Origin: a virus
Virus record (IMG/VR): IMGVR_UViG_3300003690_000003
Span: 32,001-96,000 of that record
Direction: 5' to 3' (one strand)
Length of the DNA: 64,000 nucleotides
Shown: positions 1-64,000 of the stretch, piece after piece
How the letters are laid out: each line of letters opens with the position of its first letter
How positions within the stretch are numbered: the first letter of the stretch is position 1
Program-made: the position numbers and the translations under genes
Notes under the pieces: generated by a model
Database searches by the model: none
Told to the model about the DNA's origin: nothing
What the model saw: only the letters and a program-made list of their open reading frames with translations

Positions 1-1582
1 GGGGGATGGAGAACTGAGACTTCTCGTCAAGACCTTTTGCGGATTTGAGGACTAGCTCGTAAAAGTCGTTGGGATTGGCTTTCGCCCACGCAACAAAGTT
101 TTGTTGTTCAATGTCGTTAAGCCCCGCCAGGGTTCCCTCCTGGGCCATGGTCAACCTTTCAGCCGCCGATTTTTGCGCTTTCTCGCCAGAAGCCTTCGAG
201 TATGCAAAGCCGCCCGTACTAAAACGACCAGAAATGCGTGACAACTGAGGGACCGCTTTGGTAAAGGCGTGGTGAAGGATCCTGGATGCGACTTCGTATT
301 CCTTTTCGTTAGCTGGGCCCGCTACTAAAACGTCCAAGGCGGCGGCGACGTGGGGCTGTTTAATCTTTAGTTGGCCCGAATGGCCTCCCGCCGGGTCGGG
401 ATCGAGCCCCGTCCACTCTGGACCATTACTGATGCTGATAACCTCGGCATGCTTATACATACTTTTAAGAAGTTCGTGTTGGCTCTGAAGGTATCCAGCC
501 GCGGCTACGATGTAGGGACGTGAAGAGTCCCAAAGTTCTCTGCGGCCGGCCAGAGAGGTCGTAAGATTTGGCGCGGCCTCTCCATCCGGCATTACTTGAG
601 CGTCTTCGCGGAACTTTGGGTGTACCCCTAGCGCAGGCTGAATCTTTATTACTTCCTTCCTGAACCGAGACGCTGCGGTGGCTTCATCCTCGCGCTTTTC
701 GGGGCCGGGCTCGAACTTCCCGACGCGTTGGTAGCCCGGTTCGCCGCGTTTCGGTTTGGGCTGCGCCGGGGAGCCTCGTGAAGTCGAAAGGGCCTGCAGT
801 TGGCTCGGATCGATAACAATAAACTTGCCCACCCAATAAATAAAATTTTCAATGTTGATATTGAATTCATAAAAGGCCACTTGTGACGCGTCCGCGTGTA
901 TCGCCGCAAGCACATAGTCTATCCCGCGATCGGGAAACTTAGATATATGATTTGCAAGATTTTTAAGGGATCCCTTGATGGGGGTTTTCCCTTTTCCGCC
1001 GGTGAGTCTTTTAAGTGAGACGGGATCGCCGGCGCCACCTTCGTAGTCAACGATAGGAAGAGTGCCGCCCGTCTCATCGCTGTTCTCTATAATCTGCCTT
1101 CCTTTCATAAGGCCCGCAAGAAAAGCTTCCAAAAGGAACCCGCTTCCGGACGGAGAATAATCTTTAAAAACCTCTGACATACACTTAAGAAAGGTTACGA
1201 AAGATAAAATCTCATCGACCGAGCGCGTCTCGTCATATTCCGTCATGAAGAGCTTTACATTGTTGAGCTTTTCTCGGAGAGTTCTCCCCCCAACGCCGCT
1301 CATGGAACGTATAAATGCCTGGCGTGTTTTATTTTTGTCTTTTATCTCGCCAATCTCTTCGGTAATATTGGGAGTATAGATGGTGTCAAAGAACTTAGCA
1401 GCAGAAAAATCTTTTATTCCTTCCGTGAGAAGGGTTGGGTCCCGGTTCTCTACTATCGGAAGGCCGGCCTCTTCCATTGAATTCATCACTTTCTCAATCA
1501 GGCCGGCGAGATTCTCGAAACCAAAGATGTCCTCCCTCTCTTCGAAGTGACTCTCCACTATTTGATCAAAGTCGTTAGTCAT
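1..1582 (-). CDS. Large hypothetical protein (>520 aa, runs off the left edge), possibly an internal virion protein
   Basis: Not in the ORF track because no stop falls inside the window. My translation from ATG 1582 (MTNDFDQIVESHFEERED...) stays open to the edge. It has an AGGAG SD and an upstream CTAATTA motif. Confidence 0.75.
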   Translation of the reverse strand, partial: MTNDFDQIVESHFEEREDIFGFENLAGLIEKVMNSMEEAGLPIVENRDPTLLTEGIKDFSAAKFFDTIYTPNITEEIGEIKDKNKTRQAFIRSMSGVGGRTLREKLNNVKLFMTEYDETRSVDEILSFVTFLKCMSEVFKDYSPSGSGFLLEAFLAGLMKGRQIIENSDETGGTLPIVDYEGGAGDPVSLKRLTGGKGKTPIKGSLKNLANHISKFPDRGIDYVLAAIHADASQVAFYEFNINIENFIYWVGKFIVIDPSQLQALSTSRGSPAQPKPKRGEPGYQRVGKFEPGPEKREDEATAASRFRKEVIKIQPALGVHPKFREDAQVMPDGEAAPNLTTSLAGRRELWDSSRPYIVAAAGYLQSQHELLKSMYKHAEVISISNGPEWTGLDPDPAGGHSGQLKIKQPHVAAALDVLVAGPANEKEYEVASRILHHAFTKAVPQLSRISGRFSTGGFAYSKASGEKAQKSAAERLTMAQEGTLAGLNDIEQQNFVAWAKANPNDFYELVLKSAKGLDEKSQFSIP

Positions 1583-1602
1583 AATGTAAACTCCTGATAT
1601 AA

Positions 1603-2196
1603 TTAGACGATTATGTCTGCAATACCCATTTCAACTGCTTCTTCTGCGCTGAAGTATGCATCAAGGTTTTTAGAAACGATTTTCTTTATCCGCTTCATTG
1701 TTAGATTGCTCTCTTCGACGAGCGCCTCAAACATCATTTGTTCTAAAGTTTCGGCTTCCTTAAAACCAGCCTCGATACTATGTAAACTTCCACTTTCTCC
1801 GGTTAAAACGCGATGTAACATGATGCGGCAATGTTTGCCAATCCTTCGGTTGCCTTTGGTACCGGCCGCCAACAATAAAACACCAGCTGACATTACTTTG
1901 CCCATCCCACATGTGTGAATGGGGCACTCTTCTCGAACCATTCGCATCATATCATAGATTGCAAACATTTCGGCAACATTCCCACCTCCCGTCGCAATGT
2001 AAAAATCAACCGGTAAAAGCGGTATAATGCCATCTTCATCGGGGAGACCCTCTCGCGTGTGATGGTAGTGAAGAAGTCCTATTAAAAACTCTTGAGTATT
2101 TTCTTCGTTAACATCTCCGTAAAGCCCCAGCACTCTTGGTTCAAGAAGTTCAGGCGCCTCGAGTTCGAATTCTATTACCGGTTCTTCGTTATTCAT
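1603..2196 (-). CDS. clpP: ClpP-family protease (copy 1)
   Basis: YIATGGGNV, GKVMSAGVLLLAAGTKGNR (Ser), RIMLH (His), DAYFSAEEAVEMGIADII (Asp). Confidence 0.9.
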   Translation of the reverse strand: MNNEEPVIEFELEAPELLEPRVLGLYGDVNEENTQEFLIGLLHYHHTREGLPDEDGIIPLLPVDFYIATGGGNVAEMFAIYDMMRMVREECPIHTCGMGKVMSAGVLLLAAGTKGNRRIGKHCRIMLHRVLTGESGSLHSIEAGFKEAETLEQMMFEALVEESNLTMKRIKKIVSKNLDAYFSAEEAVEMGIADIIV

Positions 2197-2199
2197 TGA

Positions 2200-2670
2200 T
2201 TAACTTTCCTTTCTTTCTTGCGTCATCTCGTCGAGCCGCTGCATTGCCTCTCTCCAACTTGTAAAGTTGGTGACAAAAGAAAAAGCTCGGGGAGAGTTCA
2301 CGAGAATAGTCTGTATAACTGAGTTTTTCCAGTTAGCAATAATCTCGTTGTCTACTTTCTGAAAATCTCGAATCTGCTGCTTCGTAAAATCGCATTTTCG
2401 TAGATGACTGTACTTTATTTCCGTGATAAATGAAACATCTTCATGTATTTTGGCGCACATTAAAAGACAGCAGTATATAGTTTTCTCTACGACGTGAGCT
2501 GCATGCGATACTTCAAAAAACTGAGTGGCAAATTTACAGGAGAACACTCCAAAAAAATAAACACAAACTATCACTGCAATTTGAATGCCAGTCAAGTCCA
2601 TGTTATCTCCAAAAAAAACCGCGGGGACTACCCACGGTTTTATTATAGCAGCTTTTGTTTTATTTATCAA
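2200..2670 (-). CDS. Hypothetical membrane protein
   Basis: Hydrophobic stretch IAVIVCVYFFGVF; the real start is probably MDLTG (~2601) after a GGAG SD. Confidence 0.6.
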   Translation of the reverse strand: MINKTKAAIIKPWVVPAVFFGDNMDLTGIQIAVIVCVYFFGVFSCKFATQFFEVSHAAHVVEKTIYCCLLMCAKIHEDVSFITEIKYSHLRKCDFTKQQIRDFQKVDNEIIANWKNSVIQTILVNSPRAFSFVTNFTSWREAMQRLDEMTQERKES

Positions 2671-2676
2671 TCAATA

Positions 2677-3660
2677 TTATTTTTTATTCCGCAAAGCCTC
2701 GCGAACGATTCGCTTAGCGACGCGCTTAGTAATCTTATTAATCATTTCTTGAAGTGGTAAATCAAGCTCTTCTTCCTCTTCAACATCAACATCTAGTTCT
2801 TCACCGCTGTCGAGAGGTAGCTCAACTTCTTCCTCTTCCTCTTGATCTACTTCGACTTCATCTCCTAGAACGTCTTCGAGAGCTATTTCAAGCGCAGCTA
2901 AGAAATCATCAACGCTGATTTCTCGGCCACCAGAGGGTTCCTCCAGATCGAGTCCAGCGTCCTCAAGATCCTCTTCGGCATCTAGATCAAGGTCATCAGC
3001 ACGTTCTAGATCAGCTGCGTCTTCCAAATCATCGAGCTCTTCGTCTTCCAGCTCGCCTTCCCGAAGGCGCGCTCCGGGGCGCTCATCATCAGGATGTCCA
3101 TAACCTGCGGCGCCTTCGCCGCGACCTCGACCATGAGATTCTTGCTGTTGCTGCGGAAGCTTCGGCTTCGGGAGCTTTCCCAGCTGGGCCTGCACGTCCG
3201 GTCTTCGCGGCCCTTTCAGCGCCGGGCTCGAACCCTCCGGGGCAGGAGCCGGCGGAAGATCGGGGATGGTGGCAGCACCTTCGCCACCGCCGCCCTTTCG
3301 AAGGCCGCCGCTTCCGGCTACCCCTCTGGGCTTGGTGGAAACTCCCTTCAACTCGGGGCGGGAAGCCTGCAGGGCGCCCTTCACCTCGGGAGAAAGTTCG
3401 GCTGCGTCTTCCGGAAAAGCTTCATTAACATATGCTTCGTCACCCTTCTTCTCGCCGCGGCCTTTACCAGAATGAGTTAAGTCCTGACCTTTGGTCGGGC
3501 TCTCGTCGGCCGGGCCGCCGGCTTCAGTCTCTTGACCCTTTTTAAAAGCAGCCTTCTCTGTCAGGCCGTGAACAAAGCCAGGCGTCAGAGGGGTTAGATT
3601 GGCCAGCTTCATGAACTGACGAACTTGAGCTTCGGTCAGTAGATTATCATTTTTACTCAT
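2677..3660 (-). CDS. Acidic, low-complexity protein; probable prohead core/internal head protein
   Basis: D/E-rich C-half, many L/V-x-E motifs (LTE, VNE, LRE, LQE), late-type motif upstream. Confidence 0.55.
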   Translation of the reverse strand: MSKNDNLLTEAQVRQFMKLANLTPLTPGFVHGLTEKAAFKKGQETEAGGPADESPTKGQDLTHSGKGRGEKKGDEAYVNEAFPEDAAELSPEVKGALQASRPELKGVSTKPRGVAGSGGLRKGGGGEGAATIPDLPPAPAPEGSSPALKGPRRPDVQAQLGKLPKPKLPQQQQESHGRGRGEGAAGYGHPDDERPGARLREGELEDEELDDLEDAADLERADDLDLDAEEDLEDAGLDLEEPSGGREISVDDFLAALEIALEDVLGDEVEVDQEEEEEVELPLDSGEELDVDVEEEEELDLPLQEMINKITKRVAKRIVREALRNKK

Positions 3661-3716
3661 TACACTATTCTCCTAAGCAAAAGAGTCGTATTACACGTGC
3701 TTGTCGCTACATTTAA

Positions 3717-3956
3717 TTAGTATCTATCGAACATAACGACGCTTTTTATTTTCTTCAAAGTTCCATCGACAATCTGTTTTGCGCGTACAATACTGATATG
3801 ATGTCGCGCAGCTACCTCCTTCAGCGTCATCGGTCCATGTTTATGGATCGCTATAAGGGTACAGTTCTGGTCCTCGGGATAATCAATCCACATCCGACAG
3901 TCCTTTTCAACACAACACTTTTTAGCGACTAAACATTCTTTACTACATTCTCTCAT
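3717..3956 (-). CDS. Small Cys-rich protein with a sigma70 region 4-like HTH
   Basis: GPMTLKEVAARHHISIVRAKQIVDGTLKKIK resembles the sigma region 4.2 pattern TLxEVG....VTRERIRQIExKALxKL. Confidence 0.65.
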   Translation of the reverse strand: MRECSKECLVAKKCCVEKDCRMWIDYPEDQNCTLIAIHKHGPMTLKEVAARHHISIVRAKQIVDGTLKKIKSVVMFDRY

Positions 3957-4348
3957 CTTCTGTTCCTCTGCAGCAAATATTCTCTCACATGCTGCGCTAT
4001 TCTCTTATCATCAAAACGACGAAGACCTGCATTCCACACCACTGTTTGGTATGGGATTTCATGTGCATCATCGGGCGTTACAATAAAAAGAGAAGGATAA
4101 CCTCTGTAGTTACACCCAAACTCTTTTTTAAATCCATGGCTTAAAATGCCGCGGCCACCAGTACTTTCTGCCTCTATTATATAGAATTCACAACAATCTT
4201 TAAGTCTTTCTTGAAGCTTTTTATATACTGGTTTGAAAAAAGCACATACATCGCATTCAAGTGATACTATCAATAGTATGGCCGCTGACGATTGATTTTT
4301 GGCCTCGCGTAACAGCTTTAGATCTTTAACCTTGCGCAGTTCTCTCAT
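3953..4348 (-). CDS. Thioredoxin-like protein
   Basis: CDVC motif followed by FKPVY, and the cis-Pro region GYPSLF. Confidence 0.7.
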   Translation of the reverse strand: MRELRKVKDLKLLREAKNQSSAAILLIVSLECDVCAFFKPVYKKLQERLKDCCEFYIIEAESTGGRGILSHGFKKEFGCNYRGYPSLFIVTPDDAHEIPYQTVVWNAGLRRFDDKRIAQHVREYLLQRNRR

Positions 4349-4665
4349 AGTTCTGGTATCTCCTCTTCTATCAAATCAAATATGTTCTCTACATCTTCCT
4401 CTGTAATCCCCAACCTCTTCATTAAATCTTGCCCAGTTTTTCTGAGTGCTGCTGATTTTTTTATATTAGCTTTGGACTGTAGCTTTTCGTCCGTTTTATA
4501 GAAATCGAGAAACTCCATAAACTTTTCATTCTTATCTAAATAGGAAAGAACGCAAGCTCGAAAAAATTCACTCTGTGTTTTAAATCCATCGTAATGTATT
4601 CTTATTTTAAAGTCCTCGTGTAACCGAGGATGCAGGAAAAAAGCTATGCTTGCCAGATCTTTCAT
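4345..4665 (-). CDS. Hypothetical protein, possible ribbon-helix-helix DNA binder
   Basis: N-terminal beta-helix-helix pattern (IAFFL...LHEDFK...TQSEFFRACV). Confidence 0.45.
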   Translation of the reverse strand: MKDLASIAFFLHPRLHEDFKIRIHYDGFKTQSEFFRACVLSYLDKNEKFMEFLDFYKTDEKLQSKANIKKSAALRKTGQDLMKRLGITEEDVENIFDLIEEEIPEL

Positions 4666-5696
4666 CGGTTTAATATATGAGTTGAACTTTCAACTTGGCC
4701 CGCGGAAGACTGAATAACAAACTGCGCTCTTTCCTGTAACTCTAAAATAGTCCGGGCGCCCGAGTATGACAGACCGCTACAAATTCCTCTCTTTAAATCT
4801 TGTAGTGTGATCTTTACGCCGCCGCGATATCGAACCGCTGTAGATATTCCTTCCAGTGAAGACGCTTTACCTCGCCAATCGATTTGAGCATCTTTGCTGG
4901 CCATTCCTCGGTAGGTTTTAAACTTGCCTTTGGCTGTTTCAAACACTTCGCCTGGGCATTCATTTGTGCCGGCGAGAAGAGACCCAACCATTATAAAATC
5001 CGCTCCACAGGCGAGAGCTTTAACAATATCTCCGGAGTTTTTAATTCCACCATCGGCAATAACTTTTACATTTTTAAATCGTCCCGCTTGTTTTGCAATA
5101 CGAGTTGCCAAGATTGATTCCAGTGTTGGGATTCCATGTCCTGTTTGAACACGGGTGGAACATATACTACCCCCTCCGATACCGATGCGCACGCTGTTTG
5201 CTCCCCATGTAGCTAAATCTCCAAAACCTTCGAAGGTCGCAACATTCCCCGCCATCAGATGAACTGCGTCCCCAAATGCTTGCCGAAGTTCGCGGAGAGC
5301 ATTCTTTACATGAAGATGATGACCGTGCGCCACGTCGATACATAGAATGCGTACCCCCGCCTCATATAAAGCTCTCGCGCGGTCCAAGTAATCTCCAGAT
5401 ACTCCGATTGCGGCGCCGGCGCGACCCCCCCTTAGTTTGATGACTTCCTCGGCCATTTGAGACTGCACTTCGATCGTATTATAACGATGTAAAATCGCGA
5501 GCGCTCCATTAGAACTCATAGCAATACCCATTTTCGTTTCAGATATGGTATCCATTGGGCTAGCTATGATTGGTAAATCAAAATGATTCTGTTGATCTAG
5601 CTCATTTTCTATACATATTTCAGTTCGTGATCCAATATCAGAATATTGAGGTACTAATAATATATCGTCATATGATAAAGCCTGCTTAAGTTGCAT
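4662..5696 (-). CDS. IMPDH/GMP reductase family enzyme (no CBS domains)
   Basis: LSYDDILLVP, PIIASPMDT, IDVAHGH, GNVAT, GIGGGSICSTR (catalytic Cys), IADGGI, YRGMAS. Confidence 0.92.
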   Translation of the reverse strand: MQLKQALSYDDILLVPQYSDIGSRTEICIENELDQQNHFDLPIIASPMDTISETKMGIAMSSNGALAILHRYNTIEVQSQMAEEVIKLRGGRAGAAIGVSGDYLDRARALYEAGVRILCIDVAHGHHLHVKNALRELRQAFGDAVHLMAGNVATFEGFGDLATWGANSVRIGIGGGSICSTRVQTGHGIPTLESILATRIAKQAGRFKNVKVIADGGIKNSGDIVKALACGADFIMVGSLLAGTNECPGEVFETAKGKFKTYRGMASKDAQIDWRGKASSLEGISTAVRYRGGVKITLQDLKRGICSGLSYSGARTILELQERAQFVIQSSAGQVESSTHILNR

Positions 5697-5949
5697 TTGT
5701 TTCTCCTATACTATTTTCAACTCTCTGCCAACAGAAGGGACACGTAAGACGAACGATCTTTCTCTCCTCAAACGTTACCACATGCCAAGTTTGTGCCATC
5801 TCTTTACTCTTTTTATCAAACTCTGTTTCACATACACAACATTTTTCTGGCATATCCAAAAGCAAACTTGTTCGTCGCTGAAGTACCTCCTGGGTCTTCT
5901 TGCGTTCCTTCTTACGCTGGGCGCTATTGAACTTTCTTATCTTAGGCAT
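5686..5949 (-). CDS. Small basic zinc-finger protein
   Basis: CCVC...CPFC, K/R-rich N-terminus. Confidence 0.6.
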   Translation of the reverse strand: MPKIRKFNSAQRKKERKKTQEVLQRRTSLLLDMPEKCCVCETEFDKKSKEMAQTWHVVTFEERKIVRLTCPFCWQRVENSIGETNAT

Positions 5950-5951
5950 TC

Positions 5952-6485
5952 TTATGGTCTTTCCATGGGATAGAAATCTGGTGCCAAAGCAACTGGCGGC
6001 TTATAAAGGGTATTCGAATGAAATACGACTACCGCCGAAGGGAAAGGCGCAGCATTCTCTGAGTCTCCGAACTTTAGTCTGCCGCGTACCAAATGGACTT
6101 CTTTGGCCTTCATTACATAATCATGCCACCACTTGGTATCTGTTCTCGAAGGAATTAACATCACCACTACCGTATTGTGTTTCTTAGACTCTTCATAGCC
6201 TTTCTTAAGCCACACTCCGATGCCTCGACCGTAAGGAGGATTAACAAAAACTGTATGTCCTTTCCAATCCTGTGTGAGGCCGTCATCTTCTTCTGTGAAA
6301 TATTTATCACATTTGGTGTTCGTTGCTGTTGCACATGGATCCAAAGTGAAGTTGAACTGTTCGTCTAGTTTATCAAAAAGAGCCTGCGGGGTTTCCCACT
6401 CGCCATTTCCCGAACTAAATCCTACGGCACCCTTGGATTGACTCCACAAGTTTCCCTTAACAAAGTGTGATATTTCAGGTCGCAT
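5952..6485 (-). CDS. Phage N6-adenine DNA methyltransferase (small phage Dam family)
   Basis: WETPQ, FTLDPCA, DGLTQDW, VFVNPPYGR, LIPSRTDTKWW, GRLKF. Confidence 0.92.
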   Translation of the reverse strand: MRPEISHFVKGNLWSQSKGAVGFSSGNGEWETPQALFDKLDEQFNFTLDPCATATNTKCDKYFTEEDDGLTQDWKGHTVFVNPPYGRGIGVWLKKGYEESKKHNTVVVMLIPSRTDTKWWHDYVMKAKEVHLVRGRLKFGDSENAAPFPSAVVVFHSNTLYKPPVALAPDFYPMERP

Positions 6486-6939
6486 CTGTACTCCCTAGTG
6501 CGCCATGGCCGCGAGCACTTATGGTAACTGGATATTCATACAGTTCGCCGCCAGTGTTCTCCCATGGTTGGAATGAAACAACTGGTATCATTACAAGTTG
6601 AGCTATTTTTGTTTCCCTCTCAACGAAAGTTACTTCGCTCCCGATGTTATGAAGATTAATAAATACTTCGCCGTCATACCCCGAATCTATAACGCATGCG
6701 CCCACTATAAGGCTGCGCTTGACTGCAATACTCGATCTGTTCTTTACTTCCAGCATGTAGCCATGCGGCACTTCAAATCTTAATCCAGTCTGAAGCAGTG
6801 CACTTTCTCCTGGTTCAATACGGCGCGTTGTCGTAGAAAAATCTTCGGGACAATAATATACGTCTAAGCCTGCATCACTTGGGTGCCCTCTTGTTGGTTT
6901 AATCGCATCGTCTCTTACACGGTGGTACTGTACAATCAT
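6475..6939 (-). CDS. dut: dUTPase (trimeric)
   Basis: DAGLDV, RSSIA, VIDSGYDGE, IAQLV, RGHGALGST. Confidence 0.95.
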   Translation of the reverse strand: MIVQYHRVRDDAIKPTRGHPSDAGLDVYYCPEDFSTTTRRIEPGESALLQTGLRFEVPHGYMLEVKNRSSIAVKRSLIVGACVIDSGYDGEVFINLHNIGSEVTFVERETKIAQLVMIPVVSFQPWENTGGELYEYPVTISARGHGALGSTDAT

Positions 6940-6947
6940 TTTATCTC

Positions 6948-7550
6948 CTATTCAAAATCAATGTTAACGTTAACTGTTATGTTAAACTTGGGTACTCGTA
7001 TTTGACTGGCTAGTCCATGGTTCTTTGCCTCGGCAGCGTCCAAAAACCAGTCAGCATGGCCTCGCTCATGGATAAGATCCAAGAAGTAATCATCTTTCTT
7101 CCCACAGTTTCTAGCCATCATCTTATAAACTGTTTGATTTAATCTTTCTGCTTCTGCTGCATCCGCCTTGATCTCTTCTACCTTGCCCCATACCGATGTC
7201 GAAATATCATGTATCATTAAAGTAGCATCAGGGTCCATAAACCTCATTCCATCGTCCCCAAAAGAAAATAAAATTGCTCCACACGACATGGCTTTCCCTT
7301 CAATAATCGTAGCTACGGGTAGCTCCGCGTGTTTGATAGATGATATCATGGCCATCAGGCTGTAAACCTGACCGCCATATGAATCAACAATAACGGGAAT
7401 AACTGATTGGCCCGTGTTGTGTGCCTCAGATATTTGTGCGGCAAACTCTTTGGCCGCTTTGTTGTTAAACTCGTTCACCCTTGCGACCACCGGTGTTTTC
7501 CGAAGCTCGGTCTCTTTCAGAAGCGGACTACACGTTATTGTTGTCTTCAT
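6948..7550 (-). CDS. clpP: ClpP-family protease (copy 2)
   Basis: VDSYGGQV, GKAMSCGAIL (Ser), LMIHD (His), DWFLDAAEAKNHGLA (Asp). Confidence 0.88.
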   Translation of the reverse strand: MKTTITCSPLLKETELRKTPVVARVNEFNNKAAKEFAAQISEAHNTGQSVIPVIVDSYGGQVYSLMAMISSIKHAELPVATIIEGKAMSCGAILFSFGDDGMRFMDPDATLMIHDISTSVWGKVEEIKADAAEAERLNQTVYKMMARNCGKKDDYFLDLIHERGHADWFLDAAEAKNHGLASQIRVPKFNITVNVNIDFE

Positions 7551-8542
7551 TATATCCTTTCTGGGTTATCTGAAAAATGTAGTTCCAGCTGAGGAAGATA
7601 GAGTTCTAAATAATCTTTCCAGCTGTCTTCGTTTTGTAAATGTATTTCAATACTATTTGTATTATCCATGCGAAATGGCCAGCGGTTTAACTCTCGAAGC
7701 ACATCGACCTTATTTATTACTAAATCAGTTACTCCATTAATTTCTATTGCTTTCTTGAGTAGATTTAAGTTAGTCCAGTTGCATTGGCGTGGGCGCCCCG
7801 TTGTGGCTCCAAACTCCTGCCCCGCTTCTTGGAGCTTATCAAAGATTTCGCCGGCGCCGTGAAACTTCTTAGACCCCACATATGTTTCGTAGGCCTTGGC
7901 CACCCCCCATACCTTTCGTACCGCCGTTGCAGGAATACCATTGAGAAGCGCTCCAGCGGCCGTACAGTGGCTTGAGGTAACGTAAGGGTAGTCACCCCAG
8001 TCTATGTCCAGGCCAAAGCCTTGTGCACCCTCACAGAGGATTAGAGCACATGGATGATCATGAAGTTCTTTATAAAGATCAATGACATAGTCCATAAGGG
8101 CGGGCACCATTTCGGCACGGACGCCCTTCCGCGCATACTTGTCCCGGTAGGCGGGCCCATTGCCTCTCTTGGTGGTGCCGATGATACTTTCCTGCGCATC
8201 TTCTTGTAAATGTTTATCCGTAATAATATGAGCGTTTTTAGCTATCTTTACTAGATCGTTACAGGGAATACCATTCTCTTCCAACATTTCTATTTCTTTA
8301 AAGAACTGTTCCATATTAACCACACATCCAGCCCCAATGATAGACTTTACGCCAAAGAAAACACCGGCCGGTATGTGATGGGTGATGAACTTCTTTTCCT
8401 TGTGGTAAATGGTATGCCCCGCATTGCAGCCACCATTGTAGCGTAGACAAATATTATATGCTCCCTGGCGTAGAAGGTGATGGGCTATTTTCCCCTTCCC
8501 GCAATCGCCGTATTGTAAATCAACTACTATATCTACTATCAT
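7550..8542 (-). CDS. purA: Adenylosuccinate synthetase (short form)
   Basis: QYGDCGKGK, GGCNAGHT, IGTTKRGNGPAY, EGAQG, YPYVTSS, GATTGRPR, NKVD. Confidence 0.93.
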   Translation of the reverse strand: MIVDIVVDLQYGDCGKGKIAHHLLRQGAYNICLRYNGGCNAGHTIYHKEKKFITHHIPAGVFFGVKSIIGAGCVVNMEQFFKEIEMLEENGIPCNDLVKIAKNAHIITDKHLQEDAQESIIGTTKRGNGPAYRDKYARKGVRAEMVPALMDYVIDLYKELHDHPCALILCEGAQGFGLDIDWGDYPYVTSSHCTAAGALLNGIPATAVRKVWGVAKAYETYVGSKKFHGAGEIFDKLQEAGQEFGATTGRPRQCNWTNLNLLKKAIEINGVTDLVINKVDVLRELNRWPFRMDNTNSIEIHLQNEDSWKDYLELYLPQLELHFSDNPERI

Positions 8543-8685
8543 CGTTTTCCTTGACCTCGATATCTCTTCTTGTAATGTTGATTTCCACCATTAGCGCCCG
8601 GGTTCCCGTACTTAGTAAATTTGCTATTCCCGAGACGCGTCTTTTTCTTGGAGCCTTCTTTTTGGCGCTCTTTTTTCTTTGCCAC
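8539..8685 (-). CDS. 48-aa highly basic protein (MAKKKERQK...YKKRYRGQGKR)
   Basis: Manual translation from GTG 8685; fills the DnaE-PurA gap with an ATGA overlap into purA. Confidence 0.7.
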   Translation of the reverse strand: MAKKKERQKEGSKKKTRLGNSKFTKYGNPGANGGNQHYKKRYRGQGKR

Positions 8686-8695
8686 TGTATTTTTC

Positions 8696-11600
8696 CTATC
8701 CTAGTAGTTTCATGTTTCTTCTAACAGACCTAGTGCTGAACCCCCATTGCTCATTATAATCCAAACGAGCCATGTAGGGTCTATTGATAAACACTTGATC
8801 CTTACCTGGTATTATGCCCCAACATCTAATCTTTGTCAAGGTAGAATTACCGTCTATTGCAGTTATAACCAAATATGGTTTGCCGTTCTTTGTTTTGCGC
8901 TCTATAACCTCCCGAGGAATAAACCATACCAATCCTAGCTCTCGATCATATTCTGATATGGGTGGGATGTACAACTCATCCAGCCGGCTCTTAGTGTGGT
9001 GATCTAAGACTAGATCCATAGGGAAGATGCCCGTAAGACTGACAGTATTTTCAATCTCTTCTTCGTGCGAAAACTCACCTTCGGGCTTATATGTTTCTAT
9101 ATTCTCGTTGAACTTCTTCTTGTTCTTTGGGCGATCGACCGCTACCGATGACCAAAAATGTTTGCGTCCTGTAAAACGGTCATCTATTAAACTATCCATG
9201 GCTCCGCTTCGTACTAACACGTCCAATGCCTTCTTATTGAACTTAGAGTATACCACATCTGGATGGAATATGGCATCTTCAATCGTGTCGAAAGGACGAT
9301 TTTTTAATACCTGCTCAATGGCTGCGTCGCCAAGTCCCTTCAACGAAGATAATGGCTGCACTAGTGTCATACTGTCATTGGGATCGATTTCCCACACGTC
9401 AATCGACATATTAATGTCTGCCTTCTCAATATTAAATCCATAGCTCTTAGCAATATTGATTGCCTTCTCTTTTCTAGACTCGGGCTCTTTGTCAAGGAAT
9501 GCCGCCATCCATTCAGCAGGGTAGTAGTTTAGTAGCCATGCGCATTGGAATGAAATAATAGAATAAGAAACGGCATGCGATTTATTAAAGCCGTAGCCTG
9601 AGAAATACTCAAAAGTTTTCCATAGTCTGTCAGCCTGTGAAATTCTCATCCCTTTCTCCTGACAACCCTCCACGAACTTTGCATAAAGTTTGTTCTTAAC
9701 TTCGTGACCCTTTCCGGTCCCTTTCTTAGTAAGAACCTTACGAAGCATATTTCCCTCATCGAGACTAAGGTTTTTACCAAGTTTATGAGCGAGCAGCGCT
9801 ATCTGTTCCTGAAAAATAAGAAATCCAAATGTCTCTTGTGTTTCTTCTTTTACAATCTCATGAACGTGGTCGATGTTTTCCGGATGTCTCTTGGCTTCTA
9901 CATATTGTTCATGTACGTTAGCCGATAGCGGGCCCGGGCGATAGATGGCAGTGATGGCTGCGATATCAATCAAACTCTCTGGGCGCGCTCTCTTGCAGAA
10001 GTTTTGTGCCGGCTGTTCCGTGAACTGAAAGATACCGGCCCAGCTGCCTTTGTGAAAAATATTCTTATACACTTCTTGATTATCAAAATCAATCGTATCA
10101 GGGTGAAGATGTTTGTGGTAGAAGTTTTTAACGTCTTCAAATGTAGGGTTCTCCACCCCGTGGTGCCTACGTAGCACGTGCCGGATACACCCGTCAATCA
10201 TTCGAAGTGTAGAAAGCCCAAGCAAATCAAACTTAATGAACCCTAGCGGTTCTAGGTGTCGAACATTTTGACCTTCTGACCACGGTGCTTGGCGTACGCC
10301 TCCAGAATTAATGAGGGGCATACGCTCGTCCAAGTTCTCGGCTATAAGAACGCCGCCGGCATGCCGACTGCAGCTGCGTACCTGTCCTACCAACGCCTCC
10401 ACATGCGTCTTAATGCGTGGATGCTTTACCAGGAAGCCGCGCAGAGAGGGGCTGAACTCCATAACCTCTTCCCATGTAGGATTATAGACGCCAGCTTTAA
10501 TATCGTTCTTACGTTTGGCATCTTGAAGCGCTTCTCTTACCATCACACTTGTGACTTTGTTAACTTCTATAAATGGGATATCATAAAACTTTGAAATATC
10601 TTTAAGGAGCGACCTTAGCTGAAGGGTGTTCCAATTTGAGATAGGGACTACGGTGTTCTCACCCCAGTCTTTCGCGAGACGCTCTTTAAGTTCCATGGGC
10701 TCTGACACATCGAAGTCGATATCAGGGTAATCCGTAGCGTCGCGACGTAAAAATCTCTCAAACAGGAGTCCCCATCGAACCGGATCAACCTGTGTAATAT
10801 CCAGCACATAGGCTACCAGAGAACCTGCTGCTGAACCTCGGCCAGGTCCTGTAACCTGAACCTCATTAGCCTTGTCAACAATCGCTTTCATTGTCAAAAA
10901 ATACTTGCTGAATCCTCGATCCTTAATGACTTCAAGTTCCATTTTTAAGCGTGAGGTATATTTTTGATTCGTATGAAGGTCCTTCGTACGCAAACCATCG
11001 ATGGCTAGCTTTTGAAGGGCTTCTTCAGCGGTTGCCCCTTCGGGAACAACAAAGTCTGGTAACTTGATAGAAGTGTCGGGTTGAAAATCTTCGATGCGAT
11101 TAAAAGCAATATTGTGAGTTTCAGTAAGGGAACTCAATACAAGATCATCATCGTATTCTACCTCGCATGCTTCTGAATACTTTTTATAGGCTTCCCACAT
11201 TTGATCACCGTTTTTAGGGTAAAGTTCATACCCAATCGTATCAACATCTATAGGCAAATCATCTGACATCCACTCGGGTCTTTGCATACTCTTTCCAAGC
11301 CAGCCTAAGCGCTTGTATAACTCTCGATCTTTCCATGCGGTCGGATTTGGGTAGTGACTATCGGCCGTAGAAATTAAAGTAATCCCATATTCATCCTTCA
11401 TCTGGATGATATACTTGTTCAACTCATGTTGCTCGGGAACGCTGTTCCATTGTAGCTCTCCATACCAACGGTCTCCAAATATTCTTACCATGTTCTCGGT
11501 AGTTCCGCGCATTGCGTTCAGAATAGCCTCTTCGCCTTCTTCCCGATTGCTCCAATAGTCCCCCGCATAGATGCCCCCCAGACATGCGCTCGCTGCAATA

Positions 11601-12136
11601 ATCCCTTCGTTATATTTCTCCAACATTTCATAGTCTACACGGGGATAACGATAAAAGTTTTCTTGCTTGTAGCTTTGTGAGATTAGCTTGAAAATATTAT
11701 TTAAGCCTGTCTGATTTTGGGCCAAGAGAATCATGTGCCGCCGATGATTGAGAAGACTACGAATAGCTTTCTTACTTTCTCCTTCATCTTCGATCGTGGT
11801 GCCGCTCATTTCATTATTAAGTTTACGAGCCTCTTTCGCATCTGCTTTTATTCTATCATATTCTTCACGCCACTCGCTGATGCTGGGAATAAAATACGCT
11901 TCCACTCCATAGATGGCTTTAAACTTCTTACCCTCGGCTTGCATCTTTTTTAGGTGTAGAAATTGATGACTGAACCCATTCATATTTCCGTGATCGGTAA
12001 GCGCCAGTGCCTCCCCGCCATTCTCATAGGCAAAATCCATGTGTTCTGGTGGATATCCAATCGCATCAAAGATACTTCCTGCGACACTATGAGCATGTAG
12101 TCCAACAAATGGGATTGAGGGTTCTTTTCTATTCAT
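8696..12136 (-). CDS. dnaE: DNA polymerase III alpha subunit (family C)
   Basis: PHP domain (LHAHS, LTDHGN, GVEAY, TADSHY), GPGRGSAAGSLVAY, PDIDFD, HAGGV, KFDLLGL, YGFNKSHA. Confidence 0.97.
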   Translation of the reverse strand: MNRKEPSIPFVGLHAHSVAGSIFDAIGYPPEHMDFAYENGGEALALTDHGNMNGFSHQFLHLKKMQAEGKKFKAIYGVEAYFIPSISEWREEYDRIKADAKEARKLNNEMSGTTIEDEGESKKAIRSLLNHRRHMILLAQNQTGLNNIFKLISQSYKQENFYRYPRVDYEMLEKYNEGIIAASACLGGIYAGDYWSNREEGEEAILNAMRGTTENMVRIFGDRWYGELQWNSVPEQHELNKYIIQMKDEYGITLISTADSHYPNPTAWKDRELYKRLGWLGKSMQRPEWMSDDLPIDVDTIGYELYPKNGDQMWEAYKKYSEACEVEYDDDLVLSSLTETHNIAFNRIEDFQPDTSIKLPDFVVPEGATAEEALQKLAIDGLRTKDLHTNQKYTSRLKMELEVIKDRGFSKYFLTMKAIVDKANEVQVTGPGRGSAAGSLVAYVLDITQVDPVRWGLLFERFLRRDATDYPDIDFDVSEPMELKERLAKDWGENTVVPISNWNTLQLRSLLKDISKFYDIPFIEVNKVTSVMVREALQDAKRKNDIKAGVYNPTWEEVMEFSPSLRGFLVKHPRIKTHVEALVGQVRSCSRHAGGVLIAENLDERMPLINSGGVRQAPWSEGQNVRHLEPLGFIKFDLLGLSTLRMIDGCIRHVLRRHHGVENPTFEDVKNFYHKHLHPDTIDFDNQEVYKNIFHKGSWAGIFQFTEQPAQNFCKRARPESLIDIAAITAIYRPGPLSANVHEQYVEAKRHPENIDHVHEIVKEETQETFGFLIFQEQIALLAHKLGKNLSLDEGNMLRKVLTKKGTGKGHEVKNKLYAKFVEGCQEKGMRISQADRLWKTFEYFSGYGFNKSHAVSYSIISFQCAWLLNYYPAEWMAAFLDKEPESRKEKAINIAKSYGFNIEKADINMSIDVWEIDPNDSMTLVQPLSSLKGLGDAAIEQVLKNRPFDTIEDAIFHPDVVYSKFNKKALDVLVRSGAMDSLIDDRFTGRKHFWSSVAVDRPKNKKKFNENIETYKPEGEFSHEEEIENTVSLTGIFPMDLVLDHHTKSRLDELYIPPISEYDRELGLVWFIPREVIERKTKNGKPYLVITAIDGNSTLTKIRCWGIIPGKDQVFINRPYMARLDYNEQWGFSTRSVRRNMKLLG

Positions 12137-13046
12137 TATCGTTTTCTCCTATACTAATATGACCAGTGACAAATCCGTAGGGGCGTTTGATTTCCATATA
12201 ATGTCCTGATGTTATTAGTGTACAATATTGAGCCCACGTTGTCAAGTCGTAAAACCAAGGAAGTTCATTTATTATTGCGTCCGACTGGTCTGCCTCTTTA
12301 AATACATCTGACAACTTAAAATGTCTAGACTTTCTGCGCTCTTCGGGGGGAAGTTTTCTTTTGGGTATTTCTTCCTCATTAGTCGGAGGATAATAGGTAC
12401 GAGAGTTAGATTTAATCACATTTCGGGCGCGCCGCCATTCTTCCGTATCAAAGGTAAATCCCAAGGGAAGGCCATCACAAACCGTTTTACCTTCATGCGA
12501 AAAATAAAATGGTTTCTTTCCGCTTATCTTGCTTCTCGCCTTTTTAATCTCGTTTAAGCCACACACTCCAAAAGGAAAACTTACGTAGTAGCGATCAGGA
12601 ATAAGCCAACGTCCCAGCCGTCTACAAATCCAGTATGCAACGTTTGCACCATGAATAATAGACCACGCGTAGCAATCATATTTATCTCGATGTTTTGGAT
12701 GAATCGGTACATAATATATGGGAATTGATACATGACCTTCTTTGGGATATTTCACATAGCGCCCCGCTTCAATCGTATATAAATCCTCTACCCAATCTCC
12801 TACTTTGTGTTTGATAAGTGGTGCGATATCATCATTACAAACTATCCAGATGGTTTCACAGCCTGCGTAAGAACATTCGGCTACCGCAGCCTCAATCAAA
12901 CTAAAATCCGACGCTATCGGCATTAATGTATCGTGGCCTGGCAGATTAAACTCTCCGGTTGACGACGCCACTGGAATGATACCGGCTAAGTGAAAAGCTG
13001 TTTTGCTTTGTCGTGCTATGTCCATTCCTTTGACGCGTTGCAACAA
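12129..13046 (-). CDS. Divergent sugar-nucleotidyltransferase (GT-A/NTP_transferase)-like protein
   Basis: AGIIPVAS...LMPI...LIEAAVAECSYAGCETIWIV resembles the RmlA/GalU N-terminus, but the GxGTR loop is degenerate. Confidence 0.55.
   Translation of the reverse strand: MLQRVKGMDIARQSKTAFHLAGIIPVASSTGEFNLPGHDTLMPIASDFSLIEAAVAECSYAGCETIWIVCNDDIAPLIKHKVGDWVEDLYTIEAGRYVKYPKEGHVSIPIYYVPIHPKHRDKYDCYAWSIIHGANVAYWICRRLGRWLIPDRYYVSFPFGVCGLNEIKKARSKISGKKPFYFSHEGKTVCDGLPLGFTFDTEEWRRARNVIKSNSRTYYPPTNEEEIPKRKLPPEERRKSRHFKLSDVFKEADQSDAIINELPWFYDLTTWAQYCTLITSGHYMEIKRPYGFVTGHISIGENDNE
12217..12245 (-). promoter_or_regulatory. sigma70-type promoter for dnaE
   Basis: TTGACA-17 nt-TACACT on the minus strand, inside the 3' end of the upstream gene. 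Confidence 0.65.
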
Positions 13047-13783
13047 AAAATATTAGATGTTGTGTCCTCTCTTACAATAAATTCTTTTTTATGTTTGTGA
13101 AGCTCTCGTCTGTCGTGTTCCAGGACCAGATTAAGATTATGAACCTTATCACCAAACCGACGCTCAGGGCCTTGTAACCCATTCTCTTTTATTAACCTCA
13201 TTGCTGCGAACCTGGCTGCAGTCTCAGAATATTCAAACTCCCGCAGCTGATCACATGGAATATATGACTTGGTATAACAGTCTTTAAAAGAACCATCATT
13301 ACCATCTTTTCTGATGGATGGATAAAAAACGAGCTCTTTAACAAAGTTGCCGTGGCCCTCAACTGTGCCAGCGGTCTGTTTGGCTCCGCGTTTGATGTCA
13401 AACCAGTCATAAACAATATACTCTTCTACCTTTTCTTCTATGGCTAGCCCCTCTACCCTGTCGAGATCAAAGATATAAAGCTCCTCAAAACGAATCTTAA
13501 TCATCCGATAAAACTCTGTTATAACTTTGACGGTAGATTCCTCAACTCTAATACTTTCTATTTCCGAAGGAATAGGTGTCAATCCTCGCATGCCTAGCTC
13601 AAATGTCAAACGGTACCAGTTAGTCGCTTTTTCTTTTTCTTCTATAGGATGAGGAAGCGTCACCCCATTAATGAGAAGAGTGGCACCATTGGCCATGGCA
13701 AACTGGAGGGCCGGCAAACTGTATCCAACAACGAGTTTTCTACTTTTTAGTTCTGGTGTCTCAATCACTTTAGGCACGTTCAT
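13016..13783 (-). CDS. Hypothetical protein (degenerate Rossmann-like N-terminus)
   Basis: LVVGYSLPALQFA; tightly packed in the operon. Confidence 0.55.
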   Translation of the reverse strand: MNVPKVIETPELKSRKLVVGYSLPALQFAMANGATLLINGVTLPHPIEEKEKATNWYRLTFELGMRGLTPIPSEIESIRVEESTVKVITEFYRMIKIRFEELYIFDLDRVEGLAIEEKVEEYIVYDWFDIKRGAKQTAGTVEGHGNFVKELVFYPSIRKDGNDGSFKDCYTKSYIPCDQLREFEYSETAARFAAMRLIKENGLQGPERRFGDKVHNLNLVLEHDRRELHKHKKEFIVREDTTSNIFCCNASKEWT

Positions 13784-14063
13784 AGGTCGATAAGCTACCT
13801 ATAACATAGTTTTCAGTAATAGTGTGGTATACGTGGTTCTCATAAGTAATCTCACGAATCATGTGTGCTTCAACTACCAAAAGCCATCCCGGCTCCCATT
13901 GGCGTTGGCAATCGGCGGCGCCTCCATCGGGGCTCACGCGAACGACAGCGTAAGGCTCCACAGGTGCCTGATAATCTGAAGGAAGTAGTATAGTACCTTC
14001 TTCCGTTCTTTCATCTTCTATCAGTTCAATACTAATATTTCTATTATGTGGCAAAAATCTCAT
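13770..14063 (-). CDS. GroES/Cpn10-like co-chaperonin
   Basis: FLPHNRNISIE, TEEGTILLP mobile loop, ITENYVIG C-terminus; 97 aa. Confidence 0.7.
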   Translation of the reverse strand: MRFLPHNRNISIELIEDERTEEGTILLPSDYQAPVEPYAVVRVSPDGGAADCQRQWEPGWLLVVEAHMIREITYENHVYHTITENYVIGSLSTYERA

Positions 14064-14434
14064 TTTTTCTCCAAATCTTCTATGGCTGCTTTAATCGCTT
14101 CTTCCGCCAACACCGAACAATGTATTTTAACGGGAGGGAGCGATAATTCCTCTACAATATCGGTATTTTTAATTTCGGCCGCTTCTTTTAGGGTTTTACC
14201 CTTTATCCACTCTGTAGCTAAAGAAGACGCTGCTATGGCGGATCCGCACCCAAAGGTTTTGAACTTCGCATCGCAAATACGCCCATCATCACCTACTTTA
14301 ATCTGTAACTTCATAACATCCCCACATTCGGGAGCGCCTACAACGCCTGTCCCTACGCGCGCGTCTTCCTTATTAAAAGAGCCCATATTGCGGGGGCTAT
14401 TAAAATGATCTAAAACTTTTTTTGAATATGCCAT
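14060..14434 (-). CDS. iscU: Fe-S cluster scaffold IscU
   Basis: MAYSKKVLDHF.PRNMG, GAPECGDVMKLQI, FKTFGCGSAIA, LPPVKIHCSVLAE; AAGGAG SD before ATG 14434. Confidence 0.96.
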   Translation of the reverse strand: MAYSKKVLDHFNSPRNMGSFNKEDARVGTGVVGAPECGDVMKLQIKVGDDGRICDAKFKTFGCGSAIAASSLATEWIKGKTLKEAAEIKNTDIVEELSLPPVKIHCSVLAEEAIKAAIEDLEKK

Positions 14435-14453
14435 GATTTTCTCCTTATATTGA

Positions 14454-16862
14454 TTAGCCGCATTTGGCATGCCCGCAGGCTTTACAGGTTATACACCCTT
14501 CCATATATACCAGCCCTTCGGCGTTGCATTCCGAACAAGTCTTTTCAGAAGGACAGGAACCATTGATGATATATCCTTTAAGGACTCTCGCCACGCAGCG
14601 CGCAAAACTAAACATATCGCTATCGCGATCTTTTTGTAGTTGTTCTACAACATACTGAGTGTTGGCACCGTGGCGTAAGCCCAAAGATATCATACGTGTG
14701 AATGCAGAATGATTGGGATTATCAAAAACCTTTACCAAATCTTTTACTGTGAGAGTTTCACCATTTTTGCCAATCTTTAGATCATAGATAGAGTTCATTG
14801 TCTTGCGAGGATTTTTAACTAGAATGCCCTCTTCTCTGTTCCTAGGTATCTCAATTAAATTTGATAAACCGCCCATTACTTCATAAGGTCTACCATCCAT
14901 GAGTCCAACCATGATTACCCATTTTTCTCCCTGAATCGTAGCACGATGTATATTACAAGGCAGCTCGGTGGGACGCTTAGGCGCTGTATGATGGGGAAAT
15001 CGTTCTTTTCCTCTCTCCACCAATACACCAGATCGAGACCCCGCAACATATACGGTGATTCCTTTAAGCCCTTGCTTCCACCCCTCCATATAAATCTCGC
15101 CCACTACACTTGAAGGGGTTCCTTTAGGAAGATTGATAGTAGAACTAATGGAATGGTCAATGCTTCGTTGGATTACTGCTTGAACCTTTACCCGTTTCGT
15201 CCAATCAATATCTCCTGATTCTACAAAAAAACTAGGAGGGGTATCCTCTCCGAACAAATCTAAATACTCGCGCACGTTGTGGTGAAATACTTTATATTCT
15301 AGCCATTTATCTCCAAGTTCATCAGTATAATCTGCTTCCAAATCTTGTTCGTTGTGAGACAGCTTACGGCGCCGGATGTAAATATTTTTGAACACCGGCT
15401 CTAGGCCAGAAGAGGTTTGTGACAGAATGGAGACTGAGCCGGTAGGGGCGTTCGTGAGGATAGAAATATTGCGGCGTCCAAAAGTCTCAAATTTCTCGGA
15501 CAGATTTTTTGGGAGCCTTTGGATATATGGATTGTTTTTCTCTTTCTCCCAATCGAATACCGGAAAAGCGCCACGTTCCTGGGCTAAATAAACACTCTCC
15601 AGGTACGCAGTATCACGAATAGTCTCATAGATTTGCTTGATGATTTCGATGGCTTCATCCGAATCATAAGCTAGCTTGAGACGAGCCAGAGCATCTGCAA
15701 GGCCATGAGTACCAAGCCCCGTCCTGCGGCCGTTCACACACGCTGTATGCAAGTTATTCCATAGTTCTTTTTCGCTCTCCGTGTCACAAACCTCTTTGAT
15801 TGCTTCTAACTTTTCTAGCTCCAGTTCTACAAGGTCATCCGACAGACGCATACCCACAGACGTGATTTCTTTTAGTTTATTAAAATCAAAGACCGCTTTA
15901 TCACTGAACGGATTGCGTACTAAATGTTTAAGATTTAAAGAGATTAAACGACAACTATCGTAGGCCGAAAGGGGGATTTCTCCGCACGGATTCGTTGTAA
16001 GAGTGCGAAATCCTTCATCTTTATAACAGTCTGCTGGTAAATTCTCGATGATATTATCCCACATAAGAAGTCCTGGCTCTGCGGTGGTTGTTGCTGAATC
16101 TACTATCTTCTTCCATAGTTCCTCGGCTTGAATCTCGATTCTATGTGTAGGATCAGCCGAATCAACGGGAAACTGTAAAATAAATGATTCTTTATTTTCA
16201 ACTGCTCTCATGAAAGAATCGCTTATTTTCACCGATACGTTTGCCCCAGTCACCTTAGTAAGATTTTGTTTCATTACAACAAACTTCTCAATGTCGGGGT
16301 GTCGGATATCCATCGAGATCATCAGCGCGCCGCGGCGACCATTCTGGCCTATCATCCGACAAACATAAGAATAGAAATCTGCGAAGGACCAGGCGCCCGT
16401 AGTAGTGCGAGCGGAGTTATTTACTGGGGCATTTTCGGGGCGCAAGTTAGATATGTCAAGGCCAACACCACAGCGACGCTTAAATAAATTAGCCAAATCT
16501 TTTCCGGCATCGACGATCGAGCTAATATTATCGTTGGGAGATTCCACAACAACACAGTTGGATAAAGATACGTTAACATAATTATTTCCTATTCCCATCA
16601 TGGGCGAGCCTTGCGGCACAATATATTTAAAGTTTTTAAAATACGAAAAGATTTCTTCCTCAGTTAAGCGGTTACCTTCAAACTTATCTTCGATACGGGC
16701 AAACTCTCTGGCCAACCGCTTGTGCATATCGGTTGGAGTTTTTTCTATAAAATTCCCCTCGTTGTCTTGCAAACAATATTTAGTTATGAAAACATTGGTG
16801 GCTAGTTCATCCTCATTAAAATATGCTAGGGTCGCCTCTCGGACTTCTTCTACAGTATACAT
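14454..16862 (-). CDS. nrdJ: Class II (B12-dependent) ribonucleotide reductase
   Basis: SLSNC, TNPCGEIPL, APTGS, SISSTIN, KGITVY, C-terminal CxxC...EGC..CxxCG; no beta-subunit gene nearby. Confidence 0.9.
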   Translation of the reverse strand: MYTVEEVREATLAYFNEDELATNVFITKYCLQDNEGNFIEKTPTDMHKRLAREFARIEDKFEGNRLTEEEIFSYFKNFKYIVPQGSPMMGIGNNYVNVSLSNCVVVESPNDNISSIVDAGKDLANLFKRRCGVGLDISNLRPENAPVNNSARTTTGAWSFADFYSYVCRMIGQNGRRGALMISMDIRHPDIEKFVVMKQNLTKVTGANVSVKISDSFMRAVENKESFILQFPVDSADPTHRIEIQAEELWKKIVDSATTTAEPGLLMWDNIIENLPADCYKDEGFRTLTTNPCGEIPLSAYDSCRLISLNLKHLVRNPFSDKAVFDFNKLKEITSVGMRLSDDLVELELEKLEAIKEVCDTESEKELWNNLHTACVNGRRTGLGTHGLADALARLKLAYDSDEAIEIIKQIYETIRDTAYLESVYLAQERGAFPVFDWEKEKNNPYIQRLPKNLSEKFETFGRRNISILTNAPTGSVSILSQTSSGLEPVFKNIYIRRRKLSHNEQDLEADYTDELGDKWLEYKVFHHNVREYLDLFGEDTPPSFFVESGDIDWTKRVKVQAVIQRSIDHSISSTINLPKGTPSSVVGEIYMEGWKQGLKGITVYVAGSRSGVLVERGKERFPHHTAPKRPTELPCNIHRATIQGEKWVIMVGLMDGRPYEVMGGLSNLIEIPRNREEGILVKNPRKTMNSIYDLKIGKNGETLTVKDLVKVFDNPNHSAFTRMISLGLRHGANTQYVVEQLQKDRDSDMFSFARCVARVLKGYIINGSCPSEKTCSECNAEGLVYMEGCITCKACGHAKCG

Positions 16863-16863
16863 T

Positions 16864-18222
16864 TTATCTACTCCTGTCTTTAAACTTTTTATATTTTTCA
16901 GCCAGTTTTTGCTTTTGAACCAGGGGGCTTACTTCAATTTCATTGTCGGCGATTGGTTCTAGAATCTTTATAGATACTGTGCTGGTGTCCATATAGAGGG
17001 GGTATATTATACCGTCCGGACCATTCCTATTTTTAGCAATAAAAACCCTGCCTGTATTCCCCAGTTTATCATTGATAGTTCGCGAAATACTAAAAATAAA
17101 ATCTGAAACAAAGCACTTATTAAAGGCTTCTGATATGGATTCCATCGTTATCACTTCAGCATTAAGGCCCGAACGATTTGTTTGTGAGGCAGTCCATACG
17201 GGGCACCTGTACTCCTGGGCCAACCCACGAAGCTCTTCGTAGATAGATTCTAGCTCATTACGCTTCTCTCTTTGGGCTGTTATGGGGCGAAGCAAGTCGG
17301 CATAGTCTACTATAATCATATCAATCGGAACATCCTTCATGCGAAGACGCTCCAAATGTGTTTTAATAGTGTGAGTGGACGCTGACTTCGTTGGATATTC
17401 CTTAATAATTAAGCGACCTTCGATACCTTGAACCTCTTCGTAAACTTTTTCTTTAAATGTAGCTAAATCACCTAACTCAATCCTCGTCAGACAGCTATCA
17501 TAACGCGAGCCGACGACGGTGTCTTGAAGTTCTAAAGTATAATGTATCACCGTCTTGCCTTCTTTAATGGCTTGAGTACCTAAATGCACAAGAGCCATGG
17601 ACTTGCCCACCCCCGTAGGGGCAATAACAACTCCTAGCTCTTTTTGTCCTAGTCCTCCTTGACATATATCATCTATGAGCGGCCATCCCGTTGCGACAGG
17701 ATTGCGGAACTTAGGTTTAAACCTCTCTTCGAAATCCTTTTTCCAATCATAGCCGGCATCGTTATCTGCACCAAGCTTGAGAGACGCATTAATCAACAAC
17801 GCAATTTCATCAAAGGATGAACTTTGCAAAAGACCGATGGACTTAATCATTGCGGACTTTAGATTTTGCTTGCGACAAAAATCCAGGGCAGTATCTTTAA
17901 TATACTCCTGGTTTTCTAGGTGTGTCGACATGACGCGGGCGTAATATTCCCTAACTTGCTGTTGCGTCATCTCATTTTCATCATCAATACCTGAACGCAA
18001 AATAGTCCCGAGGATTTGGCGTGAGGGATGAACCCCGTACTTTTGTCGGTACTGAAATATTACTTTGAGGAAGAGTTTTAAATAACGAAGCTCTAAAAAA
18101 TTAATATCAAGAACTTCTTCTATTTGATCTGCGAAAGGACGATCATCTAAGATGACCATACACAACTGCTCTTGGAATGATTTGCCGTAGCGAGAAAAAG
18201 TTATCTTCTCTTTTGATTCCAT
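16864..18222 (-). CDS. Replicative helicase (T4 gp41/DnaB family)
   Basis: Walker A APTGVGKS, IIKEYPT, IIVDYADL, WTASQTNR, KNRNG. Confidence 0.93.
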   Translation of the reverse strand: MESKEKITFSRYGKSFQEQLCMVILDDRPFADQIEEVLDINFLELRYLKLFLKVIFQYRQKYGVHPSRQILGTILRSGIDDENEMTQQQVREYYARVMSTHLENQEYIKDTALDFCRKQNLKSAMIKSIGLLQSSSFDEIALLINASLKLGADNDAGYDWKKDFEERFKPKFRNPVATGWPLIDDICQGGLGQKELGVVIAPTGVGKSMALVHLGTQAIKEGKTVIHYTLELQDTVVGSRYDSCLTRIELGDLATFKEKVYEEVQGIEGRLIIKEYPTKSASTHTIKTHLERLRMKDVPIDMIIVDYADLLRPITAQREKRNELESIYEELRGLAQEYRCPVWTASQTNRSGLNAEVITMESISEAFNKCFVSDFIFSISRTINDKLGNTGRVFIAKNRNGPDGIIYPLYMDTSTVSIKILEPIADNEIEVSPLVQKQKLAEKYKKFKDRSR

Positions 18223-18237
18223 GGGTACCTCTCTCTA

Positions 18238-18266
18238 ATCCTACTAGTTTTTGAGCGCTTTGTCAA
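18238..18266 (-). promoter_or_regulatory. sigma70-type promoter for helicase/RNR
   Basis: TTGACA-17 nt-TAGGAT. Confidence 0.6.
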
Positions 18267-19209
18267 CGGCAAATCGGTTCATAGTCGCAAATAGATCGTC
18301 CCAGTTAAAAACCCCGAAACCATCTTTATTCATCATTTTGATGAACTCGGTTCTATTGAACTCATATCCCAAATTGTTAAATACATAATCGACCTTCTGT
18401 CTACTTTGGCGAGAGAGATTGGGATCGTACAGCTGCATCAACTTGTAGTTCCTTATAACTAGGTTTTTGTTCTCGATAACGCGATCAAAAAATACTACTT
18501 TGCTGTCAACTTTTTCGCAATAATCTATAACCTCTTGAAATGAATACTCTTTGTCCTCAAATAAAAATGGTAATCTTTTTTTGACGGTAGCCAAGCCGGC
18601 TCCAGGAACCCCTTTAAGATTGTCTGACTTATCTCCCGCGATAGCTCGCGCCATGGCAAAGTTGCGCGGATGAATACCAAACTTCTCTAGAATATTCTTC
18701 TGAGTAAGGACTTCTTTCTGGATAGGACGGAACAAAACCGTTTCACCATCACAGAGCTGAATGAAATCTTTATCACTGGAAACCACTACCTTCTGCCATC
18801 CCTTAAATTTATCTGATTGGGTTATGTACGCGATTACATCATCTGCTTCTACCTCGGGAAACATAAACTGCGGGATGGGCAGCTCATTAAGATATTCCAG
18901 AAGACGCGTCTGCTGCCACACCTTGTTCTCTGTCTCTTCGTCAGGAGTAAGGTTGCTCTCGCGGTTAAGACGGATGGGCTTGCGCCCCTCCTTATATTCC
19001 TTCACGATGGCTCGGCGCTTAGCCGATCCTCCTGGACCATCCCAAACTACCACCACCATGTCAGGCTTGTTCTCTCGAACAAGCTTTTGGAGGATCTTCA
19101 AGAATCCTTTAACACCACCGATGGGTTGCCCGTTGGTAGACATACTGGGATCTACAATATATGCCCTGAAATATGCATTCAGCGCATCAATAATCATTAC
19201 TCTTTTCAC
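18244..19209 (-). CDS. 5'-3' exonuclease/flap endonuclease (Pol I N-domain / T4 RNase H family)
   Basis: IIDALN, VVWDG, YKEGR, EADDVIA, SSDKDFIQL, GDKSDNLKGVPGAG. Confidence 0.93.
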   Translation of the reverse strand: MKRVMIIDALNAYFRAYIVDPSMSTNGQPIGGVKGFLKILQKLVRENKPDMVVVVWDGPGGSAKRRAIVKEYKEGRKPIRLNRESNLTPDEETENKVWQQTRLLEYLNELPIPQFMFPEVEADDVIAYITQSDKFKGWQKVVVSSDKDFIQLCDGETVLFRPIQKEVLTQKNILEKFGIHPRNFAMARAIAGDKSDNLKGVPGAGLATVKKRLPFLFEDKEYSFQEVIDYCEKVDSKVVFFDRVIENKNLVIRNYKLMQLYDPNLSRQSRQKVDYVFNNLGYEFNRTEFIKMMNKDGFGVFNWDDLFATMNRFAVDKALKN

Positions 19210-19592
19210 AATGTCATGTTTTCTATTCTGCCGTCTCTGTTGGTGTATACCACCCTCTTAACGCCTACATGCTTCATGGCGCTTTCGCACATGGGGCACG
19301 GCTTGCTCATGCGCGATTGTCCTTCCCTGTTAATCCTAACCACATAGATGGTTGAACCTTGGGTAATGTTCCGATCTATTCCTAGAATCGCTCCTAGTTC
19401 TGCGTGCAGGGTGGCGTCGCCATCATTATGTTCTCGAAAACGTTTTCCAAACCCACAGTGGCGGTGCTTATTGCAAGCTACATTACGAATAGAGCTGCCC
19501 TTTACGAGGATAGCTCCGTGTCTAAATTTGCCATAGTTTGATTGTTCTGCGATCTTCTTGGCGAAGGATATATAACGTCGTTGTTTCCCCAT
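19206..19592 (-). CDS. Zn-dependent cytidine/dCMP-type deaminase
   Basis: HGAILV, HAE, SKPCPMC, GVKRVVY; likely start ATG 19592. Confidence 0.85.
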   Translation of the reverse strand: MGKQRRYISFAKKIAEQSNYGKFRHGAILVKGSSIRNVACNKHRHCGFGKRFREHNDGDATLHAELGAILGIDRNITQGSTIYVVRINREGQSRMSKPCPMCESAMKHVGVKRVVYTNRDGRIENMTL

Positions 19593-19597
19593 ACCAT

Positions 19598-19625
19598 AGT
19601 ATACACTATGGGCTGTGGGTGTCAA
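19598..19625 (-). promoter_or_regulatory. sigma70-type promoter, probably yielding a near-leaderless deaminase mRNA
   Basis: TTGACA-16 nt-TATACT ending 5 nt before the ATG. Confidence 0.6.
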
Positions 19626-19639
19626 GGATTAAAAGAGGC

Positions 19640-19906
19640 TTATTCTCTCTCCCGCAGCCCCAACGCTGCCAGTGCAGGAAGCAATTGCTTAGTTGCCTGA
19701 ACAATCTCATAACCCTTGTCGACCCATTTCTGCGCATGCTCTGCGGCTTCCTCGGCAGTGTTGGCACCGCCCCAGAGCCCTGTCGTCCCTGTAGAAGTAG
19801 CCTTTCTAGCTAAAAAATGAAAATCGGGAAAAACAGTTTTAATGCCCGGGCCTCTCTCTACTTCTTCCCTGATAATCTCTTTTAATCTTTGTTTGGTGAG
19901 TTTCAC
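19640..19906 (-). CDS. Small protein with N-terminal KLTKQRLKEIIREE tag (putative internal head protein)
   Basis: GTG start overlapping the upstream TAG; tag shared with two neighbours. Confidence 0.65.
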   Translation of the reverse strand: MKLTKQRLKEIIREEVERGPGIKTVFPDFHFLARKATSTGTTGLWGGANTAEEAAEHAQKWVDKGYEIVQATKQLLPALAALGLRERE

Positions 19907-20262
19907 TACACTTTCCCCTGCCATCCAGTGCCGCCCTCTTTCTTCTCTTTACGGCCGGCTTTCTTGAATCTCTTAGCTAAAGCTTTACGCTTAGGGGTAC
20001 ACGTAGACTTGGTCATGGGTGTACAATATCCTTTGTGCTCAGGATCTACAGCTTTTTGAATCCAGTCCTTCTTCTTCTTCTTTTTCTTCTTCTCGTCAAG
20101 ATTATCTTCGCTGAGATATTCTTCGATCTCTTCCATCCCCATTTGTTCAAGGCGCGTGCGATTGAAAGATTCACTCTTCTCTCTGCGTTCCTGCTCCTGC
20201 TCACTAATAGAAGCAATCTCTTCTCTAATGATTTGTAGTAGTTTTTGTTTAGATAAATTCAT
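19906..20262 (-). CDS. Small basic protein with N-terminal NLSKQKLLQIIREE tag
   Basis: Shared tag, poly-Lys run, CTPMTKSTCTP. Confidence 0.65.
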   Translation of the reverse strand: MNLSKQKLLQIIREEIASISEQEQERREKSESFNRTRLEQMGMEEIEEYLSEDNLDEKKKKKKKKDWIQKAVDPEHKGYCTPMTKSTCTPKRKALAKRFKKAGRKEKKEGGTGWQGKV

Positions 20263-20267
20263 TTGTT

Positions 20268-20618
20268 TTAATCCTTTGCTGGCGTTACGTGTCCCGGCAA
20301 ACTCTTAAGATGCTTGGGTTCCTTCGACTTGTGCTGCTTTACTTTTTGACCAAGCTTTGCTAGGCTTCTCAACTCTTTAGTAGTTATCTCTCCCTTATAC
20401 AAATCTAAAGCGGCACCCTTTAACTTACTCGTGGGAGTGTCCCCTCTCCGCGCAGACAAAGCCATCCCCGCCGCTTTCTGTTGCGCCTGGGATTCCGTGG
20501 AGCCCTGCTCACGATAGGGAGGGTCACCAACAGTCTTGTCTGCTTTGTTACCTTCGTCTACAAAAGACTGAAGTTCTTCTCTAATAATCTCTTGAAGTCT
20601 TTGCTTGGTAAGTTTCAC
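20268..20618 (-). CDS. Small protein with N-terminal KLTKQRLQEIIREE tag
   Basis: Shared tag; GGAGAGGG SD-like sequence. Confidence 0.65.
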   Translation of the reverse strand: MKLTKQRLQEIIREELQSFVDEGNKADKTVGDPPYREQGSTESQAQQKAAGMALSARRGDTPTSKLKGAALDLYKGEITTKELRSLAKLGQKVKQHKSKEPKHLKSLPGHVTPAKD

Positions 20619-20627
20619 TGCCCTCTC

Positions 20628-20774
20628 CTAAAGTAAGGAACAGTGTCCAAGAACAAGTCCAACAGCAAGAGCTGCAGCACTATTCGCCGCCAAAAGAACA
20701 TAAAGTTCACGGGGGGCGCGTAGTAAAGCAACGTTCTTTGCCAGAGATAAACTATCTAAAAGTAATTTCTTCAT
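20628..20774 (-). CDS. 48-aa hydrophobic peptide
   Basis: Manual translation MKKLLLDSL...AAALAVGLVLGHCSLL; AAGGA SD; downstream of a late-type motif. Confidence 0.55.
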   Translation of the reverse strand: MKKLLLDSLSLAKNVALLRAPRELYVLLAANSAAALAVGLVLGHCSLL

Positions 20775-20819
20775 TATACTATTCCTTATAAGTCGACATC
20801 AAGTGTCAATAATAAATAG

Positions 20820-21929
20820 TCACTCATCGTCTAAAGTATAATGGTCTTCTGCGTTCCCCGTGCGATTATCAAACTTCATTATGATCTCTTCATCCATGAT
20901 ATCATATACGCGTTCCCTAAACCGCTCATCTTCTAGCTTATCCACCCAGTGAGCTGCCTGAAACTTTTCTTCGGACCCATCGTCATGTACCAAAGCATAC
21001 CAAGCACCCGTTTGCTTAAGGTTCTCCGAAGACTTAATAGCTTCGAGCCAGGATTCCTCGTCCTGAACTCCAACATCTTCTCCCCATAAAATCTTAAAAG
21101 CGCAGTTACGACCCTGCGTCCCAAAGCGAGATTTCTCTAGCTTAACCTTAACTTCCGATCCGATACGGAAACCATTATTGTCCAGAACAAAACTAGCTTT
21201 AGCCTTCCGTCCCGTCAGCCACACACGCAGAGAGTAGGCATAAATCATTGCCTTCCCTCCCGGAGTGACATAGGGAGTGGTCATGGCTTCGGCTGGAAAT
21301 CTTGTGATATTAGTCTTCAACTGGTTGAGTACTAAGAAGGATGACTGGCTGTTCGCAATGGGAATGGTTAGCTTAGACATACCCTTGGCGAGGATGCGGG
21401 CTTTCACTGCCATCGACGATTGAGGATTAAAATCTCCCTCCACATCCGAAATGGACGGCGTAAGTGCTAGTGAATCCCAGATGAACAACATTTTCTCGGC
21501 TCCGCTATTAAGGATTTGTTCAATAGTTTCAAGCACTTGCTCGACTGACTGGACCTGAACATAAATAAGTGTCTCCAAATCGCACCCGGCACGTTCTAGG
21601 AAGGCCGGATCGATTGCAGACTCCGCATCCATGTAGATTACATTCATACCCATTCGCTGGGCATTGCCGGCGATCTGTGCGGCCATGAAAGACTTACCTG
21701 TGGACTCCAACCCGGCGATTTCTGAAATCTTTCCGACAGGAATACCCGCAAGCTTGCCGCGGCAGATAATACTATCGAGCCAACGAGAACCTGTAGGAAT
21801 CCACTCTTTAACTTCTGTTGGGTTCTCTTCTTTAAGGTTATATGCGACTTCCATTCCGGAAGCCTTGTTAATAAGGGAACGCAGTTCTCCTACGGATACT
21901 GTCCCTACTTTTGATTTTGATTTTGCCAC
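20820..21929 (-). CDS. recA: RecA/UvsX recombinase
   Basis: IPTGS, EIAGLESTGKS, YMDAE, IWDS, LNQLK, TPGGKA. Confidence 0.95.
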   Translation of the reverse strand: MAKSKSKVGTVSVGELRSLINKASGMEVAYNLKEENPTEVKEWIPTGSRWLDSIICRGKLAGIPVGKISEIAGLESTGKSFMAAQIAGNAQRMGMNVIYMDAESAIDPAFLERAGCDLETLIYVQVQSVEQVLETIEQILNSGAEKMLFIWDSLALTPSISDVEGDFNPQSSMAVKARILAKGMSKLTIPIANSQSSFLVLNQLKTNITRFPAEAMTTPYVTPGGKAMIYAYSLRVWLTGRKAKASFVLDNNGFRIGSEVKVKLEKSRFGTQGRNCAFKILWGEDVGVQDEESWLEAIKSSENLKQTGAWYALVHDDGSEEKFQAAHWVDKLEDERFRERVYDIMDEEIIMKFDNRTGNAEDHYTLDDE

Positions 21930-22873
21930 TATTTTCTCCCAATCATTAGTATTTCTCGTGCCTTCTTGGCCTCATATAAAGTGTTGCCGTCTTCATCAAT
22001 GCCGACTTGCTTTCTACGGCCCGCTGTATATGTAACATCGAAGTATACAATATCATTCTTTCCTTTTCGGCTTTCGAAGAAGTCATCTTCTTCATCTTCA
22101 ACCACCCTATTAGATAGCATAACATAGGCACCAAGTTTTGTCGAGTCATTTAAAAATTTAATCACGCGCTCCTGCCATACATCATCAAAATCCACTCCAT
22201 ATTGTGTAAACGATCCGCGATAGGGAGGATCAAGAAAAACGTATGAGTTTTCCTTAATGTAGGGCATTAGTTTCCCAAAATCGCCTGATAATAGTATCGT
22301 CTTCCGCAAGGCTTTAGACCACTCTAAAACATTCTGTTTGTCATATACTTTTTTGTCATGATTTAACAGCCCAGAGGGAGTAGCATAACGATCTCCCGAC
22401 TCCTTCGTAGTCTGCCAAATGCCATTAAATCCTGTCTTCAAAAGAAAATATAATACCGCATCTTCCTCTGTATTGCTCCATTTTTTATGGTCATGTATAT
22501 ATTCATCTAAAAGATTATAATAAAACTTCTTTCTTTCCCCTCCGACAAGCTCTTTATCCGGCTTAAAAAAACGAGAGTACGCAACATGGTGTTCGTTGTT
22601 CAGTGGAAGATACTCGGCCTCCAGCTCATCTACTTTGGTTAGAAAATTATTACAGTCCCCCCGAATGGTCCTATATATATTCATAATGTACTTGTTGTAA
22701 TCGTTTAAGATAAAGGTGGCATTTTTATTTCTATTGTATACCCATACAAACATAGCGCCAGCACCCATAAAGGGTTCAACATAATGCTCGACTGTTCTGG
22801 GAAGAACATCTCTTACTTTATACTTCTTAATGAGGCGTGTCTTGCCGCCTGCCCACATGAACAAAGGTTTCAT
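21929..22873 (-). CDS. Dam-type (D12, alpha class) N6-adenine DNA methyltransferase
   Basis: WAGGK, YVEPFMGAGA, ILND, FLDPPY, MLSN. Confidence 0.93.
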   Translation of the reverse strand: MKPLFMWAGGKTRLIKKYKVRDVLPRTVEHYVEPFMGAGAMFVWVYNRNKNATFILNDYNKYIMNIYRTIRGDCNNFLTKVDELEAEYLPLNNEHHVAYSRFFKPDKELVGGERKKFYYNLLDEYIHDHKKWSNTEEDAVLYFLLKTGFNGIWQTTKESGDRYATPSGLLNHDKKVYDKQNVLEWSKALRKTILLSGDFGKLMPYIKENSYVFLDPPYRGSFTQYGVDFDDVWQERVIKFLNDSTKLGAYVMLSNRVVEDEEDDFFESRKGKNDIVYFDVTYTAGRRKQVGIDEDGNTLYEAKKAREILMIGRK

Positions 22874-23511
22874 TACTTACGTAGGCCCGTGTCTAGAGTG
22901 CGCAACTTTTCCAATAGCTGCCTGCGCTGAGGTTCATCATCAATATCAATATCGTTTAGAAGTTGTCCCACAAGGGCCTTGATGGGCTTGTTGAGGTGGC
23001 AACGAAGCGCTTTACGAATATGTTCCACTACGTGTTGTTTAAAAGTGTCATCACACTGTACATTTTCGAGCACAGTCACACCAGCAAAGCGATTAGTATC
23101 AATAAACGGGCCGGTGGCACCCCCCGCATCCTTCTTCAGGAACCCAACACCGCCGCATGATATAAAAAGTTGCTCCGGCTCTACAAAAGTAAGATAATGA
23201 TCACCGCGCTGGCAAGCGTTGGCGCGGGCTGTCTGAAACTTATCTTCAAAAATCGCGATCAAGTGCCACTGGCCCGCTGGATCCTTCCACCAAAGAAATC
23301 CGCCATCAGCTCTATATTCCTGTGAGTTCCCTTTGGCAGTTCTTGAGTACGGGCACTTCCCGTCTGTGATCTGTTCAATTGAAAGAGATCCCGTCAGTTT
23401 GTACTCTGGCCCTAATTCTCTTACGGCGCTAACAATGATTTGTCTATGTCTTTCCTCTGATTCCTTAGACTTTGCGGTTGTAAACCCCTCTGTTCCCTTC
23501 GGCGCTGTCAT
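22873..23511 (-). CDS. Putative EcoRI/MunI-like PD-(D/E)xK restriction endonuclease
   Basis: ADGGFLWWKDPAGQWHLIAIFEDKFQ...ANACQR parallels the EcoRI catalytic segment as I recall it (PDGG...W....AEAKHQ...GNAIER); directly abuts the MTase. Confidence 0.6.
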   Translation of the reverse strand: MTAPKGTEGFTTAKSKESEERHRQIIVSAVRELGPEYKLTGSLSIEQITDGKCPYSRTAKGNSQEYRADGGFLWWKDPAGQWHLIAIFEDKFQTARANACQRGDHYLTFVEPEQLFISCGGVGFLKKDAGGATGPFIDTNRFAGVTVLENVQCDDTFKQHVVEHIRKALRCHLNKPIKALVGQLLNDIDIDDEPQRRQLLEKLRTLDTGLRK

Positions 23512-23528
23512 TTTTTTCCCTAAATATT

Positions 23529-23568
23529 TGAGGGCCCTATACCCCGGAGCCCCCCGCTGGGGGGATCC
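23529..23568 (-). repeat. GC-rich intergenic double-hairpin element, copy B
   Basis: Sense CCCCCC-AGC-GGGGGG overlapping GGGGGCTC-CGGGGTATA-GGGCCCTC. Confidence 0.55.
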
Positions 23569-24045
23569 TTACCACTCTACTGAAAGGGTTCCGTTTTTGG
23601 TTGGAATGTTTACCTTCCACCCATTCACAACACTCGGGTGGTCTACAATCTGTGAGACGGCCACCTTCACCGTCGCCTTCACATCGCAACGGCCGCGTTT
23701 ATAGTCATAACGCTCGGTATTCGTTTCCAGCCAATCATAGTCATAGTGCGTAGTACGCAACACTTCGGCGAGATATTCCTGAAAAGTAAAATCGTACCCA
23801 TACTCGTCAAGCAAGCCGTCGTCGCGCATATCTTGCAAAATATCGGCCGTCCCGTGTGTGGTGGCTACGGTTACTCCGCTGGTGGCCAAAAGCCCTGCAA
23901 GAGTCTCAGCTGTTGTTGTCTCAAGAAGAGCATCATCAATGTAATCGTCTGTATAGTGAAATACGTCAGCACCATCTGTATGTATTAGTGTCGCAACGGC
24001 ATCCGGTGCCAGATCTACCGTCTTTAAAACTTCGTTTAAACTCAT
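23569..24045 (-). CDS. Hypothetical acidic protein
   Basis: 158-aa ORF in gene order. Confidence 0.7.
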   Translation of the reverse strand: MSLNEVLKTVDLAPDAVATLIHTDGADVFHYTDDYIDDALLETTTAETLAGLLATSGVTVATTHGTADILQDMRDDGLLDEYGYDFTFQEYLAEVLRTTHYDYDWLETNTERYDYKRGRCDVKATVKVAVSQIVDHPSVVNGWKVNIPTKNGTLSVEW

Positions 24046-24066
24046 TTTATCTCTTTCGTATTTATG

Positions 24067-24101
24067 TGAGGCCCCTGTAACCCCGGGCCTCCCTGCGGGA
24101 G
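24067..24101 (-). repeat. GC-rich intergenic double-hairpin element, copy A
   Basis: Sense CTCCC-GCA-GGGAG overlapping GAGGCCC-GGGGTTACAG-GGGCCTC. Confidence 0.55.
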
Positions 24102-24113
24102 TGGAGGGCTAGG

Positions 24114-24896
24114 CTATAGAGCGCCCAGCTCAGCAAATGCAGCGTCTACCGCATTAGGCTCTTCATCAGTGGTCGTAGAGGTGCCACCAAACTTTTGGGT
24201 CTCGGATGAAACCGCCTCGGGGTCCGCTACACCCGCGTTTACAAAGGTGTCAAGCAGCGCGCCCACTTCTTCAGCAGTCTTGCGCTCGAACAAGTCTTCC
24301 AGTTCTGGAATACTCTCAAGCAGTTCCGAACACTTCTCCGGCGTCATATCCTCACATAACTCGGTGCTACGTCGACGAGGTACAAGCTTTGTCTGCGGGA
24401 ACGAAGCACCTACGGGCTTTCCATAAGTCATGGTAAGATCGGTGCCGGTCTCAGGATCGGTGATATCACCATACTCTGGATTAAGCACGAGACTGAGAAG
24501 ATTCTCATATGCCATCTTGCCATACCCCCAGATACGTACACCCTTATCTTCTTCGCCACGTACGAACACCGGCGAGAAGAAGCGCGGCCGAACGAATAGG
24601 CTCTTAGCCACCTTCTTACTTTCATCATCATTGTTGTCTACACCATCGCGCCAAAGCTGCGAAGCAAACTCACACACGGGGCATTCCTCCGCATAGTTAC
24701 GCTTGGGACATAAAAATCCCGGAGTATTTCCGAGGTTATAATGGAACCACTTCTCCTTGAAGGGATCTCCATCGGGAGTCGGAACAATACGAATGTCCTG
24801 GTTCCCATCTTCGGGACGCCAAAAGTTGTCCCTATCGCCGCCTTGTCCTTTGAGAGTGGCTAGCTTTGCTCTCATTTTTTCTAAATCGATACCCAT
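24114..24896 (-). CDS. Single-stranded DNA-binding protein (T4 gp32-like)
   Basis: FWRP...IRIVP, Zn ligands H...CP...CPVC, DITDPETGTD, acidic tail. Confidence 0.85.
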   Translation of the reverse strand: MGIDLEKMRAKLATLKGQGGDRDNFWRPEDGNQDIRIVPTPDGDPFKEKWFHYNLGNTPGFLCPKRNYAEECPVCEFASQLWRDGVDNNDDESKKVAKSLFVRPRFFSPVFVRGEEDKGVRIWGYGKMAYENLLSLVLNPEYGDITDPETGTDLTMTYGKPVGASFPQTKLVPRRRSTELCEDMTPEKCSELLESIPELEDLFERKTAEEVGALLDTFVNAGVADPEAVSSETQKFGGTSTTTDEEPNAVDAAFAELGAL

Positions 24897-24927
24897 TTTA
24901 TTTTCCTTTCACTGGGTTAGAGTACGA

Positions 24928-25785
24928 TCAGCCAATATCCTGATCGTCTAGTTCATCTATATATGATTGTACCACAGAACTATATTTAACGCAATAACAA
25001 TATTTCTGTTCGTAGTTCGTTTTGTATACTCCGTAGGACACATTAATCTTTTCTTCTACTTTGTCTTTGACATATTCTTTAATTTTGTTAAAGAGTGTTC
25101 CATCTGTCTTCAAATCATTCTCATTGATACCATAATAGTATACCACGTCCCTCAGCATTTGCAAGTCATAAAACCATTTTTCTTCATTTTTTTCTACATC
25201 CACCACTCCTAGTGTAGATATCCTAGCAATCTCATGAGGTTCTGTAAATGTCCCCAAAATTGGTTCGGAGTTTTTAAAAACGTTTACCATGTGTAACGTG
25301 TTTACAACTGCCTGATTTATAGTATCATAATAGCTTATGATCGGAATGTCTCCGATGCTTTTTTCTATCTGTCCGTTGGAAACCAGGTAGATTCTTTCAA
25401 ACATTCCTGATCTAGCGTACTCTTGAAAAACGTTCTTCACGATCCTCTCCTGTACCGCTTCAGTTTCACTTAGAAGCGAGACATCCGGCTCTATGTACAG
25501 AACGGTTACAGAAACGTCTGAGAGTTGCTCTAAGAGCCTCAGAGCGGCGCCTGTGATGCTCCCCGCGCCACATAGGACGAAGATAACATCCCCGGAGATC
25601 TGTTGCAAGTCTTTTTTGAAGTTTGGGAACTTTTTTTCGTACTCTTCATGAGATTTCTGCTTTGGAATATCGAAACAGTTTTCTCCGACAAGCCCGGTAT
25701 CAAACTTATAGATTTTGTACTGAGGAAACTTCGAAAAGCAGTCCGCAATTGCGCAACCGGCTTTCCCTAAGCCAATAATGTTCAT
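24928..25785 (-). CDS. Divergent tubulin/FtsZ-fold protein
   Basis: IIGLGKAGCAIA (T1), CGAGSITGA (degenerate T4 loop), YIEP, YLVSN, YDTINQAV, in FtsZ order. Confidence 0.7.
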   Translation of the reverse strand: MNIIGLGKAGCAIADCFSKFPQYKIYKFDTGLVGENCFDIPKQKSHEEYEKKFPNFKKDLQQISGDVIFVLCGAGSITGAALRLLEQLSDVSVTVLYIEPDVSLLSETEAVQERIVKNVFQEYARSGMFERIYLVSNGQIEKSIGDIPIISYYDTINQAVVNTLHMVNVFKNSEPILGTFTEPHEIARISTLGVVDVEKNEEKWFYDLQMLRDVVYYYGINENDLKTDGTLFNKIKEYVKDKVEEKINVSYGVYKTNYEQKYCYCVKYSSVVQSYIDELDDQDIG

Positions 25786-26972
25786 TATAGGTTTAAATCC
25801 TTCATATCTCCGAAGTTTTTACCGAGAGTTGTGTTTACCTTGTAATCACCGAAAGGAGTCGTACCAAAAATCTTTATTAGCTCTGGAATAATCTGACGCT
25901 CTCCGTGTTTTAAATCTATAACAATCGAATCGTGCATCATAAAAGCTATGTTGCTTTCTTTCTCTTGTAAGCTATTGTGAATCTCAACTGCTTTACTCAA
26001 AACCAAATCGCTCGTTGTGCTCTGTATAATATAGTTCAAAGCGTGATGGTTGTCAACCCCTTTTATGTCTCTCCCAAACTCTGTGTGTATATCATGACCG
26101 TTCCAGTACTTTTCTTTAACGAGGCTTTTATCGTAAAAGGTCTCAGCTTTCTTATTCTTTCGATGAGAATACAGCCACTCAAAAATCTTCTGCTTTGCCT
26201 GCGGTCGGTCAAGCTTGCCGCCATAAATGTTCTGAATATTCCACTCGTGAATATCGTCCTCGGGCTGTGGTGTTCCCGAGAGGCCCAACAGTGTCCTTAC
26301 TTCGGCCGCGTTATAATCCAACTCCAAAAACCAATCATTTTGAGGATGAAGACATCCACGAAAGTCTCTATGCAGAGTCAAAATAGGAAATGTCTTCGGC
26401 ATCGTTGTGAGTCTTCCTGTCACAGTCCCGAATGGATTATAATCGCATATCCAATCAACTTCTTGAAGTTTCTTGGCAAAGTTTTTTCCTTTCACCGACA
26501 CCAATTTTGTCATGATGGGTTCCGTATCTATATTCAAGGGTTGTTCTTTAAGATCCCCAAGCATTTTAATAACATCCACCATAAAATCATGATTAAGGGG
26601 CCGCTTGTGACTCATTAAAATATGCTTTGTAATCTCATTCTTGGCATCACAAAGTTCATAGAGGAAAAACTCTGGGATCAAATTATAGATACAAGTCTCA
26701 TTTAAATTAATCTTGGCTATTTGAAATGACTTGAGGAAGGCATGCAGCCGTTTGGTAATGCTATCCCATACAGGCTTGAGTTCTGGCGGGCAGGCTTCGG
26801 CTAATGTGAGACCCCCGTTATAAATGCGTGCGTATTCTACGTGGCGCTCCTTTAAAGAAGGAGAGTAGTACCATGTCTTGTCGGCAGTTTGCGGGAGATC
26901 TTGATAATAAAGTTCATTATCAGCGTAATATCCTAAACACTCGCCTTTGCTATCCAGCGTTTGAAAATACAA
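25785..26972 (-). CDS. Minimal family-A DNA polymerase (palm/fingers only)
   Basis: TVTGRL, motif A LDYNAAEVR, DIH, motif B RPQAKQKIFEWLY, NYIIQSTTSD, motif C MHDS; 395 aa. Confidence 0.85.
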   Translation of the reverse strand: MYFQTLDSKGECLGYYADNELYYQDLPQTADKTWYYSPSLKERHVEYARIYNGGLTLAEACPPELKPVWDSITKRLHAFLKSFQIAKINLNETCIYNLIPEFFLYELCDAKNEITKHILMSHKRPLNHDFMVDVIKMLGDLKEQPLNIDTEPIMTKLVSVKGKNFAKKLQEVDWICDYNPFGTVTGRLTTMPKTFPILTLHRDFRGCLHPQNDWFLELDYNAAEVRTLLGLSGTPQPEDDIHEWNIQNIYGGKLDRPQAKQKIFEWLYSHRKNKKAETFYDKSLVKEKYWNGHDIHTEFGRDIKGVDNHHALNYIIQSTTSDLVLSKAVEIHNSLQEKESNIAFMMHDSIVIDLKHGERQIIPELIKIFGTTPFGDYKVNTTLGKNFGDMKDLNL

Positions 26973-26980
26973 GTGGCCTC

Positions 26981-28444
26981 CTAATAGACGCCCCCCCCGT
27001 TGACCCCCCTGGGGCCCACATGTGTCGGAGCAGTTCTAGCATTCTCTACACTTCCTATCTTAACAGGTCCCTTTTCCTTTGTCAAGACTTTTTTGCCCAC
27101 TTGTAAGTTATATAAATAAGGTTTAATTAAATTATTAATATAACGCATGGCTGTTTCTTCATTATAAGTTTTGTATATAGTGTTAATCATTTGGATCTTT
27201 TGATTATAATCAGTAAATGTTACATTAGCCTCGCGTGTGCGAATATTAAAATATGTATGAAGCCAAAACAAACTGCCAAGTCCGTGCACCGCGTCCTTTG
27301 AAATCGTATTTCTCATTCTTACTTCGTAAGATGGGCGATTGGGGCATTTCACAGTAGATGTCGTCTGGATAGTCGCGCGCGGGTAATCTTGTGCAAACTG
27401 ATTATACATTTTCAATAAAGCATCCTTTAGAAGTAGCAAATCTTTCTTATAGGTTTTCTGATAATAAGTATTAAAAAACTGTTGGCGCGAAGGAGCATCA
27501 AAATATCCTCCAATTTGTTCACAAGTAGGACTAAAGGTTTTCGTCATGTACGCAAGCATAGGCTCCGATAAGGGATCGGCGGTTATCTTCCATGGGCCGT
27601 TTCTATCCACATAAAACCCATACTTTCTGGCAGCTTTTACAAAATAGTCAAAGTTAGGATCGAGTATATAGTTCTCGAACTTAGGAGAATCTTTGGCATA
27701 ATCCGGATTCTTCTTTAACTCTAGAGAAAGGCCCGAGATCATAGGAGAAGAATAGTTTGATACCACGTATCCTGTCAAAGTGATAGGCCAATCGTTAAGT
27801 TTTGTTCCCATATAGTTGGATAGCTCTTTGACAAAAGAGGGAAAATCCAATACTCTATTAGAAATACTTTTACTAGATCGAATCCAGTTCGTGAACCGCG
27901 TGCCATAAGCCCGATTAAAACCTCGGAAAGAGTTGTCATAGTTTTCGAAACCGCGCACAGGTTCTAACTTATAGTATACGCTATTAAACTTATTTATCAG
28001 GTCAGCATCGCCAGCGCGCTGGAGGTGTTCCTTCAAATCTTTAAATGCATCTGCCACAAAATTAAACACAAATACATTACCAGCTGAACTCTTAACTTGT
28101 TTGAGAGTGTTTTGCCCATTAGGTTCGTAAGTAGTTAGGGGGCCGGTGGGCTGCAGAATACCGGACGAGTCCGGGTCGAATGTCATGCCCACCTGGCGAT
28201 GGGCCCATTCGGCGGGTCCGACGGGATTAACCACAATCCCATTCTGAATAGGGTCAACCCTCCCATAATAATAAGATGTATACCATGAACGAAGAGGATG
28301 AGGCGTATCTAAAAAGAGTGGTAAATCCTTATATTTTTTACGCTCATAAAAAGCGTCTTTGGCTGATAGCTCGTTACTCCCACGAAGGTTCATGGCCTCC
28401 GTCGGTGAGTAAGGAATGGTTCCTGTTAGTTCTGACTGATGCAT
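26981..28444 (-). CDS. Hypothetical protein, probably baseplate-associated
   Basis: 487-aa ORF at the end of the baseplate operon. Confidence 0.5.
   Translation of the reverse strand: MHQSELTGTIPYSPTEAMNLRGSNELSAKDAFYERKKYKDLPLFLDTPHPLRSWYTSYYYGRVDPIQNGIVVNPVGPAEWAHRQVGMTFDPDSSGILQPTGPLTTYEPNGQNTLKQVKSSAGNVFVFNFVADAFKDLKEHLQRAGDADLINKFNSVYYKLEPVRGFENYDNSFRGFNRAYGTRFTNWIRSSKSISNRVLDFPSFVKELSNYMGTKLNDWPITLTGYVVSNYSSPMISGLSLELKKNPDYAKDSPKFENYILDPNFDYFVKAARKYGFYVDRNGPWKITADPLSEPMLAYMTKTFSPTCEQIGGYFDAPSRQQFFNTYYQKTYKKDLLLLKDALLKMYNQFAQDYPRATIQTTSTVKCPNRPSYEVRMRNTISKDAVHGLGSLFWLHTYFNIRTREANVTFTDYNQKIQMINTIYKTYNEETAMRYINNLIKPYLYNLQVGKKVLTKEKGPVKIGSVENARTAPTHVGPRGVNGGGVY
27057..27085 (-). promoter_or_regulatory. 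sigma70-type promoter for the polA-tubulin-SSB operon
   Basis: TTGACA-17 nt-TAAGAT with extended TGn. Confidence 0.65.
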
Positions 28445-28447
28445 GGC

Positions 28448-31336
28448 TTAAGTATTAACTAGGTTCTTGCCGGGGTCAATGTATGGCATCGCTTGATGAA
28501 GCGCTTTGACGATCGTTTCATATCCCTTCTGAGAAATAGTATTTTCTACAGATGTTACCAAATGGTATCCTCCTATTCCTAAATAGCGCGCTGGTGAGTT
28601 TCTGTTTTTAGGGGTGCCAAAACCTATCGGGGCGGGGGAAACATAAATATATTGTCCGGGCTTTATGAGCGGTGCCCCATATAGCTTAAGCGTAACACTG
28701 TAGAGTTCTCTCAGTTGCTCGGCTCCTGCCACCCTATCTCGATTTATTCTAGCCTCGCGCAGGTAGGGAGCGTCAGTACGTTGAAAAGTGGCCGTTTTAA
28801 GAAGACCCCTATCGGCACCCACGATGAAATGATATATTCCCTTTTCTCGATCGCTGTCCTCATCACCCAACTCGAACTCCATCATTCCAGGATCTGTCAT
28901 CAAAAGTATTTTAAAGTTTCTATGAATATTCTTGGCGGCGGGTTTATCAAGGTGCCTCGTCCCCTGCTTTCCTATAGATATCGACAAAGGAAGTGCGCGG
29001 CGCGCTACAAGACCGCTAGTAAATACAGAGTTAGTAAGGGGGGGGACCCCATCACTATATAATGCCTTCGCAAAGACGCCATCTCTGTCGGCCAAAATGT
29101 CTAGTTGTGTAAAGTGGTATTGTCTTTGAGGCATGCCATAGAAACACTTGGCGGATAGCATAGGCATCACTAAGTCTCGGAGAACGTCTGCGATAAAGTG
29201 GTTAAAATAATAACGCGGCTTTTTCGGTTTAACAACCTTCTTTATATACCAATTCACAAAAGACTCATATTGAATGGGAATGGAGGCAATATTAATGGTT
29301 TTAAAAAGCCGCTGTTTATCTTGTCTAGAAAAGGAGAGTTCCCGAAATTTCAACTTCTTAAAAAATTGTTCTGGATTCCTAGATTGTGTGCGCGTTCCGG
29401 CCTCCGGATCAGCCGGTTTAAACGCGGTCGCTGCATCATAAAAAACTTTTACATTCATAAATTCCAAGTCTGTTGTGACCAGACCCATACGTTGCATATC
29501 TATTTCTTTCTTGACTCCACCCTTATTTCCCTCCTCAATCACCCCTTCTATGAGATCTCCTAAAAGAAAGAAGGTAACAGGTATTTTGTCCTTCCCCAGA
29601 TTAGGATCCTCCATGGGATTGGGCTGTTGGTCTCCACTTGTATTGGGTCTTACCCCTTCGGCGGCCCCGTGGGCCGTGAAGCGCGACCAGGGCGTCCCCG
29701 GGGTGCGCGGGGATCCCATCCCCGCCATTGAGATTCCCAAAGCATCCTTACTGTCCGGATCGTTTTCCAACGCCTCTTCCAATCGCTTCCGATAAAGACC
29801 ATGTTCGGTTTGAATACTAACAAGATCCGCATGGTGTACCACCTCCCCATTATACCCAAAAAAACCATCCTGGCGGAGTCCTTCATAGTATGTGGTTCTG
29901 CCAAACATATACTGAAAAAAAGGCTCACTCCCGGTGGCGCCCCCAGCTAAATGAGCCTCCGACACAGGAGAGTCCGTAGTATGTGCAGCCTGGGCTCGTT
30001 CGGTCATCTGTCTATAATCCTCAATAGACATTTCGGCGGGAGCACCCGTGCCTGGCGCCTGTGAAAAGGCGCGGAGTTGAAGAGGTTTGGCAAAAACATC
30101 CAAGAGATGGTTACGGGAGATAAGATAGGTAAATATTCGACTGTACCTTTCTTCCAAATAGTCGTTTAACAACTTCTGAGCAGCCTCGACCTGCTGGTTG
30201 GCGTCGTCGAATGGCGCGCGTTGCGCAGCAGTGGGGCGGGGGGGGGACTGACCTAAACTTTCCCTTGATTTTTCAAGTTTTGCTAGGTTCGTAATAAGAT
30301 CTAGATCCTCTGGAATTCCCAAAATATCAAATCTATTTTCTAAACTCCCATACCGCGCACGATAGTCAATTACCAGATCGGCAGACCCATCCTGATTGAA
30401 GTTAAATCGATGCTGTGTCAGCTGCAAATAGAGAGGAGTACGCGTGTCTCTGATAACATCCATTTCCTTAGAAGTAAAAAAACTTCCGTGGTTGGGAGGA
30501 ACTTGCCATCCTACTTCGGCTTTAATTTCAAAAAAGGCGCCATCGTAATGCAGGTAACTGGGAACTGTCTCTGTATCTTGTGCGTTGCCGCTTTCCGCAT
30601 CTCCCGTTGTGGCGAGGGCCTTATGCGGGGCATAAATGATTAAATCTAAAAAGCTACTCCCTCCGGGGCGGCCGGCTTTATATACCGAATGCCGCGTATT
30701 ATCCGTAAACAAAGCCGATACATCGTTAAAATGAACTGTGAGTTGAGCCTCAATATTTTTATCAACATCCGCAGGATTAACTCCCTTTAAAGACCACTTA
30801 AAACTTTTAATACCTGTTCCTGCCAACCTTCCTTGGTGACGTTCAAACATTCTTTCTAAGGTTTGCTCGCTCACAAAGTCATCAAAAATGATCTCTTTGT
30901 CCTTCGCCAGATTAAGATTGGGACGCCGAAATCCCTCGTCGTCGGGCGGAAGGGACTCGTACTCTACCTTGTAGATTCGAAGACACGGCACAAGCATGGC
31001 CATCTTGTCTGTGGTCAGGTCAAGCATCCGAATTGCTTCCCTAGGTTGTACCAGTTTGGAAAACGTTTTCGGAGCTGTATAAGCAGTATCGCTTAAGAGG
31101 GGTGCCACATAGTTATAACCACTAGCCTGCGACGTGCTGTGGGGGTCAGTTTCAGTGTCGTTGCGGAGTCGTTCAATAAAAAGCCCAAGCTTCTCTTCCG
31201 CTTTGGGAGCAATGTCAAACATATTCTGAATTAAAAAGCACTGAGCATTAAAGGTAATAGATTCGGCGAGTGAATCGCCCACAATTGTTTGACCACTGGT
31301 CTCAAGAGTTTCGCGATAATCTTTCTGGACGGCCAT
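28448..31336 (-). CDS. Large baseplate hub-like protein
   Basis: C-terminal hub-like pattern LKLYGAPLIKPGQYIYV...GYHLVTSVENTI...YETIVKA; follows the LysM gene. Confidence 0.55.
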   Translation of the reverse strand: MAVQKDYRETLETSGQTIVGDSLAESITFNAQCFLIQNMFDIAPKAEEKLGLFIERLRNDTETDPHSTSQASGYNYVAPLLSDTAYTAPKTFSKLVQPREAIRMLDLTTDKMAMLVPCLRIYKVEYESLPPDDEGFRRPNLNLAKDKEIIFDDFVSEQTLERMFERHQGRLAGTGIKSFKWSLKGVNPADVDKNIEAQLTVHFNDVSALFTDNTRHSVYKAGRPGGSSFLDLIIYAPHKALATTGDAESGNAQDTETVPSYLHYDGAFFEIKAEVGWQVPPNHGSFFTSKEMDVIRDTRTPLYLQLTQHRFNFNQDGSADLVIDYRARYGSLENRFDILGIPEDLDLITNLAKLEKSRESLGQSPPRPTAAQRAPFDDANQQVEAAQKLLNDYLEERYSRIFTYLISRNHLLDVFAKPLQLRAFSQAPGTGAPAEMSIEDYRQMTERAQAAHTTDSPVSEAHLAGGATGSEPFFQYMFGRTTYYEGLRQDGFFGYNGEVVHHADLVSIQTEHGLYRKRLEEALENDPDSKDALGISMAGMGSPRTPGTPWSRFTAHGAAEGVRPNTSGDQQPNPMEDPNLGKDKIPVTFFLLGDLIEGVIEEGNKGGVKKEIDMQRMGLVTTDLEFMNVKVFYDAATAFKPADPEAGTRTQSRNPEQFFKKLKFRELSFSRQDKQRLFKTINIASIPIQYESFVNWYIKKVVKPKKPRYYFNHFIADVLRDLVMPMLSAKCFYGMPQRQYHFTQLDILADRDGVFAKALYSDGVPPLTNSVFTSGLVARRALPLSISIGKQGTRHLDKPAAKNIHRNFKILLMTDPGMMEFELGDEDSDREKGIYHFIVGADRGLLKTATFQRTDAPYLREARINRDRVAGAEQLRELYSVTLKLYGAPLIKPGQYIYVSPAPIGFGTPKNRNSPARYLGIGGYHLVTSVENTISQKGYETIVKALHQAMPYIDPGKNLVNT

Positions 31337-31339
31337 TCT

Positions 31340-31678
31340 TTATTCCCTATAATATTCTAACATAGTTTCGAGGGGCATTGGAATATAAACCATTTCTCCT
31401 AGTTTAAAATGAGCGTCTGTGGGTTTGGAATTAAATCTTGCTATTACCCACCACAATTTTGGATCACCGTAGTGTTCAGCGGCCAATTTATAAAGGCGAT
31501 CGCCGACCGTCCAAACTTTTTGTAGTTTAGTTATACGCATACGTTCTGCCTGAGTTACCTTATTAAATACAGGAGTGACGTACTGAACAATGCTAGTAAG
31601 TCCACGCTCTTCTAATATATTAAAATAGATCTCGTCAGTATTTCTAAAGATGCGTCGGTTATCGTATCGTGATGGCAT
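31340..31678 (-). CDS. LysM-type baseplate protein (gp53/tail X-like)
   Basis: GDRLYKLAAEHYGDPKLWWVIARFN...VYIP. Confidence 0.8.
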   Translation of the reverse strand: MPSRYDNRRIFRNTDEIYFNILEERGLTSIVQYVTPVFNKVTQAERMRITKLQKVWTVGDRLYKLAAEHYGDPKLWWVIARFNSKPTDAHFKLGEMVYIPMPLETMLEYYRE

Positions 31679-31703
31679 TCATGCTCTCCCTTATACTATT
31701 CTA

Positions 31704-32798
31704 TTAGTCTGGTCTTCCAGGTATATTTTCCACACCAGCTGCGAGCCCAGGCACCGCACCGGTACCAGTTAGAGTCGCCGCAGCATCTCCTGCGGCCTCT
31801 AGAGTGGACTGGTCGCCCTTGAGGGCCCCGGCCTCGACTGTATCGTCAGCCGGGGACACCGGTGCTGACGCGGCCGTGTCACTCAAAGTTGTGCCATACC
31901 CATACGGGTAATCAGCGGTTTGTCCAAAAGTAATGGTATTTGTTCCACTGAAGGCGTCGTCGCGATTCCACGTCCAGCCCACTTTCGCATTTTCATGCAG
32001 AATCGTTAAGCCAAAGCTTACTTCCACATGAGTGGGAACTAAAGCTAGCTGGCCATTTCTATCAATAAGGCGCGTCACGTTGAGCTCACCTCCTCGTATC
32101 CCTGCTGTATACGTAAGATATTTAAATGAATCCACAATCGCTAGTAAACCCTCCGTCGTAGCACCAGGAGATGTATTTCTCATGAGATTTAGGTTTCCCC
32201 CTGATGCATTGCTTAATCTAAAACGCAAAAGAGGGGGTGCTACCAATGTCCCTGTGCCCATCTTTTTACCATCAGCCGTCTGATAAACCGGATACATAAA
32301 CTTAGCCAAGTCTCCAACTGCCTTTAGCATCCCATCTGTTTGAGAGGGATCCCCTAAAATATCTATAGTCCATGCAAAGTCAACCGTACGAGTGGTTCCT
32401 TGATAAGTGGCAACAGGATCCATGCGGCCGTATACATTTTCTTTATGGAATCTGGGCAAGAAGTTGTCGGTAAAAGTAGCTAGCGCTCCTGGCAGTTTAA
32501 GGTTTTTCTTTAAAGCCACATATTCAATAGTTAAAATATCCGGGTTAAACTTTGTCGTTTTGAGTGTATCGGTTGGACTGTATTCGAACTGCGAAGCAAG
32601 AAGGGCCTGCGCTTGTTCGATCGAATGTACATCATCAGCATCACGAGCCGATCGTTTGAGGTCCTCTAGTTCATTCCATGACCACGTTACTTTACCGCCA
32701 CTCCAGTGCCCGGCAATGTCGAAAAGCCCTTTGGAACCATATTGCTTCTCCCAAAGGTCTTTAAGATTACCTGTTTCGCTTTTATTTCTGCCGCCCAT
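31704..32798 (-). CDS. Tail tube initiator/baseplate tube-fold protein
   Basis: YGRMDPVATYQGTTRTVDF...MYP...PPLLRF; lies between TMP and LysM. Confidence 0.6.
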   Translation of the reverse strand: MGGRNKSETGNLKDLWEKQYGSKGLFDIAGHWSGGKVTWSWNELEDLKRSARDADDVHSIEQAQALLASQFEYSPTDTLKTTKFNPDILTIEYVALKKNLKLPGALATFTDNFLPRFHKENVYGRMDPVATYQGTTRTVDFAWTIDILGDPSQTDGMLKAVGDLAKFMYPVYQTADGKKMGTGTLVAPPLLRFRLSNASGGNLNLMRNTSPGATTEGLLAIVDSFKYLTYTAGIRGGELNVTRLIDRNGQLALVPTHVEVSFGLTILHENAKVGWTWNRDDAFSGTNTITFGQTADYPYGYGTTLSDTAASAPVSPADDTVEAGALKGDQSTLEAAGDAAATLTGTGAVPGLAAGVENIPGRPD

Positions 32799-32807
32799 TT
32801 TAATCCT

Positions 32808-35225
32808 TTAGCTAAGTACTCCGAGCTGCTGGTCCACTTTATTAACGGCGAACTCCCCAACTACGTTGCCATCAAGTTCAATAACGATAGGCTGCTGAGA
32901 GCCCCCGCCACCTTGACCCATATTATCTAGTCGCATAGACAAATTTAGGATCGCATCTTTTAACTCTCCCATTCCGGCGGCGCCTCCTCCACCAAGCATG
33001 TCTTCGGTGCCCTTATTATTTACTACGGTTCCACTTTGTGTGGGTACCACCACCTCGCGGCCCTCTTCGCCTACGAGATATGGCTGGTCTGCCTCTACGG
33101 GACCCCCGAGTTGCCGTCGTGGGATGCTCTGTGCTTTGGTGGCGGCACTGTATATGCCGGCGGCAAAGACGCCTAAGCCGGCAGCAGCAACCATCGGGCC
33201 GGCCACCGGGCCAAGGAGGGCTGCCATGGGGCCCCACTTCATAGCCGCAATGGCTACGGCGAGGCCTGCGAATGCCGCTGTAGCCCCGTAGGCCCAGTGT
33301 TTTGTGTTCTTCAACAGGGCATTTACAGCCACAAAGCCTAGCGTTGCGGCGCCTAGCACCCCTACAAGCTGACCAAACGACGTACTTAGTACCCTAACGG
33401 GGCCGGCCGCAGCGGCGGCGCCGGTGCCGGCCGCCTGAGTTAGACCTACGTGTCGAGCCATGATGGGTTGAGACGCCAGCAACTCGATGCGACGGTGAGC
33501 CTCTGCTAAGGTTAATCGCCTAGTTGACGCGGTAGCCATATTGTTAGCACGAGACAGACCACCCAAAGCTGTAATGTTTCTACCAGTCAAAGCAAGAAGG
33601 AGTTGTTCCATCGCTTGAGAGGCTACTCTGGCGCGCCTGAAATTCCGAATCGCTAATGTAGCCGGAATAACGGCCGCAGTTAAACTCATAAACCATTTAC
33701 CACCAGGTAAGCTAGTAAGATAAGCGATTCCCGAGGCTATGTTAGACACCAAATCTACCAGAGGTTCTACCGCAATCGCAAGTCCGTATGCAGCCATCTG
33801 CAACTTCCTCATAGCAGATTGTGCCTCTATAGCGCGGTCCTCCAAAGCTTTTTGGCTTGCCGCAACTTCTGCAAACTGCCGGCTTGTGCCTCCAAAGAGC
33901 TGCGCAGCTACAGTCATGTCTCTAATGCCAGCCGCGGTCGCGATTGTTTGTCTTTCGTGACGACTAAGACTCTCCCACATCATGCCCGACAAAGATAAAG
34001 ATTCTCGCAGGGCTTGAATACGCTGAGTTTCAGTCATATACACCATTTCGATGGCATTCAGGTAGGGACCCCCCAAGATGGCATTTAAACGCCCTACGGC
34101 GCGCCCTGCGCTGTCAAACTCATCGAACTGCTTAGCTATGCTTATAAGCTGAGACATGTTAAGGCCTGTATTCTTTGCCTGGGCAGAAAGGCCCATGAAT
34201 ACTTCAGTCATTCCTGCGCCATATTTTGCCAGCTCACTAGAAGCGGCTTGCCAATCTCTAAAGATTACTTGTGGAGGCACTTTAAGTGCTTTCGCCAATC
34301 CGAAAAGTTTATTGCTCAAAGAAATCGAGTCCGCCGCCGACAAACGTAATCCTTTATCCATAAAGTTAAAAGCCTGTGCAGCGGTTTGAGAATCTACCCC
34401 TACCTGTTTAAGCAGTCCCACTTGACGCTGGAGGGCCATGGCGGTAGTGGGAAGCAAATGAGAGAAAGAAGCCATCGATGTATACAAAGTATTGGTCACT
34501 TCACCAGACTCTTTAATACCCATACCGTACTGAAGGTTTGCTCGGTGTACCGCGTAAGTTTGGCGCGCTAAATCGTTCATTCCGGACGCGGTGCCGGCGA
34601 TCCTATGTACCGCAGCGGCCATGTTATCGTATTCCAGCGCAGCCTTCATTGAAATCTCGGCTATCTTCATCCATGTAGACATGAGAGTGTCAGAAGTATT
34701 AAGTGAGCTACGGAGGCCAGCGCTGACGCCTTTGAGACTTCCTCCGAAAGCGATCGATCCTACTAAACTTTTCTTCCACGCATCACTAATGCCTAGTGTG
34801 GTTCGAACAGCTCTCTGTGTTGCTGCTACGGTGTTCTCCGTGGCTTGCCGGCCTTGTTTAGCCAGGTTGAGAGTCATCGTACGTTGTTTAACCTCATCCG
34901 CCAGCCCTTGCTGTATGCGTTCACCGAGCTCAGCCAGTCTACCGGTCTCCGCGACTGTCAAGCTCGTTGCAGTTCGAAGTCGATTGTACTCAGCCACCTG
35001 TGCCTGCATTTTTTCTAGCACTTGTTGTTCGGCCTGAATAGCGTTACGATTTAGTTCTAAATTCTTTTGTACTATTAATCTTGCTTTGTCGGCAATCCCA
35101 GATTGCCGCTCAAGAATTCTGATTTCACTAGCAAGGGCAGCGGCTCTCTGCTTATAAAGATCTAAATGTCTTTCTAGAAGTGCACTTAAACGCTCAGCAC
35201 TCGCAATGTCATCTCCGGCTGCCAT
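32808..35225 (-). CDS. Tape measure protein
   Basis: Ala-rich helical protein with hydrophobic segments, GGPV...YLVGEEGREVVVP, C-terminal IELDGNVVG. Confidence 0.8.
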   Translation of the reverse strand: MAAGDDIASAERLSALLERHLDLYKQRAAALASEIRILERQSGIADKARLIVQKNLELNRNAIQAEQQVLEKMQAQVAEYNRLRTATSLTVAETGRLAELGERIQQGLADEVKQRTMTLNLAKQGRQATENTVAATQRAVRTTLGISDAWKKSLVGSIAFGGSLKGVSAGLRSSLNTSDTLMSTWMKIAEISMKAALEYDNMAAAVHRIAGTASGMNDLARQTYAVHRANLQYGMGIKESGEVTNTLYTSMASFSHLLPTTAMALQRQVGLLKQVGVDSQTAAQAFNFMDKGLRLSAADSISLSNKLFGLAKALKVPPQVIFRDWQAASSELAKYGAGMTEVFMGLSAQAKNTGLNMSQLISIAKQFDEFDSAGRAVGRLNAILGGPYLNAIEMVYMTETQRIQALRESLSLSGMMWESLSRHERQTIATAAGIRDMTVAAQLFGGTSRQFAEVAASQKALEDRAIEAQSAMRKLQMAAYGLAIAVEPLVDLVSNIASGIAYLTSLPGGKWFMSLTAAVIPATLAIRNFRRARVASQAMEQLLLALTGRNITALGGLSRANNMATASTRRLTLAEAHRRIELLASQPIMARHVGLTQAAGTGAAAAAGPVRVLSTSFGQLVGVLGAATLGFVAVNALLKNTKHWAYGATAAFAGLAVAIAAMKWGPMAALLGPVAGPMVAAAGLGVFAAGIYSAATKAQSIPRRQLGGPVEADQPYLVGEEGREVVVPTQSGTVVNNKGTEDMLGGGGAAGMGELKDAILNLSMRLDNMGQGGGGSQQPIVIELDGNVVGEFAVNKVDQQLGVLS

Positions 35226-35239
35226 GAGTCGTGGTTATC

Positions 35240-35590
35240 CTATTTGAAAGGCCACTTAATGCCAGTTTCTCTTTCAAAGTTGGCAACAGCGCCCTCAAGT
35301 TTGTGGCGACTACTAAAGCTTCGAGGATCATTAAGTCCATACTTTAGAAACGTTTCCATGTATCTCTTTTCTTGGGAAAGGGCATCTCCGAAAGATGCTA
35401 TTTGTGAAGGGGTCCCGCGTACCACTGTGCTCACTACATCTGTGTGCCCAAACATCTGAGTTAACAGTGTTTCTATGGCTCCCCCAAGCATTGTAAGAAA
35501 GCTCTCATTAAGCTCTCCTTCCTTGACAGCATTTAAATTAACAGTTGTAGGAACCAGCTCTTCATTATTCATGACATGCAAACCTCGCAC
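35240..35590 (-). CDS. Hypothetical late protein
   Basis: ORF downstream of ACTAATTA; likely start MNNEE (35572). Confidence 0.65.
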   Translation of the reverse strand: MRGLHVMNNEELVPTTVNLNAVKEGELNESFLTMLGGAIETLLTQMFGHTDVVSTVVRGTPSQIASFGDALSQEKRYMETFLKYGLNDPRSFSSRHKLEGAVANFERETGIKWPFK

Positions 35591-35619
35591 TTGTGCAGAA
35601 TAATTAGTCTTAAAAATAA

Positions 35620-35901
35620 TTAAAGCTTAGGTACTTTAACCCCGGGGCCCAATTGGGTTCTTCCCGCGCTTGATGGCTGGTTTACTTCTTCCATTGCCTC
35701 TTGTTCATCTTTTTTCTGCCTTAAGAGGCGCGCCAAAAACCACTCCCTTAATTTAATAGGTAAATTATATGCTTCTGTAAAGCTCCAGCCGCCATGATAT
35801 TTTAATACGAAGAACTGTTCATAAACGTTCTCCATATACTCAGAGCTGAGGCCAAAAAAAGTCGGCTGTAAAGGGAAAGTTAATGTCGTCCTCGTGGTCA
35901 C
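35620..35901 (-). CDS. Tail/baseplate chaperone C-terminal segment (gp51-like), likely reached by frameshift
   Basis: YEQFFVLKYHGGWSFTEAYNLPIKLREWF; overlaps the upstream ORF across a T7 run. Confidence 0.6.
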   Translation of the reverse strand: MTTRTTLTFPLQPTFFGLSSEYMENVYEQFFVLKYHGGWSFTEAYNLPIKLREWFLARLLRQKKDEQEAMEEVNQPSSAGRTQLGPGVKVPKL

Positions 35902-36715
35902 ACTGACTACAGACGAACTCCTTTCGTAGCTCCGTGTTGGGCATTACTTTTTGATAAGTTTCTCTTAAAAATCTGGTATCAGTTAACGTCATAGTCTCCG
36001 CAAACTTTTCTAGTAGCTCACGTTCCGTATAATCATTAACTGACACTATCATCAACTTAAGGTGATCAGTGATTAGGCTTTCTCCTTGTTTCTTTTTCTT
36101 GTGTCTTTCGGTCTGCCTAAGTAAAAAGTTTTCTTCTTTTCCTGTTAGCATTCTAAATTCTACAGCCACTGGATTCTTTGGAAGTTGCACCACAAAGTTG
36201 TTTCTCTCATTGATCTCAATCCCTGCCTCCTGTAACTCTTCTTCAGTAAAGCAATGCGTCATTGTAGCCTCTTCTAAATTGAAATCATGTGTTTCGACTT
36301 CGCCGCAGGAGGGACATGTAATGGTTGTAACATAATCAGCTCCGTAGCCCGACTTACGAGCAGCGATCAGAATAGCATTTCGGTCACCACTTAAAAGCGC
36401 TTCTGGCTTAATCCGCTTATCCACTATAAGATTAGTCATTAAACGCTCTAAGGCCAGCCCTTTTTCTAGAAGACTTTGAGAAGTTAAAATATCTTCTTCC
36501 TTAGCGGTCATATATTTAATCTCAATAGTCTCTTGCCCGTAGAGGGGATGAGTAGTAGGATAAAACTCCCCTCGACTCGGAAGCTCCACAAACTCGGTCG
36601 GAACTACAAAAGAAAACGGATCGCTCTGAGCGGTAGTATCTTGTGTAATCGACGCGGGAGGATCTAAATCGGGCTGTTGTGCCGAAAATCGGTCTTCATT
36701 ATTACGAACTGACAA
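35840..36715 (-). CDS. T4 gp26-like baseplate hub assembly/tail chaperone
   Basis: VELPSRG, MTAKEEDIL, GDRNAILIAAR..GYG, CPSC and CSQC, ends FFWPQL. Confidence 0.75.
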   Translation of the reverse strand: MSVRNNEDRFSAQQPDLDPPASITQDTTAQSDPFSFVVPTEFVELPSRGEFYPTTHPLYGQETIEIKYMTAKEEDILTSQSLLEKGLALERLMTNLIVDKRIKPEALLSGDRNAILIAARKSGYGADYVTTITCPSCGEVETHDFNLEEATMTHCFTEEELQEAGIEINERNNFVVQLPKNPVAVEFRMLTGKEENFLLRQTERHKKKKQGESLITDHLKLMIVSVNDYTERELLEKFAETMTLTDTRFLRETYQKVMPNTELRKEFVCSQCDHEDDINFPFTADFFWPQL

Positions 36716-36738
36716 AAGTCACCTCTCTTTCAAATATA

Positions 36739-36747
36739 ATTATATCA
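36739..36747 (-). promoter_or_regulatory. Extended -10 promoter (TGATATAAT)
   Basis: In the AT-rich gap upstream of the gp26-like gene. Confidence 0.45.
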
Positions 36748-36776
36748 CTAAATAAGTTTTTTTTAAATTATTATTT

Positions 36777-37838
36777 CTACCCGGAGCCGCGGCGAGGGCC
36801 AGCGCCCGGAATGACCGGATCGGGCTGCGAGTTCTGGCTACGTCGTACTTCACGCAAGCCCGAGCTAATCTCTGGGGGTGTACGCCCCTGCTCGCGCCAA
36901 TTCTCCCGAAGATTCTGACGAACTCCCCGGACTTCCTGGCGCTGCTCACGGCGCTGGGCGCGCTCCCCACGACGTTGTTGCCGGCGCAGTCGGCGCCGAT
37001 CTCTGGCCGATATCGGCGCAGAAGGATCATCAGCTAGAGCCTCTGCTTCCTGGGTATCTTGTGTCACAACATCATAATCATAACTATCGTATACTATTTC
37101 GAGCGATACCGTCGAAAGTTCCCTATCCTGGGCATAACTATAAGTTCCAAAGTCTACAGAAGATATGTAGGGATTTTTCAAAATCCATCGCCGCGCGGTC
37201 ATAAATCTAGTTCCATGTTCTGGCTTCACCTGTTGGCCCCCTTCAGCAATCGCTTCGAGCGTCTTGGTGGCCGTAGGGGGAATGGCGCTTAAAAACTCAA
37301 TAATATGAAACTCGTTCGGTGTTGAAGTATTGTGAAAAGGAATTAATTTACCAGGAGTAAAGTGCTGTGCTACCCCATCTATCTGGTTAAAACTTCCCGG
37401 GAGCGTTTGATTGATATCTCCATAAGCATAAAGATAGGCAGTAAGTGTAGAAGCTAGATCGTGACTATACGTATCAATAAGATCGATTTTTATAGGACTA
37501 AACTCATAAGTGGTGGCTTGATTGGGACGTATTATAGGATGCGATGTGGCGCCACCCGGAGTAACTTTATACACTTCTGTTTGAAAACCAGGCTTTGTAC
37601 AAGAGACTGCTAAAAACTGAAAATATTTATCCGCACCGTATCGATTTGTTATATTTAAAGCCGCGGGGTCTACTGGCCCCGCCAAACCGCGCGTAAGCAC
37701 TTTAGAAATCATAGTTAAGCTATTATCACGCGTTCCGTAACTAAGTGGTTTAGGGACATATACGGGGAAGGGCACCACAAAGCGAAATCCACGCTTTGGC
37801 TCTACCCTTGGATCACTCCAACCGCCCCAAAAAGGCAT
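36777..37838 (-). CDS. Tail tube-like protein (second gp19-fold paralog)
   Basis: MPFW...EPKRGFRF, KPGF, WILKNPYISSVDFG..SY, LEIVYD mirror the adjacent tube protein. Confidence 0.7.
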   Translation of the reverse strand: MPFWGGWSDPRVEPKRGFRFVVPFPVYVPKPLSYGTRDNSLTMISKVLTRGLAGPVDPAALNITNRYGADKYFQFLAVSCTKPGFQTEVYKVTPGGATSHPIIRPNQATTYEFSPIKIDLIDTYSHDLASTLTAYLYAYGDINQTLPGSFNQIDGVAQHFTPGKLIPFHNTSTPNEFHIIEFLSAIPPTATKTLEAIAEGGQQVKPEHGTRFMTARRWILKNPYISSVDFGTYSYAQDRELSTVSLEIVYDSYDYDVVTQDTQEAEALADDPSAPISARDRRRLRRQQRRGERAQRREQRQEVRGVRQNLRENWREQGRTPPEISSGLREVRRSQNSQPDPVIPGAGPRRGSG

Positions 37839-37848
37839 TATTTAATCC

Positions 37849-38400
37849 TTAGCCAGCAGCGACGCCGGGCTCAGTGCTGTAGCTGGCCCAATCATAACGC
37901 AGTGTAATATTAATAGTCTGAAGTTCCTCAGAGGTGTAGTCCAAATCCCCAAAAGAGACGGATTTTATCCAAGGATTATGAAGCGTATATTTCCCGATGA
38001 TCCGGCCGTCGCCATCTAGCTCTTTGATTAGGACAGAACCATCCAGCGCTGCTACAGCGGCTCCTTTACTTATGGTACCCGCATCAGTCACTGAATTCCC
38101 AGAAGTGGAAACATTATCCGGACTTACATAACCGGATGTAGCAAGCATAATGTGCATTAAAGCATCAAAATCAGGCGTCATGGAGTTAATCAAAGTACAG
38201 CTCACATCGCTCCAAGTAATCGCTGATGGATAATAATATGTCTGTCCTAAAAACTTGTGTTCGCTCTGACCGATATCAAAGGATGGCTTGCTTACATTAC
38301 GCGCATATACCTGTGTAGTAGTTCCATCCGGTAACGTAAACTCAAACAAAAACCGATGTGAACGCTTCGGTTCTATATTAGCATTACTCCAAAAAGCCAT
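37849..38400 (-). CDS. Tail tube protein (gp19-like)
   Basis: EPKRSHRF, YTLHNPWIKSVSFGDLDY, LRYDWA; directly after the sheath. Confidence 0.85.
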   Translation of the reverse strand: MAFWSNANIEPKRSHRFLFEFTLPDGTTTQVYARNVSKPSFDIGQSEHKFLGQTYYYPSAITWSDVSCTLINSMTPDFDALMHIMLATSGYVSPDNVSTSGNSVTDAGTISKGAAVAALDGSVLIKELDGDGRIIGKYTLHNPWIKSVSFGDLDYTSEELQTINITLRYDWASYSTEPGVAAG

Positions 38401-38457
38401 TTTTATATTCTCCCGTACATTTTAAATAGTAAAGTACCGCAAATCCACCTTTTTTTA

Positions 38458-41451
38458 TTAGTCATCGAACGATGCTCCGGTTCTGGTAATAACAAAGTCC
38501 AGAGCTATAAACTCGATCGCACGCGTGGGCTTCAAAAAGACCTTAGCATACATGATATTTCTATCAACGAGCTCGGGGGTAGTTGTGGTATCATCAAGAA
38601 TGACACGATACTCTGCCAAACCATATCGGTTCTTCACAGCCATTAAAAGAGGCTCTACCTGGCCCAAGAAACGATCCCAAGTTACTTGAATATTGGGATC
38701 AAACAAGATTCTAGTTGAAATTCTAGAAATCGACTTCTTGAGGAAGATAAGCAGTCGACGAACATTAATCCGATCAAGTGCAGACGGTGTCGCCTGCAGA
38801 GTCTTCTGCCCGAAGACCACAATGCCTTCAGCCGGGAAACTCGCAATGGGATTAATATTACGCTCATACAGCTGGTCACGTTGCTTGCTCGTTAATCGAT
38901 CAACAACGTTAGTTACCGGCATGCCCGCCGCACCTTGACTAAGGCCCCCGCGGTTGAAGCCGGCAGGAGCAAACCACAGCTCAGAAACAGCCTCAGAACT
39001 TGCGTACGTGCCTAGAGCGGCCACAGAAGGTGGCACCCATACACGTTGACCCGTTAGGGTATCGCGCACTTGTACCCAAGGATAGTAACATGCTCCATAA
39101 CTATTGTTGAAAGCGCGCTGTTTAATATACGTAACAGTGTTACTAACATTTCCGGCTCTACTAGAGAATGCATCGGTGTTTTCTGCAGCTGGCAAAAAGC
39201 CACCTTCAAGATCGATAATCGCTAGTGTGTCGGCCCGGGCTTCCGCAACCGTAAGCATATGACTAGTAAGAGTCCGCGCAGTCATGCCGGGAACTGTCAG
39301 GAGATTAATGTCTACCTGGTCAGGATCCCCAACCGCGTCGACACCCCGCTGTGCAGTATAAAGCATAGCGTAGTTGTTTACGCTTCTTGTCTCGCCTGCG
39401 CCTCCTAGAGCGCGCGTGTTGTTGAACGGATCAGCTTCACCAATATCGAAGCCATCAAAACCGCCGGCCATGGGCACTACAAATCGATTATAATCGAGAT
39501 CTAGAACAGCCTCATACGAAGCGCTGACCGCGGTAATAGAAGTGCCTTTCCTTCGGGCGCCCTGGTGTGTACCGGGCGAGGACTCAATATATCCAAAGCC
39601 AGAGCCACTGTGAAACGCAGCATCCTGAGCACCGTTTAATACCAAGTTATCTAAAGAGAAGCCAGGTCCTCTCTCTGAAGGCCCCGTGGCAGGGGGATTG
39701 AGGCGGTTTAAAGAGGGGGGAGGCATGCGAACCAAGTCCACAATCGTTTTGTCCGGCACCAAAGATGTCCGCGTTGTCGTAGTCTGAAGTCCGAAGTAGG
39801 CGTCAGTGTCTAGAGACAAACCACCGTCAGAGGAAGACAGACGTAAAGGTAGCATTGGAAACTGTAGCGAAGCAGTTAGGGCAGCCGGGCCCATGTCGAC
39901 AACGGGGCCGCCGTCGCTTCGGATGTAGATAGGAGTGGCACCAAAAGATGAACTCATAATACTTCCACTACCCGCTGCAACACAATTAGTGTTGGTGGTG
40001 GCCACGCCGGCGGCGAGGTTGCCGGTTAGCGACAATGCCAAAAAGTTGGCCGAGCCTGAAATAATATTAAAGCCCTTATACTTTGGAACACCCTTAAAGC
40101 CGAAGGGGAGCCAGTCTTTGCCGGCTCGTCCCTGAGCGACATCAATATTCATATCCAGTCGAATATAGCGCGATTGATTGTCATATTCCCCGTAATAACG
40201 GAACTTCTTATTGGTACTATCCCAACTAGAATACTGATCACCGATTCGGCGCGCGATATAGTTAGGAGAATTAACATTAATATTAAGATTATTATATTCT
40301 TCGAGGACTATTGGATTATTATCCGTATCCTCCATGCGACGTATCTGAAGTGTGAAAGAGCCATAAGGTTCAAAAGAAGGGCTCATAGATGGCTTTATAT
40401 CTTTAAAGGCTATCTTAAGATGACTCTGGGCCCACTCAGCTTCATCGCGTGCTACCACACTAAACATTTCGCGAACACTTGTATTAATATTAAAGCTGCC
40501 ACTGGGACCTGGGTCTTGAGCAATGATCGGAGGAGTCTGCGGGATTTTATAAGTTGTTTGGAAAGCTGCCATGTTGGCTCGGGTACCTGAGAGCGAACCA
40601 CTTAGGCCTAGGATTACTCCATACTTGGCCTGGGTGGCACTAAAGCGGTCGCGAATAGTTCGATCAAAGGTTTCTCCTAGGAAATAGTACTCTAGACTGG
40701 AAGTCGTAGTAATAGCGTCGTTAACAAGCTGCGGATTTGTATTGAAAACCTTTCGAATATAACGCGAGCTAGTCTTATCAAAGTTAAACGAAGATTCTAC
40801 TTGTAGAGCACCCCCTATTGAAATTCTTATTTTTAGTTCTCCGTCAGTGGCACCACCAAGTGAGTTTAGCACTATCGCATTACCGGCAATCTCGGCGCCG
40901 TCGGCCCCCTCACTAGCGCGGGCTCCAACTAAAGCGATTCTGGCAGACGAACTAAGATAGAAAACTGCGGCCAAAGAACCCGTTAGTGCCGCGGAAGAGC
41001 CCGGTGTGGTGGGAGTGGAACCTGAACTAAATATAAATAGTCCATAAGGACCTCCTTTGGTGTCCTGTACAACTTCGGGATATATCCATCCCGGCTTTGA
41101 TACATTGCTGTCGTCGCCGGCGACCGGGCTTTGCTCACCAAGAAGTCTCACGATTGTGGCCGGCCCATTATTGGCTAAATAGGCCTGCGCGGCAAAGCCT
41201 GCGTACGTCGGAGCGGCACGATTGCCGTCTCTCCAAACATCGCCGGAACCACCACCGGCTATCGGGTTTCCAAAAATTTGAACAAACTCGTCAAACGAGT
41301 TAACCGTTGTTGGTACAAACGCGGGGCCGCGTGCTGTACGTCCGACAATGGCCGGGCCCGTCCGTACCACAGTTTGCTGAGGTACTTGGGATTGATCGAT
41401 TTCATTAATGAAAACACCGGGCGAAACGAATCTAAATCTATCTACAGACAT
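38458..41451 (-). CDS. Contractile tail sheath (gp18-like)
   Basis: SPGVFINEID, YYPWV, PPS, WFAPAGFNRG, INPI, GQKT, DRINVRRL, KPTRAIEFI. Confidence 0.95.
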   Translation of the reverse strand: MSVDRFRFVSPGVFINEIDQSQVPQQTVVRTGPAIVGRTARGPAFVPTTVNSFDEFVQIFGNPIAGGGSGDVWRDGNRAAPTYAGFAAQAYLANNGPATIVRLLGEQSPVAGDDSNVSKPGWIYPEVVQDTKGGPYGLFIFSSGSTPTTPGSSAALTGSLAAVFYLSSSARIALVGARASEGADGAEIAGNAIVLNSLGGATDGELKIRISIGGALQVESSFNFDKTSSRYIRKVFNTNPQLVNDAITTTSSLEYYFLGETFDRTIRDRFSATQAKYGVILGLSGSLSGTRANMAAFQTTYKIPQTPPIIAQDPGPSGSFNINTSVREMFSVVARDEAEWAQSHLKIAFKDIKPSMSPSFEPYGSFTLQIRRMEDTDNNPIVLEEYNNLNINVNSPNYIARRIGDQYSSWDSTNKKFRYYGEYDNQSRYIRLDMNIDVAQGRAGKDWLPFGFKGVPKYKGFNIISGSANFLALSLTGNLAAGVATTNTNCVAAGSGSIMSSSFGATPIYIRSDGGPVVDMGPAALTASLQFPMLPLRLSSSDGGLSLDTDAYFGLQTTTTRTSLVPDKTIVDLVRMPPPSLNRLNPPATGPSERGPGFSLDNLVLNGAQDAAFHSGSGFGYIESSPGTHQGARRKGTSITAVSASYEAVLDLDYNRFVVPMAGGFDGFDIGEADPFNNTRALGGAGETRSVNNYAMLYTAQRGVDAVGDPDQVDINLLTVPGMTARTLTSHMLTVAEARADTLAIIDLEGGFLPAAENTDAFSSRAGNVSNTVTYIKQRAFNNSYGACYYPWVQVRDTLTGQRVWVPPSVAALGTYASSEAVSELWFAPAGFNRGGLSQGAAGMPVTNVVDRLTSKQRDQLYERNINPIASFPAEGIVVFGQKTLQATPSALDRINVRRLLIFLKKSISRISTRILFDPNIQVTWDRFLGQVEPLLMAVKNRYGLAEYRVILDDTTTTPELVDRNIMYAKVFLKPTRAIEFIALDFVITRTGASFDD

Positions 41452-41550
41452 TACTTGGCATCTCCTTCATCAAAAAAATTAAACACTTAATTTTTCGCAA
41501 GTTTTCTTAAGTAAATAGTAAAGGGAAGCGGCAAAGTCCAACTATTATTA

Positions 41551-42531
41551 CTATTCTCGATAAAATCCCTGCTTCCCTAGGTATTCGTCGATATCCCCTA
41601 ATACTACGTGCTCGCGAGGAATTCTAACCTCGACTGCGTTTTCCCTAATTACAACCTTTGGTCGATCATCGTTGGGACCATCTCCAATAAGGTACCCCAT
41701 TACCTCCATGGTAATAGATGTTTCATAAAGCCGAAGCTCCATTTCAAGCTGCCCGGTATTAGAATTATTAGTGAAACTGCCATTAATAAACGCTTCAAAC
41801 TTGTGGCCGTCACGCTCAAGTCGCCGGGGCATGCTATTAAGACCTCCCTGCCGTAAGAGAGGAGTTGTCAAATCATTCATTTGTTGCTGATATTCAGTCC
41901 GAATACTGATTTCATAAGAAACCGATATCCACACTGGCAGCGGTATTGTTATAGTTTCAAATACAGTCTTCTCATCAACAATTTTGGGAAAAGTGTTCTG
42001 ACCGAACCCTTGACCACTTATGGCACCATTAGCATATTTTCTTCTAGAAATATTATTTTGGAACTCAGCGGTTTTTTTCTGATTTATCCGACGGGCAATT
42101 GTAATAGTGCCCCCTTTTGCATCATTAACAATTGGAATATTGGCATATGGAATAATTCGTTTAGACAATTCCTTGCTAACAGATCTTCTCTCTAAAGTGA
42201 TTAAAGGCAAGATTAGAGTTTCTTCAGGGTCTCGAAGATCTCGATTTTCTTTTATTTGGAAGGCACGTTCAGTGCCCACCCAGATAATAGGTACCTTCTT
42301 AAAGCCCTTATTGGTCATCGTTGACAAATCAAGTCTGTCGTTTATATAATCGAAGACAGCAAAATCTATAGTTTCCAAAGTCGATGGCATTATTTCTATT
42401 TCTTTTAAAATAGAAGGATTTTTTACGCCTGTCCAATCATTCTTTTTTGGATTCTCAATCTGCTGTTGACTTTCGATAGAACGACTACGTGGCATCGAAC
42501 TGTCCTCTGCGGGCGCGCTTACATTCAGCAC
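41551..42531 (-). CDS. Tail terminator/sheath stabiliser (gp15-like)
   Basis: KVPIIW...ER, ILPLITLER, position between neck and sheath. Confidence 0.6.
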   Translation of the reverse strand: MLNVSAPAEDSSMPRSRSIESQQQIENPKKNDWTGVKNPSILKEIEIMPSTLETIDFAVFDYINDRLDLSTMTNKGFKKVPIIWVGTERAFQIKENRDLRDPEETLILPLITLERRSVSKELSKRIIPYANIPIVNDAKGGTITIARRINQKKTAEFQNNISRRKYANGAISGQGFGQNTFPKIVDEKTVFETITIPLPVWISVSYEISIRTEYQQQMNDLTTPLLRQGGLNSMPRRLERDGHKFEAFINGSFTNNSNTGQLEMELRLYETSITMEVMGYLIGDGPNDDRPKVVIRENAVEVRIPREHVVLGDIDEYLGKQGFYRE

Positions 42532-42979
42532 TTACTTGGAACTTATGATTCACCTGGCCAAAATAGTAGCGTGTATCATTATATGTACGAACGATTTCAT
42601 ATAGTCTGTCGCCATATTGTACAAAATCACCGACGCGGACATATAAATCTTGATCTGCAGTTAATCTTTTGCGATTAAAATGAACCGTTAACTGGCTCTG
42701 ATATTCATAACTGTATTTATCGTTAGTTTGAGTGTTCTCCACTTCAACATATGCGTATACGCGAACAGGAGATAAATAAGATTTATTTATACACTCCCCG
42801 TAAAGAGAATGAAAGTCACTTTTATTAATATCAATGGGATAATAAACTATAGTTTGGCCAATCACTCTTTCAAGTAGTTCGTCATTGACCTGTTTAACTA
42901 AATCACGTTCCTTCTCCCCGAAAAACATGGGAGGAGGAGGTGCTGCAGGTTGAGACCATTTATCGTTTGGATTGCCCAT
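42485..42979 (-). CDS. Neck/head closure protein (gp14-like)
   Basis: GQTIVYY...LYGE, VRVGDFV...YEI; position. Confidence 0.7.
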   Translation of the reverse strand: MGNPNDKWSQPAAPPPPMFFGEKERDLVKQVNDELLERVIGQTIVYYPIDINKSDFHSLYGECINKSYLSPVRVYAYVEVENTQTNDKYSYEYQSQLTVHFNRKRLTADQDLYVRVGDFVQYGDRLYEIVRTYNDTRYYFGQVNHKFQVSAECKRARRGQFDAT

Positions 42980-42983
42980 CTAA

Positions 42984-44249
42984 CTATCCTACGTAGATGC
43001 CCGCGGGGATATCGGACAAAACTTTTTCCGCATTATCTGAAAGGATACCGTCCTGTTCTGACAACTTGGGATATGTGAGCTCATCAAAAGTAGTTTTCAG
43101 CTCTTCTCTTAGAGCATCCTGCTCTGCTTTAGCTTGTGAGAGTAAATCGGCCGAGTTCAATGTAACAGATTCGCCAGGTATAGGAATAGTAGCAAACTTT
43201 CCACGAATTTGCCCGAGCATTTCTTTTGCCAGTGCTAATGCGAAACGACGAATCCACTGCTTTCCAATCGAATTAATACTATTATAGGCAATATTTTGAA
43301 AAGGTAACGTGTTCATGTTATTAATGCCCTGAACACCCGATCTTCCGGTAGCTTCAGATTCCTCCCATGGGTTTTCTTCAATGGTAAACTGGAACCAATA
43401 TTTGTCCGGGCTGTTCTGGTTCGGGGTAGGATGAATTCTTAGTCTGTTATTTTTAATCTCGTAAGACCAATGGGAAACGCGTGTATTTAAAGCATCTTCA
43501 TATGCCATTGATTGAAGCTTATTTTGCCATACTGGAACAATATCAAATGTTGAATCGTCTGCATATTGTCCGTAGGTACGCAGATTACCCACGACACTGA
43601 AACCACCATAATAACCATAAAATCGCCACATCGCTTGGGGAGTTTTATAAAATACTCTTCGAATAGTAATCCTTCTATTGCCAACTTTGCCATAATAACG
43701 AGCGGTGGTATCCGTCGCCGCTGATGAAGAAATGATACTTTGTAGATCGTAATCGCATACGCTACTCGTAGTAACTACAGAGCCTGAATAGATATTTTGT
43801 GTACCGCCCACGACGGTGTCAGTAGACGCCCTGTCACCAACTCGTTTTAAATAGCCATAATCAAACTTTGGATATCTTAATTCTATTTGTGAACCCGACA
43901 AAGAATCCCCACTTTTGACTTGACCATCCTGATCAAAGGACGCGGTGGTATGCCCCAAAAAGCTAGAGAGGGAATTTTTTGATTGATGAACATTAACTAT
44001 ATAAGAATATTCTAAAACAGCTTCTTCATAGGCCGAATATACATTTCCCGGCGCTAGTTCAATATCTAAAACATCTCCCCCAAGTTTTTTATATGTATAA
44101 GCTACTTGGTCTGCAGCTCCAGATAAAAAATCTGTTGAGCTAGCATAAATTCCAAAGGGAAGCGTGGCAGCTACGCCGCCGGCGGTTCCAGTAACCGGTA
44201 AGACATTCGTATTTGTAGTCGACGCTGGGTATAATTTCGGAAGAGCCAT
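42984..44249 (-). CDS. Neck protein (gp13-like)
   Basis: LGGDVLDIEL, WIRRFALALAKEMLGQIRGKF..IPIPG..VTLN. Confidence 0.8.
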   Translation of the reverse strand: MALPKLYPASTTNTNVLPVTGTAGGVAATLPFGIYASSTDFLSGAADQVAYTYKKLGGDVLDIELAPGNVYSAYEEAVLEYSYIVNVHQSKNSLSSFLGHTTASFDQDGQVKSGDSLSGSQIELRYPKFDYGYLKRVGDRASTDTVVGGTQNIYSGSVVTTSSVCDYDLQSIISSSAATDTTARYYGKVGNRRITIRRVFYKTPQAMWRFYGYYGGFSVVGNLRTYGQYADDSTFDIVPVWQNKLQSMAYEDALNTRVSHWSYEIKNNRLRIHPTPNQNSPDKYWFQFTIEENPWEESEATGRSGVQGINNMNTLPFQNIAYNSINSIGKQWIRRFALALAKEMLGQIRGKFATIPIPGESVTLNSADLLSQAKAEQDALREELKTTFDELTYPKLSEQDGILSDNAEKVLSDIPAGIYVG

Positions 44250-44288
44250 TATTAGTCCTCGAAGTAACTAGTGGTACTATCATAAATA

Positions 44289-44319
44289 GGAAGCCCCGAC
44301 TCTATGAGCCGGGGCTTCC
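44289..44319 (-). terminator. Intrinsic terminator after the major capsid gene
   Basis: GGAAGCCCCG...CGGGGCTTCC stem followed by TATTT. Confidence 0.7.
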
Positions 44320-44351
44320 ACATTTATTTGTCTAATAAAAGACTAGACGTA

Positions 44352-46163
44352 TTAACCAATAGTCATATCAGCGATAACAACCAGGCCATACATGTCAGGC
44401 CGCACCATCTTCTTGGCGTAGCGGGTCATGACTCCCTTGCGGGGCACGAAGTCCTCTACTCCGAAGATAGTAGGCGTGGTCTGCAGCGGCACATAGGGAG
44501 CGTAAACATATCCGCTCTCTAGGAAGCTGCCTCCCTTGCGACCTACAAGAACTACGTTCCGTAGGAAGTAAGGATCGACATAAACGTCCCACTTCTTGGA
44601 AAGGCTACCAGCCTTCACAGATCCGACGGTACCTCGCTCACTATCGACAGTGACATTAGCGCGGAAACCAGACGTAAACTCAAGGATATTGGCAACTTCA
44701 GGTGAAACCACGATGAAGTTAGCGCCACCCCGTAGAGTCTTACGGTGGATATTCGCCGACACGTCGTTGATTGTCTCAACGAGAGTCTCATACCACTCGG
44801 AAACGTTGCCGGTGAAGTCCGGAGCAACAGTATTAGCTCCGACCTCAGCGCCCGTAACGCGATCGAGGAACTTACCAGGAGCGCGTGACCAGTAACGAGT
44901 AGCGGCCGTGCCACCCTGAACGAGGTCCTCAAGGATCTCGCGATCAATTTCAAGAGCGATCTGCTCAGATAGAATCTGAGTAAGCTCGACCTCGGCATCC
45001 AGGTTGTGATAGGCATTAAGATCCTGTCCCAACTCTGGGGTCCACTTGGCCTTGAGCTTCTTGGTCATCGCGATAACAGCGACGGAATCGATCTTGATGT
45101 CGATTTCGGGGATGTTGGTGTTATTTTCCAATCCCCACTGCGGGTCACCAACAATCGCACCTTGTGCAAGGCTATTAGGACTATTGATGAAATCATCGTC
45201 CTCGGCCCAGCTAAGGATGTTGGCTGCGCCCGTCAAAGCGTCCGCCACGGTCGCCGCAACACCTGCGGATGACACGGCACCACCATTAGACCCGGTACCA
45301 ATAAATACCAAGTTAATAACGCTGTCACTAGAACCACTAAAACGGGTGTGACGTCGAACGAGCCGAACTGCCGAAGAGCCATTGGCTCCGATGTTCAGAC
45401 CGGTAGCGACACTCTGTGTGGAACTGGAAATCTGAATGGTTACCAAATCCTTAAGATTTAGCTGTGCAAGCGCATCGCCAGTCTTTTGGATACTCGTAAC
45501 AGCAATCTGGGTACTTCCAGACGTAAAGTCCGGATCCCAGTCGACCGCTTTCATATAAGCTAGATCGCTGGTATCACCGAAGGTGAAGTTAAAAACCGCA
45601 GCAACGTTACTAGACACATCGGTGTCGTTACAAGCAACAGAACCTGTCGGAGACGAGTAAGCGTTGTTAAGCGCGTACGGGCCTTGCTCGGCAAGTTGCA
45701 TAGCATCGGCACTCCCGAGATCAACACCACCGGTCAACTGACGACCAACGACGCCGCCACCGAAGAGTGAAGTATCTACTGGATAGCCCAAACGACCTTT
45801 TGCATTGGCGCCAGGACCAATCTCTGCCGAGACCGTAAAGTCTAGGAAGAAGATGAGACCACTAGGTAGACTCATCGGCTGAACGCTAACGAGATCGTTG
45901 GCGATCAGATTGCCGAATACACGGCGAACGAGGGGGAATGCGACAGCCGCAAAACCCTCCACATCTCCACCCGACATGGATGAAGACTCACGGAGTAACT
46001 CTTTTGCCTGGTTCTCAAGCAAGCGAGCCATCCCGTTCCGAAGATGATCAGCTTCGAGACCTTCAAGAAGACCGGTCTTTTCCCACTTAGAGATAAGAGC
46101 GTCGCCTTCCTTAGATAGGTCACGGTTAATGATACCTTCAGTTAACTTTTGTACAATAGACAT
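44352..46163 (-). CDS. Major capsid protein (T4 gp23-like)
   Basis: LLENQ, PLVRR, VQPMSLPSGLIF, KLKAKWTPELGQDL, EIDREI, YAPYVPL, GVMTRY. Confidence 0.96.
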   Translation of the reverse strand: MSIVQKLTEGIINRDLSKEGDALISKWEKTGLLEGLEADHLRNGMARLLENQAKELLRESSSMSGGDVEGFAAVAFPLVRRVFGNLIANDLVSVQPMSLPSGLIFFLDFTVSAEIGPGANAKGRLGYPVDTSLFGGGVVGRQLTGGVDLGSADAMQLAEQGPYALNNAYSSPTGSVACNDTDVSSNVAAVFNFTFGDTSDLAYMKAVDWDPDFTSGSTQIAVTSIQKTGDALAQLNLKDLVTIQISSSTQSVATGLNIGANGSSAVRLVRRHTRFSGSSDSVINLVFIGTGSNGGAVSSAGVAATVADALTGAANILSWAEDDDFINSPNSLAQGAIVGDPQWGLENNTNIPEIDIKIDSVAVIAMTKKLKAKWTPELGQDLNAYHNLDAEVELTQILSEQIALEIDREILEDLVQGGTAATRYWSRAPGKFLDRVTGAEVGANTVAPDFTGNVSEWYETLVETINDVSANIHRKTLRGGANFIVVSPEVANILEFTSGFRANVTVDSERGTVGSVKAGSLSKKWDVYVDPYFLRNVVLVGRKGGSFLESGYVYAPYVPLQTTPTIFGVEDFVPRKGVMTRYAKKMVRPDMYGLVVIADMTIG

Positions 46164-46184
46164 TTTTATATAACCTCCTATATG

Positions 46185-47216
46185 TTATTGTTTTAAACCT
46201 GCCAAACGTAACATTCGATCCATATTCGGATCAACAGTAGTAGAAGCATTGCTACTCCTATTTGAACCTAGAAGCATCGTAGTTGTAGGCTTGCTAACAA
46301 CTTCGCGGAGTGATTCTTTGTGGCCTCTGTGAGGAGCGCCCACTACGCTTTGAAGTGTTTCAAACAACATCTTCGTCTCTTCTACTGAACTGGCGTTACG
46401 AACAGCTTCGACAATCTTTTCTTTTTGTCGCTCATTCAAGGAGGCGCTATTCAAAGCCTTGTTTTGATACAGAAGTTTGGCGTTTTCTAATATCAAAATA
46501 CTTAATTGTTCCTTTGCTTCCATAAGCAAAGATTTTAAACTACCGATCTCAACATGGAGATCAGTAACTCGTGATTCATAAAGTTCTAGATTTTTTTCTT
46601 GAGCAGCAGTAACTTCTTCAGACTGAGCTGCTGCAGCTTCCTCTTCGACACCCATCTCTTGTGCGTGTGACTGGGTTTCGGCGCTAGCAAGCGGCGACCA
46701 TCCCCCTAGTCGGGCCGCAACATCAACTGTCAGTTCCTCAGCGATGGCATCAATAAGTTCGTCTGATACCTCAACCTTTTCAGCCATAACGGGCGAGTCA
46801 GGAGCCGCGGCTTCTTGGTCTGGAAACGCTGCGGGTTGTGCGGGCTCTTCAACGCCAAAAATTTCTTCAGCAGTTTCTTCAGAGCTGAGCATTTCAGAGG
46901 GATCTGGTTCTAGGCCAGCTTCTTCCTCTGCATGAAGACGAGCCTTCAAATCATCGAAATCAATCTCGATTACTTCCTCATCTCCCGGGCCGTCTAGATC
47001 AGAGTCTTCGTGAGCTAGCGGTATATCTTCAATAAAAGAAGCATCTACGGGTGCAGCAGCGTCCAATGGCATACCTATATCCTGTTCTAAAAGAGAACCC
47101 AAAGCGTTTTTAACTTCTGCTGAGTATTTTTCTAATACATCATTTTCAGCAGTTTTAAGAGCCGCCTCTTTTAAAGCCGTGGCATCCACAATAGCTTGTT
47201 CTAACAATGAAGACAT
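46185..47216 (-). CDS. Prohead core scaffold (gp22-like)
   Basis: Acidic/coiled-coil protein immediately upstream of MCP; start MSSLLEQ after AGGAG. Confidence 0.75.
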   Translation of the reverse strand: MSSLLEQAIVDATALKEAALKTAENDVLEKYSAEVKNALGSLLEQDIGMPLDAAAPVDASFIEDIPLAHEDSDLDGPGDEEVIEIDFDDLKARLHAEEEAGLEPDPSEMLSSEETAEEIFGVEEPAQPAAFPDQEAAAPDSPVMAEKVEVSDELIDAIAEELTVDVAARLGGWSPLASAETQSHAQEMGVEEEAAAAQSEEVTAAQEKNLELYESRVTDLHVEIGSLKSLLMEAKEQLSILILENAKLLYQNKALNSASLNERQKEKIVEAVRNASSVEETKMLFETLQSVVGAPHRGHKESLREVVSKPTTTMLLGSNRSSNASTTVDPNMDRMLRLAGLKQ

Positions 47217-47318
47217 AAAATTACTCCTAATCTGATATGTAATCAAAATAAATAGTTCATAAGATAGGGAAATGACTAATAGTTATTGATTAGGGTACAT
47301 ATAAAGATATATCATTCG

Positions 47319-48092
47319 TTATACACCAGTTAAATCGCCACATAATTTAACATCTTCAAAACACACAGAGCCCGCGCCGGCTGGACTGCCGTAGATCGAA
47401 CCAGATGGTCGACCCGCAATCGAGAAGGCACCCACCAAATTTGAATTGCCTGAAATATCAACGGCCGTGTCTGACGTATAAAATATTGTCTCTGTTGAAA
47501 AATCATCATCGCTATATCTATAGTCAACAGTGCCAGTCACCATATTGACGCGCCACTTTCGGTCCACAGGGTAATCGAGCACGACATTTTTCTTAAGAAC
47601 TCCAGATTCGTATATGGCACTATTGACTTCAAAATAGGCAAATGCATAATCAATCCATGCGTAAGTCGAAGTACCGCTCGTAACCGCATCGTCCTTGTAG
47701 CCTAATCCAATCATAAAAGTCCAGTGATATCCGGACTCCAGACTTTCAGTAGAGTTCATCTCGATATAGCCCTCGTTGTCGCTTTGGAGTTCAGCCACTG
47801 TAATAGCACCACTTGTCCACCCAGTTCCAGTTCCGGCATCCTTAACAATCCCACTACGAAATCCTCCTCCATCAGCAGTGGCGCGGGGGACGCCGCCATC
47901 GGTGGCGTTGGTACCATAATGAAGCTGATTCACTTCTGTTAGTTTGCCTATGGAATCAATGCTTTCACATTGGAGTCCCGCTGCCGCAAAGCCACTCACC
48001 CCATACATGGTCTTGATATTTGCTTTAAGGGTTTCGTTAACCAGTTTAAAACTGCCTTCTCCAACGGAATTAACTGACTTGATGGTGCCCAT
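47319..48092 (-). CDS. Putative virion decoration protein (beta-rich, lectin-like)
   Basis: G/S/T-rich, located in the head module. Confidence 0.45.
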   Translation of the reverse strand: MGTIKSVNSVGEGSFKLVNETLKANIKTMYGVSGFAAAGLQCESIDSIGKLTEVNQLHYGTNATDGGVPRATADGGGFRSGIVKDAGTGTGWTSGAITVAELQSDNEGYIEMNSTESLESGYHWTFMIGLGYKDDAVTSGTSTYAWIDYAFAYFEVNSAIYESGVLKKNVVLDYPVDRKWRVNMVTGTVDYRYSDDDFSTETIFYTSDTAVDISGNSNLVGAFSIAGRPSGSIYGSPAGAGSVCFEDVKLCGDLTGV

Positions 48093-48111
48093 GACTTACT
48101 AGCTCCTTATG

Positions 48112-48738
48112 TTATTCAACCTCAATCTCAACATAAGTAGAATCGGGATTGAAATAAATTACATTGGCTGTATCCGTGCCATAGCCAACTATACGGACAT
48201 AAGCATCGTTATCGGTTGGGGCGGCGCCACTCATCAGGCCGTTGCTTCCCGATTGAATATAAACGGGACCACCTTTTATAAAGGCTCCGGCGTACTGGTC
48301 ACCATGGACATTATAATACCCACGAAGAAGGACCCCGTTTACAGCAGGGTCTGTGCCCAAAGGAATACCCAGCAATTGATTGTGGCCGCTTCCAGTTGTA
48401 TCTGCATATGCATCTGCCCAGCCGCCATCACTATTAAGATACACTACCGAGCCCGACTGCAAATTAGAGCCGGTTCCATAAAATACCACATCACCACCGC
48501 CACTGTTGGTAGAGAGGTTTGTAGGATCTGCAGAACCCGTATAATATATATCTAAAGCAACCTGGGGATTCCCTGTACCAATACCGGCCGTAGAACTCGA
48601 TACAACCAAAAAGCTAACACCTCCTGCAACAACGCCGAATGCATCTTCATTCCAGTTAATATAAGTATTGCGCTGCGTGTCATCTTCGTTATAAATGTCG
48701 CCACGATAAACTTTGCCTTTTGTGTATTTGTATGCCAT
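48112..48738 (-). CDS. Putative virion fibre/decoration protein
   Basis: GIGTGNPQVALDI fibre motif; C-terminal GVLLRG...VRIVGY domain. Confidence 0.55.
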   Translation of the reverse strand: MAYKYTKGKVYRGDIYNEDDTQRNTYINWNEDAFGVVAGGVSFLVVSSSTAGIGTGNPQVALDIYYTGSADPTNLSTNSGGGDVVFYGTGSNLQSGSVVYLNSDGGWADAYADTTGSGHNQLLGIPLGTDPAVNGVLLRGYYNVHGDQYAGAFIKGGPVYIQSGSNGLMSGAAPTDNDAYVRIVGYGTDTANVIYFNPDSTYVEIEVE

Positions 48739-48764
48739 ATTATTATAAATAGAATCTCGAATGT

Positions 48765-48798
48765 AAAAAGGATGGGCACCTCGAAAGATACCCGCCCC
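48765..48798 (-). terminator. Intrinsic terminator
   Basis: Imperfect GC-rich stem GGGCGGGTATC...GAGGTGCCCATCC followed by TTTTT. Confidence 0.6.
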
Positions 48799-48833
48799 TA
48801 AACTTATTATTTTAAAAAAACGTTATGCTTATC

Positions 48834-50165
48834 TTAGAAGACATTCCAGACGCTACCGGTGCCTACCAAAAGAAGCGAAGCGTTCGCGGACTCTAAAGTG
48901 ATAGAGCTATCCCCATCGATTGTGTCAGCAGCCGAACATGTAAGAGTTATATCATGTTGCATTCCCAACGTTCCATTTCCTCGGGCTCTCTTAATCCACA
49001 CGGTAGGACCATATTCGCCGGCGTCGCCCCAATCAGTAATGGTAGGCAACCTAACCTCAATAGCTGCTGATCCACTACAAAGAACCACGCCGCTTCCAAC
49101 TGAAGCAGTTCCCGTCGTAGCCGTTATATAATCCACATTATTGATTAGACCCGCTTGAAGTTGAAGCATTCCGGCAGCTTTAAGATCGCCGCTGTTGTGT
49201 CCTAAATTCACAGTGTCGCTAGCATTGGTTCCAATATTGATGGTATCGCTGCCATTGCCAAGATCGACGTTACCGTTGACGTCAAGACTCGTTAGACTCC
49301 CAACACTCGTTAGCGAAGAAGCAATAACCGCACTCCCAAGAGTGGTTGCATTAAGAACAGAAGTGCCATTAACATGATACGCATTACCGGTAATGACGTT
49401 CATGCCGTCAGCATCAACCTCACCTTGTACAGTACCGTTAACGGCAAGGGCGACTCCTGCACTCGTAGGAGCATCAAGAACCAAATCGGTGCCATCGAAG
49501 TATACGGCAGCGTCGGCCCCGGTGCCTAAAGTGAGAGCACCTGCAGCATTAATCGCCGTACCATCAACATCAACGAGTATCTTGCCACCGGTAGTGATAT
49601 TACTCACACCGTTGTCGATCGCACCGAAGCCGGAAGCAATAGAGCCGCCGCCGAGAGCACCAACACTCGTCAGTGAAGAAGCCAGAACGAGCGTGCCTAG
49701 AGTGGTTGCATTGAGAACTGTAGCACCGCCAATATCAATCCCCTCGCCGGCGCCTAGTGCAAGCTCGCCAGAGCCAGAGATATCGCCGGCAACTTTGAGT
49801 TCCGTGTTGGCTAGCGTCAAGAGATTGGTGTCGCCTGCGGTACCAATAATACCGCTCGTATCAATCCGCAAGCCGAATCCATAAACAATACCTGAACCCG
49901 AAATCGTTCCGGCCCCAGCTAGATTGTTGCTGGTGTCCGCAATTGTAATCCCAGAGTTTTGTCCGGTTTTGCCGGCGGTTCCGCTAAACCTAACGATCGC
50001 ATTGTCCGTAGAAGAACCAGGGCCGCTAAAATCGCCGCCTCCGGCGGAACCAGTAACACCTTGTAAGGCAGCTCCATCACCATGAAAGCTAACCGCCGTA
50101 ATAGTTGTCGAACCTGTTATTGGGCCATCGCTTTCAAACGGGCCTGCTTGAAATTTATAAGCCAT
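48834..50165 (-). CDS. Fibre-like virion protein
   Basis: G/S/T/A-rich, duplicated VLNATTLG...SSLTSVG segment, C-terminal IK...ITL...IDG..W domain. Confidence 0.65.
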   Translation of the reverse strand: MAYKFQAGPFESDGPITGSTTITAVSFHGDGAALQGVTGSAGGGDFSGPGSSTDNAIVRFSGTAGKTGQNSGITIADTSNNLAGAGTISGSGIVYGFGLRIDTSGIIGTAGDTNLLTLANTELKVAGDISGSGELALGAGEGIDIGGATVLNATTLGTLVLASSLTSVGALGGGSIASGFGAIDNGVSNITTGGKILVDVDGTAINAAGALTLGTGADAAVYFDGTDLVLDAPTSAGVALAVNGTVQGEVDADGMNVITGNAYHVNGTSVLNATTLGSAVIASSLTSVGSLTSLDVNGNVDLGNGSDTINIGTNASDTVNLGHNSGDLKAAGMLQLQAGLINNVDYITATTGTASVGSGVVLCSGSAAIEVRLPTITDWGDAGEYGPTVWIKRARGNGTLGMQHDITLTCSAADTIDGDSSITLESANASLLLVGTGSVWNVF

Positions 50166-50295
50166 TATTTATACCCTCCACGAAATATATAAATGCATAT
50201 GCATAGACTAGTTATACGAGTTTTCTCATAACATATAGATTCTCAGTCTGTAAAAAAGCAGTTTTATTTTATTAAAAAACCAATATTGATTAATA

Positions 50296-53037
50296 TTAAT
50301 AGACAAACCAATTGTTGCTATCTGTATAAAGATTGATGGCACCAAAAGAGGACTCAATAGTTACCGAACGATAGTTCACATCAATTTTCTGGGCCGAAGA
50401 GGCAGTAAGCGTTATATTGTTTGCATTTGCATTTCCGTTTTCATCTTTTATAACCAATGTTTGACCATCCGCAAATAGAGTGGCATCTAATGATATCGAT
50501 ATCGCCTCAGATGCCGTGTCAACTCCCAAAAAATAATCGCTCGCAGATGCGCTATACGCTCCGGTGACGTAATAGCGCCTGAATCTAACCCCACCACTTA
50601 AATGAGTAGTACCATGTACAGTAGTCGAGCCGGAAAGTGCCACTCCATAGCCAGCTACACTACTGCCGATAACAGCCCTGCGGGCTTCCGTAATCGTAAG
50701 ATCTGAACCGATGGCAAATGAATCTTTACCGGAAACGATCGAGCCACTAGAACCTAAGATAACTGAACGCTGGCCACTCGCCGTGTTGTTGAGACCTCCC
50801 AAAACAGAAGCGTAGTGAGCAGTAGACTTGTTTTGATAGCCCCCTACGACTGTCGTCCAAAAAGCAGACGCTGTGCACTCTTGTCCGGCGCCGATGAAGG
50901 AATAAGAGGCGGCGCCGATTACGTTATCGATCCCGCCCACTATGGCGCTATACTGGCCACGATTGGTGTTGCGCTCGCCGGCCCCAATAAAGGCCTTTGA
51001 ATTCTGCAGCTTATTGGTACTACCGCCGACAAGGACTCCGTCTGCGCCCGCAGCGCTGATATCATTACTCGAACCGCCGCCGATAAAAGATCCTTGGGCC
51101 GCGGTGTCATTACCGTTGCCGCCGACCACCGAAGCGTAGGATGCCGCGGCATTATTTTGTAGGCCGGAGCCTACGAATGTATAAGTTGCTGTCGCTGTAC
51201 TGTCATAGCCTCCCGCGACTACAGCATAATTATTGGTAGCCTCGTTCTGGGCGCCGCCGGCAACCGTAGAAAAAAGACCGCTAGCGACACAGGAAGTACC
51301 AATTTGGAGCTTTTCACCTACATGAACCAAAGCCGAAGAACTCAATGAAGACGAAAGAAGAGTGTCCGAAATCACTAAAACATCAGAGATTGAATCTGTC
51401 TTAAGGGTTAGAAGGGTGCTGCTGTCAGATCCTGTTATAACGAGAGAGCCGGTAATAGCTGCTTCACCAGTGAAGGGGAAGGCGTCAATTCCAGTTAAAG
51501 TAGAGCCATCGCCATAGAAAGCAGATGCAGAAATGTTCAGGGATGCAGACATGTTCAGGGATGCCGTTACGTTCGCGGCGTAGATAATTTTAGCTACATG
51601 CAAATCTCCAGAAGCAGTAACGTTCTGATTTTCATCGAGAGTAAGAGCTGTGACGGCGAGACCGGAGACCAGGTTCGTCGTGCCCCCGGTTATTATAGTC
51701 CCGGCAGTGAACGAGGTATTACTATGATAATACTGCATTCCGGCAGCGTTTGGAGTACCTGGAACGCCCATATAGATGGTATTATAATTCCCCCCTCCTC
51801 CGGGGGTTAATAATGTTATTCCCGCATCGTCATTGCTTTCTATCACCAAATCGTCCGCATATGAATGTGCTGCTCCGCCAGAAGAACCTGAAGCTATATG
51901 AAGCGAGCCTGAAGGATTTACCGTGCCAATACCAACGCGGTGGGTGGGGACGCCGCTGGCAGCGCCAGAGACGATAAGATAACCAGCAGAAGCACTAACA
52001 TTTTGATTCTCATCGATTATCACGGCGTTGAGCGCCGCGGCGGTCGCCAAGGCTAACTTGCCCGCCGCGACATTGGTCCCGACAGTGAGTAGGGTGTTGT
52101 CGTGATAATACTGCACTAAACCAGCATTTGTCCTACCTGGAACTCCCATATAGAGGGAATTAAAGTCCCCCGAGGTGCCCGGGCTTAATAATGATATTCC
52201 TGTATCCCCATCACTTTCTATTACCAAATCATCCGCGAGGCCGGCGGCGGCGACGCCGGCTTCTCCGGTCTGAATGTGAAGCGCACCCGAGGGATTTACC
52301 GTGCCAATACCAACGCGGCCGGTGGGGACGCCGCTGGCAGCACCAGAGACGATTAGGTAGCCGCCAGCCGATATGGCTCCATCAGTTAAGAAGGCAGAGC
52401 CTGTAAGGCCTGATGAGGCGGAGATTGTGCCGGCAACTGTTAACGTGTAGGTCGGATTATTCGTTCCAATGCCGACGTTGCCATCGCTAGCAATCCGCAT
52501 TCTTTCTGCTGTATCGTCATGGAATATAATAACACCGTCAGTGGCTGCATTTTGTATGATTAATTCTGCATTATCCTTTTGCACTATGCTGGTATAAGAA
52601 GTGTCTGACTGTATACGAAGCTCAACTTCTCCAGATGATCCATAAAGGTGAAGAAGCTTCGAAGGACTTAACGTGCCGATTCCAACATACGGGCCCATAA
52701 ACGAAGAAGGATTATCATACGAACTTGTGATTAGGAGTGATCCTGTACGTACATGTACATCATCAAAAGTATCTCCGAAATACGTAGAACCCGTAGAATC
52801 AATCCGCGTAACATCTTTTATATGATAATGACTAGCTGAGATTGTGCCGGTTACAACTAACGTTCCGGTTAAGACTAAAGTACTTGCGGCTAGCTCTCCG
52901 AGAGAGGCCGTATGATACATGAAGTTATAACTGCCAGTAAGGCTCGTTCCAACTCCATGAAATTGAACTGACCCTGTCGGACCGCTGCCCGTAGCAAAGT
53001 CGGAACTCCCGACGTATGCCCAGTTAGTTTGAGCCAT
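50296..53037 (-). CDS. Long fibre/adhesin-like virion protein
   Basis: VGIGTxxP repeats, ~15-aa GGxxN beta-roll repeats (YadA head-like), C-terminal domain shared with 48834..50165. Confidence 0.75.
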   Translation of the reverse strand: MAQTNWAYVGSSDFATGSGPTGSVQFHGVGTSLTGSYNFMYHTASLGELAASTLVLTGTLVVTGTISASHYHIKDVTRIDSTGSTYFGDTFDDVHVRTGSLLITSSYDNPSSFMGPYVGIGTLSPSKLLHLYGSSGEVELRIQSDTSYTSIVQKDNAELIIQNAATDGVIIFHDDTAERMRIASDGNVGIGTNNPTYTLTVAGTISASSGLTGSAFLTDGAISAGGYLIVSGAASGVPTGRVGIGTVNPSGALHIQTGEAGVAAAGLADDLVIESDGDTGISLLSPGTSGDFNSLYMGVPGRTNAGLVQYYHDNTLLTVGTNVAAGKLALATAAALNAVIIDENQNVSASAGYLIVSGAASGVPTHRVGIGTVNPSGSLHIASGSSGGAAHSYADDLVIESNDDAGITLLTPGGGGNYNTIYMGVPGTPNAAGMQYYHSNTSFTAGTIITGGTTNLVSGLAVTALTLDENQNVTASGDLHVAKIIYAANVTASLNMSASLNISASAFYGDGSTLTGIDAFPFTGEAAITGSLVITGSDSSTLLTLKTDSISDVLVISDTLLSSSLSSSALVHVGEKLQIGTSCVASGLFSTVAGGAQNEATNNYAVVAGGYDSTATATYTFVGSGLQNNAAASYASVVGGNGNDTAAQGSFIGGGSSNDISAAGADGVLVGGSTNKLQNSKAFIGAGERNTNRGQYSAIVGGIDNVIGAASYSFIGAGQECTASAFWTTVVGGYQNKSTAHYASVLGGLNNTASGQRSVILGSSGSIVSGKDSFAIGSDLTITEARRAVIGSSVAGYGVALSGSTTVHGTTHLSGGVRFRRYYVTGAYSASASDYFLGVDTASEAISISLDATLFADGQTLVIKDENGNANANNITLTASSAQKIDVNYRSVTIESSFGAINLYTDSNNWFVY
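51914..52362. repeat. Intragenic direct repeat, 378-nt (126-aa) period
   Basis: Near-identical ~70-nt blocks starting at 51914 and 52292, encoding GYLIVSGAASGVPTxRVGIGTVNPS. Confidence 0.85.
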
Positions 53038-53043
53038 GGTAGT

Positions 53044-53445
53044 TTAACCGACTCCTGCTGAACCAGTCCAGTTAGATCCGCCCGGTGACATGGCACCATT
53101 ATTGATGGCTGCGGTCTCTATAAAAGTGAGTCCTGCAATAACATCGACGTCGCTAGAACCCGTAAGAAAGACTGCGGTAAGCTTTAGTTCCAGGCGCGGA
53201 CTAACTGATCCGCTATGCACTGTAAAATAGTTACTCCCGGAGGCTACGCCGGCAGCCGAAAAACCAACTTTAAGCAGCTCGTCGGTATTATTTTTTATAA
53301 TAACCCACCGCGTCACTTTAGGAAACGCTACTTCAAACGTGTCGATCGTCGCGGTGGCATCGATTCCCCCGCTCACGAAAGGCTTGCCGGAAACCTGGTA
53401 GGACCCGACGTTCATCAGACCGGCTTTATATTGAAAATTGGGCAT
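53044..53445 (-). CDS. Putative small virion protein
   Basis: VGSYQVSGKPF; late-type motif upstream; SGS/TGS-rich. Confidence 0.55.
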   Translation of the reverse strand: MPNFQYKAGLMNVGSYQVSGKPFVSGGIDATATIDTFEVAFPKVTRWVIIKNNTDELLKVGFSAAGVASGSNYFTVHSGSVSPRLELKLTAVFLTGSSDVDVIAGLTFIETAAINNGAMSPGGSNWTGSAGVG

Positions 53446-53488
53446 ACTTATCTATCTCCAGACTACATTAAATAGTATTAGATTACAA

Positions 53489-53704
53489 CTATTTCCTTTT
53501 ATTGCGCTTTCTTTCTAAACGCTCCGTTTCTCTCCGTGCTTTTTTAGATTTAATTTTTCTTTTGACCGCTGGTTTAACATGATGGGAACACCTCTCGCGA
53601 TACTTTTCAAGAACACCCGTCCTTTTGACTTTTTTTGTAAATCTTCGGATTAAGCGTTCCGTACTTTCGTTGTGCCGTCGCACAACTATAACATTTATAG
53701 CCAC
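53489..53704 (-). CDS. rpsU: Ribosomal protein bS21
   Basis: VRRHNESTERLIRRFTKKV...GVL...R...HVKPAVKRK; 71 aa, basic. Confidence 0.85.
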   Translation of the reverse strand: MAINVIVVRRHNESTERLIRRFTKKVKRTGVLEKYRERCSHHVKPAVKRKIKSKKARRETERLERKRNKRK

Positions 53705-53713
53705 CGAATGTTC

Positions 53714-54169
53714 CTACTTTCCAGAATCCATGTGTGCCTTCCAGTTGTTCCCTACAGAACCAAAGAGGTTTGTTATATCAACCCCAGAGTCAGTCGGAGC
53801 TACCCCGGCAAGAGGGCTCTGGGGAGGCGCGCCTGTTCCTGGAGCCGAAGGTGCAGACGCCAGAGGAGCCGTTCCTTCAAATAAATTAACTCCGTTATAG
53901 GCTTCAGTACCAATAGCCTCAAGTAACTTTTCCTTGTGCTGCTTTACCTTCTGTTTTTGTTCGGTTAATGATTGTTGACGAATAGCAGTAAACCTTTGCT
54001 CGTCTACACGAGGCTTCGGTATTTTTCGGGTTTCCACCAGAGGAGTACCTCCCATTCCCTGAGCCACTTCAGAAACAATTCCAGAAAGAACACCATCTTC
54101 AAATATCACCTCCTTGATACATTCTTTTATTAGTGGCTTGAGTAACTTTTTAAGGTCTGCTTTATTCAT
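53714..54169 (-). CDS. Hypothetical head-module protein
   Basis: N-terminal LKKLLKPLIKECIKE, similar to the IIREE tag. Confidence 0.6.
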   Translation of the reverse strand: MNKADLKKLLKPLIKECIKEVIFEDGVLSGIVSEVAQGMGGTPLVETRKIPKPRVDEQRFTAIRQQSLTEQKQKVKQHKEKLLEAIGTEAYNGVNLFEGTAPLASAPSAPGTGAPPQSPLAGVAPTDSGVDITNLFGSVGNNWKAHMDSGK

Positions 54170-54771
54170 TAATCTATTAACACTTCATTCAAGGCGCGAT
54201 TAATACGATCTGCTTTAGTAAACACTTCATTGATTTTGCTTTTGTTTTCTCGTATCATAAACGCACCAGGGGTGGAAGGTTCCGAAACCATATCAAAACA
54301 GATTAGTTGAAAATCATCTTCAACAATAGTTTTGCCTGCATTCTCTTTAACAGATCCGAGACCTCGGGAAGAAATCCCAATAGAAACACCCGAATCCACT
54401 AAAGAACGTAAAATATCACCCGAAGGTGTCTCTAATACTTTCATCTTACCCATCACTTTATTCCCATCCATCCAAATTTCTGTGACCATGTGAGAAACAT
54501 TTTTAAGATTAATAACCGACTCTTCTGGGTGGTCAAGTTCGCCAAGGGCGCGCCTTTCTTCTACAAGCTTTTTGTAGTTTTGGACTTCTCGCTCTAGAAT
54601 CTTCTGGGGATAGACGCGACCATTGCCATTTTGGGTTTCGGCCATTTGCATCATCCCGGAAAGCATCATACCTCCATTAGCAATAAACTTCTTTTCAGCC
54701 TCATTAAGAAGGTCCTGGCATACCCCTCCCTCACATAGCTCATAATATTCTCGTAGAAGTACTTTACTCAT
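54169..54771 (-). CDS. Prohead protease (T4 gp21-like)
   Basis: NGNGRVYP, ALGELDHP, VSH, TPSG, GISSRGLGS, DMVSEPSTPGA. Confidence 0.95.
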   Translation of the reverse strand: MSKVLLREYYELCEGGVCQDLLNEAEKKFIANGGMMLSGMMQMAETQNGNGRVYPQKILEREVQNYKKLVEERRALGELDHPEESVINLKNVSHMVTEIWMDGNKVMGKMKVLETPSGDILRSLVDSGVSIGISSRGLGSVKENAGKTIVEDDFQLICFDMVSEPSTPGAFMIRENKSKINEVFTKADRINRALNEVLID

Positions 54772-54835
54772 TTTACCGTCCTCTTAAAATAGTCAGCTGC
54801 CTTTACAGCAGTGTCGGACGGGTTGTAACATCCAC

Positions 54836-55168
54836 TTAATCATGTCGTTCTCCTCTTCCTATTTGTATACCATCATCGCAGATAATCATATTTAAAGCGT
54901 ATGAAGTACCTGAACTTATACATCCCAGTAAAAATCCAGTCACAACATTACTCCCATCAAAAATAAATAGTTCCGTATGACCATTAACGCCCCACAGAAA
55001 TATGCCTACCCAAAATCCTATACACATAGGGCACGAAAAGAAATAGTGTTTAGGCCTAATCCGATCTAAAATCTTAGAAAAACAAAGAAGTTGTGTGAGG
55101 CCATATGCACATAAAATAAAAAGAAGGAGGTTCTCTAAAGGTAACCACACTATAGCGTGGGGGTCCAT
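54836..55168 (-). CDS. Membrane protein with CPMCIGFW motif
   Basis: Three hydrophobic segments, CxxC. Confidence 0.65.
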   Translation of the reverse strand: MDPHAIVWLPLENLLLFILCAYGLTQLLCFSKILDRIRPKHYFFSCPMCIGFWVGIFLWGVNGHTELFIFDGSNVVTGFLLGCISSGTSYALNMIICDDGIQIGRGERHD

Positions 55169-55707
55169 TACATCTTATAGCGAAGCGGGATGTAGTAATA
55201 TCCAGGCACCATCGCGCCTTTCTGAGCGTGCTGTGGTACTTCTCCCAACTCGGTCGAATCTCGATCGGTTGGCTCTACAAAATACTTTTCAAGATTTCTC
55301 TCATAAGCATCGGCAGCTTTTGTCGCTTCCGCCTCATCGGCTATAAACTCTGAAATGACATAAACCGCTGCTTGTAATGAGTTAGTTTGTTGGCTTTCTG
55401 GAATGATAGCCTCTATAGAGCTAAAAATATTACCGCCCTGTATGGTATCTCGCGCGACTATTCCTTTATCGACTAGAAAATCAAAAAAACGAGCTTGTGT
55501 ACCGTAGGGATCTTCGACTGCTGCGCTTTTAGGAAAAGTTACTACCTTGCTAGTCTCGGGAAGTAGCACAATATCGATAAGCTCGTGATCCATAATTAAG
55601 AGATTTCCCTCCAGCGTCTTTCGAGCTTGAAGACCAACTGTGGCCTGGGGGCCTCCTATCTTGATGTTAATCATTAGATTGAACTTCCCGGACGAGTTCT
55701 TGTACAC
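55168..55707 (-). CDS. Hypothetical protein
   Basis: ORF in the head operon; likely start MINIKIG. Confidence 0.65.
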   Translation of the reverse strand: MYKNSSGKFNLMINIKIGGPQATVGLQARKTLEGNLLIMDHELIDIVLLPETSKVVTFPKSAAVEDPYGTQARFFDFLVDKGIVARDTIQGGNIFSSIEAIIPESQQTNSLQAAVYVISEFIADEAEATKAADAYERNLEKYFVEPTDRDSTELGEVPQHAQKGAMVPGYYYIPLRYKM

Positions 55708-56491
55708 TTAATATCTTAGCAACAACGCCTTGGGTGGGGGCTGCATCTTTAAACCCCTCAAGGATAGCGAGAACTTTTTTAGTTTTATCAACCATTTTTT
55801 CATCTGCAAAAATCTCTTCCATTTTTAGAGAAGCTTTTATTTCTTTTTTAAGGCGTCCTACCTCTTCGCTTAAATAAAGCTTTAGTTCTAGACCATTATC
55901 GGCAAAAGAAGCAATATACTTACCAAGCAGCTCTTTCTGCTCTTTTAAAAGAGGTGTATAGCGCTCATTGAACTTCTTGACAAAAGAACGATAAACAATA
56001 TTATCTATGGGCTCAAGTTTGTTGTCTTCCACCTTCTCTGTGGAGTGCATCGACTTAATCACTGTATCCTCGTGCAAAACTCGTTGCTTCACCGGGGTTG
56101 TCGTATTGAATATTGCAGCTACTGTTGCGAGGGACTTAAAGTTGGGAACAAAAGTATTCCAAGCTTCTTTAGAGAGGGCCTTATTAATCTTGTTGATTAT
56201 TTTAGTTTGACTATCAAAAATGTTTCTACCGTCTAAGCGAGTACGAGCGCTCTTGGTCTCATACAAAAGTTTTTCAGCTACATGCAAGTCGAGGCCCGTT
56301 GTTTCTAGAAGTGTTTTATAATGTTCTAACTCTTTTCCAAGAATAGTTCGAGGACCAAAGTTATCTTTTATAAGATTGGCAACAAATCTTTTTCGGTGAG
56401 CGTTTTTGTCAACAATAGCTTTGGTTAGCTCTTTAACGAGCACTTCATACAAGAATGCTGTATTTCTTTTTTTATTGTGCTTTACTCTCAC
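55667..56491 (-). CDS. Hypothetical head-module protein
   Basis: 274-aa helical ORF following the portal. Confidence 0.7.
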   Translation of the reverse strand: MRVKHNKKRNTAFLYEVLVKELTKAIVDKNAHRKRFVANLIKDNFGPRTILGKELEHYKTLLETTGLDLHVAEKLLYETKSARTRLDGRNIFDSQTKIINKINKALSKEAWNTFVPNFKSLATVAAIFNTTTPVKQRVLHEDTVIKSMHSTEKVEDNKLEPIDNIVYRSFVKKFNERYTPLLKEQKELLGKYIASFADNGLELKLYLSEEVGRLKKEIKASLKMEEIFADEKMVDKTKKVLAILEGFKDAAPTQGVVAKILSVQELVREVQSND

Positions 56492-58451
56492 TTGTCGCGG
56501 CCTCCGCTTCTTTTTCTTCTAGTTCTGTAATTAGTTTACGAATCTCTCTAGTACTCTCAAATAATTTTACTTCGTCTTCATCTTCTTTATAACTAGGAAG
56601 TTGTTCCTCATAAAGCTTGTTGATATTTATTAGTTCGCTCTCAACGCGACCCGGGAAAACGCTTCTGGGCGTCGTTTTTCCACCGCCTCTGGCAACGCTA
56701 CGTAACTTTCTAGTGGTGGGGCCTGACTTGTTAGTGCGGCGTGTGTCTAGTTTTGTAGGGTGATACACCTTTCCTTTGGCTCCCGGCGTCAAGTGACCAT
56801 CTTCTTTGCGGGCCGGGGACGCCAGAAGAGAAGATTCATCTCCTTCAACAGGTGCAGCCTCCTCGGGAGGAGCGCCTTCTTCGGGGGGAACGTCTTCTTC
56901 GGGGGGCATCATTTCATCTCCCGGGTCGCCGCCAAGTTCGGGGCCTAGGCCACCTCCGGCAGCCATCGCGGCGCCCGCTTCAGAAATAGCATCCAGAGAA
57001 ACTTGGTACTTGCGATCATAGTAGGCTTCGCGCTGATTACGCAAGAACTCTTCATCGGTCATACGCAAAATATTCTCAGCAATCCAATGCTTACTAAACA
57101 TGCCCTCTACTACATTGTTAGCCAAATCAAACTTGGTACGAATATATTCTATCTCCTGTAACTCAGCTAGCTTAGAGGGATTATTAAGAGAAAGTTTAAA
57201 GGAAATCAAATCCTGGCCGCGGAAACCCAACGTGAATAAATGTACGACCGCAATCTTTTCAAGCTCCGACATAAAGGCGCGCTGGAGTCGCTGAATCGTG
57301 CGCGCAAAGCGAATATCTTTTTGAGCTAAAGTGGTTTTATCTTCATCTCCACCTTCTGTCATCGTCAAATAAGAATGAGGAATCTTGATAGCTGAGAAAA
57401 GCTTATCTCGAATATACTTTACATCATCAATATCATTAAGCTGAGACGCGCCGGCCAGAGTGGTGATGTCCGAGCCGACCCCCCCGCGAATTGGAATAAA
57501 ATAATCTTCTTCCACAGACAAAGGATTGTAACGTAAATCGACTCGGCCTGTCGTCGCGTCTATCAAAGAATTCCTCTTTAATGAGGTTTTAACTTTTTCC
57601 ATATACTGTTCAACGTCTTGCGGAGCAATATTTCCCACATCAATCTTAAACATGCGACGTTCGGGGGCGCGGACTACGCGATATGCTAGCATAGCATCTT
57701 CAATCAGAACTAACTGGCGCCAGATACGTCGAGCTGGGTCGAGAACTGAAGTCCCATATGGTGAATGTTTATCATTACCTAGGATTCTAAAGTGAGCACA
57801 CTGCCAGTTCTCAAAAGTCATGTTGGCTGAGTTCCACTGGAACTGAACATAGTTAGGGTTGGTAGGATCTTGGCCTTCGAGCCTCTCTACCTCTCCAGAT
57901 GGCAAACCAATAACGCTTTTAACTCCCAAAACTTCATCAATATCTAAATATAAAAAGAAATCTCCGAACTTGCACATGGTACGAGCCCAGCCAAATGCGT
58001 TAAACTCAATATTAAGTGCGTCATAAAAAAGTGCCTCTAAAATATTTTTAATCTCATCATTACGACAATCTATTTTAACCAACTTATTAAAAGCGTTGGA
58101 GGTTGTCATCTCATCAGCATAAATATCCATTGCCGAGGCAATCTCTGGCATGAATTCCATTTGATCAAAATCAATATAGCGCTCGTTTCGATTCTGATTC
58201 CGCATTGCCGCGGAAGTAAGCATATTATAGTTACGAGATAAGTTATCAGACGAACGCTTAAACTGATGGCCACTTAAACTCTTGAAGCGATACTGATATT
58301 TATCAAGTGCAGATCGACGTTCTTCGCGTGTAAACTGAGCACGGTAGTTAATAAGAGGACCCGAAAAAAGCCTCGTTAATCTCTTAAAAAGAGGAGATAC
58401 TGGATTTCTCGGGTTATTTCTATGGTCTGGTTTTTTCTTTTGGTCTGCCAT
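56472..58451 (-). CDS. Portal protein (T4 gp20-like)
   Basis: EDAMLAYRVVRAPERRMFKIDVGN, EEDYFIPIRG, ITTLAG, IDDVKY, DIRFARTIQRLQ. Confidence 0.95.
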   Translation of the reverse strand: MADQKKKPDHRNNPRNPVSPLFKRLTRLFSGPLINYRAQFTREERRSALDKYQYRFKSLSGHQFKRSSDNLSRNYNMLTSAAMRNQNRNERYIDFDQMEFMPEIASAMDIYADEMTTSNAFNKLVKIDCRNDEIKNILEALFYDALNIEFNAFGWARTMCKFGDFFLYLDIDEVLGVKSVIGLPSGEVERLEGQDPTNPNYVQFQWNSANMTFENWQCAHFRILGNDKHSPYGTSVLDPARRIWRQLVLIEDAMLAYRVVRAPERRMFKIDVGNIAPQDVEQYMEKVKTSLKRNSLIDATTGRVDLRYNPLSVEEDYFIPIRGGVGSDITTLAGASQLNDIDDVKYIRDKLFSAIKIPHSYLTMTEGGDEDKTTLAQKDIRFARTIQRLQRAFMSELEKIAVVHLFTLGFRGQDLISFKLSLNNPSKLAELQEIEYIRTKFDLANNVVEGMFSKHWIAENILRMTDEEFLRNQREAYYDRKYQVSLDAISEAGAAMAAGGGLGPELGGDPGDEMMPPEEDVPPEEGAPPEEAAPVEGDESSLLASPARKEDGHLTPGAKGKVYHPTKLDTRRTNKSGPTTRKLRSVARGGGKTTPRSVFPGRVESELININKLYEEQLPSYKEDEDEVKLFESTREIRKLITELEEKEAEAATSESKAQ

Positions 58452-58455
58452 TTAC

Positions 58456-60042
58456 TTATCCTTTAATAATCGCAGCATATTGTTCATTGAACTTCCGAGC
58501 CTCTTCGACCTGAGATTCTCGACTGCTCCTTTTGTGACCTAACATTCCAGGAATGGTAGTACTCATTTTGCGTGAAGAAGTCGACATTGATAGAAGAGCA
58601 CTCTTGTTATACTCTGATAATCTTTGGTTCTCGATCAAAACCGTATCTCTTACCCAACATCCGATTGCAAAAGACATTATTAAATCATCATTATATGATC
58701 TCATCGCTTGTGGGCGTCCATTGTGCCAAATAAAAGTTTTCATCTCTGATAATAAACGATTAGAGTTAATCTTAATTAGTCTATTTCTCATAAACTCTTC
58801 CATCTTTGCAATCACCAAAGGTCTCGTTTTAGATGAGGTTGTAAATCCTGGTACTATGTGTGTCATCCACTGAGCTTGTATGGGATCGACATAATCATGA
58901 GAAGATTTCATAGAATGATAAATATTATTATAACCTTTATCTTTCAGCTTATTAAGTACAGCAAATCCTATATTATTATTTTCAGCAACTATCATACAAG
59001 TTCCATATTCTTTTCCGGCGTCATATAGCATGTCTGCATACTCGTCAGGGTTTGGTTTTCCAATATATTCTGCGACTATTTCCATAGTCTTCAGCCGGAA
59101 AATATGGAATGCTGAGTTGTCTTGTCCATCGCCTCTCGCAATGTCTGCCGAAAGAAGATAAGTATCTTCCTCTTGGTATTCTTCCCAGATCCAATAGTTA
59201 CGATCAAAGCCGGTACGGTATTTAGGTTCTTTGGTCTTCTCTAGATAATGTGTTATATCGTCTGAATGTATAACTGTCTCACCCGAAACATTGAAGTTGC
59301 ATTCTAACTCTTGTGCAATCTGTCGCGTAGACATGTTTTGTGTTTCTTTTTCGTACCACAGCTGATCTCTATCTGGATGGACATCCCACAGCAACGTGGT
59401 CATATGAAATGCATTTATTCCAGCTTCCGCTTCAACACAAACCTTATGGAACCAGTTGCCCACCCCATTGGGGGTAGAAAGGGCGATGCATCGGCCACCA
59501 GTAGACAGGGTGGGATAAAGTGCAGTCCACAACTCACTTAGTGTTTCAACGTGAGCAGCCTCATCAATTACCAATAATGATAGCGCTTCGGAACGGCCAG
59601 CATCAAAAGAAGTTGAGGAGGCTTTAATCTGAGAACCATTAGTAAGTTCAAATGAAGTTCTATTATCAATATGAATCTCAGAAATCTTTATCCATTGCGG
59701 CAGCTGTTTCATAATCTTCTTAACTTTGCGAACAAGGTTGGTCGCAGTTTGAAGCTTCGTAGCTACAACTAAAATATTTTTATCGCGATGGAATAACATT
59801 AACCACACAATATACGCCGCCGTAATAGTGGAAATGCCAAGCTGTCGCGCTTTTAAAACTACATTAAAACGATAATCATTAAAATCTTTTAAGAGATCAT
59901 CCTGAAAATCATAAGTTTTGAATGGGATCTGGCCTCGCTGCGGGTGAGAGATTTTGCAGTAACTGGTAATAAAATGTACCGGGTCTTTGCCGGATTTTAT
60001 TACCTCTTGAAGAATCTCTTGCTTAGTAAGCTGATATCCCAT
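58456..60042 (-). CDS. Terminase large subunit (T4 gp17-like)
   Basis: KARQLGIST, Walker B VIDEAAH, LSTPNG, nuclease ADIARG.G.D, DDLIMS. Confidence 0.95.
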   Translation of the reverse strand: MGYQLTKQEILQEVIKSGKDPVHFITSYCKISHPQRGQIPFKTYDFQDDLLKDFNDYRFNVVLKARQLGISTITAAYIVWLMLFHRDKNILVVATKLQTATNLVRKVKKIMKQLPQWIKISEIHIDNRTSFELTNGSQIKASSTSFDAGRSEALSLLVIDEAAHVETLSELWTALYPTLSTGGRCIALSTPNGVGNWFHKVCVEAEAGINAFHMTTLLWDVHPDRDQLWYEKETQNMSTRQIAQELECNFNVSGETVIHSDDITHYLEKTKEPKYRTGFDRNYWIWEEYQEEDTYLLSADIARGDGQDNSAFHIFRLKTMEIVAEYIGKPNPDEYADMLYDAGKEYGTCMIVAENNNIGFAVLNKLKDKGYNNIYHSMKSSHDYVDPIQAQWMTHIVPGFTTSSKTRPLVIAKMEEFMRNRLIKINSNRLLSEMKTFIWHNGRPQAMRSYNDDLIMSFAIGCWVRDTVLIENQRLSEYNKSALLSMSTSSRKMSTTIPGMLGHKRSSRESQVEEARKFNEQYAAIIKG

Positions 60043-60051
60043 GACACCTGT

Positions 60052-60597
60052 TTACTTACCTTTGCGCGTGTCGTTCTTGGGGCGCTTGTTTTTGGGACCC
60101 AGCGCAAGCCAATCGCGAACTGCTTGGTCTAAACGCTCTTTTGAGGAACCCTCAACTTCTTCAACTCCCGGGAGACCACCAATCTTATAATCAGACATGG
60201 CGCGAACATCAGTGCGATAGTTTGAAAGCTTCTGAACAAGTATATCCGGCTCACCTACCTTTGTTAATGTAAGGGTATCGCCAGTAACAACTTTATATTC
60301 TTTTTTAAGAAAGGACGCTATCTGCGCTATCATAGAAACCATCTCGTTCTCGAAGCCTTTCTTGGCAACATCTTGGAGTCGGATTTCAGAGCTATAGATA
60401 ATCTTCAATAGCGGTCCATTAAATTGTACCTTAAATCCATCGCTGACACGTCGATCATTAATGAGGTGACCTTCCTCACGACGTAGCCCAACCTTACGCG
60501 CGCGCTCGTCTGCATTTAAAGACTCTTCGTGAGAGCCATCATAAGCATTAGCCGCGGCTTGAGCGATTCCGCGAATGATTTCAAGTGTCGTAGCCAT
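60052..60597 (-). CDS. Hypothetical protein
   Basis: 181-aa ORF in gene order. Confidence 0.65.
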   Translation of the reverse strand: MATTLEIIRGIAQAAANAYDGSHEESLNADERARKVGLRREEGHLINDRRVSDGFKVQFNGPLLKIIYSSEIRLQDVAKKGFENEMVSMIAQIASFLKKEYKVVTGDTLTLTKVGEPDILVQKLSNYRTDVRAMSDYKIGGLPGVEEVEGSSKERLDQAVRDWLALGPKNKRPKNDTRKGK

Positions 60598-60600
60598 TAA

Positions 60601-60996
60601 TTAAATCTCCTTCTCTGGTCGCCATCCGGCTAGCCAACGTTCTTCCCTGTTTTCTACCCATTTAATGTAACAAAGTCGACAACATTCAAACTTATTCATG
60701 TACAAGTTATCGCGCACATCAAACGAATATTCATTACAAACAAGACAAAACCTATTTGTATCCTTACTAAGTAGTTTTTTGTTTATTAAAAATCCGTCTG
60801 TTTCTACTTTCTCAGTATGCCCCTCACTTTTCTTAAGTTTTTCAGCTAACGCCTTAGATTCCTGAATATATCGTTCTTCTTTAGCCTCGTCCCAAAACTT
60901 ACGAGGATTGTCGATTGCTTCGGAGCCATACTTTTGAGCTATGGCTTTCTCTAGCTTGGGGATGTAGTTAGGATCTTTTTCGGTCATATTATCCAC
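60601..60996 (-). CDS. Hypothetical Zn-binding protein
   Basis: CLVC...CCRLC. Confidence 0.65.
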   Translation of the reverse strand: MDNMTEKDPNYIPKLEKAIAQKYGSEAIDNPRKFWDEAKEERYIQESKALAEKLKKSEGHTEKVETDGFLINKKLLSKDTNRFCLVCNEYSFDVRDNLYMNKFECCRLCYIKWVENREERWLAGWRPEKEI

Positions 60997-62050
60997 AGTG
61001 GTATGTACAAGCCGCTAAATAAACTTTATAGGAACTACCTCCGTGCTCAACGGTTTCTGTAACAGAACTCCAATCAATGTTTTCTGTACATTTGGCGATG
61101 GTGCTGCTTCTTAACAAGTCATCATCCTGCTTCATGCCATATCCAGAGATCTCGGATGAAACTATATAATCTCCATTTTGTACATTCCCGTTATAGTTGG
61201 TAACCAAAATTAATCCCTCTCCTATGGAATTAACCGCGATGTGCATCTCATCTGGAGCCAAGCCGCCATTGGCAACGTAGCCGTCATAAGAGCCAGAAAG
61301 ATCAGCAACCACCCCATATACAGTTTTAGATTTTTCAGTCGAAGAAAGTTGAACTTTAGGTAATGCAGTGGTTATCGTCTCTGCATTTCTTATCCATATT
61401 TCCCCTGTTGACTCAGCTATCATACCTACTTGATAGCTTCCCGAAACTATTACGGTGGCGTGCTGGCCCGTAAAAGACGTATTAAACGCAACTCCGCCGG
61501 ACCCGTTCCCCGTAACGCTGCCTATCTTCGTCTCCGTATCTAGCGGATTCTCGCGAATAAACTTAATTAAGTAAGCGCTCGTCGACAGGTCGCCGCCTGT
61601 AGAATATTGAGTCAGTTCTAGATTGTCACTGTTAGTGGAATTATATCTATTCAGTATTCTGAAAGCCGGCGTGGTGTTCGAGGCTGGGGTGAGTATGCAA
61701 TCCACTTGATATGCGGCGTCGTGGTCGGAGCCTATCGCGAGATTGCCAGGAATCGTAATCTCATTGTCCCCATCATCGCGACCTATCTGTATTGGCCGAG
61801 ATCCGTATCCGGTTCCGGACACTTGAAAACGAAACTTGTCGGATTCTTGGGTTATACTCAGAACGGGGGTGCCGTCGCCTATACTTAAACCCACCGCGTC
61901 GGTACCTGCACTATTAATAGTAATATTATCAACGACGCTGAGCGTCCCATCAGTAGCCAAAGACACCCTTGTAGTAGTGCCATCATCATCAACTATCTCA
62001 AACGCCTGTCCGCTAAGAGCCCCAATCTTATTAACTCTAATTAGACTCAT
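60989..62050 (-). CDS. Fibre-like protein with a C-terminal chaperone/autoproteolysis-like domain
   Basis: FTGQH...NSIGEG...NGDYIVSS..GYGMKQDDD...CTYHCG. Confidence 0.5.
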   Translation of the reverse strand: MSLIRVNKIGALSGQAFEIVDDDGTTTRVSLATDGTLSVVDNITINSAGTDAVGLSIGDGTPVLSITQESDKFRFQVSGTGYGSRPIQIGRDDGDNEITIPGNLAIGSDHDAAYQVDCILTPASNTTPAFRILNRYNSTNSDNLELTQYSTGGDLSTSAYLIKFIRENPLDTETKIGSVTGNGSGGVAFNTSFTGQHATVIVSGSYQVGMIAESTGEIWIRNAETITTALPKVQLSSTEKSKTVYGVVADLSGSYDGYVANGGLAPDEMHIAVNSIGEGLILVTNYNGNVQNGDYIVSSEISGYGMKQDDDLLRSSTIAKCTENIDWSSVTETVEHGGSSYKVYLAACTYHCG

Positions 62051-62059
62051 TATTTTCTC

Positions 62060-62326
62060 CTAAAAGTCATTCATATTTTTAACTGCTAAAGTTACTCCAG
62101 ATTCAATAGTAAATGTTAGACCATCAGCCACAGTGATATCTGAAAAACATATCGACGATAACGCTAGCGTCTGGCTGCCCAGGAGGGTGGTCGGAGAACT
62201 CGTAAATGAAGTTACTAAATTAATAACCGCTATTTTTTTAGGCTCGTGGCCCGCGGCAGTGCCGAGCAAATACTTTCTAAGAAATGCTATTAGCCTATTT
62301 TTTGAGTCTGCCTCCGGAATCGTCAC
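62060..62326 (-). CDS. Small hypothetical protein
   Basis: 88 aa, ends in a beta-rich ITVADGLTFTIESG segment. Confidence 0.5.
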   Translation of the reverse strand: MTIPEADSKNRLIAFLRKYLLGTAAGHEPKKIAVINLVTSFTSSPTTLLGSQTLALSSICFSDITVADGLTFTIESGVTLAVKNMNDF

Positions 62327-62787
62327 TTAACTATCTCCGTGGACAATGCAAAAATACCTAATGAAGTAAGCGTTCCAATACCAAAGCCCAGAGCAACCAT
62401 CCACGGGGCCATAGCGGGCTTTTGTTTCGTTACCAGTTGATAAAGTCGATCATTCTCTGTTGTTTTAAGAATCATCATCTGCTCATAACGCGATTCCCGC
62501 GACTTTATTTCTATATCCTTGTAATCTAACTGTAATTGATAACGCTGTTCTTGAAGATGAAGCTCGTACCCAATACGCAAATCGCACTCAGCGTTCTCAA
62601 ACTTCTTATCTACCGCTATCTTTGCCGCAGCGTCCAGCGATAATAGGACTCCATCAAATGGTGCCGGATCACCCGCGTCCAACGAAATAATATCATATTC
62701 CGCTGTGGTCTCTTCTTCCTCTCCAAACGCATAAGAAGGGAATATGAGATTGAAAATGATTACTAATGATAATAGTTGTTTACCCAT
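62323..62787 (-). CDS. Exported coiled-coil protein with C-terminal TM (spanin-like?)
   Basis: N-terminal signal peptide, coiled coil, C-terminal hydrophobic helix. Confidence 0.5.
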   Translation of the reverse strand: MGKQLLSLVIIFNLIFPSYAFGEEEETTAEYDIISLDAGDPAPFDGVLLSLDAAAKIAVDKKFENAECDLRIGYELHLQEQRYQLQLDYKDIEIKSRESRYEQMMILKTTENDRLYQLVTKQKPAMAPWMVALGFGIGTLTSLGIFALSTEIVK

Positions 62788-63196
62788 GTTCTAATCCATA
62801 TAATCGAGCTAGCTCTCTCGCCAGTATGTCAGGTTCATTATAACTTTCTTCAATAAGTTTTTTAAGTTCCTTCTTTTTTTCAGAACTTAATGTTTCATTA
62901 CGCGTTGCATATTCTTCTTCTAATGCTTTTAGGTTCTTGTTATATTCTTTTAGAATTTTGCTCTTTTCTTCTGCTTCTTCTTTGTGACTCTCGTTAAGAA
63001 AATCAATCTCGTTTTTATAGCTCTCTCTAGAACCATCGAAGGCCTCCATTACTGTAGTCAAAAAAACCGCGTTTCGTGTGAGAAGATAAAATAAGAAGCC
63101 AACGAACAGTAGTAAAAGCATAATCGGAAGCCAGAAGTGTGCCTTCGTCCAAGCCCACACTTTTTTTAAAACCGTTTTAATCGCTAACCATTTCAT
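62780..63196 (-). CDS. N-terminal TM plus coiled coil (i-spanin-like)
   Basis: FWLPIMLLLLFVGFLFYLL followed by an E/K-rich coil. Confidence 0.5.
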   Translation of the reverse strand: MKWLAIKTVLKKVWAWTKAHFWLPIMLLLLFVGFLFYLLTRNAVFLTTVMEAFDGSRESYKNEIDFLNESHKEEAEEKSKILKEYNKNLKALEEEYATRNETLSSEKKKELKKLIEESYNEPDILARELARLYGLEHG

Positions 63197-63381
63197 TATT
63201 TAACCCCTTTTAGCCTCGCCACTGTGTCAACCACTCCTTGCGTCCCAATATATGCTACAGTGATCATCGTCCAATCTGCAGACGCAAGATCCGCAAATGC
63301 TAACAAGCCGGTTGCTGTCGCCCAGACCAAAAGCTTGCGCGACACGATCTTATTTAATCCTTTGTCTATTAAATGTTTCAT
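63196..63381 (-). CDS. Holin-like small membrane protein
   Basis: 61 aa, SRKLL + two TM segments, YIGTQGVVD, basic C-terminus; late-type motif upstream. Confidence 0.6.
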   Translation of the reverse strand: MKHLIDKGLNKIVSRKLLVWATATGLLAFADLASADWTMITVAYIGTQGVVDTVARLKGVK

Positions 63382-63654
63382 CAGACACTCCTTCCTATAT
63401 AATTAGTATAGTGGAGTAAAGAGGTGCGCAAACTTAAATTCAAATACCATAGAACAATCAAAAAAGCCGAATTTATGCACGCTGATCTCGCCTATCATGA
63501 AGAGGTTGTCAAAGCCGCCAAAAACGGTTTTCGTCGCCACGCGTGCAGTCGCCTGTTCCGCTGCAGCACGCGTTCAAAAAGCATTAATGCAACGTCTTCA
63601 ACCTCTGAGAAATATGTCCCTGGCGAGACGCGTCTTTCTATAACATATTTCTTC

Positions 63655-64000
63655 TTAGACTTCGACATGGGCAAATTTGCCTTTTTTCTCAATTATAATT
63701 TGAGTGTCTACACAATCTTTAAGGCTATCTAAGTGAGATATTAAAATAACTGTTTTAAAGAAAGACTTAATCAAATCAAGAATGCGAATAAATCCCTCCA
63801 TGTTATCAGCGTCTAGTGCTGTTCCCGGTTCATCGAGAATAAAGATATCTCCCTTTGGAAGATTAGAAACACTCAACAATGCCAAGCGAATAGCCATTGC
63901 AGCAATCGTTTTCTCAGCACCAGAGCCCATTTCTAATGGTCGCGGCTCATGCTTGGGATGTTTAATAAAGATATTAAGCCGCCTTCCGTCATCTTCGAAG
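63655..64000 (-). CDS. SbcC/Rad50/T4 gp46-like ATPase, C-terminal part
   Basis: Signature GSGAEK, Walker B/D-loop FILDEPGTALD, H-loop LISH; enters from the right edge. Confidence 0.9.
   Translation of the reverse strand, partial: FEDDGRRLNIFIKHPKHEPRPLEMGSGAEKTIAAMAIRLALLSVSNLPKGDIFILDEPGTALDADNMEGFIRILDLIKSFFKTVILISHLDSLKDCVDTQIIIEKKGKFAHVEV

Follow-up and report, generated by a model that had tools for sequence, protein, structure and literature searches.

The replication genes of the locus

The window is a 64,000-nucleotide stretch (positions 32,001 to 96,000) of the IMG/VR virus record IMGVR_UViG_3300003690_000003, which is 170,861 bp long and 94% complete. It carries a set composed of DnaE, a small family-A polymerase (mini-PolA), a flap nuclease, a DnaB-type helicase, a gp32-like SSB and RecA. 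All the open reading frames named in a sequence-only reading of this DNA were found in place, on the minus strand. The annotated parts are as follows:

8696..12136, minus strand: DnaE (Pol III alpha), 1146 aa, the 'regular' polymerase, with PHP, DNA_pol3_alpha, finger and HHH_6 domains
12129..13783, minus strand: two conserved genes (305 and 255 aa) directly upstream of dnaE and overlapping it
14454..16862, minus strand: ribonucleotide reductase (RNR) large-subunit homologue with a C-terminal TSCPD domain (PF02867, E 5e-90, plus TSCPD), syntenic in relatives
16864..18222, minus strand: DnaB/gp41-type replicative helicase (PF03796, DnaB_C, E 2e-19; TIGR00665, phage_DnaB)
18244..19209, minus strand: stand-alone 5'-3' exonuclease/flap endonuclease (PF02739, E 1e-31)
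20820..21929, minus strand: RecA-family recombinase (PF00154, E 3e-38; TIGR02012, E 2e-42), syntenic among relatives
24114..24896, minus strand: gp32-like single-stranded DNA-binding protein (PF08804, E 2e-13)
24928..25785, minus strand: compact tubulin/FtsZ-superfamily protein, 285 aa, directly 3' of mini-PolA (AF2 pLDDT 90.9)
25785..26972, minus strand: mini-PolA, a compact, divPolA1-like family-A DNA polymerase, 395 aa, TTG start (PF00476)
63655..64000, minus strand: C-terminal end of a 1051-aa Mre11-Rad50 fusion (Metallophos and AAA_23/SMC_N)
genome 98822-99763, adjoining the Mre11-Rad50 fusion: DnaG-type primase (Zn_ribbon_DnaG, 31.9 bits, and DNAG_N)

The Mre11-Rad50 fusion gene runs past the end of the window (genome 95655-98810). 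The virion genes bear out the description of the phage as T4-like: they include those for a T4 baseplate, the gp19 tube, the phrog_138 head, the portal and a prohead protease. A gp43-type T4 replisome was not found: the record lacks PF00136, PF02916 and PF13177, and the search for a gp43 returned no PolB in the whole record (94% complete). The same sequence contains no second PolA, making mini-PolA the only one.

The full Pol III alpha was confirmed by four Pfam domains (PF02811, PF07733, PF17657 and PF14579), all above cut-off with E-values from 8e-51 to 1e-9. In an alignment, nine of nine PHP ligand positions agreed with Taq Pol III alpha. No canonical QL[SD]LF beta-clamp motif was found in the protein; a conserved LTGIF stretch follows its HhH domain. 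Its gene lies about 14 kb downstream of mini-PolA and is flanked downstream by PurA-like, dUTPase, Dam and GuaC-like genes, followed by GroEL (genome 30080-31651). The 305- and 255-aa proteins encoded upstream of dnaE matched nothing in Pfam, PHROG or NCBIfam; their genes hold this position in 10/10 and 9/10 relatives, respectively. A Z-genome system (PurZ/DpoZ) was considered and rejected, the PurA models scoring 274 bits, PurZ 134 (cut-off 300) and DpoZ 20.8 (cut-off 500).

Co-occurrence was checked in 25 longer relatives. DnaE was present in 20 of them, including all eight that are at least 90% complete; the other five are contigs that end too early. PolB was found in none of the 25. Pfam searches of the genome detected no beta clamp, gp45 clamp, clamp loader, epsilon exonuclease or ligase; the clamp and loader genes that the sequence-only reading proposed to look for did not appear. 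Divergent versions of a clamp, loader, epsilon or ligase may hide among the unannotated ORFs.

A vertically inherited replication–recombination module begins, as far as its genes can be recognised, with mini-PolA. The module runs in the order mini-PolA, tubulin-like protein, gp32-like SSB, RecA, flap nuclease, DnaB helicase and RNR, which closes it. The order mini-PolA, (tubulin-like), SSB, RecA is maintained in most of 80 related loci, with the tubulin-like gene downstream of mini-PolA in 76 and the SSB in its conserved position in 71 (median identity 72%). The model of the tubulin-like protein resembles CetZ (Z 23.3) and TubZ (Z 21.3), with 255-273 residues aligned. Pfam matches also supported the helicase, SSB and RecA proposed nearby, as well as the stand-alone 5'-3' exonuclease. 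In NCBIfam the latter is best matched by Pol I, through the 5'-nuclease part at the N-terminus of that model (144.6 bits over profile positions 2-244 of 889), and the acidic active-site residues of the phage nuclease are invariant in 26 homologues. A flap nuclease of this type was found in the module of the relatives wherever the contigs extend far enough.

Two fast-evolving genes precede mini-PolA. The 487-aa ORF upstream of it has a median identity of 27% across the related loci and gave no Pfam, PHROG, NCBIfam or PDB match. PDB sequence searches with the neighbouring 962-aa, 305-aa and 285-aa proteins gave no matches either.

Sequence, fold and conservation of mini-PolA

The assignment of mini-PolA to the family-A DNA polymerases is based on its PF00476 score (46.5 bits, cut-off 34.3), its catalytic residues and its Klenow-like fold. 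It is also matched by the phrog_17 DNA polymerase (E 9e-18). Motifs A, B and C, described earlier as intact, were located: TGR occupies residues 185-187, motif A reads D219-YNAAE224-VR, motif B comprises R256/K260/F264/Y268, and motif C is H347-D348-S349. D219, K260 and D348 do not vary across 83 homologues; R256 and R187 each occur in 82 of them, and Y268 in 80. Motif C is HDS or HDA throughout the family, not HDE, a feature that we counted against an active gap-filling role. HDS is also the motif C of T7 RNA polymerase. The conserved DNA-type steric gate (E/D224 in 80/83 members) and the presence of a DnaG-type primase led us to discard an RNA polymerase or primase reading of mini-PolA. For the same reasons, the de novo priming suggested for mini-PolA is unlikely.

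The AlphaFold and Foldseek check yielded a confident fold (AF2 pLDDT 96.2, pTM 0.92) that matches Klenow-type large fragments. Residues 1-391 of the model superpose on the Bst and Taq large fragments with Z ~25 and 350-374 aligned residues. According to this model, mini-PolA is a complete, shrunken Klenow-like fold. The N-terminal ~150 aa had been regarded as unrecognised; in fact, the ~175 N-terminal residues lie within the superposed part and do not form an unknown domain. Since the whole model superposes on the Bst/Taq fragments, the N-terminus appears to be a vestigial exonuclease remnant followed by a shortened thumb. The model begins inside the vestigial exonuclease region of Bst (residue 316), with three strands and loops preceding a two-helix thumb. 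Judged from the secondary structure of the model, the exonuclease region is cut to about 60 residues and the thumb to two helices. No conserved DxE exonuclease motif was seen in the family alignment.

About 2,687 homologues of mini-PolA were found and, among the best matches listed, nearly all are 395-400 aa long. Their habitat is marine (Tara sources), and 236 clusters at 50% identity match mini-PolA at E < 1e-30. The DnaE/mini-PolA pairing is represented by at least 598 IMG/VR loci as well as by thousands of metagenomic proteins. A tblastn search with mini-PolA of the phage collection, from which close relatives may be missing, returned nothing at E 1e-5 and just weak matches to ordinary PolA genes at E 1.

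Mini-PolA evolves faster than the remaining replisome genes, both in the related loci and in genome pairs; in the same pairs DnaE is 65-73% identical and mini-PolA 46-50%. Its dN values are 0.11-0.18 with saturated dS, and the single computable dN/dS is 0.07, in keeping with purifying selection. The fixed length, together with a dN/dS far below 1, excludes a decaying fragment, which would show variable length and a ratio near 1.

Kinship with divPolA1 and comparison with other polymerases

The name "divPolA1" was given by Yutin et al. 2024 (Virol J, PMC11348598) to a divergent PolA of immuto-like phages with a dead exonuclease. This polymerase heads a PolA-SSB-RecA-5'3'exo-DnaB-RNR module and stands alongside a "regular" PolA, PolB or PolC. 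Its carriers are Flavobacterium phage vB_FspM_immuto, related 155-190 kb phages and three Global Ocean Virome bins, the marine members being MK892584, MK892766 and MK892784 (PMC11348598). The replication context of divPolA1 is conserved; the regular polymerases occupy variable contexts and are exchanged among families A, B and C (PMC11348598).

Mini-PolA belongs to this published group. Its comparison with the immuto divPolA1 gave a probability of 98.75% in hhalign (E 1.5e-16, 283 columns) and 26% identity over 203 aa in BLASTP (E 3e-9). SSB, recombinase, 5'-3' exonuclease, DnaB and RNR share their order in immuto, the window and the 80 related loci. The place of the regular polymerase is taken by DnaE, with nucleotide-metabolism genes and GroEL nearby; in immuto it is taken by a full-size PolA adjoining GroES/GroEL. 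Both small polymerases are divergent and keep the palm residues; the inactivated exonuclease and shortened thumb of divPolA1 may have their counterpart in the reduced N-terminal part of the mini-PolA model. The phages are alike in genome size and myovirus chassis. They differ in that the immuto divPolA1 has 441 aa and two small ORFs downstream, whereas mini-PolA has 395 aa and is followed directly by the tubulin-like gene. Every record of the sampled marine clade that reaches far enough has DnaE as its regular polymerase, unlike immuto. The DnaE/mini-PolA arrangement is not new: the combination of divPolA1 with a regular DNAP had been reported before (PMC11348598).

Bacterial Pol I shares with mini-PolA the polymerase fold, motifs 2, A, B, 6 and C, and the coexistence with a Pol III alpha replicase; in addition, the closest resemblance of the phage flap nuclease is to the N-terminal domain of Pol I. 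However, mini-PolA has HDS as motif C and, going by its model, a 3'-5' exonuclease region of only ~60 residues and a shortened thumb and fingers. It scores 23.9 bits with the Pol I equivalog TIGR00593 (cut-off 600), is 395 aa long and has its nuclease in a separate gene. The sequence-only reading spoke of a 'split' Pol I. The two genes lie 6.6 kb apart with the SSB and RecA genes between them, and there is no sign of gene fission. A literal split is also disfavoured because mini-PolA is just remotely Pol I-like.

A genuine split is known from the T7-like PolA of cyanophage S-SBP1, where, as here, one gene encodes the polymerase part only (PMC10201439). The 3'-5' exonuclease half lies in the adjacent gene, and the split originated by a frameshift (Czernecki et al. 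2023, NAR, PMC10201439). The 487-aa ORF upstream of mini-PolA was rejected as such a half: unlike the S-SBP1 neighbour, it carries no polymerase or exonuclease signal, and mini-PolA alone already models as complete. In barbaviruses, too, a regular polymerase is accompanied by a divergent PolA lacking an exonuclease, divPolA2 (PMC11348598). This protein has a globular N-terminal domain of a new kind, resembles RNA polymerases and is encoded in varying gene surroundings (PMC11348598), whereas mini-PolA begins with a Klenow-like region, carries the steric gate of a DNA polymerase and keeps a constant replication context.

A proposed division of labour between the two polymerases

The identity, intactness, fold, conservation and co-inheritance of mini-PolA are established. 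Two polymerases of different families coexist in this phage, and mini-PolA is co-inherited with DnaE and the flap nuclease. From this we infer a division of labour that includes a role for mini-PolA in maturation. DnaE would be the main replicase, consistent with its intact PHP ligands, the lack of an epsilon gene in the Pfam searches and its higher conservation relative to mini-PolA. It probably works with the beta clamp and clamp loader of the host, as neither was detected in the phage genome. Mini-PolA would carry out the short-patch synthesis that DnaE handles poorly: the phage flap nuclease would remove the RNA primers and mini-PolA would fill the resulting gaps, so that Okazaki maturation would proceed in a Pol I-like manner through two separate proteins. 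Mini-PolA may fill gaps in recombination intermediates, too. The searches turned up neither a ligase nor a clamp with its loader, so the host would have to supply the rest of the maturation pathway.

As judged from its residues and model, mini-PolA may be an active, proofreading-less, low-processivity family-A DNA polymerase; for this reading as a whole, with gap filling assigned to mini-PolA and main synthesis to DnaE, the balance stands about level. The gene neighbourhood makes the proposed "Pol I in trans" reasonable, though unproven. Within that neighbourhood, the mini-PolA gene adjoins the SSB/RecA side and not the nuclease, which speaks against maturation. Furthermore, the regular PolA or PolB of immuto-like phages could fill gaps, yet divPolA1 is kept (PMC11348598). 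Its retention beside a full-size PolA or PolB speaks for a task more special than plain gap filling.

An initiation or restart polymerase would account for this retention irrespective of the family to which the regular polymerase belongs (PMC11348598). Mini-PolA would extend 3' ends in D- or R-loops made by RecA, SSB and Mre11-Rad50, opening the duplex for DnaB loading before DnaE takes over, by analogy with Pol I at ColE1 origins and with T4 recombination-dependent replication. The conserved adjacency of mini-PolA to SSB and RecA is consistent with this role, as is the presence of a phage-encoded Mre11-Rad50 fusion and primase. Nevertheless, the sequence does not reveal whether mini-PolA can displace strands, the analysis identified no origin, and the co-conserved flap nuclease suits maturation equally. 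Although it is compatible with gap filling, we consider the initiation role unlikely.

Damage tolerance or repair is rather improbable. Here, mini-PolA would be an error-prone, exo-less enzyme like Pol theta or Pol nu, acting in lesion bypass or end joining in sunlit surface water. The absence of proofreading, the faster evolution and the marine habitat agree with it. Pol theta and Pol nu also feature in the top Foldseek rows, although their E-values are on par with those of the Pol I fragments and the matches are no better than those to Bst and Taq. Moreover, mini-PolA sits inside a core replication operon and is as universal as DnaE among the relatives.

A two-family fork, which we hold to be comparably doubtful, would make mini-PolA an obligatory part of the fork instead of a clean-up enzyme. 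It would extend RNA primers or recombination-derived 3' ends before handover to DnaE, perhaps organised with the miniature tubulin, in a manner likened to Pol alpha or to DnaE in Bacillus. If true, these phages would have independently evolved a minimal polymerase-switching replisome.

Another reading takes mini-PolA as the true fork polymerase of the module, alone or on one strand, with DnaE as an auxiliary or strand-specific enzyme. It draws on the conserved replication context shared with divPolA1, beside which regular polymerases are swapped (PMC11348598). An enzyme that lacks an exonuclease and apparently has a truncated thumb is poorly suited to copying 170-200 kb, however, and DnaE is the more conserved of the two, retains the PHP site for proofreading and occurs in all near-complete relatives, leaving this reading very unlikely. 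An inactive or decaying PolA remnant, for which only the shortness of the protein and its weak Pfam score would speak, is refuted by the fixed length, the invariant catalytic residues, the low dN/dS and the confident, complete fold.

The polymerase class and its genomic context have already been published, and its function is open to testing in a cultured relative, Flavobacterium phage immuto. With ~395 aa, mini-PolA is among the smallest naturally conserved Klenow-type polymerases, giving it enzymological and biotechnological interest. Among marine myophages of an abundant, uncultured lineage the combination of DnaE and a pared-down PolA is fixed, and the pairing may offer a natural viral case of polymerase division of labour.

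Replication genes of the phage

The window, bases 32001–96000 of a 170,861-bp IMG/VR record, carries almost all of its genes on the minus strand. The elements named in the sequence-only reading (DnaE, mini-PolA, exonuclease, helicase, SSB, and RecA) were all found in place, including the following three:

8696–12136 (−): DnaE, 1146 aa, with PHP, Pol III alpha core, finger, and HhH domains
18244–19209 (−): 5'-3' exonuclease, 321 aa, best curated match to the N-terminal nuclease of Pol I
25785–26972 (−): mini-PolA, a 395-aa family-A DNA polymerase (Pfam family-A 46.5 bits, threshold 34.3; phrog_17 DNA polymerase)

The DnaE and mini-PolA genes flank a DnaB-type helicase, RecA, a gp32-like SSB, and a homologue of the RNR large subunit. 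T4-like genes build the virion, with baseplate, gp19 tube, major head, portal, and prohead protease all represented. When the full record (estimated completeness 94%) was searched in six frames, it yielded no second PolA and no family-B polymerase, which bears out the supposed absence of a gp43-type enzyme.

Inspection of the DnaE PHP domain showed that all nine metal-ligand positions of Taq Pol III alpha are kept, and the genome search revealed no epsilon-type exonuclease. This combination fits a self-proofreading replicase. PHP domains with exonuclease activity are known from Thermus and from mycobacterial DnaE1. Pfam scans detected no clamp, clamp loader, or ligase in the genome; these are presumably supplied by the host. 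At the window's end and past it (genome 95655–99763; window 63655–64000 and beyond), a 1051-aa Mre11–Rad50 fusion (Metallophos and SMC/AAA_23 domains) neighbours a DnaG-type primase of 313 aa, which has a CHC2 zinc ribbon, DNAG_N, and a weak Toprim match; the two genes are distant from the main replication module.

Two genes adjoin dnaE on its upstream side and overlap it:

12129–13046 (−): no family match
13016–13783 (−): no family match

They occupy the same place in 10/10 and 9/10 relatives, at 38–48% and 28–41% identity, respectively, and could encode proteins accessory to DnaE or enzymes that modify DNA. Judged by eye, the N-terminus of the 305-aa protein carries a nucleotidyltransferase-like motif (GIIPVA...IWIVCNDD). 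In one relative (record G024, the contig of locus L105, ~20.0–25.6 kb), dnaE was matched in three separate open frames of 336, 302, and 526 aa across ~5.6 kb, suggesting insertions (intein, homing endonuclease, intron) or else a broken gene.

Structure and conservation of mini-PolA

The AlphaFold2 model of mini-PolA, calculated from an alignment of 83 diverse members, reached a pLDDT of 96.2 and a pTM of 0.92. Its residues 1–391 superposed on the Bst and Taq large fragments (Z ~25, rmsd ~4 Å), with 350–374 residues aligned from Bst residue 316 onward. Foldseek gave comparable E-values for Pol theta, apicoplast Pol, Bst, Klenow, and Pol nu. The superposition identifies the N-terminal region, previously described as unrecognised, as a predicted 3'-5' exonuclease vestige followed by a reduced thumb. 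The vestige would span approximately residues 1–62 (three strands and loops). In the model, the thumb is cut down to two long helices (63–85 and 101–121), and the fingers are also shortened, past the O helix. All these domain limits were read from the model's secondary structure together with the alignment as a whole.

Among 5.8 billion proteins, mini-PolA had 2,687 matches, the best 120 of which were nearly all 395–400 aa long and came from marine metagenomes (Tara, JGI, ENA). When representatives clustered at 50% identity were searched exhaustively, 776 matched, 236 of them below E 1e-30; lengths were again ~390–400 aa. Conservation was scored in the 83-member alignment. Asp219 (motif A), Asp348 (motif C), Lys260, Asp240, and Asp353 were invariant (83/83), and Arg187 (TGR), Arg256, Tyr268, and Gln317 were kept in at least 80 members. 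Motif C reads HD followed by Ser, Ala, or Cys; HDE was never among the commonest residues. The steric-gate position 224 was Glu or Asp in 80/83, which indicates a DNA rather than an RNA polymerase. Relative to the closest relatives, dN was 0.11–0.18 with saturated synonymous sites, and the sole computable dN/dS value was 0.07. The narrow length range, the invariant catalytic residues, and this ratio argue against a decaying fragment of variable length. Judged from its sequences, mini-PolA is intact and under selection.

Gene neighbourhood, pairing with DnaE, and the published kind

At least 598 IMG/VR loci encode a mini-PolA relative. In the 80 sampled, the one-strand order o107–o106–mini-PolA–tubulin-like–SSB–(x)–RecA–(dCMP deaminase)–nuclease–DnaB–RNR was kept (o107 and o106 being ORF labels), with counts dropping only where contigs end. 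The neighbours of mini-PolA are listed below:

24928–25785 (−): tubulin/FtsZ-superfamily protein, 285 aa (AlphaFold2 pLDDT 90.9; Z 23.3 to CetZ, 21.3 to TubZ)
26981–31336 (−): 487-aa and 962-aa ORFs, upstream of mini-PolA, syntenic in relatives

The former is, by its model, a miniature superfamily member with a conserved N-terminal GxGxxG and a conserved GxGxISG signature. Its gene directly follows that of mini-PolA with a one-base overlap and lies downstream of it in 76/80 related loci; many relatives have a ~300-bp gap, possibly a small ORF, between the two. The upstream ORFs matched no family or structure by sequence and evolve very fast (median identity 27–30% vs 47% for mini-PolA). Their products may be fibres or may act in host interaction, at the border of the structural module.

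Co-occurrence with dnaE, a check proposed in the sequence-only reading, was followed in two sub-clades, which supplied 25 long records (36–50% identity to their queries). DnaE was present in 20/25 and in all eight records at least 90% complete. PolB was found in none of the 25, and mini-PolA was their only PolA. In the remaining five, the contig stops within ~10 kb of mini-PolA on the side where dnaE would be expected; elsewhere, the two genes are 13–21 kb apart. The pairing is thus effectively obligatory in this marine clade. Within the same genome pairs, DnaE shares 65–73% identity as compared to 46–50% for mini-PolA; SSB, RecA, and DnaB share 72–75% among relatives, and the nuclease 64%.

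Yutin et al. (2024, PMC11348598) reported a divergent PolA, divPolA1, in 14 phages of 155–190 kb, which comprise three Global Ocean Virome bins and freshwater contigs as well as Flavobacterium phage immuto. Its palm is conserved, its thumb truncated, and its exonuclease dead, and a conserved replication gene set follows it. Its partner is a "regular" polymerase, which belongs to family A, B, or C and lies near GroEL/GroES and nucleotide-metabolism genes (PMC11348598). Our literature search found divPolA1 in no other paper. The mini-PolA profile matched immuto divPolA1 with 98.75% probability (E 1.5e-16, 283 columns; BLASTP 26% identity, E 3e-9). The order in the immuto record, PolA (441 aa)–x–x–SSB–recombinase–5'-3' exonuclease–DnaB–RNR, is identical to the replication gene order of the window. 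The regular PolA of immuto adjoins GroES/GroEL; here, DnaE is followed by nucleotide-metabolism genes and a GroEL. The nucleotide-metabolism genes include:

4662–5696 (−): CBS-less GMP-reductase/IMPDH-family protein (GuaC-like)
7550–8542 (−): short adenylosuccinate synthetase, 330 aa

The synthetase scored 274 bits for PurA and 134 bits, below the cut-off, for PurZ. Taken with the GuaC-like gene, these scores suggest G-to-A nucleotide conversion rather than a 2-aminoadenine (Z-) genome. The proteostasis set is unusual, with two ClpP homologues, GroEL, and HSP20 on top of the prohead protease (window 1603–2196 and 6948–7550; genome 30080–31651 and elsewhere). Two different N6-adenine DNA methyltransferases are encoded, Dam (PF05869, 5952–6485, −) and a D12-class enzyme (PF02086, 21929–22873, −). 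The D12-class gene breaks into the replication module between SSB and RecA, where it is missing in 80/80 related loci.

Proposed division of labour between the polymerases

On the basis of gene content and conservation, the best-supported scheme is that genome copying would fall to DnaE and short-patch synthesis to mini-PolA, which has a short thumb and no exonuclease. The most likely task of mini-PolA would be gap filling while the phage flap nuclease strips RNA primers, so that Pol I function would be split over two proteins. The main weakness of plain gap filling is that immuto-type relatives with a full PolA as regular polymerase retain divPolA1. This retention hints at a more special task, for example one in which mini-PolA would extend recombination- or R-loop-derived 3' ends before DnaE takes over. 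Taken literally, a split Pol I is not supported: 6.6 kb separate the nuclease and polymerase genes, and mini-PolA scores far below Pol I (23.9 bits, cut-off 600).

The analysis bears out the observation of the sequence-only reading and supports its interpretation in part. The observation extends to a large marine lineage. The arrangement of mini-PolA with a regular polymerase is already published, and this phage adds a further member.
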